From the NCBI GenBank assembly GCA_963716255.1, contig OY970303.1, positions 704,001 to 768,000 on the forward strand: DNA of 64,000 nt, in the 5' to 3' direction. Within the stretch, counting starts at the first letter, position 1. The number at the start of each line of letters is the position of its first letter. The translations under genes and the position numbers were made by a program. The DNA is from an uncultured Gemmatimonadales bacterium (GTDB taxonomy: Bacteria; Gemmatimonadota; Gemmatimonadetes; Longimicrobiales; Longimicrobiaceae). The notes beneath the pieces were generated by a model. That model saw only the letters and a list, made by a program, of their open reading frames with translations. It was not told the origin of the DNA and searched no databases. This document shows positions 1-64,000 of this stretch, piece after piece.

Positions 1-334
1 GCGGGAGCGGCACCAGCACCACCTCGCTGTCCGCGGGCAGGTGCATGCCCAGGCGCTCGCGCGCCACCCGCACCACCCGCGCGCGGCTCTGCAGCGACTG
101 GATGCGCGTCTCCAGTTCCAGCCGCGCGGCCTCCGACACTGCCCGCTCCCCCTCCAGCTCGCGGATCTCGCGCTGCAGCGCCACGCCCGTGGTCTGGCGC
201 CCCACCACCACGGCGAGCCCGCCCAGGAGCACCACCAGCAGCGCCGCCACCCGCAGGATGCCGCCGCCGCGGCGCTCCCCGCGGGGACGCCCGGGGATGG
301 TCGCGCCCGAGGGCGTCCGCCGCATGGCGCTCAC
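1..334 (-). CDS. ftsL: Cell division protein FtsL-like (3' end runs off the window)
   Basis: Not in the ORF track; translated by hand. GTG overlaps the rsmH stop (alternative ATG at 325). Basic N-terminus, one TM helix (VAALVVLLGGLAVVVG), coiled coil, and RVVRVARERLGMHLP motif. Canonical position after mraZ-rsmH. Confidence 0.8.
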   Translation of the reverse strand, partial: MSAMRRTPSGATIPGRPRGERRGGGILRVAALLVVLLGGLAVVVGRQTTGVALQREIRELEGERAVSEAARLELETRIQSLQSRARVVRVARERLGMHLPADSEVVLVPLP

Positions 335-1266
335 GCCTTCCTCCAGGCGCGCAGGCGGGCGCTGCGGGCCCGCGGGTTCGCCTCCACCTCGGCGGGGGAG
401 GCGGACACCGGCTTGCGGGTCAGCGTCGTGCCCAGCGGCGCCCCCCGGCAGCTGCACACGGGCATGTGCGGCGGGCAGACGCAGGCCTGGCTCCAGTCGC
501 GAAAGGCGTTCTTCACCACCCGGTCTTCCAGCGAATGGTAGGAAAGGACGGCCATCACCCCGCCCGGGGCGAGCGCCTCGCGGAAGCTGGGGAGCGCCGT
601 CTCCAGCGCGTCGATCTCGCGGTTCACCGCGATGCGGAGCGCCTGGAAGATGCGGGCGCGGTCGCCCGCGTCGGAGCGCGGCCCCAGCGTCCGCCCGATC
701 GCCTCCAGGAGCTGGTCGCTGGTGGCAAGGGGCTCGCGCTCACGCATCTCCACCAGGATGCGGGCCAGCTTGCGCGACCGCTTCTCCTCGCCGAAGCGGT
801 AGAAGACGTTCGCCAGCTCCTGCTCGTCCGCGGCGTTGAGCAGGTCGGCGGCGCTTTCCTCGCCCCCCGCCCCGCCCGACATGCGCATGTCCAGCGGCGC
901 CCCCGCGCGGAAGGTGAAGCCCCGCCCGTCCACGTCGATCTGGTGCGACGAGATCCCCAGGTCCAGCAGCACCCCGGCCAGCTCTCCCGCCCCGATCCCC
1001 GCAGCCTCCGCGGCGTCCGCGAAGTTGGCGCGCACCGCCCGGAAGCGGTCCCCGAAGCGGGCCAGCCGCGCCCCCGCCTCCGCCAGCGCGTCGGGATCGC
1101 GGTCCACGCCCACCAGGCGGGCCTCCGGGGCGCGCTCCAGCAGCGCCTCCGCGTGGCCGCCCCCGCCGAGGGTGCCGTCCAGGAAGAGGCCTCCGCGCTC
1201 GGGGCGCAGCTCCTCCAGCACCTCGCCCACCATGACGGGGACGTGGTACGAGGAAGCGTTCGGCAT
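331..1266 (-). CDS. rsmH: 16S rRNA m4C1402 methyltransferase RsmH (MraW)
   Basis: HVPVM, DGTLGGGGHA, DLGISSHQID, PLDMRM, FQALRIAVNRE, SYHSLEDRVVK and NPRARSARLR motifs. Confidence 0.97.
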   Translation of the reverse strand: MPNASSYHVPVMVGEVLEELRPERGGLFLDGTLGGGGHAEALLERAPEARLVGVDRDPDALAEAGARLARFGDRFRAVRANFADAAEAAGIGAGELAGVLLDLGISSHQIDVDGRGFTFRAGAPLDMRMSGGAGGEESAADLLNAADEQELANVFYRFGEEKRSRKLARILVEMREREPLATSDQLLEAIGRTLGPRSDAGDRARIFQALRIAVNREIDALETALPSFREALAPGGVMAVLSYHSLEDRVVKNAFRDWSQACVCPPHMPVCSCRGAPLGTTLTRKPVSASPAEVEANPRARSARLRAWRKA

Positions 1267-1273
1267 CGAACGT

Positions 1274-1705
1274 TCAGGCAAAGATCTGTTGGGTGAAGCG
1301 GTCGAAGTCGTCCGAGCGGGCCGGCACGGCGGCGTGGAAGCGCTCGGGGTCCCACAGCTCGATCCGGTCAATGGCCCCGACCACCAGCGTGGCGCTCCGG
1401 ATCCCCACCGCCTCCTGGAGGCGCTGCGGGACGAGGATGCGCCCCTGCTTGTCGGGGGCGACCTCCACTGCGTTTGCGGTGACGCTGAGAACGTACGAAC
1501 GGGCCTGCGGCTGGAGCCTGAGCAGCTCGCGCAGGCGGCCCTCCACCTCCGCCCAGGCGGGCTCGGGGTAGAGAGTGAGGGCGTTCTCGAAGACGTGCAC
1601 CAGGACCAGGGGACGGTCCGGGTGGTCGCGGCGGAACGGCGCGGGGAGGTTGAGGCGCCCCTTGTCGTCGATCTGGTGCAGGTAGCTCCCGAGGAAACCG
1701 CTCAT
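1274..1705 (-). CDS. mraZ: Division/cell wall cluster transcriptional repressor MraZ
   Basis: DDKGRLNLP and DKQGRILVP repeats, IELWD; GAGGAG RBS upstream; first gene of the dcw cluster. Confidence 0.96.
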   Translation of the reverse strand: MSGFLGSYLHQIDDKGRLNLPAPFRRDHPDRPLVLVHVFENALTLYPEPAWAEVEGRLRELLRLQPQARSYVLSVTANAVEVAPDKQGRILVPQRLQEAVGIRSATLVVGAIDRIELWDPERFHAAVPARSDDFDRFTQQIFA

Positions 1706-1750
1706 CCACACTCCTCGCTACGGACGCCAGGTCGACTCCACGGGCAGCTT

Positions 1751-1814
1751 AACCCACAACCACCCACTTCTCCCCACACGGCTCCCAAGCTAACGGCTCC
1801 CGGGCCCAAGTCAA
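1751..1814 (-). promoter_or_regulatory. MraZ operator boxes plus sigma70-like promoter of the dcw operon
   Basis: GTGGG on the minus strand at 10-bp spacing (CCCAC at 1753, 1763, 1773; a fourth TGGG at 1784-1787). TTGACT (1814-1809), 16 nt spacer, TAGCTT (1792-1787). Confidence 0.85.
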
Positions 1815-1914
1815 GAGCGCTCCGCTGCGTCGTGGACGCGCCCGCCGTGGCGCGCTTCCTGCTCGTGCCGCCTCGCAGCAGGGTCCTTCATCCGCATCTG
1901 CACCGAGGCGGTCC

Positions 1915-2826
1915 GTGAACATCTGCATGGTCATGAACTCCCCCTCGCCGGAGGCCACCGAAGAGCTCCGGGGGGCGGTGGAGACGCTGCGCGAGGCGGG
2001 GCACACGGTGACGCCGCGGCTCACCTTCGAGCGCGGCGACGGGCGCCGCTTCGCGCGCGAGGCGGCGGACGGGGGGTGCGACCTGGTGATCGCCGCCGGG
2101 GGCGACGGCACCATCCACGAGGTGGGGAACGGGATCCACGACTACCTGGCCGCGCGGGCGAACGTGGGGCAGCCCGCCGGCCCGGAGGACGCGCCCCGGC
2201 TGGGGATCGTGCCGCTGGGCACGGGCAACGACCTGGCCGGCGCCCTGGGCGTCCCCATCGACATCCACACCGCGGTGGCGGTCGCGGTGGTGGGCAACCC
2301 GGTCCCCGTGGACGTGGGGCTGCTCAACGGCGAGGCCTTCCTGAACGTGTCCACCGGCGGCATCGGCGCCGAAGCCACGGAGGAAACCTCGGACGACGTC
2401 AAGCGCGTCCTGGGCCCGGTGGCCTACTTCATCACCGGGGTTAAAAAGTTCGTGTCGCTGGAGGTGTCGTCCGCCCGCTTCAGCGACACGGAGACCATCC
2501 ACGACGGCCCCTTCCTGATCTTCGCCGTGGGCAACTCGCGCCGCACCGGGGGCGGCAACTGGCTCACCCCGCGCGCCGAGCTGAGCGACGGGCTGCTGGA
2601 CGTGGTCATCGTCCGGGAGATGCCCCGGCGCGACCTGCTGGCGATCCTCCCCGAGCTGCGCGCCGGCCGCCACCTGGAGCACCCGGCCGTCATCTACCGG
2701 CAGGTGAAGTCGCTGACGGTGGAGTCTTCCGAGGAGCTGAGCGTCAACGTGGACGGCGAGCCGCTGGGGGGGCGGACGCTCCGGTACGCGATCAGCCCAC
2801 ACCGGATCTGTCTTTCGCTGCCCTGA
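1915..2826 (+). CDS. YegS/diacylglycerol kinase family lipid kinase
   Basis: AAGGDGTIHEVGNG, PLGTGNDLA, GNSRRTGGG, SDGLLDV and NVDGE motifs. Confidence 0.92.
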   Translation: MNICMVMNSPSPEATEELRGAVETLREAGHTVTPRLTFERGDGRRFAREAADGGCDLVIAAGGDGTIHEVGNGIHDYLAARANVGQPAGPEDAPRLGIVPLGTGNDLAGALGVPIDIHTAVAVAVVGNPVPVDVGLLNGEAFLNVSTGGIGAEATEETSDDVKRVLGPVAYFITGVKKFVSLEVSSARFSDTETIHDGPFLIFAVGNSRRTGGGNWLTPRAELSDGLLDVVIVREMPRRDLLAILPELRAGRHLEHPAVIYRQVKSLTVESSEELSVNVDGEPLGGRTLRYAISPHRICLSLP

Positions 2827-2850
2827 GCTGATCTTCGGCATCGTGGCGCG

Positions 2851-2988
2851 GGGCCGCTCCGGAGCCGGACGATACTGCCGTCCGTCTCCTGCGCGGGTCG
2901 CGGAGCCCCGGGAAACTGCCCCCGGGTCTCCGCTCCGGCTCCGTGAGCCTCGCGCAAACAGCCGCGCGAGTCTCCCTCCGCAACGGAT
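2851..2988 (+). repeat. Structured repeat family B, copy 1 (three tandem hairpins)
   Basis: Three GAGC-stem-A(A/T)ACWGCC-stem-TCTCC modules; homologous to 9662-9800, 54463-54522, 58636-58768 and 60215-60351. Confidence 0.85.
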
Positions 2989-3073
2989 CATGTGGGTACT
3001 GCGGAACTGCGAACGGCGCCCCCGCCCGGATCTCCCGGTGGGGGCGCCGTTTCGTGCTTCGTACCGTCGTTTC

Positions 3074-3283
3074 CTACATCATCGGCATTCCGCGCGGCCA
3101 GGGGCGCAGCAGCGCGATCCCCACCATCACGGCCAGCAGCACCACGAACAGCATCACCAGCGCGGTGAGGCACCCGGTGGGCCCGCACCCGCAGCCGCCG
3201 CCCGGCGGCCGGTGCTCGATGGTCCTGAACGGCTGGCTCTCGGCGCCTTCGCCGGCGGGGGGATCGGTCTCGGGGTGGCTCAT
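3074..3283 (-). CDS. Small membrane protein (GCGCG motif followed by one TM helix)
   Basis: 69-aa ORF with a hydrophobic C-terminal helix and GC3-rich codons. Confidence 0.6.
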   Translation of the reverse strand: MSHPETDPPAGEGAESQPFRTIEHRPPGGGCGCGPTGCLTALVMLFVVLLAVMVGIALLRPWPRGMPMM

Positions 3284-3378
3284 CGCGCGCTGCCTGGCTC
3301 CGGGTAGTCCCGCGCCGGACCCGCGCGCGGAAAGCAAGCCGCGAAGCTAGCCGTCCCCCGCTCCCCGCGCGAGAGCCC

Positions 3379-3506
3379 GCGTGAGGGATTCCGGCCCGAA
3401 GGGGCGAGACCCGGCGGCTGTTTGCCGGGGCTCGACTCCGTTGAGCAGCGTTGTTTGCTGCTCTACGGAGCCGAAGCCCGACCCCGGCGCAGCCGGGGGC
3501 ACGCCC
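3379..3506 (-). repeat. Structured repeat family A, copy 1
   Basis: GGGCGTG...ATCCCTCACGC element on the minus strand, 30 nt after the EamA-family stop. Confidence 0.9.
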
Positions 3507-3536
3507 ACATCCGCCGTCACCGTATCCGTACGCCGT

Positions 3537-4478
3537 TCAAGACTTCTCGTTGGAAACGGACGTCTTCGCACTCGTGATGAACGCGACCGCGACGACGATG
3601 ACGGCCGCCGCCGCCAGCGTGCGCGCGGTCACCGCCTCGCCGGCGAGGAGCCACCCCAGGAACACCGCGACCACCGGGTTCACGTAGGCGTAGGTGGACA
3701 CCTTCGCCACCTCCACGTGCTTGAGCAGCCACACGTACGCGGTGAACCCCAGCCCGGACCCGAACACGACCAGGTACGCCAGCGCCAGCAGGCTCCTGCC
3801 GCTGACCGCCCCGGGGTCCAGCCTCCCCCACTCCCCCACCGCCGACCCCACCAGCACCAGCAGCGCCCCGCCCGCCAGCATCTCCATCCCCGTGGCCTGG
3901 AGCGGAGACTCCGGGAGCGCCGCCCGACGGGAGTACACCGAGCCCACGGCCCACAGGATGGACGCCAGCACCAGCGCCGCCGCGCCCACGCCGTCCGCCG
4001 CGCCGCCCCCCAGCAGCTCCGCGGGCCCCACCAGGATCCCCAGCCCCAGGAACCCGGTGGCGATCCCCGCCCAGGTGCGCCACCCGGGACGCACGCCCCC
4101 GCTGCGCCACCACTCCAGCAGCACCATCCACAGCGGCACGGTGGCCACCAGCAGCGCCGCCAGCCCGGAGGGGACGCGCTGCTCCGCCCAGGCCACGCCC
4201 CCGTTGCCCCCCACCAGGAGGAATGCGCCCACCACGGCGGTCTCCCGCCAGTGGAGCCGCGTGGGGCGGGGCGCGCCGCCGGCCCGCGTCCACGCGTACA
4301 GCGCCGCGCCCGACGCCAGGAAGCGAGCGCCCGCCATGAGGAAGGGCGGCAGCGTCTCGATGGCGAAGCGGATCGCCAGGTAGGTGGAGCCCCACACCAC
4401 GTACACCGCCGCGAAGGCCGCCAGAACCTGCGCCCGCGACACCGCTCCCGACCCGCTCGCCCGCTGCGGCACGCCCAT
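3537..4478 (-). CDS. EamA/DMT family transporter (YedA-like)
   Basis: AVYVVWGSTYLAIR, STYAYVNPVVAV; about 10 TM segments. Confidence 0.92.
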   Translation of the reverse strand: MGVPQRASGSGAVSRAQVLAAFAAVYVVWGSTYLAIRFAIETLPPFLMAGARFLASGAALYAWTRAGGAPRPTRLHWRETAVVGAFLLVGGNGGVAWAEQRVPSGLAALLVATVPLWMVLLEWWRSGGVRPGWRTWAGIATGFLGLGILVGPAELLGGGAADGVGAAALVLASILWAVGSVYSRRAALPESPLQATGMEMLAGGALLVLVGSAVGEWGRLDPGAVSGRSLLALAYLVVFGSGLGFTAYVWLLKHVEVAKVSTYAYVNPVVAVFLGWLLAGEAVTARTLAAAAVIVVAVAFITSAKTSVSNEKS

Positions 4479-4611
4479 CCCCCCGTTCGCCGGTTCACCG
4501 GGCGCCGCCCGGACCGGCCGGGAGGCGCGACGGGGGCAAAGATAACGGGGGCGCCCCGGGGATCGGGATCCCCGGGGCGCCCCCTCCGACTCCGCAGGTG
4601 CCGCGAACGGC

Positions 4612-5769
4612 TCAGCGCACCGTCACCAGCTTGCCGCCGCGCACCACTCCCATGGCGACCTCCTTGCCGGGGACGTCGCCGTTGCGGTCGAAGGCGATGC
4701 GGCCAGACACGCCCTCGTACGGGGCCACCCCCGAGCCCTCGACCCCCACCTTGGCAAGGTAGTCGCGGATCGCGCGGCGGTCGGTGCCCACCTCGCGGAC
4801 CGCCTGCGCGACCAGCTTGATGGCGTCGTACGTCATGGCGCCGCGGTGGTCGGGGTCCTCGTTGTAGCGCTGCCGGTACGCCCGCACGAACGCCTGCGCC
4901 GCCTCGGAGGCGCGGTCGGGGAGGAAGGCGGAGCTGACGTAGATCCCCTCGGCGTCCGCCCCGGCGTCCTTGACCCCGGTCATGCCGTCGGCGCCCACCA
5001 CCGGGCCGGTGAACCCGAGCCGGCGGGCCTCGCGCACCACCTTGATGCCGGCGTCCGCCTGGCCGGCGATCACCAGCGCGTCCATGCCGGAGCGCAGGGC
5101 GCGCTGCAGGTACGGGTCCACCCCGGCGGCGTCCTCCACCGTCGCGGGGAGGTAGGGGTCCTGCGCCACCACGCTCCCGCCGGCGGTGCGGAACGCGTCG
5201 GCGAAGGTCGCGGCCACGCCGCGCCCATACTCGTCGTTGGTGTAGAGCACCGCGGCGCGGCGCTTCCCCAGCCGCGAGTAGGCGTGCTGCGCCACCACCG
5301 GGCCGTGCCGCAGGTCGCTGGGGCACACCCGGAACGTCCAGTCGCCGGCCGCGGTCACCAGCGGGCTGCTGGACGCGGGGGAGATCTGCGCCACCGGCGA
5401 GCTGTCGTGGGCGCCCTCCTCCTCGTTGTAGATCTTGGCCGCCGCCAGCGTCGCCGCGGAGTTCAGGTGCCCGATCACGGCCACCACCGCCGTGCTGTCG
5501 CGCAGGAAGCCGGCGACGGGGATCGCCTTCTCCTTGTTCCCCTCGTCGTCCCTGAGCTCCAGCTTCAGCTTGCGGCCGTCGAAGTCGGCGCCCTCGTTGA
5601 GCTCCTCGACCGCCATCTCGGCGGCGAGCTTCATGGACCGTCCGTTGGCGAGGCTGAGCGGGCCGGCGACGCCGATGGCGATGGGCTCCGAGGACGCGGC
5701 GTCGCACCCGGCCAGGAGGACGAGCGGGAGCGCGATCCACCGGGGGATCGGGCGAAGGCGTGGTGTCAT
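4612..5769 (-). CDS. Branched-chain amino acid ABC transporter substrate-binding lipoprotein (LivJ/K-like)
   Basis: LLAGC lipobox, IGVAGPLS, VIGHLNS, NDEYGRG, YDA, GVSGRIAFDRNGD; no permease genes adjacent. Confidence 0.88.
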   Translation of the reverse strand: MTPRLRPIPRWIALPLVLLAGCDAASSEPIAIGVAGPLSLANGRSMKLAAEMAVEELNEGADFDGRKLKLELRDDEGNKEKAIPVAGFLRDSTAVVAVIGHLNSAATLAAAKIYNEEEGAHDSSPVAQISPASSSPLVTAAGDWTFRVCPSDLRHGPVVAQHAYSRLGKRRAAVLYTNDEYGRGVAATFADAFRTAGGSVVAQDPYLPATVEDAAGVDPYLQRALRSGMDALVIAGQADAGIKVVREARRLGFTGPVVGADGMTGVKDAGADAEGIYVSSAFLPDRASEAAQAFVRAYRQRYNEDPDHRGAMTYDAIKLVAQAVREVGTDRRAIRDYLAKVGVEGSGVAPYEGVSGRIAFDRNGDVPGKEVAMGVVRGGKLVTVR

Positions 5770-5861
5770 GCGTTCTCCGGTGTGGTGCACGGGCCGCGCG
5801 GCGCGGGCCCTGGAAACGGGGGCGGAACGGAACGGGGATGTGCCTGCGGAAGCGGGCGGCG

Positions 5862-6251
5862 TCAGCCGCGGTCGGGGTCCACCTCGCGGACCAGGTCGTC
5901 GAGCCAGGGCGGCGGCGGCCCCTCGGCGTCGTACGCGGCGCGGACCTCCCTCACCAGGCGGCGCACCACGCCCCGGCGCCGGGCCAGGGAAAGCTCGCCC
6001 ACCAGCACCCCCAGCGCGGCGGAGGCCACCTCGGCGCTCATCTCCACGTCGCCGCGGGATGCCTCGCAGACGTACCAGCGCTCCAGCTTCTGGCGGGTGG
6101 GGAGGTAGGGAACCGAGCCGTCCACGAACTTCTGCAGCCCGCTGGGGCTCATCCCCACCTCACGGGCGACGCCGCGGAGCGAAACGCTCGCCATGCGGGC
6201 CATGATCACCGCGCGGAGCTGGTCGAGGGGAACGCCGCTACGCACGGACAT
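5862..6251 (-). CDS. Small XRE-like helix-turn-helix protein
   Basis: SLRGVAREVGMSPSGLQKFVDG helix-turn-helix; divergent from the TPR-like gene. Confidence 0.75.
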   Translation of the reverse strand: MSVRSGVPLDQLRAVIMARMASVSLRGVAREVGMSPSGLQKFVDGSVPYLPTRQKLERWYVCEASRGDVEMSAEVASAALGVLVGELSLARRRGVVRRLVREVRAAYDAEGPPPPWLDDLVREVDPDRG

Positions 6252-6301
6252 TGACTGGCCCGGAGCCTCGCGCTATCTTGGGTTGTCCACTCTGTCCACT
6301 T
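6251..6301 (+). promoter_or_regulatory. sigma70-like promoter with tandem TGTCCACT operator-like repeat
   Basis: TTGACT (6251-6256), 17 nt spacer, TATCTT (6274-6279). TGTCCACTC-TGTCCACTT at 6284-6301. Inverted copy GTGGACAGAG at 6422-6431. Confidence 0.7.
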
Positions 6302-6515
6302 TCGGCGGGATTACACTATCAGTTTAAGGAACAGGGGGCGTCCGGGCAAGGAGCCGCTCGCCCGGACGGCCCCGTGGCGCGGCATGGCGGAGAGATCAGT
6401 TTCGTCCATTCTATTGCATTCGTGGACAGAGTAGCACAAATTGACGTTTAGCATTCGGACGGTCGCCCCGGTCAGCGGCCCCGCCCTGCAACGAACCAGA
6501 CCCGGAGGAACGCCC

Positions 6516-7787
6516 ATGAAGGTCAAGCTCGGCGCAAAAGAGTCGGTGCGGCCCCGCCGGGCGGGGCGCAGGTCTCCACCTCCTCCGGCCATCCTGCATG
6601 GCCCGGACGAGACGCTCGACGGCGTCTTCATCCTGGACGAGATGCGCAACGGGATCGGCGTGCTGCTCTGGCAGTCGCTGCACGACGTCATCCTGTGGGC
6701 GTCGGTCGCGCCCGGGGAGCGCCGCGGGCTGTTCCGGCCGGAGTCGGTGAGGCGGCGGATGGAGGCGCTGGTGGCGCAGGGCGCGGACCCGGTGCTGGAA
6801 ACGGCGCTCACCTCGCTGGCGGCGCTCTCGACCGACCCGGACACGGCGCGCCCGGAGGCGGTGGGCTCCATCTGCCTGCAGATCGCGCGCTGGGCGGACG
6901 CGCACGGCTCGGCGGCGACGGCGCTCGCCTTCGCGCAGGGGGCGGCCATGGCCTCTCCGTGCGACGCCTCGGCGGGGCTGCTGGCCGGGTCGCTGGCGCG
7001 CAAGCTGGGCGAGCGGGCCCGGGCCGAGACCTGGCTGCGCCGCACCATCGTGCTGGGACGCCGCAACGGTGACCGCTGCTCGCTCTTCCAGGCGTGCCTC
7101 GCGCTCGGGGAGATGCAGGCGGAGCGCGCCGCGGTGGAGGCGCAGCGCGGCAACGTGGAGGCGGCGCGGGCCGACGTGGAGGCCGCGCGCGGCCTCTTCC
7201 TGCGGGCGTTCCGCGGAGCGCGGCGCAGCGGCTTCCGCGAGATCAAGGCGCAGGCGCTGCACGGGCTCTTCCGGCTGGCGGCGCAGGGCGGGCGCACGGA
7301 CGAGGCGGACGTCTACGCCCGCTCCACGCTCCATGCCTACGGCCGCAGGCACCCGCGCGTGCCGCAGGTGGCCCGCGACATCGGCACCTTCTGGCTGGAG
7401 CGCGGCAAGTACACGGAGGCGCTGGCCGCCCTGCGGCTCCTCCTCCCCTACGCCCGGCGCCCCGCGGAGCGGGTGGAGGCGCTGGCCGCCGTGGCCCGTG
7501 CGGCCGCGGGCGCCCGCAACGAGCAGGCCTTCGACGACGCGGCCGACGAGGCGCTCCAGCTCCTCCGCCGCACCCCGCCCGAGGAGATGAAGAGCAGTCC
7601 GCTGCTGGAGCTGGCCCGCGGCGCCGCCGAGATGGAGCGCTGGGAGAGCGCCGAGCGCGTCGCGCAGCTCGCCCTGGACACCGCCGTGCGCCACGGCGAG
7701 GACCAGGTCTCCAGCGGCGCCGAGGCCCTCCTCACCGCCGTCTGGACGCACGGCGGCGGAATGCGCCTGCAGCCCGCGCTCATGTAG
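6516..7787 (+). CDS. Tetratricopeptide-repeat-like all-helical protein
   Basis: GGAGG RBS before ATG 6516; Ala-rich helical repeats with TPR-like signatures (e.g. DIGTFWLERGKYTEALAAL). Confidence 0.72.
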   Translation: MKVKLGAKESVRPRRAGRRSPPPPAILHGPDETLDGVFILDEMRNGIGVLLWQSLHDVILWASVAPGERRGLFRPESVRRRMEALVAQGADPVLETALTSLAALSTDPDTARPEAVGSICLQIARWADAHGSAATALAFAQGAAMASPCDASAGLLAGSLARKLGERARAETWLRRTIVLGRRNGDRCSLFQACLALGEMQAERAAVEAQRGNVEAARADVEAARGLFLRAFRGARRSGFREIKAQALHGLFRLAAQGGRTDEADVYARSTLHAYGRRHPRVPQVARDIGTFWLERGKYTEALAALRLLLPYARRPAERVEALAAVARAAAGARNEQAFDDAADEALQLLRRTPPEEMKSSPLLELARGAAEMERWESAERVAQLALDTAVRHGEDQVSSGAEALLTAVWTHGGGMRLQPALM

Positions 7788-7805
7788 CCCTCACCCCGCC
7801 GAAAC

Positions 7806-7848
7806 GAACCGGCCCTGCACGCGTCGCCGTGCAGGGCCGTTCTGTTTT
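7806..7848 (+). terminator. Rho-independent terminator
   Basis: CGGCCCTGCAC / GTGCAGGGCCG stem followed by TTCTGTTTT. Confidence 0.7.
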
Positions 7849-7885
7849 CGGGTCAGGCTGAAACCCGGACGCCTGCGCGATGCCC

Positions 7886-8014
7886 GCGTGAGGGATTCCG
7901 GCCCGAAGGGGCGAGACCGCGCGGCTGTTTGCGCGGGCTCGACTCCGTTACGCAGCGTTGTTTGCTGCGTTACGGAGCCGAAGCCCGACCCCGGCGCCAG
8001 CCGGGGGCACGCCC
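7886..8014 (-). repeat. Structured repeat family A, copy 2
   Basis: Same element, 25 nt after the stop of the 8040-8558 gene. Confidence 0.9.
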
Positions 8015-8039
8015 GGACCCCGCCCTGCAGGGATGTCGT

Positions 8040-8558
8040 TCAGCAGGTCTTCTTCGCCACCGTGTCCGCCATGACCCACCCGCGCTCGCCCCGCGCGAAC
8101 TCCAGCTGGAACTGCCTGTCGCACAGCACCGGCGGGATGAAATTGCTGGCGGTGACGGTGGAGGTCACGTGCATGGTGAGCCGGTCCGGGGAGCGGCTGG
8201 CGAGGTTGAGGTGCACGAACACGCCGTTCTTGGGGACCCAGCACGACATGCCCAGCTCCATCTCCAGGCAGTTGAAGGAGCTGTCCGGGACCGTGGCCAC
8301 GAACGGGCGGTCCACGGCGGCGGCGATCCGGTCGGTCTCCACGATCTCGCCGACGGCGCGCAGGCTCCCGCCCCGGAACGACTTGACGTCCAGCAGGAGC
8401 GGGCCCGTGCCGGCTCCCGGGGGCGCCGACCGGCGGGCGTCCCGCTCGGCGAAGCTCACCGTCTGGCGGACGACGTCCAGGTAGTCCGCCTCGGAAGGCG
8501 TCTCGGAGCCGCAGGCGGCCGCGAGCAGGAGAACGGACGTGAGGTGGAGCCTTTTCAT
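8040..8558 (-). CDS. Hypothetical lipoprotein
   Basis: MKR...LLLAAAC lipobox; four additional Cys. Confidence 0.7.
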   Translation of the reverse strand: MKRLHLTSVLLLAAACGSETPSEADYLDVVRQTVSFAERDARRSAPPGAGTGPLLLDVKSFRGGSLRAVGEIVETDRIAAAVDRPFVATVPDSSFNCLEMELGMSCWVPKNGVFVHLNLASRSPDRLTMHVTSTVTASNFIPPVLCDRQFQLEFARGERGWVMADTVAKKTC

Positions 8559-8683
8559 CGCGCGGGGAGCGGAGGTCGGGGGTCGCGTGCGCTGTCCATC
8601 TGCTTCGGCAGGAAGTACATTAGCGCCTGCCGAAGGGTCCGCGAAAGGCCCGCCACCGCCCGGAAACCGCCCCTGCTCCGTAT

Positions 8684-8959
8684 ATGAGACTCTGGAAGCT
8701 CACTCCCCGGCACGACTCCCTCTGGTGGTGCGTGGACGGCAAGGATCCCTGGCAGCCGCACCAGGACAAGGCGTTCGGCTTCGTGGTGCGCGCCGAGAGC
8801 GAGGAGGAGGCGCGCTGGCTGGCCCACGAGAGCGGCGGCGGCGAGAACGACTCGCTCCCCGGCGTGCGTCCCTGGGTGGAGGAGCAGTATTCCACCTGCG
8901 AGGAGCTTCCCGCCGAGGGGCGACGGGGGGTGGTGCTGGTCAACTTCCGCCACGCGTGA
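8684..8959 (+). CDS. Small hypothetical protein
   Basis: 91 aa with protein-like composition (DKAFGFVVRAESEEEAR) and GC3 bias. Confidence 0.65.
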   Translation: MRLWKLTPRHDSLWWCVDGKDPWQPHQDKAFGFVVRAESEEEARWLAHESGGGENDSLPGVRPWVEEQYSTCEELPAEGRRGVVLVNFRHA

Positions 8960-8994
8960 GGGGTTCCTTCCAGAAGGATTCAACTGCAGGGTTC

Positions 8995-9132
8995 GGGCGT
9001 GCCCCCGGCTGTCGCCGGGGTCGGGCTTCGGCTCCGTAAGCCCGCAAACAACGCGGGCTAACGGAGTCGAGCCCCGCGAAACTGCCCGCGGCGATACTCG
9101 CGCCCCTTCAAACGGGCCGAAATCCCTCACGC
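8995..9132 (+). repeat. Structured repeat family A, copy 3 (small indels)
   Basis: GGGCGTG...ATCCCTCACGC, 35 nt after the stop at 8959. Confidence 0.88.
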
Positions 9133-9304
9133 GGGGCTCGCGCTGGCGTCCGCCGGCGTCCACTCCTCCGCGCTGCCGCGAAACTCCGCCGTCCATTCCT
9201 CCGTATCGCTTCCAGGTGCCGGAGATCCGGTGCCACGATGCCCTGAACGGGGACCGGCGCGAAGGCCGCGCCGGGTCTGCCCTTTCCGATCCACGGAGGA
9301 GACC

Positions 9305-9559
9305 ATGCTGGAGCAGCTGCACCGCACGCCCGAGGAGCGCCGCAAGACCGAGATCGTCCTGCACCTGGGCGTCATCGCTTTCGCGCTCTACAACTTCACC
9401 GAGCTGGCCGCGCTGCTGGGGCCCGCCCCGGTGCTTGCCGGGATCGTGACGGGCCTCGGCGGCTTCCTCTACTCGCAGTGGCTCCGCACCCGGTGGAACG
9501 ACGACCTCCGCCTGGTCCCGGTCCCCGTCGAACGCCCGCGCCGCCTCCAAGCGATGTAG
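9305..9559 (+). CDS. Small two-TM membrane protein
   Basis: GGAGGAG RBS before ATG 9305; two hydrophobic helices. Confidence 0.65.
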   Translation: MLEQLHRTPEERRKTEIVLHLGVIAFALYNFTELAALLGPAPVLAGIVTGLGGFLYSQWLRTRWNDDLRLVPVPVERPRRLQAM

Positions 9560-9597
9560 CGGACTCCTCCCCCAGGCCCAAGCGGGTGGAGACGAAC

Positions 9598-9637
9598 AAC
9601 GGCGGAACGGCGCACCCATCAGCGCCGTTCCGCCGTT
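9598..9637. terminator. Long hairpin between convergent genes (probable terminator)
   Basis: AACGGCGGAACGGCGC / GCGCCGTTCCGCCGTT perfect inverted repeat. Confidence 0.6.
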
Positions 9638-9661
9638 CGCCGTTTCCGTAGTACCCCCATC

Positions 9662-9800
9662 ATCCTGTTCGGAGGGAGACTCGCCGGCAGTATGGCGAGG
9701 CTCCCTCCGGCGCAGGGAGACACCGGGGCAGTTTCCGGTGGCTCCCTGCGCCCGCGGAGGAGACCGGCGGGGCTGTTTCCGCCGGGCTCCGTAGCGGCCC
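9662..9800 (-). repeat. Structured repeat family B, copy 2
   Basis: Three GAGC...AAACWGCC/ATACTGCC...TCTCC hairpins just after the TonB receptor stop. Confidence 0.82.
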
Positions 9801-9814
9801 CCTGCTACAATCTC

Positions 9815-12427
9815 TTAAAACTCGTACTTGACGCGCAGCAGCGCCATGCGCCCGATGAACGGCGCGCCCGGGAAGCTCCGGTGCTCCTCGTCCAGCAGGT
9901 TCTGCACGCTCAGCTGGACGGTGGCGCCGGAGAACCGCGGCAGAGTGTAGCCCAGGTTCAGGTCCAGCAGCGTGGCGTCGTCCACGCAGTCCTCGGCGAG
10001 CGGGGCGGTGGCGAAGTCGCCGCCCAGGCACTTGGTGCCGATGTACACGCCCGAGTTCACCGGGAACCCGGCGTTGTAGCGCACGCGCGCCTCGCCGTTG
10101 AAGCCCCAGCCGTCGTTGCGGTAGAGGAGCGCCATGCTCCCCTTCCGCTTGGGCGCGTTCAGCGTCACCAGCCCGGCGTTGCTGCTCTGGAAGCGGTCCT
10201 TGTTGACGAACGAGGCGTTGGCCGAGAGCGACCACTGGTCGGTGAGCAGCGCCGTGGCCGAGAGGTCGGAGCCCCACAGCTCGATGGTCTCGTCCACGTT
10301 GGTGTAGGTGACCAGCAGCTGCCCGCCGTTGGCGTTGACGTCCGCCGAGGAGACCACCCCCACCGGCACCGACGCCAGGTTGGGCGTGAGCTGCTGCGCG
10401 GTGGCGGCGGCCTGCGCCTGCGCCTGCGCGAGCGGGAGGCCGGCCGCCTGGAAGAAGGGGACGAGCCGCGGCACCAGGTACGCTCCCACCTGCGGGCCGT
10501 TGAGGAGCAGGAGCGGCGTCTGGATGGTGAGCGGGGTGACCAGGTTCTCCTTCTGCGACCACCACAGGTCGGCCGCCAGGAGCAGCTTGCCGCCCAGGAT
10601 CCCCTTGTAGCCCGCCTCCAGGGTGTTGGAGCCGGACTCGCGGATGGGATCGACGTCGGGGAGGTCGAGCTCCGAGAGCGGGTGCGGGGTGTTCCCCTGC
10701 CCCACCACGCTCAGGTAGTTGGTCCCGATGTCGGTGCCGGTGGGGCGCAGCCCGCTCAGGTACGTGACCAGCGCCGCCGGGAGCGGCTGCCCGCGCGCGG
10801 CGGCCCCCTGCGCCACCGCGCCCACCGCCGCCGCCCAGTACGCCGCCGCGTTGGCGGGGACCAGGGTCTGCGGGGCGCCGGGGGTGAAGGGCGAGCGCAT
10901 GAGGTAGCTGCCGTCCGCCTGGCGGAAGCGGAAGCCGGTGTCGCCGGTGCCCTGCACGCGCAGGCTGTAGCCCAGCTGCGCCAGCTGCAGGTTGGGGATG
11001 GAGGAGCCCAGGTCCAGGAACTGGTTGAGGGAGCTGGGGGTGGAGAAGGCGCGGTTGAAGGAGACGCGGAAGGCCTGGTTCTCGGCGGGCTTGAACACCA
11101 GCGCCGCGCGCGGGGAGAAGAGCGGCTCCGGGAGCGCGGAGTGGGTGTCCACCCGTCCGGCGAGCACCAGGTCCAGCATGGACGAGATGGCCGTCTCGGA
11201 CTGGAGGTAGGCGCCGAACTCGTTGGTCTCGTCGTCGTCCTCGTACAGGCCGTTGATGGTGCCGTTGGTGACCGGGGTGGTCAGCGTGTAGTCGGCGCCG
11301 TAGGTGAAGTTCTGCCGCTCGCCCAGCCGCATGCCGTGCTGCAGCTGCCCCACCAGAAGCCTGGACTGGTCCTGGATGGGGGCGCCGTTGCGGAGCAGGT
11401 AGGTGTCGCCGGCGTCGCTGGTGTTGAGGTAGACCTGCGCGAACAGCCGGTTCCAGTTGGTGCGCAGCTGGTAGTAGGTGTAGCGCCAGTCCCTGACCTG
11501 CGCGGCGCCCAGGCCGGTCAGCTCCACGCCGCTCACCGAGTTGGTGGTGCCCACCGAGGCGATGGCCGTCAGGTCCGGCCGCACGCGCCAGTCGGCGCGC
11601 GCCTCGCCGCTCCAGCGCTCCACGTCGTTGTCGCGCAGCCCGATGCGGTCGATGCGCGCCTGGGCTTCCGGCTGGTCGATCCCCACGGCGCGCATCAGGT
11701 CGGCGCGGTAGAACGGCAGGTTGGAGGCGAACTTGGTCACCTCCGCCGTTTCGGCGGGATCGGTGTAGCCCCACTCGGTGCCGCGCAGGTACTGGCCGGA
11801 CACCTTGAACCCGAAGTCCTCGCCCAGCAGGTGCGAGGTGCGGAAGGTGCCGTGGAACACGTCGCGCTCGCCGCCCGCCACGGTCAGGCTGTTCCCCTGG
11901 TACTCCAGCGGGGAGCGGGTGATCATGTGCAGGATGCCGTTGGCCGTGTTGGGGCCGTAGAGCGCCGCCCCCGGCCCGAGCACCACCTCCATGCGCTGCA
12001 GGTCCTCGTTGTTGCTGGGGACGAAGTGCAGCAGGTTGACGCGCAGCGAGGGGACGCCGGCGATGCGGTTGTCGGTGAGGGCGTGCAGCGAGCCGGAGAA
12101 GATGTTGTTGAAGCCGCGCGCCACCACGTTGGACGACTGGAGCCCGGTGCTCGCGATGTCCACGCCGGGGACGGAGCGCAGGTGCTCGGTGGCGCTGACG
12201 GCGGGGCGCTCGTCGATGGCGCGCTCCCCCACCACCTCCACCCGGGCCGGCGCGTTCAGCGCCTTTTCCGGGCGCTTGGACGCCGAGACCACGATGGGAT
12301 CCAGCTCCACCCCCTTGAGGGTGTCCTGCGCCGCCGTCTGTGGGCGCTCCTGCGCGCCCGCCTGCGGCACGGCACAGAGGGCGACCACGACCGCGGAAAC
12401 GACGCTGCCTGCACGGCGACTGCGCAT
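9815..12427 (-). CDS. TonB-dependent outer membrane receptor
   Basis: Signal peptide, LDPIVVSASKRPE TonB-box region, plug (RMEVVLGPGAALYG), C-terminal VQNLLD...GR...VKYEF. Confidence 0.93.
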   Translation of the reverse strand: MRSRRAGSVVSAVVVALCAVPQAGAQERPQTAAQDTLKGVELDPIVVSASKRPEKALNAPARVEVVGERAIDERPAVSATEHLRSVPGVDIASTGLQSSNVVARGFNNIFSGSLHALTDNRIAGVPSLRVNLLHFVPSNNEDLQRMEVVLGPGAALYGPNTANGILHMITRSPLEYQGNSLTVAGGERDVFHGTFRTSHLLGEDFGFKVSGQYLRGTEWGYTDPAETAEVTKFASNLPFYRADLMRAVGIDQPEAQARIDRIGLRDNDVERWSGEARADWRVRPDLTAIASVGTTNSVSGVELTGLGAAQVRDWRYTYYQLRTNWNRLFAQVYLNTSDAGDTYLLRNGAPIQDQSRLLVGQLQHGMRLGERQNFTYGADYTLTTPVTNGTINGLYEDDDETNEFGAYLQSETAISSMLDLVLAGRVDTHSALPEPLFSPRAALVFKPAENQAFRVSFNRAFSTPSSLNQFLDLGSSIPNLQLAQLGYSLRVQGTGDTGFRFRQADGSYLMRSPFTPGAPQTLVPANAAAYWAAAVGAVAQGAAARGQPLPAALVTYLSGLRPTGTDIGTNYLSVVGQGNTPHPLSELDLPDVDPIRESGSNTLEAGYKGILGGKLLLAADLWWSQKENLVTPLTIQTPLLLLNGPQVGAYLVPRLVPFFQAAGLPLAQAQAQAAATAQQLTPNLASVPVGVVSSADVNANGGQLLVTYTNVDETIELWGSDLSATALLTDQWSLSANASFVNKDRFQSSNAGLVTLNAPKRKGSMALLYRNDGWGFNGEARVRYNAGFPVNSGVYIGTKCLGGDFATAPLAEDCVDDATLLDLNLGYTLPRFSGATVQLSVQNLLDEEHRSFPGAPFIGRMALLRVKYEF

Positions 12428-12626
12428 GCACACCTCCGGATGGGGGATGGGGACCGGACTTCGGTGGGACTGCCAGGGAGTATCGGCCGGCGCGGACGCG
12501 CCGAGGTGCGGCTGCGGTCCCATCCCGCCCGCGGGGAGCTGGGGGCGGCGGAGCTACGGGGACCGTGGGAACGATGAATGGTACGATACGGCCGGAGGCG
12601 GCCGGCGGGCAAGGACTTCGAACGGC

Positions 12627-12776
12627 AGGGGACAGGGGACAGCCTGCAACGGCGACCCCCTCCCCCGGCCCCTCCCCGCAAGGGGGAGGGGAGAACGACA
12701 CGACGCACATGGGGGTCAGGAAGCCCTCCCCCAGAATTGGGGGAGGGTGGCGAGCCTAAGCGAGCCGGGTGGGGGC
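12627..12776. repeat. Stacked short repeats: GGGRACA heptamers and CCCTCYCC...GGGAGGG REP-like hairpins (family C)
   Basis: Near-identical blocks recur at 34143-34308, 44803-45108, 50512-50554 and 60159-60187. Confidence 0.75.
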
Positions 12777-12801
12777 CCCCGCGGACGCTAGCGCAAAACC
12801 C

Positions 12802-12929
12802 GCGTGAGGGATTTTGGCCCGAAGGGGCGAGACCCGGCGCAGTCTGCCGGGGCTCGACTCCGTAAGCCCGCGTCGTTTGCGGGCTTACGGAGCCGAAGCC
12901 CGACCCCGGCGCCAGCCGGGGGCACGCCC
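12802..12929 (-). repeat. Structured repeat family A, copy 4
   Basis: 22 nt after the dehydrogenase stop. Confidence 0.9.
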
Positions 12930-12951
12930 GAACCCGCCGTCGCCGTCCGTC

Positions 12952-14007
<1,056 letters not shown>

Positions 14008-14084
14008 TCTAAGACCGTGGTGGTGGTTATTGTTTACGCGGACGCGGCTACGGGGCCCGTACGCGCATGGAGGCGGCGGGCCGC

Positions 14085-15221
14085 CTAGCGGTACAGATCC
14101 TTCGCGATGACTACCCTCTGAATCTCGCTCGTGCCTTCGTAGATCTCCGTCACCTTGGCGTCGCGGAACAGCTTCTCCACCGGGTACTCCTTGACGTAGC
14201 CGTACCCGCCGAACACCTGCACCGCCTGCGTGGTCACGAACATGGCCGCCTCGGAGGCGAACAGCTTGGCCATGGAGGCCAGCCGCGTGACCGGCTCGCC
14301 GGCGTCCTTGGCGGCCGCGGCGCGGTACAGGAGCCCTCGCGCCGCCTCGATCCGAGTCGCCATGTCGGCGAGCTTGAACTGCATTCCCTGGAAGTCGCGG
14401 ATGGCGGTGCCGAACTGCCTGCGCTCCGCCGCGTACGCGAGGGCGTGCTCCAGCGCCGCCTGCGCGATGCCGATGGCGAGCGCCGCGATCCCCATGCGCC
14501 CGTTGTCCAGCCCCTGGAGCGCGTAGATGAACCCCTGCGACGGGTCGCCGAGCAGCTGGTCGTCGGGGACGAACAGGTCGTGGAAGGCGATTCCCACCGT
14601 CTCGGAGGCCCGCTGCCCCATCTTGTCCTCCTTCTTGCCCACGACGTAGCCCTCGGCGTCGGTGCGCAGGAGGAAGGCGCCGATCCCCTTGGCCCCCCTG
14701 CGGTCGCCGGGGGTGTCGGTGCGGGCCATGGCGACGACCACGTCGCCGAAGCCCCCGTTGGTGATCCACGCCTTGGAGCCGTTGAGCACCCAGCCCCCGT
14801 CGGCCTTCACCGCCTGCGCGGCCATCCCCGCCGCGTCCGAGCCGGCGTCCGCCTCGGAGAGGGCGAAGCCGCCCAGCCACTCGCCGCGGGCCATGGGGCG
14901 GAGGAAGCGCTCCTTCTGCTCCTCGCTTCCCCGGGCAAGGATCATCTGGGTGGGGAGCGAGTTGTGGACGCTCATCGCCACCGCCACCGACGAGTCGCCC
15001 CAGGCGATCTGCTCCAGCGCCAGCAGGTACGACATCGTGTCCAGCTCCAGCCCGTCCCACGCCTCCGGGAGCAGCATCCCCAGGAAGCCCAGCTCCCCCA
15101 GCTTGGCGATCACCTCGCGGGGGAGGTGCGCCTCCCGGTCCCACTCCTCGGCGTGCGGCCGCAGCTCGCCCTCGGCGAACTCGCGCGCCAGGTCGCGTAT
15201 CTGTAGTTGTTCGGGCGTCAT
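14085..15221 (-). CDS. Acyl-CoA dehydrogenase
   Basis: [51 protein letters not shown]. Confidence 0.95.
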
Positions 15222-15338
15222 CCCGTTACATCGGCTCGCATGGAAGGGCCGCCGCGCCAGCCGCGGCCCGAAGGCATTGTACCGCGATGGTACAAAAAGG
15301 AGCGGCGGCGGACCGCGGGACGCGGCCGCCGCCGGGGC

Positions 15339-16193
15339 TCAGTACGCGTAGAACCCCTCGCCGGTCTTGCGGCCCAGCTTGCCGGCGGCCACGTACTTCC
15401 GCAGCAGCGGGCACGGGCGGTACTTGTCGTCGCCCAGGCCGTCGTGCAGCACCTGCATGATCGCCAGGCAGGTGTCCAGCCCGATGAGGTCGGCAAGCGC
15501 CAGCGGCCCCATGGGGTGGTTCATCCCCAGCTTCATGACCGTGTCGATGGCCTCCCGGTCCGCCACGCCCTCCATGAGGCAGAACACCGCCTCGTTGATC
15601 ATGGGCATGAGGATGCGGTTGGCAACGAAGCCCGGGTAGTCGGCGGCCTCGGCGACCGTCTTTCCCAGCTTCTCGGAGGTTGCGACCACCGTCCGCGCGG
15701 TCTCGTCCGAGGTGGCGAGGCCGCGGATGATCTCCACCAGCTTCATGACCGGCACCGGGTTCATGAAGTGCATCCCGATCACCCGGTCGGCACGCTTCGT
15801 CTGCGCGGCGATCTCGGTGATGGAGATGGAGGAGGTGTTGCTCGCCAGGATGGCGTGCTCGGGCGCGGCCTCGTCCATCGCCCGGAAGATGCGGAACTTG
15901 AGGTCGCGGTTCTCGGTGGCGGCCTCCACCACCAGGTCGGCGCCCGCGACGCCCTGCGCCGGGTCGGTCGCCGTGGCGATGCGGTCCAGCGCGGCGGCCT
16001 TTTCGTCCTCGGTGTACGCGCCCTTCTTGATCTGCCGGTCCATGTTGCCGGAGATGACGGACCGTGCCCGCTCCAGCGCGTCGGCCGCGACGTCCACCAT
16101 GGTGACGTCGTAGCCGTTCTGCGCGAACACGTGGACGATGCCGTTGCCCATCGTCCCCGCCCCGATCACCGCCACCCTGCTGATCTCAGCCAT
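15339..16193 (-). CDS. hbd: 3-hydroxybutyryl-CoA dehydrogenase
   Basis: [48 protein letters not shown]. Confidence 0.93.
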
Positions 16194-16220
16194 GGTAAGT
16201 CGCCGTGGAAAGCGTTGTCG

Positions 16221-16589
16221 TCATCCTAGCAGCAGCCACCCGGCAAAGTAGATCCCCACCAGGATCCCGCCGGTGGCGACGAGCCACAGGTCCAGCCTCT
16301 CCCCCGCCCCGGCCCGCTCCGCGTGCCGCCGGGCATCCACCGCGCCGTGCACGGAGCCGGCGTCCACCACGTCGCGGAAGCCCACCCCGCGCCTGCCGAG
16401 GCGCGCCGTCGCCCCGAAGAGCACGGCCATCACCCCGGCCGTCCACACCGTCAACAGCCAGGCGCGCTCGCGCTCGGGCCCCGTACGCAGCCCGATGGCC
16501 TCGTACGGCAGCAGGAGCGCGGCGGCCACGGCGACCGCGGCCGCCACGCCCACGGCCCATCCCCAGAAGCGCAGCGCGCGCCCCCTCAC
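16221..16589 (-). CDS. Hypothetical membrane protein (3 TM)
   Basis: GTG overlaps the CPBP stop; three hydrophobic segments. Confidence 0.65.
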   Translation of the reverse strand: MRGRALRFWGWAVGVAAAVAVAAALLLPYEAIGLRTGPERERAWLLTVWTAGVMAVLFGATARLGRRGVGFRDVVDAGSVHGAVDARRHAERAGAGERLDLWLVATGGILVGIYFAGWLLLG

Positions 16590-17572
16590 GACCACCGCTC
16601 GCACGGCGCGGCCCCGTGGTGATCCCCTTCCGCTCCCGGGAAGGGGTCGGGGACGGGGGTGTCGTCCACCAGCGGGCCCAGCCTGCGCACGTCGGGCGAC
16701 TCGCGCAGCCGGGGCGTACGCACCAGCCATGCCGTGCCGGCCGCGAGCACCAGCGTGGCGGCGAGCCCGGCCTCGGGGCCGAAGGCGCCGCCGGTCCACC
16801 AGTCGGGCCCGGTCTCCATCCCGGTGTACAGCGGGGTGTCGATCTCCAGCCCGCTCACCGGCAGGTCGAGCAGGGTGGCCATGGTCCAGTTCCACCCCAG
16901 GTGCACCGCCGTGACGAACCACAGCGAGCGGGTGCGCAGGTACGCCGCCGACAGCATCAGCCCGGCCAGGAAGATGTTGGCCAGCCCCAGCGCGCGGACG
17001 TTGGGGTTCCCGGCGTGCGCCGCCGCGAAGAGCAGCGACAGGACCACCGCCGCCGGCCAGGCCCCCATTCCGCGCTCCAGCACCTGGAAGGGGTAGCCGC
17101 GGAAGAGCACCTCCTCCAGCGCCGCGGCCACGGCGAAGAAGGCCAGCGACCGCAGCGCGAACCCCAGGTAGCCCGGGAGCGTCCCCGCGTCGGGGATCCA
17201 CCTCGCGCCGCCCGTCACGGCCACCAGCAGCACCGCCGCGCCCAGGAGCGCCGCCCCGACCCCCATCCCCGTCCCGCTCTCGCCCACGGCGGCACGGCCC
17301 GGCGCGAAGCCCATCGCGCCGAACGGGCGGCGCTCCACCCCGCGCATCATCACCCACCCCGCGACGAGCGAAGCCAGCAGCGAGGCGGCCGTGGGCCCGA
17401 AGCTCAGCCCGTCGTCCCCCCCGAGCCCGAGCAGGCCCACCGCCCTCAGCAGGGTCGCCGACAGGGCCATGAACAGGACGGCGTACGCCGCCAGCCTCCA
17501 CACCGCGCCCCAGAGGCGGAGCAGAACGCCGCCCCGGCCGTCGCGGCGCGCTTCCGGGGGCGGGGTTTCCAC
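16586..17572 (-). CDS. CPBP (CAAX/Abi) family intramembrane metalloprotease
   Basis: EEVLFRGY, FAAAH and HLGWN motifs. Confidence 0.92.
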   Translation of the reverse strand: METPPPEARRDGRGGVLLRLWGAVWRLAAYAVLFMALSATLLRAVGLLGLGGDDGLSFGPTAASLLASLVAGWVMMRGVERRPFGAMGFAPGRAAVGESGTGMGVGAALLGAAVLLVAVTGGARWIPDAGTLPGYLGFALRSLAFFAVAAALEEVLFRGYPFQVLERGMGAWPAAVVLSLLFAAAHAGNPNVRALGLANIFLAGLMLSAAYLRTRSLWFVTAVHLGWNWTMATLLDLPVSGLEIDTPLYTGMETGPDWWTGGAFGPEAGLAATLVLAAGTAWLVRTPRLRESPDVRRLGPLVDDTPVPDPFPGAEGDHHGAAPCERWS

Positions 17573-17585
17573 GCGGAAGCGCCCT

Positions 17586-18158
17586 TCAGCTTCCGAAGAG
17601 CCGGAGGGCGCGTCCGCGGACGCGGTTCATCACCAGGACCACCATGAGGACCTTGACCAGGTCGGCGAGGACGAAGGGGCGCAGCCCCATCGCCACCGCC
17701 GTGTCCACGCTCCCCACCACCGCCAGCCACGCCAGCCCGCCGGCGTAGATGGCCGCCAGCGCGGCCACCAGGCCGGGGAGCGCGCGCAGGCCGCCGGAGC
17801 GCCCCAGCGCGCCGGCCAGGAACGCCGCGGCCGGGTACGCCATGAGGTAGCCGCCGGTGGGCCCCAGCAGGTACGCGGCGCCGCCGCCGGCCGCGAACAC
17901 GGGGAGCCCGGCGATGCCCGCGGCGAGATATGCCACCTGGCTCGCGGCGCCCAGGCGCGCGCCCAGCACCGCGCCGGCCAGCAGCACGAACAGCGGCTGG
18001 AGCGTGAACGGCACCGGCGTCCCCGGGAGCGGGATCGCCAGCCGCGCCCCGAAGGCGGTGGCGGCGGCGAACGCCAGGGTGCCGATCACCCGGCGGAGCG
18101 TGAGGGAGGGGACGACCTCGCGGCCGCCCAGCGCAAGCGTGTTCCGAAGCGTGCTCAT
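17586..18158 (-). CDS. bioY: Biotin transporter BioY
   Basis: PVPFTLQ, GLPVFA, GPTGGYL, PF...DLVK motifs. Confidence 0.92.
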   Translation of the reverse strand: MSTLRNTLALGGREVVPSLTLRRVIGTLAFAAATAFGARLAIPLPGTPVPFTLQPLFVLLAGAVLGARLGAASQVAYLAAGIAGLPVFAAGGGAAYLLGPTGGYLMAYPAAAFLAGALGRSGGLRALPGLVAALAAIYAGGLAWLAVVGSVDTAVAMGLRPFVLADLVKVLMVVLVMNRVRGRALRLFGS

Positions 18159-18175
18159 CTTTGTCTCGCTCGGGG

Positions 18176-19390
18176 TTAGACTCGTTCCACCGACAGAGCG
18201 ACCGCGTCGCCGCCGCCCAGGCAGAGCGTGGCGAGGCCGGTCTGGGCGTCGCGGTCCTTCATGGCGTGCAGCAGCGTGGTCAGCACCCGCGCGCCCGACG
18301 CGCCGATGGGGTGCCCCAGCGCGACGGCGCCGCCGTTGACGTTGACGCGGTCCCAGTCCCACCCCAGCCCGGCGCCGTCGGCGAGCGCCTGCACGGCGAA
18401 CGCCTCGTTGGCCTCGATCAGGTCGTAGTCGCCGATCTGCGTGCCGGACTTCTTCATCAGCTTCTTCACCGCCTCGATGGGGGCGAAGAACAGTTCCCTG
18501 GGCTCCACGGCGCCGGTGGAGTAGGCGTTGATGCGGGCCATGATCTCCAGCCCGTTGGCGCGCGCGTACTCCTCGGAGACCACCACCACGGCGGAGGCCC
18601 CGTCGTTCATGGAGGATGCGTTGCCCGCCGTCACCACCGGGTCGGTCACGTCCTTCGGCGCGTCCTTCGCGAAGGCGGGCTTGAGCCTGCCGAGCGACTC
18701 CATGCTGCTGTCGGCGCGCGGGCCCTCGTCCGTGTCCACCACGGTGGGGCCCTTGCGGCCGGCGATCTCCACCGGGACGATCTCCTCCCTGAACTTGCCG
18801 GCTTCCATGGCCGCCGTCGCCTTGCGGTGCGAGGCCACCGAGAACTCGTCGGCCATCTCGCGGGTGACGCCCGCCTTCTTGGCGGTGTACTCGGCGTGGC
18901 CGCCCATGTGGACCTCGCAGAACGAGCACCACAGCCCGTCGCGGATCAGCCCGTCCACCACCGTCTGGTCGCCGAACTTGACGCCGTTCCGGTAGCCGTA
19001 CAGGTAGAAGGGCGCGTTGGACATGGACTCCTGCCCGCCGGCGATCACCACCTGGCTGTCCCCCGCGCGGATGGACTGCGCGGCGAGCATCACGGCCTTG
19101 AGGCCGGAGCCGCACACCTTGTTGATGGTGAGCGCGGACACCATGGCCGGGAGCCCGGACTTGATGACCGCCTGGCGCGCGGGGGCCTGCCCCACGCCGC
19201 CCTGCACCACGTTGCCCATGATGACCTCGGCCACGTCGTCCGGCGAGACGCCGGAGCGCGCCACCGCCTCGCGGATGGCGATCGCGCCCAGCTCGGGCGC
19301 GGACAGCGGGGCGAGCGCCCCCAGGAAGCGGCCGATGGGGGTGCGGACCGCGCTCACGATCACGGGCGTGGTCCGCGGGTCGTTCGACAT
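18176..19390 (-). CDS. Acetyl-CoA C-acetyltransferase (thiolase)
   Basis: [35 protein letters not shown]. Confidence 0.96.
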
Positions 19391-19445
19391 CTGGATCATA
19401 TCTCCGGTCCTGTTGGGTCTGGGCTCATTCGTCGGCGCGGCGTCC

Positions 19446-20339
19446 TCACACGGGCCGCAGCGCCACTCCCTTCGCGTCCGCCTCCACGTATCCCCACGGC
19501 GTCGCCGGGTCGTGCGTGGAGACCAGCAGCCAGCGCTCGTCCACGGCGCGGCGCAGCAGCGCCCGCTTGGACTCCAGCGTGACCAGGGGCTCCACGTCGT
19601 ACCCCATGATCCACGGGAGCGGGAGGTGCGCCATGGTGGGGACCACGTCCGCCATGAAGCACGCCGTCTCGCCGCCGGAGCGCACCAGCACCGACTGGTG
19701 GAAGGGGCAGTGCCCCGGCGTCGGCAGCGTCGCGATCCCGGGCACGATCTCCACGGCGCCCTCCACCAGCTCCAGCCGCCCGGCCCGCATCACCGGGACG
19801 AAGTTGTCCGGGAGGTAGCTGGCCTGGGTGCGCTCGTTGGCGCGGTGCGCCCAGTCCCACTCGCCGCGCTGCACGTGGTAGCGCGCGTTGGGAAACGAGA
19901 GCCGCACCGCCCCCTCCGCGTCGCGGAAGGTGTTGCCCCCCGCGTGGTCGAAGTGGAGGTGCGTGTTCACCACCACGCCCACGTCCTCCGGCGAGAAGCC
20001 GGCCAGGCGCACCGCTTCCTGGAGGCGGTCGGGGGCGCCGGAGCCGGGGGACGCAGCGTTGTCCACGCCGTAGATGTCCCGGAACTTCGCGTCCTCCTTG
20101 TTCCCCAGCCCGGTCTCCACCAGCACCAGGGCGTCCCGCGTCTCCACCAGCAGGCAGCGGAGCCCCAGGGGGATGCGGTTGCGCTCGTCGGCGGGGATGC
20201 GGCGCTCCCAGAGCGGCTTCGGGACCACCCCGAACATCGCCCCGCCGTCCAGTCGCTGGGTCCCCGCCTCCAGCGCGTGGATGCGGAAGTCGCCCAGCGC
20301 GCGGGTCCGCACCAGCGGCGGCGCCCCGGCTTCGCTCAC
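19446..20339 (-). CDS. MBL-fold metallo-hydrolase (YtnP-like)
   Basis: LDGGAMFGVVPK, THLHFDHAGG, TPGHC, GYD; GTG start overlaps the upstream stop. Confidence 0.92.
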   Translation of the reverse strand: MSEAGAPPLVRTRALGDFRIHALEAGTQRLDGGAMFGVVPKPLWERRIPADERNRIPLGLRCLLVETRDALVLVETGLGNKEDAKFRDIYGVDNAASPGSGAPDRLQEAVRLAGFSPEDVGVVVNTHLHFDHAGGNTFRDAEGAVRLSFPNARYHVQRGEWDWAHRANERTQASYLPDNFVPVMRAGRLELVEGAVEIVPGIATLPTPGHCPFHQSVLVRSGGETACFMADVVPTMAHLPLPWIMGYDVEPLVTLESKRALLRRAVDERWLLVSTHDPATPWGYVEADAKGVALRPV

Positions 20340-21211
20340 GCCTGGTCCATGGAACGCGGGGTGGCGGTGCGCTTGCGGCGCGGGGCGCGCTTCCCCAGGA
20401 GCACGTCCACCCCATCCCAGTCCTCGATCCCCCGCTCCTCCAGCGCGTCCAGGAAGCGCAGCAGCACGTGCGCGGTCGCCACCGCGTCGTCCAGGGCGCG
20501 GTGCCGCGACTCGATCTCCAGGCCGAAGTACAGCGCCAGCCCGTCCAGCGAGCGCGACGGGAGCTGCGGGAGGAGCTTGCGGGCCAGCTTCACCGTGCAC
20601 AGCTGCCGCCCGGCGGGGAGGATCCCCGTGGAGCGCTCCAGCTCGGCGCACACGAAGCGCCAGTCGAAGGGGGCGTTGTGGGCGACGAAGACCCGCCCCT
20701 CCAGGAGGGGGAGGACCTGGTCGGCCACCTGCCCGAAGCGCGGCGCGCCGGCCACCATCGCGTCGGTGATCCCGGTGAGCGACACGATCATGGAGGGGAT
20801 GCGCACCCCCGGGTTCACCAGCGTGGCGAAGCTTTCGCGGATCTCCCCGCCCTCCACGCACACGGCGGCGATCTCGGTGACGCGGTGCCCGCTCCCCGGG
20901 GAGCCGCCCGTGGTCTCCACGTCCACCACGACGAAGCGCTCGTCGCGCAGCAGCCTGCGGACCGGCGCCTGCGCGCCCAGCGACCACACGCCCTCGGTCG
21001 ACACGGAGAAGCGGGGGTCCGTCCCCAGCAGCGCGAACACCGCCGCGGCGGCCGCCCGCGCGTCGCCCCGGATGCCCAGGACCTGCGAGGCGAGCACCGC
21101 CGTGTCCAGCGGCCCGTATTCCAGCATGCGGACGGCCCGCTCGGTCAGCGACCCGCCGCGCTGGAAGCGGAGCCCCTCGTTGTAAGCGCCCTGCATCTGC
21201 ACCGCTTTCAC
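20336..21211 (-). CDS. DnaQ/PolC-type DEDDh 3'-5' exonuclease with N-terminal extension
   Basis: VVVDVETTG, VAHNAPFD and HRALDDA motifs; start could be GTG 21211 or ATG 21196. Confidence 0.9.
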   Translation of the reverse strand: MKAVQMQGAYNEGLRFQRGGSLTERAVRMLEYGPLDTAVLASQVLGIRGDARAAAAAVFALLGTDPRFSVSTEGVWSLGAQAPVRRLLRDERFVVVDVETTGGSPGSGHRVTEIAAVCVEGGEIRESFATLVNPGVRIPSMIVSLTGITDAMVAGAPRFGQVADQVLPLLEGRVFVAHNAPFDWRFVCAELERSTGILPAGRQLCTVKLARKLLPQLPSRSLDGLALYFGLEIESRHRALDDAVATAHVLLRFLDALEERGIEDWDGVDVLLGKRAPRRKRTATPRSMDQA

Positions 21212-22455
21212 CAGATGTCTTCCCGGAGCACCGGGAGAGTCATGCACCTCCCGCCACCTCCGCCGCGGACCAGCTCCGCGCCCTCGAACGCGATCACCGC
21301 CTTTTCGCCCTCCTCCACCTCCACGTCGCCGGTGAGGTAGTCGAGCGCGTTGACCACCCGGAACCCCGCTTCCTTCTCCATCTCGCGCATGGTGGCCTCG
21401 TTGCGCGTGTAGCCCAGGACCACGCCCGGCCGCACCGCGACGAAGTTGCACCCGCTGGCCCACTGCTCCCGCTCCTGCATGGTGGGGTGCTGCCCGCCGC
21501 AGCAGATGGCCGTGAGCGGCAGGTCCATGTTCTTGAGGGCGGCGAACACGTCGGAATATTCGCGCACGCCCCTGCCGTCGGCGCGGTAGTACAGCACCGG
21601 GAGCCGCGCGGGCCCGAAGAAATACGGCGGGTACACCACGCAGTGCTCGCGGTCCACCATGGTCAGGATCATGTCCAGGTGGATGGCCGGGCTCTCGCTG
21701 GGGAGGACCACCACCAGCACGTGCTCCACCCCCGCGGTCTCGCGCAGCCCCTCGATCAGCCCCTCGATGGCGGCCGGCGAGGAGCGCTCGGAAAGCCCGA
21801 TCATCGCCAGGTCGGGGCGCAGGATGAGGACGTCGCCGCCCTCGATGGTGTAGTCGCTGCGGTGCTCCTCGGCCCCGTCGTAGATCAGGCCGGCGTTCCC
21901 CAGGAGCGGGTGGTAGGTGAAGAGCGCCTTCATCAGCAGCTCCTCGGTCCAGCGCACCGCGTACTTCATGGCGCCGATGATGATCCCCTGGTTCACCACC
22001 ATCGCGGCGTCGCGGGTGAAGAACAGGTTGGGGAGCGGCGGCAGCTCGTACGACACCTTGTGGAGGAGCTTGGAGATGGGCCCCTGCGGCGACTCCTTGC
22101 CCTCGATGAACATGCGGATCAGGTCCTCGCCGGGCGTCTCGGCCACCTTGTCGCCGAGCGGCTCGGACGAGGCCACCTCCATGACGCGCTCCACCAGGAA
22201 GCGCCGCACGTGCGGCTCGTCGATGATGTCCGACAGGAGGTCGCGGACCTCCAGCACCTCGCAGAAGCGCGACAGGATGGCGCGGAAGCGGTGGTGCTCC
22301 CGGCGCGCCTGGTCCACGTCGATGATGTCGTCGTAGAGGAACTGCTCGCGGTTCGACGGCGTGACGGCGCGCAGCTCGTTCCCCGGGGTGTGGACGACAA
22401 CCCTGCGGAGCTGGCCGATCTCGGAGGTGACGTGGACGCGCGCGGTCGTATTCAT
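21208..22455 (-). CDS. arcA: Arginine deiminase family protein
   Basis: SEIGQL, PLPNLFFTRD, IEGGD, HLD and GGGRCMT catalytic motifs. Confidence 0.88.
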   Translation of the reverse strand: MNTTARVHVTSEIGQLRRVVVHTPGNELRAVTPSNREQFLYDDIIDVDQARREHHRFRAILSRFCEVLEVRDLLSDIIDEPHVRRFLVERVMEVASSEPLGDKVAETPGEDLIRMFIEGKESPQGPISKLLHKVSYELPPLPNLFFTRDAAMVVNQGIIIGAMKYAVRWTEELLMKALFTYHPLLGNAGLIYDGAEEHRSDYTIEGGDVLILRPDLAMIGLSERSSPAAIEGLIEGLRETAGVEHVLVVVLPSESPAIHLDMILTMVDREHCVVYPPYFFGPARLPVLYYRADGRGVREYSDVFAALKNMDLPLTAICCGGQHPTMQEREQWASGCNFVAVRPGVVLGYTRNEATMREMEKEAGFRVVNALDYLTGDVEVEEGEKAVIAFEGAELVRGGGGGRCMTLPVLREDIW

Positions 22456-22732
22456 AGCCCCGGAAGATAGGCGGACGCCCCGGAAACGCGCAACCGAACG
22501 GCGAGGGAACAGGGAACAGCCTGCAACGGCAACTGCGGCGCCGGACAGCGTAAGCTGAACAGCGCAAAAGGTTGGTATGTAGTGATCTTTTCCTTTACCG
22601 GGATGACGCCCCGGCTAAGGGGGATCGCGCGAATCAAGGCGCGCGAGGAGGGGCGACTGAGGCGTGGTTTTTTCACGCCGCAGGGAGCCCCGACGAGCAG
22701 CAACGCAGAGTCGCGCGATTTACCGACGCCGG

Positions 22733-23362
22733 TTACCGAAGCCGCTCGCCGGAGATCGCATAGGCCAAGCCTTCGAGCTCTACGGTCATGTCCACGTATC
22801 TCAGGGCGACGCTCTCCGGGACGCGCAGGCGCGTGGGGGCGAAGTTGAGGATCGCGCGCACCCCGGCGCTCACCACGCGGTCCACCACGCCCTGCGCGGC
22901 CTCGGCGGGGACGGCCACGATGACGATGTCGATGCGCTCCTCGCGCAGGGCGAGGTCCATGTCCGGGTCGTGGCGCACGCGAAGGTCGCCCCAGGCGGCG
23001 CCCACCTTGCCGGGGTCGGAGTCGAACACCGCCTGGATGTGGAAGCCGCGGCGCTGGAAGTCGCGGTAGGAGAAGAGCGCCGAGCCGATCTTGCCGGCTC
23101 CCACCAGCGCCACGCGCCAGGTGTGGTCGAGCCCCAGGATCTCGCGGATGCGGCCCACCAGCTCCGGCACCGAGTAGCCCAGCCCCCGCTTGCCGAAGGA
23201 GCCGAAGAACGACAGGTCCTTGCGCACCTGCGCGGAGGTGGTGCCCCCGCGCTCGGCCAGGTCGTCGCTGGAGATGGTGTCGAGGCCGCGGTCCGCGGCC
23301 TCCTGGAGAAAGCGCAGGTACAGCGAGAGCCTGCGGACGGTGGATTCCGAGATCTTCTTCAT
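22733..23362 (-). CDS. rex: Redox-sensing transcriptional repressor Rex
   Basis: RRLSLYLR, QVRKDLSFFGSFGKRGLGY, GAGKIG, ILNFAP. Confidence 0.97.
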   Translation of the reverse strand: MKKISESTVRRLSLYLRFLQEAADRGLDTISSDDLAERGGTTSAQVRKDLSFFGSFGKRGLGYSVPELVGRIREILGLDHTWRVALVGAGKIGSALFSYRDFQRRGFHIQAVFDSDPGKVGAAWGDLRVRHDPDMDLALREERIDIVIVAVPAEAAQGVVDRVVSAGVRAILNFAPTRLRVPESVALRYVDMTVELEGLAYAISGERLR

Positions 23363-23404
23363 TCGCGGCGAACCCACGGGAACGGCTGGGCGACTGCCCC
23401 ATAC

Positions 23405-23449
23405 TTGTGAAACAATTCACAAGATAAGGCGCGGGAAATCCCGCGTCAA
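23405..23449 (-). promoter_or_regulatory. Rex operator overlapping a sigma70 promoter
   Basis: TTGTGAAACAATTCACAA (23405-23422) matches the Rex consensus TTGTGAA-N4-TTCACAA. TTGACG (23449-23444), 17 nt spacer, TATCTT (23426-23421). Confidence 0.92.
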
Positions 23450-23458
23450 CGGCGCCGC

Positions 23459-24292
23459 TCAGCCGCCGCGTCCCTTCCTGCGCGCCGCCAGGGCGCGGGC
23501 CAGCCGGATGAACTCCTCCGGGGAAAAGGTCTCCGGGCGCTGCGCGAGGTCGAAGCCCAGCTCCGCGCCCAGCGCCTCCACCTCGGCGGGCGACAGGGCG
23601 TACGCGTCGCGGAGGATGCGCTGGAACTGCTTGCGGCGCTGCCCGAACGCCGCGCGCGTCAGGGCGCGCAGCGCTCCCTCCTCCTCCTGCGGCAGCCGCG
23701 GGGGGACGTGCGGAGTGATGCGGACGACGGTGGACTCCACGTCCGGGACCGGGCGGAACGACCCGCGCCCCACGTGAAGCACCCGCTCCGCGTCCGCCAC
23801 GGCGCGTACTCCCACCGCCAGCGCGCCGTACGTCCTGCTCCCGGGCTCGGCGAGGATGCGGTCCGCCACCTCGCGCTGCACCATGAGCACGATGGCGCGG
23901 GGGCGCACCCGGCGCTCCAGCAGCGAGAAGAGGATGGGGGTGGTGATGTTGTAGGGGATGTTGCCGATGACCAGGAGCCCGGCGGGATCGGCGGAGAGGC
24001 GCTCCAGCGGAACGTCCAGGATGTCGCCGTGCACAACCTCCACCGAGGGGTCGCCCGCGAACTCGGCCGCGAGGCGGGGGGCCAGGTCGTTGTCCAGCTC
24101 CACCAGCACCAGGCGGCGCACGGTGCCGGCCAGGTGGCGGGTGAGCGCCCCCCGCCCCGGCCCGATCTCCAGCACCTCGTCGTCCGGGCCCGCGCCCAGC
24201 GACTGCACGATGCGGCGCTGGGCGTTCGCGTCCACCAGGAAGTTCTGCCCCAGGGACTTCTTGGCGCGGTGGCCGCCTTCGCGGGGGCTCAC
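23459..24292 (-). CDS. rsmA: 16S rRNA adenine dimethyltransferase RsmA (KsgA)
   Basis: KKSLGQNFL, LEIGPGRGALT, GNIPYNITT, MVQREVA, AFGQRRK. Confidence 0.96.
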   Translation of the reverse strand: MSPREGGHRAKKSLGQNFLVDANAQRRIVQSLGAGPDDEVLEIGPGRGALTRHLAGTVRRLVLVELDNDLAPRLAAEFAGDPSVEVVHGDILDVPLERLSADPAGLLVIGNIPYNITTPILFSLLERRVRPRAIVLMVQREVADRILAEPGSRTYGALAVGVRAVADAERVLHVGRGSFRPVPDVESTVVRITPHVPPRLPQEEEGALRALTRAAFGQRRKQFQRILRDAYALSPAEVEALGAELGFDLAQRPETFSPEEFIRLARALAARRKGRGG

Positions 24293-24305
24293 GGCGGGGC
24301 CGCGC

Positions 24306-25895
24306 TCAGAGCCGCACCAGCAGCGCGGTGCGGTCGTCCGCGGGGACGCCGGTCGCGCCGGGAGCGGCCCCCAGCCCGAAGAGGCGGCCCATCAGGTCGC
24401 GCACCCCGGCCCCGCGGCCGCGGACCACCTCGTCCACCAGGATCCGCGAGCCCTCCACCTCCCCGGCCTCCAGCGAGTCGGAAAGGCCGTCGGTGAACAG
24501 GAAGAGCAGGTCCTCGCCGCGGCGCCAGGGGACCTGGTTCTCGTGGTAGTCCTCCAGGTCCACGATCCCCAGCGGCGGGTCGGTGGCGCTCAGGCGCTCC
24601 ACCGCGCCGTCGCCGCACACCCGGAAGGCGTGGCCGTGCCCGGCGTTGGCGTAGGTGATCCGGCCCCCTTCCGGGTCGATGACCCCGTAGAAGAGGGTCA
24701 GGTACATCTCCGTGGTCTCCAGCTCGTCGATCAGGGTGCGGTGCACGCGGCGCAGCACCTCGGCCGGGGGGTCGCCCTCGGAGGCGTGGATGGCGACGGC
24801 GCTCATGGTGAGCGCCATGATCAGCGCCGCCCCGAAGCCGTGGCTGGACACGTCGCCGATCATTGCCCCCAGCCGCCCGCCGGGGAGACGGAACAGGTGG
24901 TAGAAGTCGCCCCCCACCGACTCGGCGGGGACGCAGCGCGCGGCCACCTCGGCGTACCCCTCGAACTGCTCCACCGGCGGGAGGAGCTTGAGCTGCAGGT
25001 CGTGGGCGAGCTCCATCTCCCGCTCCATCCGCTGCTGGCGCAGGCTTTCCTCGATGAGCCGGCTGTTCTCCACCGCCGCGCCGATCTGGCTGGCGATGGC
25101 GGAGAGCAGCTTCAGGTCGCCGGCGGAAAAGGCTTCGTCGGTGCTGCGCCCCACCAGGTTGATGACGCCGATGGTGCGCGCCTCCCCCTCGGGCGGGGTG
25201 TAGCTCACGGGGACGGACAGGAAGGAGCCGCGCATCAGGTTGGCGGGATCGCAGCCGGGGCGCGGGTGCTCCTCGGTGGGCCCCAGGAGCACGGGGCGCC
25301 GCTCGCGGAACACCTCGGCCGTGACGGAGCAGGGATCGTCCAGGGCGATGGGCCCCACCTGGCCGTCGCCCCCCACCGCCGCCGCAAGGCGCAGCCGCGC
25401 CGCCTCGGGCTCGTGCACCCAGAGCGAGGCCCGCTGCGCCCCCAGGATCCCGATCACCTCCTCCAGGATGGTCCCGGCGGCGCTCTCCAGCGAGATCACG
25501 GAGCCCAGGATCTCGCTGATGGAGTAGAGGAGGGTGATCTCCTCGTAGCGCTCGATGATCTCCCGGCTCATCGAGCGCACCTCCACGTCGTGGCGGAGGG
25601 TGCGGCCCAGCGACGAGGCCAGGAAGCGGGCCGCGGGGCGCGCCTCGTCGGGCGGGAGCCCCAGCACCTCCACGCGCAGCGCCCCCCCGGCGCCGTCGGC
25701 GAACTCCGCGGCGTCCGGTCCGGGGCCGCGCTCCTCCGTTGCCTCCGCGCACCTCCAGCCGTCGGCGGCGCGCAGCCAGACGCGCGCCTCGCGCCCGCAG
25801 TCGCGCCGGAAGTCGGCGAGGACTTCGCGCGCCGCGTCCGGGATGCGGACGGGGGACGGGAGGGGGGCGGACGGGGGCGCCACGGTGGGATTCAC
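24306..25895 (-). CDS. GAF + PP2C (SpoIIE/RsbU-like) phosphatase
   Basis: GAF domain; VGGDFY, GDVSSHG, NAGH, FTDG and DDRT motifs. Confidence 0.92.
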   Translation of the reverse strand: MNPTVAPPSAPLPSPVRIPDAAREVLADFRRDCGREARVWLRAADGWRCAEATEERGPGPDAAEFADGAGGALRVEVLGLPPDEARPAARFLASSLGRTLRHDVEVRSMSREIIERYEEITLLYSISEILGSVISLESAAGTILEEVIGILGAQRASLWVHEPEAARLRLAAAVGGDGQVGPIALDDPCSVTAEVFRERRPVLLGPTEEHPRPGCDPANLMRGSFLSVPVSYTPPEGEARTIGVINLVGRSTDEAFSAGDLKLLSAIASQIGAAVENSRLIEESLRQQRMEREMELAHDLQLKLLPPVEQFEGYAEVAARCVPAESVGGDFYHLFRLPGGRLGAMIGDVSSHGFGAALIMALTMSAVAIHASEGDPPAEVLRRVHRTLIDELETTEMYLTLFYGVIDPEGGRITYANAGHGHAFRVCGDGAVERLSATDPPLGIVDLEDYHENQVPWRRGEDLLFLFTDGLSDSLEAGEVEGSRILVDEVVRGRGAGVRDLMGRLFGLGAAPGATGVPADDRTALLVRL

Positions 25896-26392
25896 GCGCC
25901 GGATGCCCGGCGCAGGGGAGAGGTGCCGCGGTGGAGGACGAAGCGCACCTCGTTGCCGCGCTCGTTGTACTCCACCTCGTCCATCAGGTTGTGGAGGAGG
26001 AAGATCCCCCGGCCGCCGGTGCGCTCCAGGTTCTCGTCGAGCGTGGGGTCGGGGACGTCGCCGGGATCGAAGCCGTCCCCCTGGTCACGGACGGCCACCT
26101 CGATGCGCTCGGCGCTGAGCTCCACCTGCACGCGGACGCACTTGCCGGGGTCCTGCCGGTTGCCGTAGGTCACGGCGTTGGCAAGGGCCTCGCACATCCC
26201 CACCCGGAAGTTGAGCGTGAGCTTGGAGCCGTCGAAGCTGACCCCGCGGCAGCGCTCCACCAGGTAGGAGACCACGCCTTCGATGACGCGGAGGTCGCTG
26301 GGGAGCTCCAGCACGAACGCCACCGGCTCCCCGGCCTCCGCCGCGGCCCGCCCTCCCGGGCGGGCCGGCTGTGCCTCGTGTCTGGGGCGCAT
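25892..26392 (-). CDS. Anti-sigma factor kinase (RsbW-like HATPase)
   Basis: EALANAVTYGN, DQGDGFDP, GGRGIFL, LMDEV. Confidence 0.92.
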   Translation of the reverse strand: MRPRHEAQPARPGGRAAAEAGEPVAFVLELPSDLRVIEGVVSYLVERCRGVSFDGSKLTLNFRVGMCEALANAVTYGNRQDPGKCVRVQVELSAERIEVAVRDQGDGFDPGDVPDPTLDENLERTGGRGIFLLHNLMDEVEYNERGNEVRFVLHRGTSPLRRASGA

Positions 26393-26406
26393 CCCTCGCG
26401 CGGAGT

Positions 26407-26739
26407 TCAGAGAGACTGGAGCGCCTCGTCGCGGGAATCCGCGATGTTGAACAGAGTGTCCAGCTTGGTGAGCTCGAAGAGGGTGCGCAGGTCCTCGTTG
26501 AGGTTGGCGAGCCGCAGCTCCCCGCCCTGCTCGCGGATCTTCTTGGACAGGCTCACCAGCACGCCCAGCCCCGAGGAGTCGATGTAGCCGGTGTTGGCGA
26601 AGTCGATGAGGAACTTGCGCTCGCCGGACTCCAGCTCGTCCAGCACCTTCTGCTTGAGCTCCTGCCGGTTCCCGACGATCAGCTGGCCGTCCACGTCCAC
26701 CACCACCACCCCGTTCTGCTTACTCGTCTGGAAGCTCAT
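26407..26739 (-). CDS. STAS anti-sigma factor antagonist (RsbV/SpoIIAA-like)
   Basis: YIDSSGLGVLV phospho-acceptor motif; GGAGGAG RBS. Confidence 0.94.
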   Translation of the reverse strand: MSFQTSKQNGVVVVDVDGQLIVGNRQELKQKVLDELESGERKFLIDFANTGYIDSSGLGVLVSLSKKIREQGGELRLANLNEDLRTLFELTKLDTLFNIADSRDEALQSL

Positions 26740-26931
26740 GGCTCCTCCACGCCTCAGGTTGATATCCGAAACAGACCGGAACCCGCAGGGCAAGCGATGT
26801 GCCATTTGAGGGAACAGGGAATCCCCGCCACGGCCCTTCCCCACCCAAGGGAACAGGGAACAGCCCCCGAACTTCAAAGGACAACAGCCGTCCGCCGTCG
26901 TAGTTGCAGGCTGTCCCCGGTACCCTGTCCC

Positions 26932-27918
26932 CTAGCCGGCCATCAGCCCCGTAAGGCAGGCGACGTTGACAATATCGTCCACGCTGGCGCCGCGCGAAAG
27001 GTCGTTGCAGGGCCGCGCCAGCCCCTGCACCAGCGGGCCGATCGCCTCGGCGCCGGCGAGGCGCTGCACCAGCTTGTACGCCAGGTTGCCGGCGTCCAGG
27101 TCGGGAAAGACCAGCACGTTGGCGCGGCCGGCCACCGGGGAGCCGGGCGCCTTGCGCGCGCCGATGGCCTCGACCAGGGCGGCGTCGGCCTGCAGCTCGC
27201 CGTCGGCGGGGACGTGCGGGGCGCGCTCCCGGAAGAGCTCCAGCGCCTCCCGCACCTTGGTGACCGAGGGGCCCTCGGCGCTCCCCAGGGTGGAGTACGA
27301 CAGGAAGGCGACGCGCGGCTCGTCGCCCACCACCCGGGCGCGCGCGGCGGCGGCGGCGACGGCGATGTCGGCCAGCTGCTCGGCGGTGGGGTCGGGGACC
27401 ACCGCCCCGTCGGTGAAGGTGAGCACCTCCGGCTCGCCGCCGCGGAAGGGGCGCACCACCATGTAGAAGGAGGAGGAGACGGTGCGGATGCCGGGCGCCG
27501 GCCCCACCGCCCAGAGCGCGGCGCGGATCACGTCGCCGGTGGAGTGGACCGCGCCCGCCACGGAGCCGTCGGCCTCGCCCGCGGCCACCAGCAGCGCGCC
27601 GAAGAGGAGCGGGTCGCCGGAGTGGCGCAGGGCGCCGGTCTCCGACATCCCCTTGGCCTTCCGCCGCTCGTGCAGGCGGGCGGCCAGCTCCGCGCGGCGG
27701 GGGTCGTGCTCCGGGTCCACCACCCGGGCCCCGTCTCCCACGCCCATGCGCTCCAGGTCGGCGGCGGTGAGCGGGCCGCCCACCACCAGCGGGCGCGCCA
27801 GCCCGTCGCGGGCCAGGATGGCGACGGCTTCCAGGGTGCGCGGATCGGCGCCCTCGGGAAAGACGATGCGGCGGGGATTCTCCCGGGCGCGGGCGCGGAC
27901 GCTCTCCAGGAAGCTCAT
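26932..27918 (-). CDS. pta: Phosphate acetyltransferase
   Basis: [37 protein letters not shown]. Confidence 0.94.
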
Positions 27919-27926
27919 GGGGACGG

Positions 27927-28448
27927 TCAGACGATCTCCTCGGGGCGAACGACGGGAACGGGCTCGGCGGGGAGGAGGCGGCGCAGCACCGGCGCGGGGA
28001 CGAAGCGCGACACGTCGCCCCCCAGCGAGGCCACCTGCCGCACCAGCGTCCCGCTGACGAAGGCATGCTCGGGCGCGGGGGCGAGGAACACCGTTTCCAC
28101 GTCCGGGGCGAGCGCGCGGTTCATCGCCGCCATCTGCACCTCGTACTCCCAGTCGGCGACGGTGCGCACGCCGCGTACCACCACCCGCGCCCCGATGCGC
28201 CGCGCGTAGTCCACGAGCAATCCCTGGAACTCGGCGGCCTCCACCCGCGGCTCGCCGGCGAAGGTCTCGCGGATCATGCGCACGCGCTCCTCCACGGAGA
28301 ACATGGTCTTCTTGGTCTGCGTGGGCGCGTGGGACACGGCGACCACCACGCGGTCGGCGAGGGACAGCGCGCGGCGGACGATGTCCTCGTGCCCGGAGGT
28401 GACGGGGTCGAAGGAGCCGGGGAAGAGGGCGACGCGTGGCTCGGTCAT
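27927..28448 (-). CDS. coaD: Pantetheine-phosphate adenylyltransferase
   Basis: [16 protein letters not shown]...DWEYE. Confidence 0.95.
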
Positions 28449-28975
28449 GGATCGCTCGCGGGGACGAAGGTGAGCGAGGTGTCGCCGTAGCGGCGGGTGC
28501 GGGCGCCGGGGAGATCGGGGACGTCGTCGCCGCGCCCGTGCTCCACGCACAGCAGCGCGGCGAAGGGGACACGCGCGAAGCGCTCCAGCAGCGCGGCGGC
28601 ATGGCCCTGCCCGTACGGCGGGTCGGCGAAGGCAAGGTCGAAGGCGCCGGCCTCCAGGGCGTCCACGTAGCGGACGGCGTCCACGCGGACCACCTCGGCG
28701 CGCGGGCCGGCGCCCAGCGCGTCCAGGTTTTCGCGCAGCGCGCGGAGCGCGGGCGCGGCGTTCTCCACGAACACGGCGCGCTCCGCCCCGCGCGACAGCG
28801 CCTCCAGCCCCAGCGCGCCGGAGCCGGCGAACAGGTCCAGCACTCTCGCCCCGGGGATCTCGTCCGCCACCGCGCTCATCCAGGCCTCGCGGACGCGGTC
28901 GGTGGTGGGCCGGGTGGCCCGCCCCGGCGGCGCGGCGATGCGCCGCCCGCCCCACTCCCCCGCGACGATGCGCAC
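28445..28975 (-). CDS. rsmD: 16S rRNA m2G966 methyltransferase RsmD
   Basis: [32 protein letters not shown]; adjacent to coaD. Confidence 0.95.
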
Positions 28976-28976
28976 C

Positions 28977-30428
28977 CTACCAGCGCCAGCGGTAGGTGTA
29001 CGTCACCACGACCTCGCCGCCCTGCGGCACGGTCAGCGGGAACTCCACGGTGGTGGCGTCCTTCTTTTCCGAGCGGTGGCTGCTGCGCAGGATCTCCCAG
29101 TCGCCCTGCAGGTGCTCCACCACGGAGACCTGGGCAGGCCCTTCCTTGTGGTTGCGGATGGTGACCTGCACCGTCTGCTCCTGTACCCGCTCGGAGACCT
29201 GCCGGGTGTCCATGACCCTGCGCTCGCCCACCACGTCGAAGGCGTCGCCGATGTACAGGCGCACCGTCTCGCCCTGCGGGGTGTGGTCCACCAGGTCCTC
29301 GCCGATGAACTGCAGGTTGCCGGTGCGGTCGCCCTTGTAGACGCGCACCTTGCCCCTGGGCAGCGGCATCCCCATGCGGTTCTCGCGCGTGTTCCGCACT
29401 TCCAGCACGATCCCCAGCTTGTCGCCCGTGGTGCTGGTGCCGTCGCCGGGGCGCCGCGCGCGCGAGGCCCACCAGGGCGCGGCCACGTCGAAGACCAGCC
29501 GCCGCGTCACCCCCACGTCGGTGGCGGCAAGCAGGCTCATCTGCTTGGTCTCGTTGTTGGCGACGGTGGTGGTGCCGTCCAGCGTGTACAGGTGGTACTC
29601 GAAGAACGCTTCCTGCGCGAAGGCGGGCTGCGGCGGGGCCGCCATGGGAACGCGCGACCGCGCCTGGACCTCCGCCGCGGCGTAGCCCTCGGCGATGCGG
29701 CGCACGTCGCCGGCCATGAGCTGGAGCCGCGCGTCGCGGTAGGCGGCGCCGCTGCGGTTGTCGAGCGTCACCCAGCCGGTGAGGTCCACGCGGCTCTCGT
29801 CGTCGCGCACCACGGCCACGTAGTCGGCCTTCCAGGAGATGCCGTTGGCGATGTAGGACACCTGGGTGTCGTGCTCGCCGGCCTGCGTCGCGTCCAGCGT
29901 CCACAGCAGCGAGGGGCGCGACACCAGCCCGGCCGCTACGTCCCCCACCTCCACCGTGCCGTACGGGTTGAGCACGAAGCGCCCGTCCGCGGTCCTCACC
30001 ACCACGCCGCCGGACGAGGGCGGGCTGAGCAGCGTCCCCTCCACGACGACGCGGCGGACGCCCCGGTCGTCCAGCGACACGTAGCGCACCGTCTTCCCCA
30101 CGGACTTTTCCAGCAGCGCGTTGGGGCTGACCAGGTCGAACTGGTAGTTCTGTTCGCGGACGGCGACTGCGCCGGGCGCGGTGAGCGAGCGGATGGCGAT
30201 GGAGGTGGGGTCGATCTGCTGCGCGACGCCCTCGTAGCGCACCAGGTTGCGCCCGGCCCGCAGCGGGATGAGCCGCTGCTCGCGCACCACGGCGAAGTTG
30301 CCGTTGTACACGGTGAGCGACACGCCGCGCGTGGCCTCCGGCCCGGAAACGACCGGCTCCTGTGCGGCGGCGGCGAGCGGCGCGGCAGAGAGGAGCAGCG
30401 CCGCGAGCGTACGAAGGGATGCTTTCAT
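28977..30428 (-). CDS. Secreted DUF4139/DUF4140-like protein
   Basis: Signal peptide; SLTVYNGNFAVVRE, WKADY, FFEYHLY, LPRGKVRVY, IGED...HTP. Confidence 0.8.
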   Translation of the reverse strand: MKASLRTLAALLLSAAPLAAAAQEPVVSGPEATRGVSLTVYNGNFAVVREQRLIPLRAGRNLVRYEGVAQQIDPTSIAIRSLTAPGAVAVREQNYQFDLVSPNALLEKSVGKTVRYVSLDDRGVRRVVVEGTLLSPPSSGGVVVRTADGRFVLNPYGTVEVGDVAAGLVSRPSLLWTLDATQAGEHDTQVSYIANGISWKADYVAVVRDDESRVDLTGWVTLDNRSGAAYRDARLQLMAGDVRRIAEGYAAAEVQARSRVPMAAPPQPAFAQEAFFEYHLYTLDGTTTVANNETKQMSLLAATDVGVTRRLVFDVAAPWWASRARRPGDGTSTTGDKLGIVLEVRNTRENRMGMPLPRGKVRVYKGDRTGNLQFIGEDLVDHTPQGETVRLYIGDAFDVVGERRVMDTRQVSERVQEQTVQVTIRNHKEGPAQVSVVEHLQGDWEILRSSHRSEKKDATTVEFPLTVPQGGEVVVTYTYRWRW

Positions 30429-30542
30429 GGGCGAGGACGGGAAAAGGGCGATCCGGATCTCGCCGCCGGCAGCGGAAGCTGCGGTGCGGCGCCTGTGCGA
30501 TGGAAGACGAGCGAAGAGCCCGATCCTGCACAGGTGCCGCCC

Positions 30543-30671
30543 GCGTGAGGGATTTCGGCCCGGAGGGGCGAGACCCGCGGGCAGTTTCGCGGGGCTCGAC
30601 TCCGTTGCAGACGGTCGTTTCGTCTGCTACGGAGCCGAAGCCCGACCCCGGCGCCCGCCGGGGGCACGCCC
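30543..30671 (-). repeat. Structured repeat family A, copy 5
   Basis: 22 nt after the recJ stop. Confidence 0.9.
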
Positions 30672-30693
30672 GACCCCGCCGTCACCGAGCCGT

Positions 30694-32439
30694 TCAGGAA
30701 GCCGTGGAAGGCCGCAGGTCCACGAGCTTGGCCTGCAGCCGCGACCGCCCGTTCCAGGTGTTCTCCTCCAGCTTGAACGCCACGTCCAGCGGCCCGCGCG
30801 CGAAACCCGGGTCGCCCAGCCGGTCGCCCATGCCGAAGCCGATGGCGTCCAGGGAAGTCCCCCCGGAGGAGAGCGTCATCTTGAGGTGGTTCTGCCCCAC
30901 GACCTTGGGGTAGCCCGAAACGCCGACGCCGCGCGCCGCGAACACCGGCGTGGGGTTGCCCATCCCGAACGGCCCGGCGTGGCGCAGCATGCGGAACAGC
31001 TCGTCGCCGGCCTCGGGGAGCCGCAGTTCCAGGTCGATGCGCACCTCGGGGACCAGGTCGTCCTCGGTGAGCACGGCGCGGGCGCGGGCGTTGAAGGCGG
31101 CGCGGAAGCCGTCCACCCGGTCGCGCAGGATGGAGCACCCGGCGGCGAAGCGGTGCCCGCCGAAGCGCGCCAGGTGGTCGGCGCAGTCGCGCATGGCCTC
31201 GTACAGGTGGAAGCCGCGGATGGAGCGCGCGCTCCCCTTCCCCTCCCCGGCGGCGTCCAGCGCGATGAGCACGGTGGGCCGGTGGATGCGCTCCACCACC
31301 CGCGACGCCACGATGCCGATGACGCCCGGGTGCCACCCGTCGGAGGCGAGCACCACGCCCCAGTCGCGCTCCGGGTCGTACACCCGGTCCAGAGTGCGCA
31401 TCACCTCGCCCAGCGTCTGGCCGTCCACCGCCTGGCGCGTGCGGTTCTCGGTCTCCAGCAGCGCGGCGATCTCCTCGGCCTCGGCGGGGTCGTCGGTCAG
31501 CAGCAGGTCCACGCCGCGCAGCGCCTCGCTCATGCGCCCCACGGCGTTGATGCGCGGCGCCAGCACGTAGCCCACCTGCGAGGCGGTGATCTCGCCGCGG
31601 TCGGCGAGCCCGCAGCCGCGCAGCAGGGCGCGGAGCCCCGGGTTGGGGGTCCGGGGGAGCACCTTGAGCCCCCAGCGCACCAGCGCCCGGTTCTCGCCGG
31701 AGAGCGGTGCCAGGTCGGCGATGGTGGCGACGGCCACCAGGTCCAAAAAGACGTGCAGCCGCTCCTGCGGGTAGCCGATCTCGGCGGCGAGGGCGCAGCA
31801 CACCTTGTAGGCGACGCCCACGCCGGCGAGCCCCTTGTCCGGGTAGCCGCAGTCGGCGCGGTTGGGGTTGACCACCGCGACGCAGTCGGGGAGGGTGGCC
31901 CCGGGGGTGTGGTGATCGGTGACCACCACGTCGATCCCGGCGCGCCGCGCCCGCAGCACGGCGTCGTGGGCGACGATGCCGCAGTCGCCGGTGAGGATCA
32001 GCGTGGCCCCCGCCGCGGCGGCGGCGCGGATCCCGGCGTCGGACAGGTCGTAGCCGTCCTCGATGCGGTGCGGCACGAAGGGCACCGCCCTGCCGCCCAT
32101 GGCCCGCAGCGCCCGGGTGTAGAGCGCGGTGGAGCAGATGCCGTCCACGTCGTAGTCGCCGTGCACCAGCACCGTCTCGCCCGCGGCGATGGCGCGGCGC
32201 AGGCGCGCCACGGCGTCCGCGACCCCGGCCAGCAGCTGCGGCGGGTGGATCAGCCCCGGGTGCGGCCGCAGGAACTCGCGCGCGGCGGCGGACTCGCCGT
32301 AGCCGCGCTGCGCCAGCAGGCGGCAGAGCGGCGGGGGGAGGCGGAGGTCGCCGGCGAGCCGGTCCACGGCGGCCGCGTCGGGCGCGTCGGGGAAGATCCA
32401 GCGGCGGGCGGGGAGGCGGGGCGGGGCGAGGGTCGGCAT
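30694..32439 (-). CDS. recJ: ssDNA exonuclease RecJ
   Basis: GDYDVDG, DCG, TDHH, PRINAVGR, GSARS, FGGH, PFGMGNP. Confidence 0.97.
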   Translation of the reverse strand: MPTLAPPRLPARRWIFPDAPDAAAVDRLAGDLRLPPPLCRLLAQRGYGESAAAREFLRPHPGLIHPPQLLAGVADAVARLRRAIAAGETVLVHGDYDVDGICSTALYTRALRAMGGRAVPFVPHRIEDGYDLSDAGIRAAAAAGATLILTGDCGIVAHDAVLRARRAGIDVVVTDHHTPGATLPDCVAVVNPNRADCGYPDKGLAGVGVAYKVCCALAAEIGYPQERLHVFLDLVAVATIADLAPLSGENRALVRWGLKVLPRTPNPGLRALLRGCGLADRGEITASQVGYVLAPRINAVGRMSEALRGVDLLLTDDPAEAEEIAALLETENRTRQAVDGQTLGEVMRTLDRVYDPERDWGVVLASDGWHPGVIGIVASRVVERIHRPTVLIALDAAGEGKGSARSIRGFHLYEAMRDCADHLARFGGHRFAAGCSILRDRVDGFRAAFNARARAVLTEDDLVPEVRIDLELRLPEAGDELFRMLRHAGPFGMGNPTPVFAARGVGVSGYPKVVGQNHLKMTLSSGGTSLDAIGFGMGDRLGDPGFARGPLDVAFKLEENTWNGRSRLQAKLVDLRPSTAS

Positions 32440-32656
32440 GGCTCAAAGGTATCCGGGCGGGGGACGGGGGGGCAAGCCGTGGACGCGGGGGAGATTAAAG
32501 TTCAGTTAATGAAGGACACGGTGCCGTCCGCGCCGTGTACGACACCCTCGCCATCCCTTAAATTGTTTCCATACCCTCGCTTACGCTGCCGTCCCCGGGG
32601 CTCCGCCCGGAGCCCGGGCACGAGGCCGCCGCGAACCGAACGCAGGAGCGCCCTTC

Positions 32657-33937
32657 ATGCACCAGACCCCGTTTCGGACCGCCGTCGCCGGCACGCTGCT
32701 GGGCGTGAGCCTGCTGGCGGGTGTGGACCGGGTGCTCCAGGGTCCGGCCCCGGTCTCCGCCACCCCGTCGGCGCAGGCCGCGGCGCGGGCCCGCTACGCC
32801 CCGGCCGCGGCGGCGCCGGCGAAGGCCGCGGCCCCGCGCTGGAAGGCGCCGGAGGACCCGCGCACGGTGGGGATGGACGCCGGGGCGCTGCACAGCGCGG
32901 TGGAGAGCCTGGAGGCGCAGGTGGCGCGCGAGGGTTTCCCCGGCGCAGCGCTCGCCGTGGGCCGCGGCGCCGAGCTGGCGCTGGAGGCGGGCGTCGGCAG
33001 GATCCGCTGGGACGGCGACCGGGTGAGCCCGGACTCGTCGCTGTACGACATCGCCTCGCTGACCAAGGTGGTGGCGACGACCACGGCGGCCATGCTGCTG
33101 GTGGAGGACGGCAAGCTGGAGCTGGACGCGCCGGTGTCGCGCTACCTCCCCGAGTTCAGCGGCGGCCGCAGGGACGAGGTGACGATCCGCCACCTGCTGA
33201 CGCACACCTCCGGGCTGCCGGCGGGCGCCGGGACCTGGGGGACGCGGGAGGAGGCCCGGGCGCGGCTGGTCGCCACGCCGCTGAAGTGGGCGCCGGGCGA
33301 GCGCGTGGAGTACTCGGACGTGGGCTTCGTGGTGCTGTACGCGGCGCTGGAGCGCGCGGCGGGCCGGCCGCTTCCCGAGCTGCTGCGGGACCGCGTCTTC
33401 GTGCCGCTGGGGATGGAGTCCACGACCTTTCGCCCCGGGCTGGACTGCCGGGCGTGCGCCCCCACCGCGTGGACGGGCACGGCGGAGATCGTGGGCCGTG
33501 TCCACGACCCCATCGCCGCGAAGCTGGGCGGCGAGAACGCGGGCAACGCGGGGCTCTTCACCACCGCGCGCGACCTGGGCCGCTTCGCCGCGATGCTCGC
33601 CAGCGGCGGCGAGCTGGACGGCATTCCCGTGCTGAAGGAGGCCACGGTGAAGCAGTTCACGCAGCGGCAGCCGGGCGCCGGGACGCGTGCCCTGGGGTGG
33701 GACACGCGCGACGAGCGGGGGATCGGCGCGGCGGGGCTCGCCATGTCGGCGGGGGCGTTCGGGCACACGGGGTTCACCGGCACTTCGCTGTGGGTGGACC
33801 CGGAGCGGAAGACGTGGACGGTGCTGCTCACCAACCGCACCTACGCGCCGCGGACGTCGGTCGCGATCCAGAAGGTGCGGCGGACGGTGCACGAGGACGT
33901 GGTGCAGGCGGCGGACGCGGTCGTGCTGGCGGACTGA
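32657..33937 (+). CDS. Serine hydrolase, beta-lactamase/PBP family (exported)
   Basis: SLTK (SxxK), LLTHTSG, YSD and GHTGFTGT motifs. Confidence 0.92.
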   Translation: MHQTPFRTAVAGTLLGVSLLAGVDRVLQGPAPVSATPSAQAAARARYAPAAAAPAKAAAPRWKAPEDPRTVGMDAGALHSAVESLEAQVAREGFPGAALAVGRGAELALEAGVGRIRWDGDRVSPDSSLYDIASLTKVVATTTAAMLLVEDGKLELDAPVSRYLPEFSGGRRDEVTIRHLLTHTSGLPAGAGTWGTREEARARLVATPLKWAPGERVEYSDVGFVVLYAALERAAGRPLPELLRDRVFVPLGMESTTFRPGLDCRACAPTAWTGTAEIVGRVHDPIAAKLGGENAGNAGLFTTARDLGRFAAMLASGGELDGIPVLKEATVKQFTQRQPGAGTRALGWDTRDERGIGAAGLAMSAGAFGHTGFTGTSLWVDPERKTWTVLLTNRTYAPRTSVAIQKVRRTVHEDVVQAADAVVLAD

Positions 33938-33982
33938 CGGCGATTGAGGAGTGATCCCAGAAGTGATTTGTACTGCGGGGTC

Positions 33983-34115
33983 GGGCGTGCCCCCGGCTGG
34001 CGCCGGGGTCGGGCTTCGGCTCCGTAAGCGAGCAAACTACGCTCGCTAACGGAGTCGAGCCCCGGCGGAAACAGCCCCGCCGGGTCTCGCCCCTTCGGGC
34101 CGGAATCCCTCACGC
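33983..34115 (+). repeat. Structured repeat family A, copy 6
   Basis: 45 nt after the serine hydrolase stop; followed by family C hairpins (34143-34273). Confidence 0.9.
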
Positions 34116-34292
34116 GGGGCTCGCGCTGGCGTCCGCGAGGGTCCCCACCCCGGCGCTGCGCGCCACCCCTCCCCCGCGAGCGAGGGAGGGGAGAACGGCA
34201 CGGAATCCCGCAGTTGGCCCCCTCTCCCAGAATCGGGAGAGGGTGGCGAGCCTCAAGCGAGCCGGGTGAGGGCCGTCGTCGCAGGCTGTTCC

Positions 34293-34511
34293 CTATTCCC
34301 TGTTCCCTGCCGTTTCCGGCGTGTAGCCGCGGCAGCGGAGCACGGGCAGGCGCGGGTACTTCGGGAAGGCCGGATCGACCCTGGACAGCTCGCACATGAA
34401 GAAGGTGCTCCCCTTGCCGCTGCGGACCACGCGCACGTTGGCGCAGGCGGCGCACAGGCCGGGGGAGGGCTCCGGGGGGGCGAGGTGGCGGCGCAGCGCG
34501 TCGTCGCTCAC
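34293..34511 (-). CDS. Small four-cysteine protein
   Basis: GTG overlaps the thioesterase stop; GLCAAC...FMC...FPKYPRLPVLRCRGY. Confidence 0.7.
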   Translation of the reverse strand: MSDDALRRHLAPPEPSPGLCAACANVRVVRSGKGSTFFMCELSRVDPAFPKYPRLPVLRCRGYTPETAGNRE

Positions 34512-35059
34512 CGGGGCGCCTCCGCCTCCAGGGGGATCGTCTCGTGCTCGCGGAGCGCGCGCTCGGCTTCCTGCCAGGCGGCCACCGCCGGGGGCGCCGG
34601 CGGCGAGTCGACCCGGTGCGGGGAGGCGTCCACCACCTGCTGCGTGGGGACGCGGCCCTCCGGGCCCAGGAAGAGCCCCTTCACCAGCGCGGCGGCGACC
34701 ACGTCGCCTCCGCGCTCGAAGCGCTGGTCCAGGTAGAACCAGCGCTCGTCCCAGCACAGGAGCCGCGTGCGGATGCCGAACTCCTGGAAGGGGAGGAGCG
34801 AGCGCCGGTAGCGGACTTGGAGCGAGCCGATGACCGGGTTCCAGCGGCGCCGGCGCAGCGTCCCCAGCACCCCCAAGCGGACGATCAGGTCCAGGCGCCC
34901 GAGGTCCATCAGCGTCAGGTAGCGCCCGTTGTTCATGTGCAGGTTCACGTCCAGGTCGTTGGGCCACACCCGGAAGCGGATCACGGAATCCTCCAGCGGG
35001 TGCAGCCGCGGACGCCGGAACGCCCCCAGCCCCACCCGCAGGCTGCGGAGCACGGGCAT
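34508..35059 (-). CDS. Hotdog-fold acyl-CoA thioesterase (4HBT-like)
   Basis: RVWPNDLDVNLHMNNGRYLTLMDLGR motif. Confidence 0.9.
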   Translation of the reverse strand: MPVLRSLRVGLGAFRRPRLHPLEDSVIRFRVWPNDLDVNLHMNNGRYLTLMDLGRLDLIVRLGVLGTLRRRRWNPVIGSLQVRYRRSLLPFQEFGIRTRLLCWDERWFYLDQRFERGGDVVAAALVKGLFLGPEGRVPTQQVVDASPHRVDSPPAPPAVAAWQEAERALREHETIPLEAEAPR

Positions 35060-36198
35060 CAAGGCCGGGTGCCCCGGCCCGCGGGATCCGCCGCCGCGCC
35101 GAACGGCCGCCTCCCGCGCCCCGCCGGCTCCCACGCCGCCACCACCTCGTCCCCGCGCACGCCCCACAGGCCGTCGCTCAGGTTCACCGACACGCACACG
35201 TGGTTGGGAACCACCCGCACTCGATCGCCCACGCGCGGGCGCCAGTCGGTGCCGGACAGGTCCAGCAGCCCGTGCTCCTCGGACACCGCCTTCACGGCCA
35301 CCTCCGGCCGGTCCAGCAGCGCCCCGTAGCCGCCGCCCTCTGCGCGCAGCTCCTCCTTGGCGAGCGCCTTGGAGCCCGCGTCGACCACCGCCTGCCCGGG
35401 GACGGAGGTGCTGACCACCGTGGCGAGCACCGAGTAGGCGCACTCGTCCCAGGCGCAGGCGCCCACCATGGCCGTGGTGCGGTCGTTGAACACGTTGGTG
35501 CCGGGGCGCACCTCGGTGATCCCGGCGATCTCGTGCGAGCGCCAGAAGGTGGGGGTGGACCCGCCGCTCACCACGCCCGCCGGGACTCCTGCGGCCTCCA
35601 GCGCCTCCAGGTACGCCGCCAGCCGGTCGGAGATGGCGCGCAGCGCGGGCCCCTGCCCGCCGATGGGGCCGCGGACGTGGCCGGGGTAGAACATCACCCC
35701 CCGGAACTCCAGCCCCGCGCCCTGCGCCGCGCGCGCCAGCGCGACCGCGTCCTCCGGGGCCTGCACCCCCACCCGTCCCATCCCCGCGTCCACCTCCACC
35801 AGCACGCCCACGGAGCGTCCGGCCTCGCGGGCCGCGCGCGCCAGCCCTTCCGCGGCCTCCTTTGAGTCCAGGCCAACGGAAAGGCGGACGCGCTCCGGGA
35901 GCGCCATGAGCCGCGCCAGCTTGGAGGCGCCGAAGGGCGGGTACGCCAGCAGCACGTCGTCCGCCACGGCCGCCATGACCTCCGCCTCGCGCGGCGTGGC
36001 GACGGTGACGCCCACCGCGCCGGCGCGCAGCTGCTCGGCGGCCAGCTCCGGCGTCTTGTGCGTCTTCACGTGCGGGCGCCAGGCCAGCCCGTGCGCGCGG
36101 GTGTATTCGGCCGCGCGGCGCAGGTTGGCGCGCATGCGGTCCACGTCCACCAGCGCGGCGGGCGTTTCCAGCTCTTCCAGCGACTTGGGCTCGGTCAT
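35059..36198 (-). CDS. PLP enzyme of the D-serine dehydratase (DSD1)/D-threonine aldolase family (alanine-racemase fold)
   Basis: ETPA, RPHVKTHK, RVGV, SGGSTPT, EVRPG, DAGSK, SEEHG, PNHVC. Confidence 0.9.
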   Translation of the reverse strand: MTEPKSLEELETPAALVDVDRMRANLRRAAEYTRAHGLAWRPHVKTHKTPELAAEQLRAGAVGVTVATPREAEVMAAVADDVLLAYPPFGASKLARLMALPERVRLSVGLDSKEAAEGLARAAREAGRSVGVLVEVDAGMGRVGVQAPEDAVALARAAQGAGLEFRGVMFYPGHVRGPIGGQGPALRAISDRLAAYLEALEAAGVPAGVVSGGSTPTFWRSHEIAGITEVRPGTNVFNDRTTAMVGACAWDECAYSVLATVVSTSVPGQAVVDAGSKALAKEELRAEGGGYGALLDRPEVAVKAVSEEHGLLDLSGTDWRPRVGDRVRVVPNHVCVSVNLSDGLWGVRGDEVVAAWEPAGRGRRPFGAAADPAGRGTRP

Positions 36199-36400
36199 GG
36201 TGCGGGCTCGGGGTACCCGGCGGACACGCCTCGGGAGCGACGGAAAATCGCACCCGGGGTCCGTGGCGGGCAAGCTCGGGGGCGGCCCGGCGGGGCGAAG
36301 GTACCGGCGCGCGGGACGCGCGAGAACACTTGTGACGCCGGAGCGGCACGCCTACGTTTCGGCCCACGCGACCCGCCCTTTCCCGCCAGCCGCCCCTCGC

Positions 36401-37354
36401 ATGTCCCTGATCTCCGCCTTCGGCGGACGCTACCTGGACCACTCCTTCACCACCCGCTTCGGCGCCCGGGTCCGCATCCTGGAGCGCCCCGGCCGCTGGA
36501 TGGACGCGGCCGCGCTCGCCGGCGTGGTGGAGGACCTGCGCGCCGTCGTCCGCAGCTCGCTCGCCAAGGAGGCGCTGGAGTACGGCGTGGTCACCGGCGA
36601 CCCCGACCGGCTGGACCGCGCCATCCTCACCCTCGTCTACGGCGAGGAGGACGGCCGCCCGGTGGCCTTCAACGCGCTCAGCATCATGGACTGCGAGCTG
36701 CGCGGCAGGCCCACCGAGGTGCTGCACCTGGGGCTGGTGATGGTGGACCCGGGGTACCGGTCGAGGGGACTGAGCGCCATCCTCTACGGGCTCACCAGCT
36801 TCCTGGTGTTCGCGCGGCGGCGCATGCGGCCCATGTGGATCAGCAACGTAACCCAGGTCCCCGCCATCGTGGGGATGGTGAGCGAATCGTTCGACCGCGT
36901 CTTCCCCGCCCCGGACCCCGCGAGCCGCCGCAGCTTCGACCACCTGTCGCTGGCGCGGCAGATCCTGGCCCGGCACCGCCACGTCTTCGGCGTGGGAGCG
37001 GACGCGGGGTTCGACGAGGAGCGCTTCGTCATCACCAACGCCTACACCGGCGGCTCCGACAACCTCAAGAAGACCTTCGCCGAGGCGCCCAAGCACCGCT
37101 CCCCGGCCCCCAACGAGATGTGCGAGCGGGAGCTGGACTACGCCCGCGGCGACGACTTCCTCCAGCTGGGGCAGTTCACGCTGGGGGCCGCCCGCGAGCA
37201 CTTCACCCGCTTCCGCTCCGTCCTCTCCCCCGTGGGGGTGGTGATGAACTTCGCCTTCCTCCTCCTGGACGCGCTGGTGGCGCCGCTGCTCCAGTGGTTC
37301 GATCCCTCGCGCCCGATGGGCGACCTCCGCCCCTGGAAGGAGACCCCCGCATGA
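36401..37354 (+). CDS. GNAT-fold acyltransferase-like protein (operon gene 1)
   Basis: Acyl-CoA-binding motif A-like HLGLVMVDPGYRSRGLS; ATG at 36401; stop overlaps the next ATG (ATGA). Confidence 0.72.
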   Translation: MSLISAFGGRYLDHSFTTRFGARVRILERPGRWMDAAALAGVVEDLRAVVRSSLAKEALEYGVVTGDPDRLDRAILTLVYGEEDGRPVAFNALSIMDCELRGRPTEVLHLGLVMVDPGYRSRGLSAILYGLTSFLVFARRRMRPMWISNVTQVPAIVGMVSESFDRVFPAPDPASRRSFDHLSLARQILARHRHVFGVGADAGFDEERFVITNAYTGGSDNLKKTFAEAPKHRSPAPNEMCERELDYARGDDFLQLGQFTLGAAREHFTRFRSVLSPVGVVMNFAFLLLDALVAPLLQWFDPSRPMGDLRPWKETPA

Positions 37355-38253
37355 GCACACCCGCCCCGCCGGATGCCCCGGCTTTCGACTACGCCGAGAT
37401 GACCACCCGCAACGCCGGCTTCGTGACCGACGCGGAGCAGGCCACGCTGCGCACCACCCCCGTCTTCGTCTGCGGGGTGGGCGGGATGGGCGGCGCCGCG
37501 GTGCAGGCGCTGGCGCGCGCCGGGATGGAGCGGCTGGCGATCGCGGACATGGACCGCTTCGAGGTGTCCAACCTCAACCGGCAGGTGTTCGCGGACATGG
37601 CCAACGTGGGCACCGGGAAGGTGGAGGCCACGGTGGCGAGGCTGGCCGCCATCAACCCCGGGCTGCGCCCGCGCACCTACGGCCGGGAGTGGACGGAGCG
37701 GCTGGACGAGATCCTGGCCGAGCACCGCATCGTGGTCAACGGCATGGACGACCTGGCGGCGGGGATCCACCTGTACCGCAGGGCGCGCGAGCACGGCGCC
37801 ACCGTCATCGACGCCTACACCTCGCCGCTCCCCTCCGTCACCGTGGTGCGCCCCGGCGACCCGCGGCCCGAGGAGCGGCTGGGCTTTCCCACCGTGGGCA
37901 AGCCCTGGGACGCGCTCACCCCCGCCGACGCGGACGGGTGCAAGCTGGCGGAGGCGACGTACGTGATGGTGCACTCGAGCTCGGCGGAGCACATCGACCT
38001 GGGCTTCGCCGGGGAGATGCTGGCCGGGAAGCGGAGCCGGCCCTCCTTCGCGCCGATGGTGATCCTCACCGGCAACCTGATGGCGTTCGAGGTGGTGAAG
38101 CTGGCGCTGGGCCGCCCCTCGGGGGTGGACTTCCGCGGCGCCTTCTTCAACCCGTGGACCTTCCGCACCGAGCACCCGCGCTCCGCCGCGGTGGCGTGGC
38201 TGCGCGAGCAGGTGGTGCGGCGCAAGATCCGGGAGCTGGTGAATGGAGGCTGA
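37351..38253 (+). CDS. ThiF/MoeB/E1-like adenylyltransferase (operon gene 2)
   Basis: GVGGMGG, DMDRFEVSNLNRQ, GKVE, NGMD; no CxxC zinc motifs. Confidence 0.9.
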   Translation: MSTPAPPDAPAFDYAEMTTRNAGFVTDAEQATLRTTPVFVCGVGGMGGAAVQALARAGMERLAIADMDRFEVSNLNRQVFADMANVGTGKVEATVARLAAINPGLRPRTYGREWTERLDEILAEHRIVVNGMDDLAAGIHLYRRAREHGATVIDAYTSPLPSVTVVRPGDPRPEERLGFPTVGKPWDALTPADADGCKLAEATYVMVHSSSAEHIDLGFAGEMLAGKRSRPSFAPMVILTGNLMAFEVVKLALGRPSGVDFRGAFFNPWTFRTEHPRSAAVAWLREQVVRRKIRELVNGG

Positions 38254-39472
38254 CGCCGTCGGCATCGACGTGCTGGTCACCTGGCTGGGCGCCACGGGCG
38301 CGCTCAGCTACCTGGTGCACATCGTCCGCGACCCCAGCCGCAGCCCGCTGGAGCGGCGCGCCGTGCTCCTGCTGGGGGTGCTCGCCGCGCTCCTGCTGGT
38401 GCGCGGCTTCGCCTGGCTGCGCATGGACGACGCCCTGCTGCGGCGCGCGACCTTCGCGGCGGCCACCCTGCTCCCGCTGGCGATGCTGCTGTTCGTGGAG
38501 GGGCTGCTGCGCCGGCACCTCCCGCTCCCCGCCAAGCTGCTGGCCGCGGGGAGCAGCATGCTCTTCTTCGCGCTCAACCTGACGCCGGAAGCGGTCCGCG
38601 CCCCGGCGATCTCCCGCGCCTTCCCGGTGGCGCTGGTGGGCGTGATGGCGATGCTCGGCGCCTTCCTCCTGGCGCGCCGCCGCGACACCCTGTCGCCCAC
38701 CGAGAACCGCCTGGTCGCCGGGTGCCTGCTGGCGGTGCTCGCGGGGCTCCCGCTCGCCGCGAGCGACTTCCGGCTGGAGCTGGGATTTCCCTCGCAGCGC
38801 TGGGGCGCCGTGGGCGTGCTGCTCTTCGTCTACACGCTCACGCGCATGGCCCGCGCGCCGGAGGGAGCCGGCGGCGCGGCGTCCGACTTCGGGTGGATCG
38901 CCGCGAAGGCGCTGCTGCTCGCCACGCTGGCGGCGCTGCTCTGGCCCGGCGGGGTCGCGGCCTGGGGACGCGCCCTGCCGCTGGCCGTGGCGCTGGTGCT
39001 GCTGTTCGCGGTGTGGGAGCGCCTGCGCGCCCTGGGCGCCGCCGAGGGCGAGGCGGGGCTGCTGCGCTGGCTGGCGCGCGCCCCCACCGACTCGCTGGAC
39101 GCCTTCGCCGCCTGGCTCCGCCGCTACCCGCTCACCGAGCAGCACCTGATCCTGGGTCCCGACGAGCTGCGCGCCTACCGCGCGGCGAGCCTGGCGCTCC
39201 TCTTCGGGGGCGGCTCCGCGCTCTGCTCGGCGGCGCGGCTGCGGCGGATGGGCCCCGGCGCGCCGCGCGAGGAGCTGGACGCGGCCGAGCAGATGGCGGA
39301 CGTGCTGGAGCGCTACGAGATGACGCACGCCTGCCTGCTGGGCGCCGAGCCGCTGCGGCTCCTGCTGGTGCACCTCCCGGAGATCACCGGGAACCGCGAC
39401 GCGGAGCTGGAGCTGGAGGTGATCGGCCACCAGGCGAGCCTGGCCCTGGCGCGGGAGACGGCGCGTGCTTGA
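38243..39472 (+). CDS. Polytopic membrane protein with soluble C-terminal tail (operon gene 3)
   Basis: About 8 hydrophobic segments, then a ~140-aa polar domain; overlaps both neighbours. Confidence 0.75.
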   Translation: MEADAVGIDVLVTWLGATGALSYLVHIVRDPSRSPLERRAVLLLGVLAALLLVRGFAWLRMDDALLRRATFAAATLLPLAMLLFVEGLLRRHLPLPAKLLAAGSSMLFFALNLTPEAVRAPAISRAFPVALVGVMAMLGAFLLARRRDTLSPTENRLVAGCLLAVLAGLPLAASDFRLELGFPSQRWGAVGVLLFVYTLTRMARAPEGAGGAASDFGWIAAKALLLATLAALLWPGGVAAWGRALPLAVALVLLFAVWERLRALGAAEGEAGLLRWLARAPTDSLDAFAAWLRRYPLTEQHLILGPDELRAYRAASLALLFGGGSALCSAARLRRMGPGAPREELDAAEQMADVLERYEMTHACLLGAEPLRLLLVHLPEITGNRDAELELEVIGHQASLALARETARA

Positions 39473-40574
39473 GCTCCGCGACGACGACTTCGAGGCGTTC
39501 TTCCAGGTCCCTTTCCTCGTCTACCCGCGCTCGTCGCCCTACGTGTCCCCCATGAAGGCGGACGTGGAGCGCTTCCTGCGCGTGGACGCGAACCCGCTGT
39601 GGAAGCACGAGGGGGCGCGCCGCGTGCTCACCGCGCACCGCGGCGGCGCGCCCGTGGGGCGCATCGTGGCGCACGTGCACCACGCCTCCAACCGGCGGCA
39701 CGGCTGGCGGCGCGGCTACTTCGGCTTCCTGGACTGCGCGGACGACACGGAGGTCGCGGCGCTCCTCCTGGGCGAGGCCGAGTCGTTCGCGCGCTCGCAC
39801 GGCTGCGACGAGCTGATGGGCAACTTCAACCTCACCGCCATGCAGCAGGTGGGGGTGGTCACCGGCGGCTTCGACGCGGCGCCCTACACCGACCAGCACT
39901 TCAACCCGCCGCACGTCCCCCGCCTGCTGGAAGCCTGCGGCTACGCCCCGGAGTTTCCCATGAGCACCTGGGAGGTGGACCTGCGCGGGTTCGACCCCGA
40001 CACGCTTCTGGGCGACGCGGCGCGCGAGCGCCTGGCGGACCCCTCGCTCCGCTGGGAAACGCTGCGCGCCCGCGACTTCGGCCGCGTCCTGGGCGACATC
40101 CGCGTGGTCCTCAACGACGGCTTCGACCGCAACCCCATGTTCGTCCCGCTCACGCCCCAGGAGATGGAGTTCCAGGCAAAGGACATGGCCACCATCCTGG
40201 ACCCGCGCATCGCCGCGCTCGTCCACGACGGCGAGGGCCCGGCGGGGACGGTGGTCTGCATCCCCGACCTCAACCCGCTCCTCCGGGCCATGAAGTCCCG
40301 CTACGGGCTGCTCGCCCCCTGGCACTTCCTGCGCTTCCGGCTGGCGCGCAGGCGCGCCGTCATCATCCTGTACTCGGTGGCGTCGCGGATGCAGGGGCGC
40401 GGCCTCAACGCGGCCATGCTCTTCCGCGTCACCACGGCGCTCAGGGCGGCGGGGTACACGCACCTGGGGATCACCTGGATCGCCGACGTGAACCAGGCCA
40501 GCCTGCGCCAGGTGCAGAAGATGGGCGCGCGGCGGCTGCACCGAGTGCACCTGTTCCGCAGGGCGCTCGCGTGA
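39465..40574 (+). CDS. YghO-like tandem GNAT N-acyltransferase (operon gene 4)
   Basis: NPLW, VGRIVA, GYFGFLDC, NPP, PDLN, QGRGL, TWI motifs as in the YghO-like family. Confidence 0.82.
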   Translation: MLELRDDDFEAFFQVPFLVYPRSSPYVSPMKADVERFLRVDANPLWKHEGARRVLTAHRGGAPVGRIVAHVHHASNRRHGWRRGYFGFLDCADDTEVAALLLGEAESFARSHGCDELMGNFNLTAMQQVGVVTGGFDAAPYTDQHFNPPHVPRLLEACGYAPEFPMSTWEVDLRGFDPDTLLGDAARERLADPSLRWETLRARDFGRVLGDIRVVLNDGFDRNPMFVPLTPQEMEFQAKDMATILDPRIAALVHDGEGPAGTVVCIPDLNPLLRAMKSRYGLLAPWHFLRFRLARRRAVIILYSVASRMQGRGLNAAMLFRVTTALRAAGYTHLGITWIADVNQASLRQVQKMGARRLHRVHLFRRALA

Positions 40575-41575
40575 GCGCCGTGGAGCTCGCCCCCGAAGTG
40601 CAGCGGGCGCTCGCGGCGGAGGCGGCGCGCGCCCCCACCGTGCACAACGTGCAGCCGGCGCGCTGGCGCTTCGGGCCCGAGGGCGCGGTGACGCTCTTCC
40701 GCGCCGTGGGCCGCGAGCTCCCCGTCGCCGACCCCGCGGGGCACGACCTGCGGGTCAGCCTGGGTGCCGCGTGGGAGGGGATGGCGATCGCGCTCTCGCG
40801 CCGCGGGATGGGGCTCGCCGAGCCGGCGGGCGTGGAGGGCGCGCGCGAGGAGGGCGGGCTGCTCCCCGTGGCGGAGTCGGTGATCGTGGAGGGCACGGGG
40901 GAGGACCCGCTGGCGGCGCAGGTGGAGGCCCGGCGGAGCTTCCGTGGCAGGTTCGACCCGGTGCCCGCGGAGGTGCTGCGGCGGCTGGAGAGCGTGGGCG
41001 GGGAGGACGCGCGCTACGTGACCGACCCGGCCGCGATCCGCGCGGCGGCGGAGCTGTACGACGACGCGGCGTGGGGGTTCGTGGGCCAGGCGGGGTACCA
41101 CGCGGAATTGCATCGCTGGATGCGCCTGTCGCCGTCGCACCCGGACTGGGCGCGCGACGGCCTGAACGCCGACTGCATGGCGCTCTCCGGGGTGGAGCGC
41201 GCCGCAGCGTCGGTGCTCCTGCGGCCCCGGGTGTTCGGCGTGCTGAAGCGGCTGGGGATGGCGAAGCCCGTGATCTCCGAGGCGGCGCAGACGCGCAGCG
41301 CGTCCGCGCTGCTGCTCTTCACCCCGCCCGGCGACCTGGGCGACTTCGACGTGGGGCGGCGCTTCTACCGGCTGTGGCTGGAGGTGACGGCGCTGGGACT
41401 GGCGATGGTGCCCATGTCCGCGCTCTCGGACGCGCCGGAGGCGCGGGAGATGCTGTGCCGCGAGCACGGCGTGCCGAAGGATCGCCGGCTCGCGAACGTT
41501 CTTCGGGTGGGGCGGGTGCCGGCGGGCGGCGCGGCGAGGAGCCCGAGGCTCCCGACCGACGAGCTGCTGGTCTGA
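40571..41575 (+). CDS. Nitroreductase-fold (Acg/ThiF-associated type) oxidoreductase (operon gene 5)
   Basis: GTG start overlaps the upstream TGA; RAPTVHNVQPARWRF, RRSFRGRF, GRRFYRLWL, SPRLP. Confidence 0.82.
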   Translation: MSAVELAPEVQRALAAEAARAPTVHNVQPARWRFGPEGAVTLFRAVGRELPVADPAGHDLRVSLGAAWEGMAIALSRRGMGLAEPAGVEGAREEGGLLPVAESVIVEGTGEDPLAAQVEARRSFRGRFDPVPAEVLRRLESVGGEDARYVTDPAAIRAAAELYDDAAWGFVGQAGYHAELHRWMRLSPSHPDWARDGLNADCMALSGVERAAASVLLRPRVFGVLKRLGMAKPVISEAAQTRSASALLLFTPPGDLGDFDVGRRFYRLWLEVTALGLAMVPMSALSDAPEAREMLCREHGVPKDRRLANVLRVGRVPAGGAARSPRLPTDELLV

Positions 41576-41595
41576 GATGCAGGGGACGAAGCGAA

Positions 41596-41630
41596 CGGGC
41601 GGCCGCAGGAACGGCCGCCCGTCGCTTTTT
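41596..41630 (+). terminator. Rho-independent terminator of the five-gene operon
   Basis: CGGGCGGCCG / CGGCCGCCCG stem followed by TCGCTTTTT. Confidence 0.7.
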
Positions 41631-41654
41631 CCGGTGGGCTACACTCTGGTCCGG

Positions 41655-41822
41655 CTACGTCCCCGACCCGTTGCAGCGCGGGCAGGTCGTCTGTCCCTTT
41701 CCGTCACACATGAAGCAGGTCTTGTAGCCGCCGCCTCCCTCACCGTCCGGCAGCTGGCCGCTCCCGTCGCACTTGGGACACTTCACCTTGCCGGCACCGT
41801 CGCAAAGCGTACATACGGACAT
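41655..41822 (-). CDS. 55-aa stand-alone DnaJ-type zinc-finger microprotein
   Basis: Not in the ORF track. Hand translation: MSVCTLCDGAGKVKCPKCDGSGQLPDGEGGGGYKTCFMCDGKGQTTCPRCNGSGT. Four CxxCxGxG repeats; GAGGAGG RBS upstream. Confidence 0.85.
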   Translation of the reverse strand: MSVCTLCDGAGKVKCPKCDGSGQLPDGEGGGGYKTCFMCDGKGQTTCPRCNGSGT

Positions 41823-42108
41823 GCCGAACCTCCTCGTGTGGGTTTGATCCTGCGCGGATCGGTGCTCCTGCGAGCACCGGAGAGGGCGGGATCGCCCTCC
41901 CCCCGTTTGGGGACGGACGCGCCACCCGAACCTGGCGGGGCGGCCGGCAGCACGGCCCGACCGACGGCAGGGAGCGTACCCAAGCCTGTTTCCGCGCCGT
42001 TGCTGGGCTTTCGCGATCTGAACTGGAAAGCCTGGGGCACATGCGCCACAGAAAGCGGGACACAGATGTCCCGGTGTCCCACCGTGCCATCCGGGGCGGG
42101 GTGCGGAG

Positions 42109-43770
42109 TTACAGCCCCTTCAGGTACTCGATCAGCGCCCGCTTCTCCGCGTCCGAAAGCCCGGCGAACTCGCGCTCGTGTCCCGCGCCGCCCCGCCCCG
42201 GCACGCGCGTGTTGTACAGCGCCGGCTCCGACCAGGGAACGTACCCCGCCGGGTAGCGGTACACGCCCGCCGCGTCCGCCGCGCCCGCGATCCCCACCGC
42301 GGCGTAGTCCAGCCGGTGCCCGCCCACCGAAAAGCGTACCGGCCGCTCGGCGGGGGTCATGAGCTGCCACAGCGTCGGCACGGAGCCGTTGTGGAGGTAC
42401 GGCGCCGTCGCCCACAGGCCGGACAGGACGGGCGCCACGTAGCCGCCGGTGCGACCCGGGGCGACGTGGCGGGCGTACGCGGTCCCGGCCAGGCTCGCCA
42501 GCAGCCGGTCGTCGATTGCCTGCCAGCGGGCGGGGTCCGTTCCCATGGCGTCCTGCGGGACGAGCCGGTTGGGAAAGGCGGCCAGGCGGCGCGGGCGCGT
42601 GGCATCGTCGTAGACCCCGTGGCAGCCGGCGCAGCGGGCCGCGAAGAGGACACCCCCGGCGCGCGCCGCCACCTCGTCCACGGGGCCGGGGAAGCGCGGC
42701 GGCGCGTACGACGCGTCCAGCCACCCCATGACCTGGCGCACCTCGGGGATCGCCTGCTCCGCGTCGTCCGGGCTCATCCCCATGGTGGGGACGGTGAAGA
42801 AGGCGACGATGGCGGCGAGCGAATCCAGGTGCGCCGGCGTGGCGGCACCGCTCCGGGCGGCGAAGCGCGCGCCGGACGCGGGCGCGAACGTGCCGTCGTA
42901 GAGGAGCGAACTGCGCATCCCCCGACCGCCCAGCTCCGGGATGGAGGTGAACCCCGCCTCCGGGTGCATGGCGGCGCCGGACAGCAGCCCCATCTGCAAC
43001 TTGAGCGACGCCACCCCGTTGGTGAGCCCCGGCCCGCCGTTGGCGAACGGCGTCGGCGCGTCCACCCCCGCCGCGAGCGCCGCCATCCGCTTCCTCACCC
43101 GCGGCAGGATCACACGGCGCAGCGTGAAGCGCTCCCGCGCCCCCATCTCCGGAAACAGCTCCGCGGCCCGCCGCGCGAGCGCGTCCGTGTCGCCCGCGCC
43201 GCGCTTCATGCCGCGGTAGACGGCCCGGGTGTACGCCTCCACGTCCAGCGAGGTGTTGGGCAGGCCCAGCCACGCCTCGCCGGTGGGGAGCCCCCGCGCG
43301 TCGTACGTCGTCCCCGCGTGGCAGGCGGCGCACCCCAGCGTCGCCGCGTCGATGCGCACCATCGGCGTGGGGCCCTTCACCATCCCCGTCACCATCCCCA
43401 GCGGCCTCCCGAAGCGCGGCTGCGGCGGCCCCCTCCAGTTGCCGATGCGCTCCGGGTACAGGAACCCGAAGCGCCGGAAGAGCCGCGGCAGGTCGTCGCG
43501 CCCCAGCCGCGCCCCCGTCCGCGCCTCCTCGTCCGCCAGCAGCGCCGTGGCGACCACCTTGTAGGGGAGCGCGTTGCTTTCCAGCGTCGCGCCGCTCAGC
43601 CCGCCGAAGTCGTCGTGGACGAAGCGGGCCATCCCCATGCTCTCCGGCGGGACCGGCAACGTGTCCATGGCTTCCATGCCGGTGGAGCGCCCGCGCGATG
43701 AGCACGCGGCGACGAGCAGCGCGAGCGGAAGGAGCCGGCGCAGGGGGCGGCCCGTACGGGTTCGAGGCAT
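42109..43770 (-). CDS. Di-heme c-type cytochrome lipoprotein, RoxA/MauG-like
   Basis: LVAAC lipobox, CAACH and CAGCH heme motifs, GTDP, LWATAPYLHNGSVPTL, GH-x-F...LIEYLK. Confidence 0.85.
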   Translation of the reverse strand: MPRTRTGRPLRRLLPLALLVAACSSRGRSTGMEAMDTLPVPPESMGMARFVHDDFGGLSGATLESNALPYKVVATALLADEEARTGARLGRDDLPRLFRRFGFLYPERIGNWRGPPQPRFGRPLGMVTGMVKGPTPMVRIDAATLGCAACHAGTTYDARGLPTGEAWLGLPNTSLDVEAYTRAVYRGMKRGAGDTDALARRAAELFPEMGARERFTLRRVILPRVRKRMAALAAGVDAPTPFANGGPGLTNGVASLKLQMGLLSGAAMHPEAGFTSIPELGGRGMRSSLLYDGTFAPASGARFAARSGAATPAHLDSLAAIVAFFTVPTMGMSPDDAEQAIPEVRQVMGWLDASYAPPRFPGPVDEVAARAGGVLFAARCAGCHGVYDDATRPRRLAAFPNRLVPQDAMGTDPARWQAIDDRLLASLAGTAYARHVAPGRTGGYVAPVLSGLWATAPYLHNGSVPTLWQLMTPAERPVRFSVGGHRLDYAAVGIAGAADAAGVYRYPAGYVPWSEPALYNTRVPGRGGAGHEREFAGLSDAEKRALIEYLKGL

Positions 43771-43883
43771 CGCGGGACCGAGGGGGTGGGCGCGGCGGAA
43801 GCTGGACGTGGCGACGACGGACGAACGGTAACGATTCCCCGCGCTGGTGGCGAGTTCCCCATCCGGGGCGGAACGGGCGGGGC

Positions 43884-43937
43884 TTGATCGAATTGCCTGA
43901 TTGGTATATATTTCATCACTGAATTAAACACCAGTCA
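43884..43937 (+). promoter_or_regulatory. sigma70-like promoter with imperfect inverted repeat
   Basis: TTGATC (43884-43889), 17 nt spacer, TATATT (43907-43912) in an AT-rich island; TGATTGGT...ACCAGTCA arms. Confidence 0.6.
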
Positions 43938-43988
43938 ACCTGTTCGCTCGGTGACCGCCGGGCGAGCCACCAGAAAGGACGAGACACC

Positions 43989-44609
43989 ATGGCCGCCACC
44001 GTCACCGACCTCCTGAGCGTGCGCGAGGCCGCCGAGCAGCGCCGCTCCATCCGCGCCTACGTGCAGGAGCCCATCCCCCACGCGGACCTCGAAGAGATCC
44101 TGGAGACCGTGCGGCTGGCCCCCTCCGCGTTCAACGTGCAGCCGTGGCGCTTCGTGGTGGTGGAGACGCCCGCGATGAAGCAGCGGCTCGCCGCGGCCGC
44201 GTACAACCAGCGGCAGGTCACCTCCGCGCCCGTCGTGATCGTGCTCTACACCGACATGGCGGAGGTCCTGGCCACGGTGGACGAGGTGCTGCACCCCGGC
44301 ATGCCCGCGGCGCAGAAGGCCGGGGCGCGCGACACCCTGCTCAGGACCTTCGGGCCGCAGAGCGAGGCCGACCGCGAGGCGTGGGCCGCCGGGCAGGGCT
44401 TCATCGCGCTGGGCTACCTGCTGCTCGCCGCCGAGGCGCACGGCTACCAGACGTCGCCCATGGCCGGCTTCGACGCCGGGGCCGTCAAGGAGCTCCTGGG
44501 GCTCCCGGAGAACGTCCGCGTGCCGGCGCTGGTGGCCATCGGCCGGGGCGCCGAGGAAGGGTTCCCGCACCACCGGCACGAGCTGGAGCGCATCGTCCGT
44601 TACGCGTGA
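43989..44609 (+). CDS. NAD(P)H nitroreductase family protein
   Basis: RRSIRAY, APSAFNVQPWRFVVV, PMAGFD. Confidence 0.93.
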   Translation: MAATVTDLLSVREAAEQRRSIRAYVQEPIPHADLEEILETVRLAPSAFNVQPWRFVVVETPAMKQRLAAAAYNQRQVTSAPVVIVLYTDMAEVLATVDEVLHPGMPAAQKAGARDTLLRTFGPQSEADREAWAAGQGFIALGYLLLAAEAHGYQTSPMAGFDAGAVKELLGLPENVRVPALVAIGRGAEEGFPHHRHELERIVRYA

Positions 44610-44647
44610 TCGGGGGTTTGTTCGGAAAGGCTTTTGACGGCGGATCT

Positions 44648-44776
44648 GGGCGTGCCCCCGGCTGGCGCCGGGGTCGGGCTTCGGCTCCGTAACGCAGCAA
44701 ACAACGCTGCGTAACGGAGTCGAGCCCGCGCAAACAGCCGCGCGGTCTCGCCCCTTCGGGCCGGAATCCCTCACGC
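44648..44776 (+). repeat. Structured repeat family A, copy 7
   Basis: 38 nt after the nitroreductase stop; family C hairpins follow at 44803-44845 and 45052-45108. Confidence 0.9.
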
Positions 44777-45173
44777 GGGGCTCGCGCTGGCGTCCGCTGG
44801 GGCCCCTTCCCCCCGGCCCCCTCCCCCAATTCTGGGGGAGGGGGAGCACGACGACGACAGGCTGTTGCAGTTCCCGGGATCTGCGCAGGGAGGCCGGGGG
44901 TGGGCGGTGCGTTTGTTCGAAGCCAGCGTGATCTCGCCCTCGCTCCAGCGGCGGGCGAGTGCTCTGCGAGTCCCTTCGGGTGTCGCACCGCTGGAGGAGC
45001 CTCCCCCGGCCGACCACAAGCACCGGAGCCCGCCGGAACACACCGCTGTTGGCCCCCTCTCCCGGAATTGGGAGAGGGTGGCGAGCCTCAAGCGAGCCGG
45101 GTGAGGGCCAAACGGCGGGGAGGGGCGGCCGACGTGCTCGGCCGCCCCTCCCGTTTTCGTGCTCCGCGGCCGG

Positions 45174-45566
45174 CTACCGCGGCTTTGGCGCCGGCCTGAT
45201 CCTGACCGTGACGTACCGGGACGGCTGCTGCAACTGGAAGCGCGCGTCCACCGGGCACGCGTTCGGCATGGGAGCGACCCAGCCTCCCGGCACATGGAGA
45301 ATCGCGAGCGAGTCCGCCCGCGGCCCCGGATCGAAGGCCATGGGGTCGTTGGGATCGCAGTCACCCCGTGTCGAGGGAATCTCCCTGCCGCTCACGTGGC
45401 CGGCAGAGGAGCCCTGATTCACGATGGAAACGAGCTCGGCCACGGTCAACTGCCCGGCCCGGCTCCCGGTGGGTGGCGCGCTCGCGGGCGGCGGCGCGCC
45501 GGCGCAGCCGGCGAGGAGCGAGGCCGCGAGCGTACCGGCGGAAAGCAACCGACGAGATAGGGGCAT
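45174..45566 (-). CDS. Hypothetical lipoprotein
   Basis: LLAGC lipobox; GGAGG RBS upstream. Confidence 0.55.
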   Translation of the reverse strand: MPLSRRLLSAGTLAASLLAGCAGAPPPASAPPTGSRAGQLTVAELVSIVNQGSSAGHVSGREIPSTRGDCDPNDPMAFDPGPRADSLAILHVPGGWVAPMPNACPVDARFQLQQPSRYVTVRIRPAPKPR

Positions 45567-45700
45567 GGGTCCACCTCCGTCCGGGGTGAGCGGCGGCGGC
45601 GGATGCGGCCGCCTCCCGAACGGTACGCACGCAAACGACGAAGGAAAAGGCTTTTGAAGGGAAGGCCCAGCGGCAGGAAATCACGGCGCGGCAGCGACCT

Positions 45701-45829
45701 GCGTGAGGGATTCCGGCCCGAAGGGGCGAGACCCGCGGGCAGTTTCGCGGGGCTCGACTCCGTTGCAGACGGTCGTTTCGTCTGCTACGGAGCCGAAGCC
45801 CGACCCCGGCGCCCGCCGGGGGCACGCCC
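45701..45829 (-). repeat. Structured repeat family A, copy 8
   Basis: 19 nt after the dnaG stop; nearly identical to copy 5. Confidence 0.9.
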
Positions 45830-45848
45830 CACGCGCAGCGGCCGCAGT

Positions 45849-47714
45849 TCAACGCCGTTGCCCCTGGGCGTTCTGCGCCGTCCGCAGGATCCCCGACTTG
45901 CGCAGCAGACCCCGCTGCCGCATCAGCGCCGTCACCTGCATCATCTCCTCCAGCAGCACCCGCCTCTGCTCCGCGGTGCCGATCTCCATCTCCCGCCCGA
46001 TCTCCGTGAGCCGCTCCTCGTACGGGCGCGCCAGCAGGTCGCGGATGTTGGCCTGGAAGAAGTCCTCCGCGTCCGGGATCTCCAGGGCCTCCGGGTCGCC
46101 GCGCAGCTCCTCCAGCTCGGCCGCGACCTCGGCGGGGAAGCCCGCCACCCACTCCCCCTCCGCGTCGCGGCTCCCTTCCAGCTCGATCAGCTTCTCGAAG
46201 ATCGTCCGGTAGACCGGGGAGCGGAACTCCTCGGCGGCCACCACGTTGACGGTGCGCTCCACCCACGCCTCGTCGCGCAGCATCAGGAGCAGCAGGTTGC
46301 GCTCCGGCCCCAGGCTGGTGACCACGCGGGGCGCCGGCCGCGCGCCGAAGTCGTCCGCCCGGCGCCCCTCCCCCCGCTCGCGGCGCTCGGGGAGGCCCCG
46401 GGAGCGGTTGTCGCGCGCGGGGGCGTCCGCCACTTCCTTGTGGAGCGTGTCCTGCGGCACGCCGGTCTTTTCGGAGAGGCGGCGCAGGTACACGCCGCGC
46501 AGCACCTCGTCGCTGGCGGCGCGGATGGTGGGCATCAGCGCGTCGATGGCCCGCCGCGTCCCCGCGATGCTGGTGAAGAAGCCCTTGCGCTCCAGGATCT
46601 GCATCTTGCGCTCGAGCACGTCCACCGCGTCGTCCAGGTACCTGCGGAGCGCCGCCTCGCCCTTCGCGCGCACCAGCGAGTCCGGGTCCTCGCCCTCCGG
46701 GAGCGTCGCCACCAGCACCTCCACCCCCGCGCGAAGCAGCTCGTCCCCCGAGCGGAAGGTGGCCTTGAGCCCCGCCTTGTCGCTGTCGTACAGGAGGATG
46801 GCGCGCGGCGCGTAGCGGCCGATCAGCTCGGCCTGCGCCTCGGTCATGGCGGTGCCCAGCGGCGCCACGGCGTTCTCCACCCCGTGCGCGGCCAGCGACA
46901 CGTAGTCCATGTACCCCTCCACCACCAGGACCGCTTCCGCCTTGCGGATGGCGCCGCGGCTCCACCCCAGCCCGTAGAGCAGGTCGCCCTTGTGGTAGAC
47001 CGGGGTCTCGGGGGAGTTGAGGTACTTGGGGATGTGCTCCTCGGCCCTGCCCAGGATGCGCCCCCCGAAGGCCACCACGCGCCCGCCCAGGTCCTCGATG
47101 GGAAAGATGATGCGCCCGCGGAAGGCGTCGTACGGCTCGCGGTTCCCCTTCTGCGACTCCTTCACCAGCCCCAGCGACAGCAGCAGCTCGTTGGCAATCC
47201 CCTGCTTGCGGGCCGCGTCGCCGAAGGCGCTCCACTCCTCCGGCGCCCACCCCAGCCCGAAGCGCTCCGCCGCCTTCCGGCCGATCCCCCGCCCTTCCAG
47301 GTACTCGCGCGCCTTGCGGCCCTCCGCGTCGTCCCACAGGCGGCGGCGGAACCACTCCGCGGCGAAGTCGTTGACCTCGTACAGCCTGCGGTTGGGGTCG
47401 TCCTCGGGGCGGCGTTCCTGCCGCTCGGGGATCTCCACCCCCGCGCGCGCCGCCACGAACCTCACCGCGTCCAGGAAGTCCATCCCCAGGTGCTTCATGG
47501 GGAAGGAGAAGATGTCCCCCGCCTCGCCGCAGGTGAAGCACTTGAAGACGTTCTTGGACGGGTCCACCGAGAAGTTGGGCCCGCTGCCGCCATGCAGCGG
47601 GCACGGCCCGCGGAAGGTCCTCCCCGAGCGCTTGAGGCGCGTGTACTCGGAGACGATCTCCACCAGGTCGCCGCGGTGGCGCACCTCGTCGATGACGGCG
47701 TCGGGGATGGACAT
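45849..47714 (-). CDS. dnaG: DNA primase
   Basis: CPLH...CFTC zinc finger, FGGR, KYLNSPET, VEGYMD, YDSDKAG, DPD. Confidence 0.97.
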   Translation of the reverse strand: MSIPDAVIDEVRHRGDLVEIVSEYTRLKRSGRTFRGPCPLHGGSGPNFSVDPSKNVFKCFTCGEAGDIFSFPMKHLGMDFLDAVRFVAARAGVEIPERQERRPEDDPNRRLYEVNDFAAEWFRRRLWDDAEGRKAREYLEGRGIGRKAAERFGLGWAPEEWSAFGDAARKQGIANELLLSLGLVKESQKGNREPYDAFRGRIIFPIEDLGGRVVAFGGRILGRAEEHIPKYLNSPETPVYHKGDLLYGLGWSRGAIRKAEAVLVVEGYMDYVSLAAHGVENAVAPLGTAMTEAQAELIGRYAPRAILLYDSDKAGLKATFRSGDELLRAGVEVLVATLPEGEDPDSLVRAKGEAALRRYLDDAVDVLERKMQILERKGFFTSIAGTRRAIDALMPTIRAASDEVLRGVYLRRLSEKTGVPQDTLHKEVADAPARDNRSRGLPERRERGEGRRADDFGARPAPRVVTSLGPERNLLLLMLRDEAWVERTVNVVAAEEFRSPVYRTIFEKLIELEGSRDAEGEWVAGFPAEVAAELEELRGDPEALEIPDAEDFFQANIRDLLARPYEERLTEIGREMEIGTAEQRRVLLEEMMQVTALMRQRGLLRKSGILRTAQNAQGQRR

Positions 47715-47842
47715 GCTACGAATCGCGCCTGCGGCGGGTCACGCGCGGGTCAATTAAAACCCGAACAAAAACCGAATACAACCCGAAGATAACGAGTTTC
47801 ACGTTTCTGCGCGAGAGGGGAGCGGGTCGGTCCACACAGGAC

Positions 47843-50242
47843 TCACGCGAACTCCACCACCGTCACGCCCGTCCCGCCCTCGAAGTGCTCGCCGGGGCGG
47901 GCGACGGTGATGCGCCGGTCTTGCTTGAGCAGCTCCTGCACGCGCTCCCGCAGCGCCCCGGTCCCCTTGCCGTGGATGATGCGGAACGAAGGGAGCCCGG
48001 CCAGGATCGCGTCGTCCAGCGCCTTGCCCAGGCGCATCTCCAGCTCGTCCACGCGCAGGCCGCGCAGGTCCACCTCGGGGTGCGCTTCGCCCGCGCCGGA
48101 GGCGTAGCCGCCGCCCCAGCCGGTGCTCTGCCTGCGGGGCTCCTGGTCGCCCGCGGGGAGCACCGACAGGTCGTCGCGCGGCAGCAGCATGCGCAGCGAC
48201 CCGGCCTCCACCATGGCCTTGCCGTCGCGCACCTCCACCACCGTGCCCGTGCGCCCCAGCGACTCGATGCGTACCCGCGTCCCCGCCTCCAGCACCAGCT
48301 CGCGCCGGGGCCCGCCTCCCCCGCCGCCGCCCGTCCGCGCGCCGCGCCTGGGCTCGCGCGGGATGCGCTCCTTCTGGCGCGTGGCCTCCTCCTCCACGCG
48401 CCGCCGGGCCGCCCGCGCGGCGTCGTCCAGGCGGTCGGCGTCCGCGGCCTCGCGCAGCTCGCGGATCGCCGCCTCCACCTCCGCGCGCGACTGGAGCAGC
48501 AGGTCGCGCGCCTGCTGCCGGGCGCGCCGCTCCGCGTCCTTTTCGCGGCGCGCCAGCTCCCGCACCCGCTCCTCCAGCTCCGCCTTCAGCGCCTCCGTCT
48601 CCCGCAGCCGCGCCTCCGCGCGCAGCGTCTCCGAGGCCAGCCGCTGCTCCTTCGCCTCCAGGTCCAGGAGCAGCTTCGCCACGTCGCGCTCGCCCTGCGG
48701 CAGCGCCGCCTCCGCGCGCTCCAGCACCGCCTCCGGGAGCCCCAGCCGCCGCGCGATCGCCAGGCCGTACGAGCGGCCCGGGAGCCCCTTCACCAGGCGG
48801 TAGGTGGGCTGTAGGCGCTCCGCGTCGAACTGGAGCGAGGCGTTGACGATGCCGCGCTCGTCCGTCGCCAGCAGCTTGAGCGACCCCAGGTGCGTGGTCG
48901 CCACGGTGAACGCCGAGCGGCGCGTGAGCTCCACCAGGATGGACGCCGCCAGCGCGCCGCCCTCCACGGGGTCCGTGCCGCTGCCGATCTCGTCCGTGAG
49001 CACCAGCGACTCCCAGCCCGCGCGGTCCAGGATCTCGCGCAGGTTCTTGAGGTGCGCCGAAAAGGTGGAGAGCGACGCCTCGATGGACTGCTCGTCGCCG
49101 ATGTCCGCGAACACGTCGCGGAACACCGGCAGGCGCGACCCCTCCGCCACCGGCGGCACCACCCCGCTCTGCGCCAGCAGCGAGATCAGCCCCATCGCCT
49201 TGAGCAGCACCGTCTTGCCGCCGGTGTTGGGGCCGGAGATGAGCAGCGTGCGCTCCCCCGGGTCCATGCGCAGGTCGAAGGGGACCACCCGCTCGCCCCG
49301 GGCCAGCAGGATGGGGTGGAAGCCGCGCACCACCACGTACTCCTCCGTCCCCGCGGTGAGCACCGCGGGGATCGCCGCGTCCGCCTTGCGGGCGTAGCGC
49401 GCCCGCGCGAACACCGCGTCCAGCCGCACCAGCGCGTCCAGCGTCGCCAGCAGCTCGGGCTGCTGAGGCCGCAGGCGCACGGTGGCTTCGCGGAGGATGC
49501 GCAGCACCTCGCGGCTCTCGTTCGCCTCCAGCTCGCGCAGGCGGTTCATCATCTCCACCGCCACCGGCGGCTCCACGAACAGCGTCGCCCCCGTCCCCGA
49601 CTCGTCGTGCACGATGCCGCCCACCTCGCCGCGCCCCTCGCGGCGGATGGGGATCACGTAGCGCCCCTCGCGCACCGTCACCGAGGCGTCCTGCACCTGG
49701 TGCTGCGGCGGCAGCGAGGCCGCGAAGGCGGCCAGCCGCTCCACGATGCGCGAGCGCATTCCCTTGATCTCGCGCCGGAAGCGGTACAGCTCCGGCGACG
49801 CCCCGTCGCGCACCTCGCCGTGCTCGTCCAGGATGCGCTCGATCTCCGCCTCCTCCTTTTCCAGCTGGAGCAGCGTGCCGGCCAGGAAGCCCAGCGTGGG
49901 GAACGCCGCCGCCGCGGGCAGCACCGAGCGCCGCACCACGCGCGACGACGCCAGCAGCGTCCCCACGTCGCGGAGCGCCCGCCCGTCCAGCACGCTCCCC
50001 TCGATGCGCAGCTTCTTCAGCGGCTCGCGCACCTCCGGGATGGGCGGCACCGCCCACCCCTCGTCGCGCAGCAGGAAGCGCATCATCTCCCCCACCGTCG
50101 CCAGCTCGCCCGTGATCCACCCCGCGTCGTGCGAGGGGCGCAGGGCGCGCACCGCCTCCGCTCCCAGCGCGGAGGTGGCGTGGCGTGCGACGATGTCCAG
50201 GGCTTCCCCGTATTCGAGGACGTTCAGGGCGTGCGAGTTCAT
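47843..50242 (-). CDS. mutS2: Endonuclease MutS2 (with Smr domain)
   Basis: SGPNTGGKT, DIGDEQSIEASLSTFS, DEIGSGTDP, IIHGKGTGALR. Confidence 0.96.
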   Translation of the reverse strand: MNSHALNVLEYGEALDIVARHATSALGAEAVRALRPSHDAGWITGELATVGEMMRFLLRDEGWAVPPIPEVREPLKKLRIEGSVLDGRALRDVGTLLASSRVVRRSVLPAAAAFPTLGFLAGTLLQLEKEEAEIERILDEHGEVRDGASPELYRFRREIKGMRSRIVERLAAFAASLPPQHQVQDASVTVREGRYVIPIRREGRGEVGGIVHDESGTGATLFVEPPVAVEMMNRLRELEANESREVLRILREATVRLRPQQPELLATLDALVRLDAVFARARYARKADAAIPAVLTAGTEEYVVVRGFHPILLARGERVVPFDLRMDPGERTLLISGPNTGGKTVLLKAMGLISLLAQSGVVPPVAEGSRLPVFRDVFADIGDEQSIEASLSTFSAHLKNLREILDRAGWESLVLTDEIGSGTDPVEGGALAASILVELTRRSAFTVATTHLGSLKLLATDERGIVNASLQFDAERLQPTYRLVKGLPGRSYGLAIARRLGLPEAVLERAEAALPQGERDVAKLLLDLEAKEQRLASETLRAEARLRETEALKAELEERVRELARREKDAERRARQQARDLLLQSRAEVEAAIRELREAADADRLDDAARAARRRVEEEATRQKERIPREPRRGARTGGGGGGGPRRELVLEAGTRVRIESLGRTGTVVEVRDGKAMVEAGSLRMLLPRDDLSVLPAGDQEPRRQSTGWGGGYASGAGEAHPEVDLRGLRVDELEMRLGKALDDAILAGLPSFRIIHGKGTGALRERVQELLKQDRRITVARPGEHFEGGTGVTVVEFA

Positions 50243-50358
50243 CCGGCGGACCGCGGGTGTCGTGGCGAGTTCTGCGAGCTTGGCGTGCGGGTCCTGTACC
50301 CGGAAGGGGGGGCGTGGTTCGGGGGGTTTTTACGGCAACGGCTTTGGAGTGCGGGTTC

Positions 50359-50485
50359 GGGCGTGCCCCCGCTGGCGCGGGGTCGGGCTTCGGCTCCGTA
50401 GGCGAGCAAACAACGCTCGCCAACGGAGTCGAGCCCCGGCAAACTGCCGCCGGGTCTCGCCCCTTCGGGCCGAAATCCCTCACGC
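50359..50485 (+). repeat. Structured repeat family A, copy 9 (antisense to flanking genes)
   Basis: Same element with a shortened first hairpin. Confidence 0.88.
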
Positions 50486-50689
50486 GGGGCTCGCGCTGGC
50501 GTCCGCTGGGGCCCCCTCTCCCGGCCCCCTCCCCCGCAAGCGGGAGAGGGGGGGAACGGCCTCGACACGGCCGTTGCCGTTGCGTTCTGCGCCGGGAGGT
50601 CGGGGGCGGCTGCGCAGGACCACAAAAAACCAGCCCCCGCGGGAATCTCCCGGCGAGGGCACGGCTCCGACCGGCGCGCGACAAAAGGA

Positions 50690-53065
50690 TCAGCCCGAAG
50701 TCACGATCGCCTGCGACGCGCCGCGGTCCGGCAGCACCAGGCGGAAGGTGCTCCCCTCCCCCACGACGGATTCCACCTCCACCCGGCCGCCCAGCAGCTC
50801 CGCCAGCCGCCGCGCGATGGTCAGGCCCAGGCCGGTGCCGGGCTGCGAGCCGTCGCCCAGGCGCACGAACTCCTCGAAGATGCGCTCCCGCTCCTCCGCG
50901 GGGATCCCGGGGCCGTGGTCCGCGACCTCGAAGGCCACGCCGCCCCCGGAGGCCGGGAGGCAGGCCGCCCGCACGGGCCGGCCGCGGCCGTACTTGAGGG
51001 CGTTGGAAAGCAGGTTGAGCAGGATCTGGCGGACGCGGCGGGGGTCGGTGGCCAGCACGGGGGGGGCGGCCGCCGCGTCCAGCGACAGCTCGCACCCGTG
51101 CTCCGCCGCCAGGGGGCGCACGGCGGTTATCGCCTCGCGCAGCAGCTCCGCGGCGGCGACCTCCTCCGTGCGTGCCTCCATCTTTCCCGCCTCCAGGCGC
51201 GACAGGTCCAGCACCTCGTTGACCAGCTCCAGCAGCCCCCCGGCGGACCCCTGCGAGCGCTGCACGCCCTCCGTCTGCGACTCCGTGAGCGGCCCGTACG
51301 CCCCTGTGAGGAGCAGGTCGTTGTACAGCATCACCGCGCTGATGGGAGTGCGCAGCTCGTGGCTGACCATGGCGTAGAAGCGGTTCCGCGCCGCGACCGC
51401 GGCGGCGCGCTCCTCCTCGGCGCGGCGGCGGGCGGTGACGTCGGTGAGGATGGAGTACAGCAGCGGGCGCCCGCGCAGCTCCACCGGCGCCGTGTGCACC
51501 TCCATGTAGCGGATCTCGCCCGAGGCCAGCCGGTGCGGGAAGACCAGCGTCCCCTGCCCGCCCTGGAGGGCGTGCTCCATCGCCTCCTGCACCTCCTCCG
51601 GGGGGAGTGCGTTGAGGTCCGTCACCCGCATGGCGCGCAGGCGCTCCGCCGGGTAGCCGTAGAACGCCGCGGCGGCCGGGTTGGCGTCCACCACGGCGCC
51701 GGTGGCCGGGTCGATGAGCAGCTTGATCGCCCGGTTCCCCTCGAACATCTGGCGGTAGCGCGCCTCGCTCTCCCGCAGCGCCTCCTCCACCCGCTTGCGG
51801 TCCGTCACGTCCTCCGCGATCCCGGCGTCGCGGTACACGTGCCCCGCCTCGTCGCGGATGGGGATGGCGCGCTCGCGGATCCAGCGGACCTCGCCGTCCG
51901 GACGGACGATGCGGTACTCGACCTCGTACTCGCGCCCCGCGCCGTCCCCCAGCGCGGTCCACACGCTCTCCAGGTCCTCGGGGTGCACGGACTGCATCCA
52001 GGAGCCGGGCACCCGGTACAGCTCCTCGAGCGGACGTCCCCAGACCTGCTCGTAGGCGGGGCTCACGTACAGCACCTCGCTCCGGTCCGCGGTGTTCAGG
52101 TAGAACACGTCGCGCAGGTTCTCGGCGAGCTGGCGGAAGCGCTCCTCGCTGGCCCGCAGCTCCCGCAGCGCGCGGCGGTGCTCGGTGACGTCGCGGTACA
52201 CCAGGTAGATGGCCACCGGGCTCCCGTCCAGGCGCACCGGCTTCCCCAGCACCGACACGTCGATGCGCGAGCCGTCCTTGCGGCGGCGCGTGGTGTCCAG
52301 GCTCACCGGCCGCCCCGCCGTCACCGACCGGGTGACGCGCTCCGCCTCGTCCAGCCGGTCGGGCGGGACGATCAGCTCGTTGATGGGACGCCCGACGATC
52401 TCCTCCGCGCGGTACCCGAAGGTGCGCAGGAACTCGCAGTTGCCGCGGACCACCCGCTCCTCCACGTCCAGCAGGACGATGGCCTCCGGCGAGCTCTCGA
52501 ACAGCTCCTCCAGGTGGGCGCGCTGCAGCCGCAGTTCGCGCTCCGTCTGGCGCATCCCCGCCGCGCGGCAGCGCCACTCCACCTCCGCCGCCGCGGCCGC
52601 CGCCAGCTCCGCGAGGGTGCGGACGTCCTCCAGCTCCCAGGCGCGCGGGTGGGCGTCCATGACGCACAGCGCCCCGAAGGGCGGCCCCCCGGCCGCGGCG
52701 AGCGGCACCCCGGCGAAGGCCGTCATCCCCAGCTCGCGCACGGCGGCGGTCTCCGGGAAGAACGGGTGCTCGCGCACGTCGCGAAGCAGCACCGGGCGCG
52801 CGGCGGCCGCCACCTGGCTGCACAGCGTCCCCGCCTCGGGGTGCGAGCGGGGGGCCAGGTGCCCCTCCGGGAACCCCACGGCGCTCTTGAACACCAGCCG
52901 CCCGCCCTCCACCAGCGACAGCGTGGCGACGGGGACGCGAAGGATGCGCGCGGCGAGCCGGGTGAAGCGGTCGAAGGCTTCCTCGGGGGGGGAGTCGAGG
53001 AGACCGGTCCCGTCCAGCGGACCGGGCCGCACGGCGCCCTGCGGGAGGAGGAGGTCGCGGAGCAT
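50690..53065 (-). CDS. GAF-PAS-PAS-PAS sensor histidine kinase
   Basis: GAF, three PAS/PAC domains, SHELRTP H-box, NLLSNALKY, DHGPGI, GTGLGL; start codon uncertain. Confidence 0.92.
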   Translation of the reverse strand: MLRDLLLPQGAVRPGPLDGTGLLDSPPEEAFDRFTRLAARILRVPVATLSLVEGGRLVFKSAVGFPEGHLAPRSHPEAGTLCSQVAAAARPVLLRDVREHPFFPETAAVRELGMTAFAGVPLAAAGGPPFGALCVMDAHPRAWELEDVRTLAELAAAAAAEVEWRCRAAGMRQTERELRLQRAHLEELFESSPEAIVLLDVEERVVRGNCEFLRTFGYRAEEIVGRPINELIVPPDRLDEAERVTRSVTAGRPVSLDTTRRRKDGSRIDVSVLGKPVRLDGSPVAIYLVYRDVTEHRRALRELRASEERFRQLAENLRDVFYLNTADRSEVLYVSPAYEQVWGRPLEELYRVPGSWMQSVHPEDLESVWTALGDGAGREYEVEYRIVRPDGEVRWIRERAIPIRDEAGHVYRDAGIAEDVTDRKRVEEALRESEARYRQMFEGNRAIKLLIDPATGAVVDANPAAAAFYGYPAERLRAMRVTDLNALPPEEVQEAMEHALQGGQGTLVFPHRLASGEIRYMEVHTAPVELRGRPLLYSILTDVTARRRAEEERAAAVAARNRFYAMVSHELRTPISAVMLYNDLLLTGAYGPLTESQTEGVQRSQGSAGGLLELVNEVLDLSRLEAGKMEARTEEVAAAELLREAITAVRPLAAEHGCELSLDAAAAPPVLATDPRRVRQILLNLLSNALKYGRGRPVRAACLPASGGGVAFEVADHGPGIPAEERERIFEEFVRLGDGSQPGTGLGLTIARRLAELLGGRVEVESVVGEGSTFRLVLPDRGASQAIVTSG

Positions 53066-53294
53066 GCGCTTGCGAGGCGGCGGAGTGCCGGGGAGGTGAG
53101 GGGCTCCGGCGGCTCGGAGGGAGGGCCGACGGCGGCGGGAGGGCTCGGGGGGGAAAGCCCGTAAATCTCCCAAGAACATGCGCCGCAAGCGCGTGTCCCG
53201 CAAGAGACGGGAGCGCGACATGCCCCTCGCCTTGACACGCCCCGGCGCGCGGCTAGTGTTGTAGCCGTTCCCATGCACCCGGACCCCGGCGCCG

Positions 53295-53984
53295 ATGCTC
53301 TCTCCGGTCGTAGAAGACTACCTCAAGTCGATCTGGGCGCTCCAGCAGGCGGAGACCCCGGTGGCCACCTCGCGCATCGCCGACCGGCTGGGGCTTTCCG
53401 CCGCCGCGGTGACGGCCATGGTCAAGCGCCTGGCCGAGCAGAACCTGCTGCGCCACGAGCCCTACTACGGCGTGCGGCTGACCGCCGTGGGGGAGCTTGC
53501 GGCGCTGCGCATCGTGCGGCGGCACCGGGTGCTGGAGCTGTTCCTGGTGGAGGTGCTCGGCTACGAGTGGGACCGGGTGCACGACGAGGCGGAGCGGCTG
53601 GAGCACGCCGCCAGCGACGAGCTGATCGAGCGCCTGGCGCGCCTCCTGGGCGAGCCGGAGCGCGACCCGCACGGCGCGGCCATCCCCTCCGCCGAGGGGG
53701 AGATGGACAACGCGCGCTACCCTGCCCTTTCCGACATGCAGCCGGGGGAAAGCAACCGGGTGCTGGAGGTGGAGGTGGAGGAGCCCGAGCAGCTGCGCTA
53801 CCTGGGCTCCATGGACCTGTATCCCGGCGCCGAGGTGGAGGTGTGCAGCAAGCAGCCCTTCGAGGGCCCCATCTCCCTCACGGTGAACGGCGCGCCGCAG
53901 GTGATCGCGCACTCACTGGCGCGCCGCATCCGCGTGCGCTCCGACGCGGACGGCCCCGGGCGGCGCGAGGGCGCCGCGGGCTGA
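53295..53984 (+). CDS. DtxR/MntR family metal-dependent regulator with FeoA-like C-terminus
   Basis: EDYLK, RRHRVLELFL, EAERLEH, DPHG; TTGACA and TAGTGT promoter-like boxes at 53232-53259. Confidence 0.93.
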   Translation: MLSPVVEDYLKSIWALQQAETPVATSRIADRLGLSAAAVTAMVKRLAEQNLLRHEPYYGVRLTAVGELAALRIVRRHRVLELFLVEVLGYEWDRVHDEAERLEHAASDELIERLARLLGEPERDPHGAAIPSAEGEMDNARYPALSDMQPGESNRVLEVEVEEPEQLRYLGSMDLYPGAEVEVCSKQPFEGPISLTVNGAPQVIAHSLARRIRVRSDADGPGRREGAAG

Positions 53985-54005
53985 CCCGCCGCCGCGCGAG
54001 GGAGC

Positions 54006-54021
54006 TGGCAGGCGACTTGCT
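54006..54021 (+). promoter_or_regulatory. sigma54 (-24/-12) promoter candidate
   Basis: TGGCAGGCGACTTGCT (GG-N10-GC) 33 nt before ATG 54055. Confidence 0.6.
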
Positions 54022-54054
54022 GCCACGTGGGCGGACCCTTCAACCGGAACGGAC

Positions 54055-54363
54055 ATGAACCTGCTCAGGCTCCTCCTCGGCGGCGCGGCGGTCGCCACCA
54101 TCCTGGTCGCCTTCCGCGACTTCGAGAACGACAGCTGGCTCCCCCCCGGCGGCGCGGGCGGCGGCCGCGACGCGGCGCTCCCCGCGGGCTTCGAGGACGA
54201 GGAGCCGGTCCTGGGCTACGACGGCATGGACCGCGACACGCTGATCCAGTGGATCCGCGACGCCCGCCTGGACGAGGACACGCTGATCCGCATCCACGAG
54301 TACGAAGCCGCCAACCAGGGCCGCGAGCGGGTGCTCCAGGCCGTGTCGGAGCTGCTGGGATGA
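54055..54363 (+). CDS. Small membrane-anchored hypothetical protein
   Basis: N-terminal TM helix; acidic C-terminal helical domain (YDG...YEAANQGRERVL). Confidence 0.7.
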   Translation: MNLLRLLLGGAAVATILVAFRDFENDSWLPPGGAGGGRDAALPAGFEDEEPVLGYDGMDRDTLIQWIRDARLDEDTLIRIHEYEAANQGRERVLQAVSELLG

Positions 54364-54462
54364 CGGCAGGGATCTAGGGAACAGGGAACAGCCTGCAAAA
54401 GCAAAGGCGCCCCCGCCGGGAGATCCCGGGGGAGGCGCCTTTTGCAGTTCCGCAGTACCCAC

Positions 54463-54522
54463 ATCCGTCGGTTCGGAGGGAGACAGCCGGGCCGTTTCGG
54501 CTGGCTCACTCCGGCGCGGCCC
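54463..54522 (-). repeat. Structured repeat family B, partial copy 3
   Basis: One hairpin module, followed by ATGTGGGTACTGCGGAACTGC and a GC hairpin also seen at 2990-3049. Confidence 0.75.
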
Positions 54523-54549
54523 GCCCAGCCTACACGGACGAAATCAGGA

Positions 54550-54990
54550 TCAGCCCAGCTCCTCGCGCACGATACGGTTCAGCTCCTTGCCGTCGAACTG
54601 CCCCTTCACCCGCGGCATGACGGCCTTCATCACCCCGCCCAGGTCCTTTGCTCCGCCGGAGATGGCCTCGCGCACGAAGCCGCGGACCGCGTCCTCGTCC
54701 AGCTGCGGCGGCAGGTAGACGGCCAGGATCTTCGCCTCCTCGTCCTCCTTGGCGGCCAGCTCCTCGCGCCCTCCGCCGCGCATCTGCTCGGCGGCCTCGC
54801 GGCGGCGCTTGATGCCGGTGCCCACCACGGGAAGAACCTCCTCGTCGGTCAGCTCGTGCCCCACTTCGATCTCGCGGTTGCGGAGGTCGGACAGCAGGGT
54901 CGTGAGCACGGTGGTGCGCAGCTTGTCGCGCTCGCGGCGGGCGGTGTTCAGGTCGCCGCGGATCTGCTCCTTGAGGGCGGAACCGGCCAT
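54550..54990 (-). CDS. GatB/YqeY domain protein
   Basis: LKEQIRGDL, IKRRREA, YLPPQL, GGVMK, DGK. Confidence 0.92.
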   Translation of the reverse strand: MAGSALKEQIRGDLNTARRERDKLRTTVLTTLLSDLRNREIEVGHELTDEEVLPVVGTGIKRRREAAEQMRGGGREELAAKEDEEAKILAVYLPPQLDEDAVRGFVREAISGGAKDLGGVMKAVMPRVKGQFDGKELNRIVREELG

Positions 54991-55162
54991 GGGGTCTCGG
55001 GATGGAAGATGGCGTGGACGGACGGGCGGCCCCGGGCCGCGCGCAGGGGCGAATCTAGCCGCTCGCGCCCCGCGGCTCAACCGGACGGGCCCGAACGCGG
55101 CGGCGGCGCGGCGGGAGGACCCCGCCGCGCCGCCGCGGAGCGCCGCGCGTGGCGCGGCGAGG

Positions 55163-56191
55163 TCAGGCGTTCTCGCCGCCCTCGCCTCCGGCGCGCGGGC
55201 TCTCGCCGTGCGGCTTCACCGGCAGGTCGGCGGCCTCCAGGCGCAGCTCGGTGCCCGGCTTGGGGCCCTCGCCCACGCGCGACTGCGTGTTCAGGCCGGA
55301 CCCGGTCGGCGCGCGGGAGGCCGCGTGGGCGTGCGGCCCGGTCGGGTCCTGGTTGTCCAGCTCGTCCTCGCGGAACCTGGACGGCTTGCCGGCCTGCGCC
55401 TCGGAGCGCTCGGCGCCCAGCGGGCGCGAGTGCCCCGTCTCCAGCTCGAACTCGCCGCGGTCGGTGTGCTCCAGGGACACCTCCTGGATGTGTCGTGAGT
55501 CGTCGGAGCGGTCGGGGTCGGTCTGCCGCCCCTGGCGGCGGCGGCCCATCCCGCTGTTCAGCCCGGTCCACTCGGTCTCCCGGCGGGCGGCGTCCTCGTC
55601 GCGCAGGGGGATGCGGCCGCGCCGGTGCCCGTCGTCCTCCACGTCCAGGCGGTTGACCACCGTGTCCACCCCGGCCACGCGCTGCGCCAGCCGCACGGCG
55701 CGGTCGGCCTCGTCCTCGGTGTAGACGGAGCCGGACAGCTCGATGATGCCGCGGCTGATGGCGCCCACGTCGATTCCCCGCTCCCCCAGCACCTCGTCCG
55801 CCAGGAAGGCGTCGAGCACCGCGTCCTCCAGCCCCGTAAGCTCGTCTTGGTCGCGGGTCGCCCGGCGCATTCGCCCCGGCCGGAACGCCGCCGCCACGCC
55901 GGCCGCGCGCGCGCGGATCGTCTCGGCGCGGGTGCGGAACTCGCCGGCCCGGCCCCGGAGGCCTTCCGCGCGGCCGCGGAGCTCGTCCGCCCGGCCGCGA
56001 AGCTGCTCCTCGGCGCGGCCGCGCAGCTCGCCTACCTTCTGCCCCGCCCGTTCCCGCGCGCGGCTGGCGGCGGGCTTCAACCGCCCCGAGAGGAGCAGCC
56101 CCAGCGCGAACCCTCCCGCGGCGCCCAGCACGAACGTCAGCGCGTCCTGCCTGAGGTCGCCTTCGTCTTGGCGCTCACGAATCTCCCACAT
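55163..56191 (-). CDS. BON-domain protein with N-terminal TM and heptad repeats
   Basis: GIIELSGSV...VAGVDTVVNRL BON motif; (E/Q/G)LRGRA repeats. Confidence 0.8.
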   Translation of the reverse strand: MWEIRERQDEGDLRQDALTFVLGAAGGFALGLLLSGRLKPAASRARERAGQKVGELRGRAEEQLRGRADELRGRAEGLRGRAGEFRTRAETIRARAAGVAAAFRPGRMRRATRDQDELTGLEDAVLDAFLADEVLGERGIDVGAISRGIIELSGSVYTEDEADRAVRLAQRVAGVDTVVNRLDVEDDGHRRGRIPLRDEDAARRETEWTGLNSGMGRRRQGRQTDPDRSDDSRHIQEVSLEHTDRGEFELETGHSRPLGAERSEAQAGKPSRFREDELDNQDPTGPHAHAASRAPTGSGLNTQSRVGEGPKPGTELRLEAADLPVKPHGESPRAGGEGGENA

Positions 56192-56253
56192 AACCCCCCC
56201 TGAACCAGGATGTTCGATCGGTCGTCAACCGCACGACAGGCCCGGCCGGGGGG

Positions 56254-56269
56254 TGCAATTCGCGTTCCA
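56254..56269 (-). promoter_or_regulatory. sigma54 (-24/-12) promoter candidate
   Basis: TGGAACGCGAATTGCA (GG-N10-GC) on the minus strand upstream of the BON gene. Confidence 0.65.
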
Positions 56270-56340
56270 GGCAGGGCCCGAAAACGAGCGCCCGCACCGG
56301 GCTTTCCGGTGCGGGCGCGGGGGACGGATGGGACGCGCGG

Positions 56341-57291
56341 TCAGCTCTCGCCGCGGATCAGCCGGCGCTCGGCGTCCTTTCGCTCGCGGGTGGCGCGCAC
56401 CCGCGCCTGGAAGGAGTTGCTCCGCTCGCGGTCGGCCACCTGGCGGTCGATCTCGGCGCGCTGGCCGGACTCGCGCCGCGCCTCGGCGGACGCGTCCGGG
56501 CTGGACGCGAAGCCGAACGGGGCCGGGAGGGTGATCCTGCCCAGGTGGATCTTGCCGGGGGAGGCGCCCCAGCGGTTGCCGTCCTTGTCCTTGAGCGTCC
56601 AGTCCAGCGCGTTGCGCGCCCGCGCCTGCTCGGCGGCCATGCTGTCGTTGTACTCTCCCAGCCTGGCCCCCAGCCGGCCCATGTACTCCTCGTGCGGGGT
56701 CTGCTCGGGCCGGGCGGGGACCGGCCGCTGGGTGGGGAAGAGCCGCGGGTCGCGGATCCCCGGGCGCAGCGGGCTCCCGCCGGTCCCGGTGCCGCCCGTC
56801 TGTCCCGCCCCCCCCGTCCCCGTGCCCTGCGACGCGGGGGCGCCCCCCGCCTGCGGCAGACCCGTGGGCGCCCCGGACGGGAAGACCAGCTCCTCGCCCG
56901 GCGCACCCGTCCGCTCGGTGCGCTCCGGCTGCGCCCCCACCGGGGGCGGCGCCGGGGGCTCCTGCGGGAACGGCACCGCCTCCGCGGGACCGCCCGCCGC
57001 CACCTGCGGCCCGGCGTCGGCCTGGGGGAACGCCAGGTCGAAGTACTCCACCGTCTCCTCCGGCGCCTCGCCGCGGTCCAGCAGCTTGGGCCCGATGCGC
57101 ACGAACGCCACCGCCAGCGCCACCAGCGCCAGGTGCACCGCCACGGAGCCCGCCAGCGACGCGGCAGACGGGCGCCCGGACGGGTCGCGGCGGCCGAAGC
57201 GGCGCAGCGGCGCGTGCACGCGGAGGACGGGGGTCGGCTGCTCGGGCGGGGCCTCCGGGGGAGGCGGCGGAGCGATGGCGGGAGGCGTCAT
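56341..57291 (-). CDS. Membrane-anchored Pro/Gly-rich hypothetical protein (TonB-like N-terminus)
   Basis: SVAVH TM motif, Pro/Gly-rich linker, unassigned C-terminal domain. Confidence 0.65.
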   Translation of the reverse strand: MTPPAIAPPPPPEAPPEQPTPVLRVHAPLRRFGRRDPSGRPSAASLAGSVAVHLALVALAVAFVRIGPKLLDRGEAPEETVEYFDLAFPQADAGPQVAAGGPAEAVPFPQEPPAPPPVGAQPERTERTGAPGEELVFPSGAPTGLPQAGGAPASQGTGTGGAGQTGGTGTGGSPLRPGIRDPRLFPTQRPVPARPEQTPHEEYMGRLGARLGEYNDSMAAEQARARNALDWTLKDKDGNRWGASPGKIHLGRITLPAPFGFASSPDASAEARRESGQRAEIDRQVADRERSNSFQARVRATRERKDAERRLIRGES

Positions 57292-57423
57292 ACGGACCTT
57301 CTACTCCCTTCCCGCTACGTCGGTTCCGTCCCGTCGGCGAACGGGGCCCGCTCCCTCCGGGGAGCGGGCCCCGCCCCGCGTCCTGCCCTTCCACTCCCGC
57401 ACTCCCGGCGAAGCCGGGCCGCC

Positions 57424-58584
57424 CTACAGCACCGCCCCGATCCGCCGCGCCGCCTCGCGCAGCCGGTCCTCGCCCGTGGTGAGCGCGATGCGGAAGAACC
57501 CCTCGCCCCCCGCGCCCAGCGACGCGCCCGGCGTCACCGCAACGCCCTGCTCCAGCAGGAGCCGCCGCGCCCAGGCCTCCGATCCGGTCCCCTCCGGGAG
57601 CGGCACCCACAGGTACATGGTCGCCCGCGGCGCCTCCACCCGCAGCCCCGCCGCGCGCAGCCCCTCCACCGCCGCGTCCCGCCGCCGGCGAAAAATCTCC
57701 AGGTTGCCGGGGAGCCACTGCCCGTGCGAGCGGAGCGCCGCCGCCGCCGCGTGCTGCACGAACAGCGGGAGCCCCGTGTCCGCGAAGGTCTTCACGCGCT
57801 GCAGGGCGGCCACCAGCTCCGGGCGTCCCGCCGCCCACCCCACGCGCCACCCGGTCATGTTGTACGTCTTGGAGAGCGAGTGGAACTCGATGGCCACGTC
57901 GCGCGCGCCGGGGATCTCCAGGATGGAGGGCGGCACGTAGCCGTCGAAGGCCACCTCCGAGTACGCGTTGTCGTACGCCAGCACCACGTCGTGCTCGCGG
58001 CAGAACGCCACCGCGTCCGCCAGGTACTCGCGCGGCGCGATCGCGGCGGTGGGGTTGTTGGGGTAGTTGAGGTACAGGATGCGGGCCCGCCGCGCCACCT
58101 CCGCGGGGATGTCCTCCAGCGGCACCAGGAAGCGGTTTTCCGGCCGCAGCGGCACCACGTACGGCTCCCCGCCCGCCAGCACGGTCCCGCCCAGGTACGC
58201 CTGGTAGCCGGGGTCGGGGACGATGGTCACGTCGCCCGGGTCCAGGAAGGCGAAGGGGAGGTGGAAGATCCCCTCCTTGGAGCCCAGCAGGGGCAGCACC
58301 TCGCGGCTGCCGTCCACCATCACGCCGAAGCGCCGGTCCATGAAGCGGACGATCTCCTCGCGGAGGTCGGCCAGCCCGATCTGGAAGCCGTAGCGCGAGT
58401 TGACCGGGTCCAGCGCCGCCGCGCGGAGCGCCTCCACCGCGTCCGGCGGCGGGGCCAGGTCGGCGTCGCCGGCCCCCAGGTCGATCACGTCCACGCCCTT
58501 TGCCTTGAGGTCGCGCTTGATCTGGGGGACGTCCTGGAGCGGGTACGGCGGCAGGGTGTTCAGCCGTTTGCAGGTATCGGGCAT
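57424..58584 (-). CDS. Class I/II PLP aminotransferase (LL-DAP aminotransferase-like)
   Basis: GSKEG, PDPGY, NYPNNPT, DNAYSE, SLSKTYNMTGWRVG. Confidence 0.92.
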   Translation of the reverse strand: MPDTCKRLNTLPPYPLQDVPQIKRDLKAKGVDVIDLGAGDADLAPPPDAVEALRAAALDPVNSRYGFQIGLADLREEIVRFMDRRFGVMVDGSREVLPLLGSKEGIFHLPFAFLDPGDVTIVPDPGYQAYLGGTVLAGGEPYVVPLRPENRFLVPLEDIPAEVARRARILYLNYPNNPTAAIAPREYLADAVAFCREHDVVLAYDNAYSEVAFDGYVPPSILEIPGARDVAIEFHSLSKTYNMTGWRVGWAAGRPELVAALQRVKTFADTGLPLFVQHAAAAALRSHGQWLPGNLEIFRRRRDAAVEGLRAAGLRVEAPRATMYLWVPLPEGTGSEAWARRLLLEQGVAVTPGASLGAGGEGFFRIALTTGEDRLREAARRIGAVL

Positions 58585-58635
58585 GTATGGGGTCTGCGGC
58601 GGGGTTTTCGTTGATGGATTCGGGTCTTGAGCGTG

Positions 58636-58768
58636 GGGCCGCTCCGGAACCAGGCCAAACTGCCGGCCTGTTTCCTACGCGGGTCGCGAAGCCAGCCGAA
58701 ACTGCCCGGCTGTCTCCGCTCCGGCTGCGGGAGCCCCCCGGAAACTGCCCCGGGGGTCTCCCTCCGCA
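58636..58768 (+). repeat. Structured repeat family B, copy 4
   Basis: Three hairpins, each with an AAACTGCC loop. Confidence 0.85.
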
Positions 58769-58926
58769 CAAGGGGTGGGGAACGGCGGGGACGGCAAACT
58801 GCACGGCCGTCCACCCCCGCTGTCACCTTTCACGCCGCCGGCGACCCGGGCCACCGGAACGACGAAGCCCTCCCCCGGTGGCGGAGGAGGGCCGTATTTG
58901 CAGGCTGTTCCCTGTTCCCTGCCGTT

Positions 58927-59427
58927 TCAGGCCGGCGTGGGCTCCGGTGGGCCCTGGCGCGGCTCGCCCGCGAGGCCCAGGCGCAGGGCGAGCAGGATCC
59001 CGCCCACGGTGATGGCGACGTCGGCGACGTTGAAGACGAAGGGGAAGAAGCGCACCAGGATGAAGTCCGTGACCGCGCCGTTGAGGAGGCGGTCGCCCAG
59101 GTTGCCCAGGGCCCCGGCGACCACCAGCGCGGCGGCGAAGTGCAGCAGCCGGTCGTGGGTGGTGCGGATCAGGTGCACGCACACCACGATCCCCACGATG
59201 CCGGCGAGGGTGAGCGCCAGCATGCGCAGCCAGCTCTCGCCGCCGCCGGCGAACATGCTGAAGGCCACGCCCGTGTTGCGGCGGTGGGTGAAGACCACCC
59301 AGCCGTCCACCACCGTGTGCCAGCCGTCCACCGGGAGGCGGTTCTGCACCCAGGCCTTGCTGACCCAGTCGGCGGCGGTGACGGCGGCCACCAGGGTGGC
59401 CAGGGCGCGGTTGCGGGTCACGGTCAT
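58927..59427 (-). CDS. lspA: Lipoprotein signal peptidase II
   Basis: NTGVAF, GALGNLGDR, VTDFI, VFNVAD. Confidence 0.95.
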   Translation of the reverse strand: MTVTRNRALATLVAAVTAADWVSKAWVQNRLPVDGWHTVVDGWVVFTHRRNTGVAFSMFAGGGESWLRMLALTLAGIVGIVVCVHLIRTTHDRLLHFAAALVVAGALGNLGDRLLNGAVTDFILVRFFPFVFNVADVAITVGGILLALRLGLAGEPRQGPPEPTPA

Positions 59428-60044
59428 GCGGCCTCCACGGGGTTGCGGACGGTTCCGACGCCCGGCACCTCCACCTCCACCACGTCGCCGGGGTGCAGCC
59501 GCGACACGCCCGCCGGGGTGCCGGTGGCGATCACGTCGCCCGGCTCCAGCGTCATGATCCCCGACACGTACGCCACCAGCGTGGGGATGTCGAAGGCCAT
59601 GTCGCGCGCGTGGCCGTGCTGCCGCACCTCGCCGTTGACACGGCAGATCACCTCCAGCGTCTCCCAGTCCACGCTCTCCGCCGGGACCACCGTGCCCATG
59701 GGGCAGAAGGTGTCGAACCCCTTTGCGCGCGCCCACTGCCCATCCATCTTCTGCAGGTCGCGCGCGGTGACGTCGTTGAGCGCCGCGAAGCCCCCCACGT
59801 AGCGCATGGCCCGCTCCCGGTCCACGTGCCGCGCCCGCGCGCCCATCACCACCGCGATCTCCCCCTCGTGCTCCACGCGCTCCGACTCCGGCGGGAGCAC
59901 GATCGCGTCGCCCTCCTCCACCAGCGCCGAGGGCGGCTTGAAGAACAGCAGCGGCCGCTCGGGCACCTCGTTCCCCAGCTCGCGGGCGTGCTCCAGGTAG
60001 TTGCGGCCGACACAGACGATCTTGGACGGTCGGGGAGTGGGCAT
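59424..60044 (-). CDS. Fumarylacetoacetate hydrolase family protein
   Basis: KIVCVGRNY, HEGE, NDVTARD, KGFDTFCP, GDVIATGTP. Confidence 0.94.
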   Translation of the reverse strand: MPTPRPSKIVCVGRNYLEHARELGNEVPERPLLFFKPPSALVEEGDAIVLPPESERVEHEGEIAVVMGARARHVDRERAMRYVGGFAALNDVTARDLQKMDGQWARAKGFDTFCPMGTVVPAESVDWETLEVICRVNGEVRQHGHARDMAFDIPTLVAYVSGIMTLEPGDVIATGTPAGVSRLHPGDVVEVEVPGVGTVRNPVEAA

Positions 60045-60214
60045 TGCAGACGAAGTGCGTGAGTACGAAAGTTCGGTTCATCCGCTGCACGCGCAGCGTG
60101 CCGCGTCACGACGAGTACGAAGTACGCAGTACGGAACCGTGGAGTTCCGTGTCGTGCTCCCCCTCTCCCGCTTGCGGGGGAGGGGGCCGTTGCAGTTCCC
60201 GCCGTACCCCCCGA

Positions 60215-60351
60215 ATCCGCTGCGGAGGGAGACCCGCCGGCTGTTTGGCGGGGCTCCCGCAGCCGGAGCGGAGACAGCGGGGCCGTTTCCGCTGGCTCCG
60301 CGACCCGCGCAGGAGACGGACGGCAGTATCGTCCGGCTCCGGAGCGGCCCC
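60215..60351 (-). repeat. Structured repeat family B, copy 5
   Basis: Closely matches copy 1; about 20 nt after the helicase stop. Confidence 0.85.
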
Positions 60352-60372
60352 AGAGCAAGATCTATCGAAAGC

Positions 60373-62928
60373 TCACCCCGCTCGAAGCGCTTCCTGGCGA
60401 CCCCGGTAAAAACGCACCATCTCCTCGCGCACTTCCTTCCACGGGGCCATGCGCACCGGCACCTCCGGGAGCGACTCCAGAAAATAGCGGCCGTAGCTCT
60501 TCCTGGCGATGCGTCCGTCCAGCACCATCACCACCCCGTGGTCCTCGCGCGAGCGGATCAGCCGCCCGAACCCCTGCTTCATGCGGATGGCGGCGTTGGG
60601 CAGCATGTAGCTCATGAACGAGTTCCCCCCCGCCTGCTCGATGGCCTCGATGCGCGCCGCCGTCACCGGCTCCGTGGGCACCTTGAAGGGCAGCTTGGGG
60701 ATGACCAGCCCCCGCAGCGGGTGCCCGGGGACGTCCACCCCCTCCCAGAACGAGGTGGTCCCCAGCAGGATCCCCCGCCCGGACGCGGCGAAGCGCTCCA
60801 CCAGCTGCCCACGCGCCGCCTCGCCGTGCACGAACAGCGGCCACTCCAGGTCCATCTTTCGCTTCCGCAGCTCCCCGGCCACGTGGCGCAGCGCGCGGTA
60901 CGAGGTGAAGAGCACGAAAAGCCCGCCGTCCGAGATGCGGGCGTGCTCGATGACGGCGCGCACGGTGGCCTCGTCGTGCCGCGGGTCGGAGTCGCCGGCG
61001 GGGACGGGCAGGTCGGTGGGCACCACGAACAGCGCCTGCTCCCGGTAGTCGAAGGGCGACGGGTACACCGCCTCCTCCACCCGCAGCTCGCCCTCCGCCT
61101 CGCCCTCGCGCGGCGCCCACAGCCCCAGCCGGTTGCGCACGAAGCGGAAGTTGCCCTGCGTGGCCAGCGTGGCCGAGGTGAGCACCACGCTGGGGACCTT
61201 CTCGAACAGGCTCTCGCGCAGCACGCTGGACAGGTCCAGCGGCGCGGCGGACAGCGTCAGGTTGCCCTCGCGGCCGTCGCGCTCGGGCTGGCGCTCCATC
61301 CAGCGCACCATCCTGAGCCCGTCGTCGGGCGGGCGGAGCGCGGCCCGCAGGGCGTCGGCGGCGGCCTCCACCCGGTTGGCGGCGCCGCGCAGCTCCATGA
61401 GCTGCGGCTCCAGCATCTCGCGCAGCGCCTCGTCCAATCCCACCCGCTCGCGCAGCAGCTCCATGCCCCGCAGCAGCGAGTCCATGTTCTCCAGCAGGCC
61501 CACGAGCGCGTCCTCCAGCCCGAGCACCCACACCGGGTGCCGGGGGAAGTCGTCGTGCAGGCGCACCATCATGGCGCCCGCCTCCTTGAACACGTCCTCC
61601 AGGAAGGAGAACACCGTCGCCGCGCGCTCGCGGGCGCCGTCCAGCGCGGGGAGCAGCCGCTCGCCGATGTGGTCCAGGGCGCCGCGCGCCAGCAGGTCGT
61701 CCGGGCGCAGCCGCAGCGCCTCCGCGAAGGCGGGGAGGAGTCCCTTCTTGCGGTTCTCCAGGCGCGCCAGGGTGCGGAAAAGGCCGCGCCGCGAGACGGT
61801 CGCGCCCAGGTGGCTGGTGGCGGACTCCTCCAGGTTGTGGGCCTCGTCCAGCACCAGCCGCTTGTACTGGGGGAGCACCGCGGGGGCGGTCCAGTTCCCC
61901 TGCATGCGCCGCACGGCCAGGTCCGAGAAGAGCAGGTGGTGGTTGACCACCACCACGTCGGCGGAGGAAGCGTCGCGGCGGGCGCGCTGGTAGAAGCACT
62001 CCTCGAAGTGGGGGCACTTGGCCCGCAGGCACACGTCCGATTCGGACGACACCTCGTCCCACACCTCGCCCGAGGGGCGGAAGGACAGGTCGGAGAGCGA
62101 GCCGTCCTGCGTCTTCTTGAGCCACTCCACGATGGACGACAGCTCGGCCTGCTTCTGCGCGTCGAAGAGCGCGGGCGCGGTTTCCCGGGCCAGCAGCGCG
62201 CGGCGGATGGAAACGTAGTTGCGGCGGCCCTTGACCAGCGCGAAGCGGAAGGGCTCCCCCAGCGCGCGGCGCAGGAAGGGGAGGTCCTTCTCGACCAGCT
62301 GCTCCTGGAGGTTGATGGTGTTGGTGGAGACCACCGTGCGCTCGCGGTTCTGGAGCGCCCAGCGGATGGCCGGGAGGAGGTATGCCACCGACTTGCCGGT
62401 CCCCGTCCCCGCCTCCGCGATCCCCACCCCGCCCTCGTTGTAGACGCCGGCGATCATCCGCGACAGGTCGCGCTGCTGCGGGCGGTCCTCGTAGCGCGGG
62501 TGCCGCCCGGCGATGGGGCCGCCCGGCCCCAGGTCGGCGTCGATGCGGTCCAGGTCCAGCGGCTCCGCGCGGTCCTCGTCCGGCGGCTCCACCACCACGT
62601 ACAGCTCGGAGGCCGCGTTGTCGGTGATGGCGAAGCCCAGCCCCTGCTCCCAGAGCTGGGCCGCCACGGCCAGGTCCGCCTCCGAGGGCTCCAGGCGGCC
62701 GGAGGGGTGGTTGTGGATGAGCAGCCCACCCGGCTCCGGGCTGCGCACCGCGGCCAGAACCGCCGAGGCATGGCCGCGCGCCACCACCCGCGGCTCGGAC
62801 ACCTCGCCGTCCTCGCCCACGCGCGCGAGGAAGCACACCTCGTTGCCGCGCGCCCGCAAGATCTCGCGGCGCAGCAGCTCCGAGGCTTCCAGGGTGAGGT
62901 ACAGGTCCTGGCGGGTGGACGGTGGCAT
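60373..62928 (-). CDS. DinG/YoaA family helicase with N-terminal JAB (RadC-like) domain
   Basis: HNHPSG...PSEAD JAB motif; EAGTGTGKS, DEAH, TSATL, FWEGVD, QGFGRLIR. Confidence 0.92.
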   Translation of the reverse strand: MPPSTRQDLYLTLEASELLRREILRARGNEVCFLARVGEDGEVSEPRVVARGHASAVLAAVRSPEPGGLLIHNHPSGRLEPSEADLAVAAQLWEQGLGFAITDNAASELYVVVEPPDEDRAEPLDLDRIDADLGPGGPIAGRHPRYEDRPQQRDLSRMIAGVYNEGGVGIAEAGTGTGKSVAYLLPAIRWALQNRERTVVSTNTINLQEQLVEKDLPFLRRALGEPFRFALVKGRRNYVSIRRALLARETAPALFDAQKQAELSSIVEWLKKTQDGSLSDLSFRPSGEVWDEVSSESDVCLRAKCPHFEECFYQRARRDASSADVVVVNHHLLFSDLAVRRMQGNWTAPAVLPQYKRLVLDEAHNLEESATSHLGATVSRRGLFRTLARLENRKKGLLPAFAEALRLRPDDLLARGALDHIGERLLPALDGARERAATVFSFLEDVFKEAGAMMVRLHDDFPRHPVWVLGLEDALVGLLENMDSLLRGMELLRERVGLDEALREMLEPQLMELRGAANRVEAAADALRAALRPPDDGLRMVRWMERQPERDGREGNLTLSAAPLDLSSVLRESLFEKVPSVVLTSATLATQGNFRFVRNRLGLWAPREGEAEGELRVEEAVYPSPFDYREQALFVVPTDLPVPAGDSDPRHDEATVRAVIEHARISDGGLFVLFTSYRALRHVAGELRKRKMDLEWPLFVHGEAARGQLVERFAASGRGILLGTTSFWEGVDVPGHPLRGLVIPKLPFKVPTEPVTAARIEAIEQAGGNSFMSYMLPNAAIRMKQGFGRLIRSREDHGVVMVLDGRIARKSYGRYFLESLPEVPVRMAPWKEVREEMVRFYRGRQEALRAG

Positions 62929-63436
62929 GCCCTCGGTACCGCGTGGCGGCGCGGCGGTTCCCCGCCCCGCCGGGCCGCCGCGGGCGGGAAAGTTCACGCC
63001 CGGGTGAGGCACGGAAGGGACACTCCTGGTGCACGCGTGCGGCACCCGGGTGGGGCACGCCAGGATCACCGCACCCCGCACGGGTCCCCGCAAGCACAAA
63101 CGTTTGTTGAATTTGGTGGTCGTGCGCGGGCGCGGCGCCGAGCCCCCTCCGGCGCGGCATGGGGCCTGCCTGGGAGGCTCAGCGAGTCCACGAACCGGCG
63201 TCCACTCCCGCCCGAAGGGAACTCTGGACGCTGCCGACCCCTACACATATATTCGGACAGGTAACGTAAAATGCCATGACGCGAGCCCCGGTTTCCGTCC
63301 GCAGCGCCGCCCGTATGAGCGGCCCGGCGGCCCGCCGGCACCGGCCGGGAAATAGACGATCCGCACCATCCACGAAGCGCACGGCCGACGCACCGCGGCA
63401 CGCGCACCGTCAGAACACCACGGAAACAACCGTACG

Positions 63437-64000
63437 ATGAACGTCAGCAAGGAAAACGCCCTGCGGGCGGTGCTCAGGGCGGCGCTGGAGGGCCGCGAGG
63501 ACGAGGCGCGCTTCCTCCTGGGGGGCGTGGTCGCCGACCGCCCCGAGGCCGGATCCGACCCCGAGGGGCTCCAGGACTACATCTTCGCGTCGGCGCTGTC
63601 GCGGCGGCTGGACCCCGCCCGCTCCGCCGAGATCAACCTGTACCTGCAGCAGTTCGAGCTCCAGCAGATCTCGCTCTTCAACCTGCTCGCCGAGCACCTC
63701 CCCAGCGTCCGCCTGTCGGTGGAGGTCGCCAACGAGATCCTGGCCGGCTTCCTGGCCGGGTGGGACGAGGTGGCGCTGCTGGACCTGGGGATCGGCACCG
63801 GGCGGCAGGAGGCGGCCGTGCTCCGCGACCTGGCCGCGCGCGGCCAGCTCCCCCGCCGGCTCACCGTGTTCGCGGTGGAGCCGGACGCCGCCAGCCTGCG
63901 CACGGCGGAGGCGGCGCTGCGCGGCGTCGCGGACGAGCTGGGCGTGGAGCTGGAGTTCCACGGGCTGAACCTGATCGCCGAGGAGCTGCGGGACGAGCAC
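63437..64000 (+). CDS. Bacterial GRAS-domain protein (truncated by window edge)
   Basis: Not in the ORF track. Hand translation includes ANEILAGFLAGWDEVALLDLGIGTGRQEAAVLRDLAARGQLPRRLTVFAVEP, matching the GRAS VHIID region pattern. Confidence 0.8.
   Translation, partial: MNVSKENALRAVLRAALEGREDEARFLLGGVVADRPEAGSDPEGLQDYIFASALSRRLDPARSAEINLYLQQFELQQISLFNLLAEHLPSVRLSVEVANEILAGFLAGWDEVALLDLGIGTGRQEAAVLRDLAARGQLPRRLTVFAVEPDAASLRTAEAALRGVADELGVELEFHGLNLIAEELRDEH

Follow-up and report, generated by a model that had tools for sequence, protein, structure and literature searches.

REP, BIME and REPIN sequences are intergenic palindromes present in hundreds of copies, enriched between convergent genes, arranged as inverted doublets and mosaics, targeted by insertion sequences, free of target duplications and accompanied by a cognate RAYT. 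The words of attC sites are GTT/AAC, and a probable PAS consensus is GAAGCGG. Flavo-1 is the Rfam family RF01705, described by Weinberg et al. in 2010 (PMC2864571); its matches in Flavobacterium psychrophilum lie sense or antisense, many of them outside transcribed regions (PMC9723704, in part). Frpo is a hairpin of ~330 nt that rebuilds -35/-10 boxes (sections of PMC9849209, PMC11541004 and PMC12672017), the CUP-controlled regulon of IncN plasmids depends on CUP, an ArdK operator plus promoter (Delver and Belogurov 1997, as cited in a passage of PMC5371602), and the primosome hairpin of phiX174 stands directly after the capsid gene (excerpt of PMC9865509).

When the strand complementary to the one in its preliminary description is read, the repeat of ~130 bases carried by the window (here the whole 64,000-nt stretch of DNA analysed) turns out to be a long Flavo-1 scaffold with a four-way junction. 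Tentatively, and with a confidence that stays just short of even, it is interpreted as a Flavo-1-type scaffold that folds as single-stranded DNA (ssDNA), that likely began as a signal (most likely for priming) on the strand with which conjugative plasmids and ssDNA phages enter the cell, and that now forms a REP-like family in which modules have likely been exchanged.

Copies of the repeat, their fold and their kinship with Flavo-1

The nine copies recognized at the outset are all present in the window, five in plus and four in minus orientation (Table 1, where strand means the Flavo-1 strand, i.e., the predicted folding strand, and gene positions come from codon-based gene calls made in this analysis). 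Eight of them begin 19-45 nt past a stop codon on the gene's strand, as had been described, the exception at 50359 lying 116 nt before the mutS2 start.

Table 1. Positions of the repeat copies and adjoining modules in the window.
Feature	Positions	Strand	Remarks
Copy 1	3379..3506	+	Flavo-1-strand sequence GCGTGAGGGAT...CACGCCC
Copy 2	7886..8014	+	
Copy 3	8995..9132	-	P3/P4 arms longer
Companion modules adjoining copy 4	12742..12801	unassigned	DUF559-type REP-like hairpin (B1) and T module
Copy 4	12802..12929	+	
Copy 5	30543..30671	+	recJ stop 22 nt before
Copy 6	33983..34115	-	
Copy 7	44648..44776	-	reference copy
T module (GCGCTGGCGTCCGC)	44777..44797	+	directly beyond copy 7
Copy 8	45701..45829	+	dnaG stop 19 nt before; inverted relative to copy 7
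Copy 9	50359..50485	-	mutS2 start 116 nt away; antisense class

The source genome contains ~840 copies, 837 of 840 being intergenic, and 764 exact matches to the terminal pattern. Among the 837, convergent gene pairs flank 295 and divergent pairs 47, and for 559 the neighbour on the 5' side is a same-strand gene, at a median gap of 26-28 nt. The sense bias of the window is nonetheless absent genome-wide, since copies between co-directional genes split into 264 sense and 231 antisense (p = 0.15), which rules out placement in sense after a stop codon as a general rule. Replication-strand bias is not significant in this genome either (444:396, p = 0.10), and its close pairs are without exception inverted, tail-to-tail (26/26). 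The element occurs in all eight genus relatives, its pattern in none of 300 other genomes of the phylum, and near-identical copies sit in Longimicrobiaceae/Gemmatimonadota records; a REP-like amplification in one Gemmatimonadota genus is the best reading. Genome G019 holds two copies, which may be mis-binned DNA.

The predicted DNA fold of copy 7 comprises a terminal stem, a three-way junction, a long-range P1 and a four-way junction. It departs from the local fold drawn at first, the partner of the GGGCT arm being the 3' arm at long range and not the nearby GAGCCC. The six variants of the 7-bp stem pair as claimed, and genome-wide the stem is perfect in 678 of 744 parsed copies vs ~76 with shuffled arms, the A-A mismatch being retained in 626 of 668. 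For the variable long-range pair 12-101, complementarity holds in 767 of the 779 copies examined in the source genome (628 expected by chance), and all 60 outside sequences have it paired, with four pair types. Among 210 non-Gemmatimonadota sequences examined, 190 have a partner for the terminal K-M pair, which is complementary in 188 and a G-T wobble on the Flavo-1 strand in the remaining two; the terminal stem is formed in 107 of 125 four-way sequences, with 22 sequence types, as against 35 when shuffled. Conservation of the structure in the form of single-stranded nucleic acid, as first proposed, is supported. Folding z-scores are -6.1 for DNA of the minus strand and -5.1 for RNA of the plus strand.

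The resemblance to Flavo-1, proposed in the preliminary description, is confirmed by the termini GCGUKAGGGAU...AGCCCGACC of the Weinberg 2010 alignment (PMC2864571), which match the reverse strand of the element; in the alignment rows of supplement 5 of the same paper, the terminal words GCGUKAGGGAU ... AGCCCGAC are likewise those present on that strand. Comparison with Rfam was divided: the termini are shared, but the gathering cut-off of the Flavo-1 model (42 bits) is not reached. The whole window at gathering score and its bases 1-14000 at E<=10 both gave nothing meaningful in Rfam, without any ribozyme, and Flavo-1 had no match among 150 scored candidates of the source genome at E<=10 or at five Gemmatimonadota loci. 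The terminal pattern in turn recovers 7 Rfam-positive Flavo-1 matches among 40 loci scanned. Model R1, built from sequences picked by shared termini, gives the window copies 31-41 bits, scores that are partly circular because of that choice.

Modules, spread and the search for a mobilizer

Hairpin modules assort freely in the source genome (S1 x S2, p = 0.55; S1 x P0, p = 0.15). Stem S1 differs in 13 of 14 orthologous copies of the source genome and genome G008; these could be independent insertions at one site, which counts against the favoured reading. Single sites are gained or lost without target duplication, as seen at 7 of 11 aligned junctions. In agreement with the preliminary description, terminal inverted repeats are lacking apart from a terminal stem of 5 bp, and the flanks vary without being duplicated, so that the element does not have the marks of a DDE-type MITE. 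Module sharing among neighbouring copies, considered as a sign of local hopping, is not above chance (p 0.25-0.46). A T module follows 376 of the 840 copies; where a T motif stands alone, it is in most cases what an internal deletion has left of the element (23 short forms) and not an empty site. B modules follow 421 of the 840 on one side, against a single copy on the opposite side.

These B modules enter into an alternative that we regard as unlikely, namely, that the repeat is a REP/REPIN-like mobile element without an enzyme of its own and depends on a small dedicated nuclease, either the Vsr-like DUF559 protein, whose flanking repeats go along with the element, or an HUH enzyme that the source genome has lost, with the plasmid and phage copies as passengers or later recruits. 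The DUF559 gene of the source genome has module B on both sides in inverted orientation, and the 13 strong DUF559 matches in 8 of 9 genus genomes show flanking B-type hairpins wherever the flanks are readable, but no DUF559 gene is bordered by the element itself. The repeat is indeed REP-like, as first proposed, while its proposed spread by an HUH enzyme is not borne out, since the source genome has neither Y1 (PF01797, RAYT-type) nor Y2 (PF04986) and each is found in one of the eight other genus genomes, the Y1 case being an IS200-like gene without a flanking element. The absence of Y2 from the source genome also counts against an IS91/ISCR derivative; GTTC, which we take to resemble the IS91 target, adjoins 347 copies. 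As for other enzymes in the source genome, one of two GIY-YIG matches was inspected and is UvrC-like with no copies nearby, and the 3.5 kb around the single reverse transcriptase are free of copies. Nothing unusual is encoded between close copies, and a search for genes enclosed by inverted repeats returned DUF559, IS elements and one 353-aa frame, none of the genes flanked by inverted copies being nuclease-like. No nuclease recurs beside 326 outside loci. Mobility would agree with the intergenic, high-copy and duplication-free placement, with the uniform inversion of close pairs, with the insertion sequences found (IS481-like 8/8, IS4-like 4/4 and IS5-like 1/1 copies, all inside the element) and with the shifting position and orientation in microviruses, whereas the one-strand polarity in plasmids is unexpected for passengers. 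A likeness to attC was discarded, as the word order is reversed and the source genome has GTG/CAC.

The scaffold in plasmids and phages, and the strand predicted to fold

The plasmid and phage range of the scaffold is absent from the preliminary description. With a viral four-way copy (L024) as query, 2,161 of 72,556 plasmids matched at E<=1, 1,843 being conjugative, and 1,076 plasmid matches extended over 80% of the query length; a window copy as query gave weak matches (271 records at E<=5, with no match spanning more than 80% of the copy). R1 located 14 copies in seven copy-bearing plasmid stretches, on a single strand within each plasmid (7/7). Wherever these plasmids have ardA, ardC, ssb or ccg genes, the copies lie on the template strand of the genes, with the same polarity at ArdA-, ArdC- and RadC-linked loci, and this appears to be the transferred strand, judging from gene order in F and in one IncN plasmid. 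The two F copies (58,090-58,172 and 63,478-63,560) are in the duplicated cassettes holding Frpo2 and Frpo1, as identified from parts of PMC9849209, and sit on the template strand 3' of the long Frpo hairpin, ~470 nt upstream of ssb and of the ygeA-position gene. In IncN plasmids, copies are found at operon borders of the establishment regions, and CCCGAAGGGGCGAGAC and GGCTCGA are common to the window copy and an IncN plasmid copy.

Such positions would also suit a signal on the incoming strand that does not prime but acts as an Frpo transcription accessory, an SSB/RecA exclusion site or a template terminator, and the Salmonella candidate 'Frpo* 6' runs into the first half of the scaffold (PMC11541004, supplement file 7). 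We consider this quite unlikely, given that the F scaffold folds separately from the long Frpo hairpin and outside it, that the F scaffold stretches scanned contain no -35/-10 boxes, and that microvirus copies would stay unexplained. Of four scaffold words sought in the Frpo/ssi supplement (PMC11541004), one is present, once, at the cut end of Frpo* 6.

Microviruses have the scaffold as one copy per record tested. The fold strand is the coding one in 8 of 12 groups and the non-coding one in 4, which argues against the favoured reading, as does the opposite orientation of two near-identical elements (mar49, mar63). In one gokushovirus the copy directly follows the capsid gene, the position of the phiX174 primosome hairpin. 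The majority heptamer after GGGATN in the scaffold family is GAAGCGG, also found in the phiX174 F-G hairpin and ColE1. Membership in PAS was rejected, the heptamer alone being shared and R1 having no meaningful match on phiX174 PAS, G4 ori-c or ColE1; this silence, and the lack of GAAGCGG in the main element type of the source genome, count against the favoured reading. Tailed-phage copies adjoin terminase genes, which the main reading does not account for.

Regarding the folding strand, GCGNAGC loops are distributed 81:0 between it and the other strand in 192 outside sequences and 180:1 in 733 of the source genome, and GNA triloops 122:25 and 855:25, respectively, counts that are not independent because the sequences are related. 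GNYA is commoner than GNRA on the folding strand, and cUNCGg appears on the other strand just 5 times (outside) and once (source genome). As far as sequence can tell, these statistics favour ssDNA, on the strand opposite to the earlier reading; together with the missing genome-wide sense bias, they speak against the 3'-UTR RNA first suggested. An RNA acting in that earlier orientation as a 3'-end stabilizer or terminator is very unlikely: it would agree with the same-strand gene 5' of most chromosomal copies, with the RNA folding score and with the many plasmid and phage copies after stop codons (many plasmid ones are 2-67 nt past the stop, where an RNA 3'-end role fits equally well), but not with the 264:231 split, the DNA-type loops of the other strand, the often antisense or untranscribed Flavo-1 of F. 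psychrophilum (PMC9723704, in part), or the single strand held by plasmid copies even between oppositely directed genes. The high depth over the element in soil metatranscriptome contigs (run X1, word share 0.05; one run, contigs only) is explained by multi-copy collapse.

A tentative reading and its comparison with known systems

In the favoured reading, the element would have its origin in conjugative plasmids and ssDNA phages, as a signal on their incoming strand, most likely a putative complementary-strand priming site for host proteins. The chromosomal family would derive from the four-way type of plasmids and phages, its copies probably spreading and overwriting one another where folded ssDNA undergoes recombination or template switching through host enzymes, and pairing may be maintained because only folding copies serve as donors or are useful. 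Perfect stems could also come from template switching without selection, a point against this reading. A wider version, which we find rather unlikely, would make Flavo-1 no RNA but the representative in Bacteroidota of an ssDNA priming signal shared across phyla (fixed AGGGAT/AGCCCGA core), by which F, IncN, IncP-9 and PromA plasmids and many microviruses would render their incoming strand double-stranded through host enzymes, turned in Longimicrobiaceae into a transposase-free self-spreading repeat that copies itself and swaps arms via its own priming. Should the priming idea fail, sequence and covariation would still tie the chromosomal repeat to Flavo-1, to plasmid leading regions and to microviruses.

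Two questions are touched, the single- to double-stranded conversion of an incoming plasmid and the complementary-strand start in non-coliphage microviruses, for which a concrete candidate signal of 80-130 nt is offered; F carries it twice, next to Frpo1 and Frpo2. If the favoured reading is true, Flavo-1, catalogued as an orphan 'RNA', becomes a DNA element, and a REP-like family has its origin in a mobile-element signal amplified to hundreds of copies in one genus, where the search for a transposase gave none. From the preliminary description, the single-stranded structure, the REP-like character and the Flavo-1 likeness are kept, and the 3'-UTR RNA, the HUH spread and the local fold are abandoned.

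With Flavo-1, the element has in common the reverse-strand termini, a P1 helix with an A-G mismatch and the covarying pair 12-101. On the contrary, Flavo-1 has one unbranched inner hairpin in place of the four-way junction, its Rfam model is without the terminal stem and outer hairpin, its hosts are Bacteroidota instead of Gemmatimonadota, and the same pattern gives 2-37 copies in the Bacteroidota-type genomes checked vs ~840 in the source genome. Like REP/REPIN sequences, the element is high-copy, intergenic, enriched between convergent genes, arranged in inverted doublets and mosaics with other repeats, an IS target and free of target duplication; it differs from REP/REPIN-RAYT systems in a source genome devoid of RAYT/Y1, in a larger, branched fold, and in plasmid and phage homologues of fixed strand. 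PAS of the phiX174 type (n'-pas, ssiA) lack the AGGGAT/AGCCCGA core of the scaffold, although GAAGCGG on the 5' arm of most family members and GCGAAGC mini-hairpins recall them. Frpo/ssi signals of F and IncI1 are folded ssDNA of the transferred strand in leading regions (parts of PMC9849209, PMC11541004 and PMC12672017), the scaffold being a separate branched unit of 80-90 nt 3' of the Frpo hairpin and not a long hairpin of that type. Finally, the CUP repeats of IncN occupy operon borders of the leading region (PMC5371602, in part), where scaffold copies also lie.

Copy number and placement in the host genome

All nine window copies of the ~130-nt folding repeat were recovered at the coordinates of the preliminary description, and a profile made from them retrieved (E<1e-5) 840 matches, 811 of them full length, from the window's own genome (G000; 8.42 Mb, 73% GC). 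The copies are split 424 vs 416 between strands, and 710 of the 774 with intact ends are distinct in sequence. Relative to our own codon-based gene calls, 837 of the 840 are intergenic; convergent genes enclose 295 of them and divergent genes 47. The reported location of eight of the nine window copies 19-45 nt past a stop codon stands, but the sense bias does not extend genome-wide, co-directional gaps containing 264 sense vs 231 antisense copies (p=0.15). Near-identical copies are contained in records titled Longimicrobiaceae or Gemmatimonadota; the element is present in 8/8 genus relatives and gives few or weak matches in 4 of 32 further relatives, while none of 300 genomes from elsewhere in the phylum matches its termini pattern. 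In the window, recJ, dnaG and mutS2 each adjoin a copy, likely by chance given the copy density.

Predicted fold and relationship to Flavo-1

The strand predicted to fold (F strand, distinct from plasmid F) is opposite to the one first described and reads GCGTGAGGGAT...CACGCCC. Its predicted DNA fold has a terminal stem of 5 bp, a long-range helix (P1) and two junctions, of which the three-way one bears an outer hairpin and the four-way one three inner hairpins; DNA folding prediction repeated this frame in three of four additional copies. Of 779 parsed G000 copies, 767 have complementary bases at pair 12/101 of P1 vs 628 expected, with freely variable arms in between, while hairpin stem S1, previously noted as variable yet perfectly paired, behaves likewise genome-wide (678/744 perfect, 19 sequence types). 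Loop counts, which come from related sequences and are not independent, gave for 733 distinct G000 copies GCGNAGC 180:1 and GNA triloops 855:25 on the F strand vs the other, and GNYA 543 vs GNRA 8; the corresponding values for 192 outside sequences were 81:0, 122:25, and 29 vs 17. The RNA tetraloop cUNCGg was counted on the non-F strand once in G000 and five times in the outside sequences. GNA loops are extra-stable in DNA, and the loop types, as sequence features, point to DNA folding on the F strand.

A resemblance of the termini to the Flavo-1 RNA motif (Rfam RF01705) had been suggested. Rfam returned no match for the element, yet its termini are indeed carried by the Flavo-1 alignment rows in supplement 5, part 49, of PMC2864571. 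Searching with the termini pattern retrieved 109 viral and at least 124 genome loci, mostly Bacteroidota as judged by record title, and the Flavo-1 cut-off was passed by 2/20 viral and 5/20 genome loci run through Rfam. Covariation extends to three features beyond the search pattern: the terminal K-M pair, complementary in 188 of the 190 sequences having a partner (20 of 210 have none); pair 12-101, paired in 60/60 outside sequences; and the terminal stem, present in 107 of 125 four-way sequences vs 35 when shuffled. R1, a model built from 60 non-Gemmatimonadota sequences, placed the nine window copies at the top (31-41 bits; next match 14.6), a ranking that is partly circular. Considering the absence of an Rfam match together with the shared termini and covariation, the element, judged from sequence and pairing, has the Flavo-1 scaffold in common with that motif, yet is not filed in RF01705. 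Some Bacteroidota Flavo-1 copies contain other REP-like palindromes within the inner arm, and a genome titled Lachnospiraceae (G333), whose label may be wrong, carries 37 Flavobacterium-type copies (L147).

Turnover, modules and a nuclease gene

Stems S1 and S2 combine in G000 independently of each other and of the outer hairpin (p=0.55, 0.15 and 0.53), and no local clustering of modules was detected among its neighbouring copies. Comparison with the genus relative G008 covered 344 kb in 20 stretches of 7.6 Mb, ~87% identical to G000 and holding 48 copies; S1 type differs in 13/14 orthologous copies and some module in 14/14. We infer that whole arms are exchanged between copies via recombination or template switching; alternatively, the differing orthologues would be independent insertions at the same sites. 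Eleven aligned junctions include seven presence/absence sites, three shared sites and one with an inverted remnant. At the seven, the lack of target duplication noted initially is maintained, and the extra DNA takes in a variable tail as well as a leader of 20-40 nt. The tail behind copies is a mosaic, companion module T being found after 376 G000 copies.

Short forms lack the four-way core but still have the outer hairpin and the terminal part. In a divergent subfamily the termini read GGGCGAAT...ATCGCTTTCG, with the same helices kept. IS481-like elements lie inside copies in 8/8 cases, always at one position of the repeat (four full, four short derivatives), as do IS4-like (4/4) and IS5-like (1/1) elements inside copies, these three IS types being found nowhere else in G000.

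Spread by an HUH transposase with a linked gene, an option raised at the outset, was not borne out, G000 having no Y1 or Y2 transposase gene. A small DUF559 (Vsr-like nuclease) gene lies between inverted REP-like hairpins, RAYT-style, in 8/9 genus genomes. The flanking hairpins reach hundreds of copies genome-wide, 355 of them of companion module B1, and gene and hairpins constitute a candidate non-HUH REP system; in G000, hairpins of this kind are found after 421 copies of the element on one side and after one on the other. Elsewhere in this genome, a reverse transcriptase frame of 520 aa and, upstream of it, a membrane-like gene lie in a low-GC island that is probably a defence locus, and 19 tRNA genes form a one-strand array.

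Coordinates and loci of the features discussed
Feature	Location	Remark
recJ	window 30694-32439	adjoins a copy
dnaG	window 45849-47714	adjoins a copy
mutS2	window 47843-50242	adjoins a copy
DUF559 genes	G000:C1:125138-125611 (L142); L291-L302, L305
IS in repeat	G000:C1:639607-641056 (L284), 4228424-4230126 (L285), 7602806-7604046 (L286), 443370-443790 (L287)
Short forms	G000:C1:666365, 2056304, 3302516	20 more
Divergent subfamily	G000:C1:619735, 5455107, 6138809, 7798370, 1510939, 1512215, 7840265
Low-GC island	G000:C1:1015000-1017400 (L146)
tRNA array	G000:C1:3979719-3981636
Palindromes in inner arm	L151, L153, L186, L203, L266, L267, L270	Bacteroidota Flavo-1 copies
Plasmid F copies	58,090-58,172 and 63,478-63,560	inside duplicated 620-bp cassettes
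F strand coding, microvirus groups	WZ-2015a, SD_MC_78, bajarodmic 65, bajarodmic 39, mar63, RodF7_7, tortoise 1, L311 clade
Adjoining terminase genes	L018, L021, L023, L024, L032-L038, L041-L043, L084, L342, L344	tailed phages

Plasmids, phages and single-strandedness

With a viral four-way copy as query, 2,161 of 72,556 plasmids matched at E<=1, 1,076 over 80% of the query; 1,843 of the matched plasmids, as a raw count, are conjugative. A window copy matched 271 plasmids at E<=5, none over 80% of its length, and has CCCGAAGGGGCGAGAC and GGCTCGA in common with an IncN copy. Among the plasmids scanned with it, R1 found four copies in an IncN-typed plasmid and one weak copy in a second, three in a Ralstonia plasmid, two each in pWW0 and plasmid F, one in a Bacteroides plasmid, one weak in pYKBS026 and none in ColE1. 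Genes for ArdA, ArdC and RadC recurrently adjoin outside copies and are encoded opposite to the F strand. Within any one plasmid all copies are same-stranded, and their strand serves as template for ard, ssb or ccg genes, a constancy kept even where adjacent genes point the other way. According to PMC11541004, the transferred strand is the one from which ard/ssb-type genes are transcribed, and the lagging region is where the relaxase lies; these statements and gene order suggest that the F strand would be the transferred strand in plasmid F and IncN plasmid L503. One plasmid F cassette lies upstream of ssb and the other upstream of the gene at 64,032, with the copies 3' of a long hairpin; by position, these hairpins would be Frpo2 and Frpo1 (PMC9849209). 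Of four scaffold words sought in the searchable supplements of PMC11541004, one turned up, in a single place, the cut end of candidate 'Frpo* 6'.

One copy was present in each of four viral records searched whole. Of the microvirus groups, defined by eye, eight have the F strand as their coding strand, including SD_MC_78 with a degenerate copy unmatched by R1, and four as their non-coding strand (mar49, MG945282, L012 clade, L319). After GGGATN, the heptamer GAAGCGG is the majority at all seven places (254 sequences); the word is also found in the phiX174 F-G hairpin, and R1 gave no match on phiX174 and G4. Among 80 tailed-phage loci, a small terminase gene is close to 16 and a likely large terminase gene precedes eight, in a few clades; the scaffold is often found beside terminase genes, with no fixed side or strand.

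What the transferred plasmid strand shares with the majority of microvirus coding strands is being single-stranded rather than a direction of transcription, and this common factor favours an ssDNA signal. The element would thus most likely act as a putative priming site used by host proteins; its four-way form would have come into one Gemmatimonadota genus and now appears to multiply there as a REP-like repeat; we adopt this account tentatively. A REP-like element moved by its own nuclease would suit the DUF559 arrangement, that gene being the sole candidate, and is unlikely beside the strand constancy on plasmids. An ssDNA signal devoid of a priming role, to which the same strand pattern applies, seems to us rather improbable. 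Least probable is an RNA 3'-end element, consistent with the window copies behind stop codons, set against the genome-wide orientation, the DNA-type loops and the statement in PMC9723704 that Flavo-1 matches occur in either orientation and that many fall outside transcribed regions.

No paper tying Flavo-1 to DNA, plasmids or phages was found in the open-licence PMC and bioRxiv literature. The Flavo-1 scaffold gains a wide, testable reinterpretation, and papers on CUP, ssi and Frpo from 1991-1997 may already describe the plasmid hairpin.
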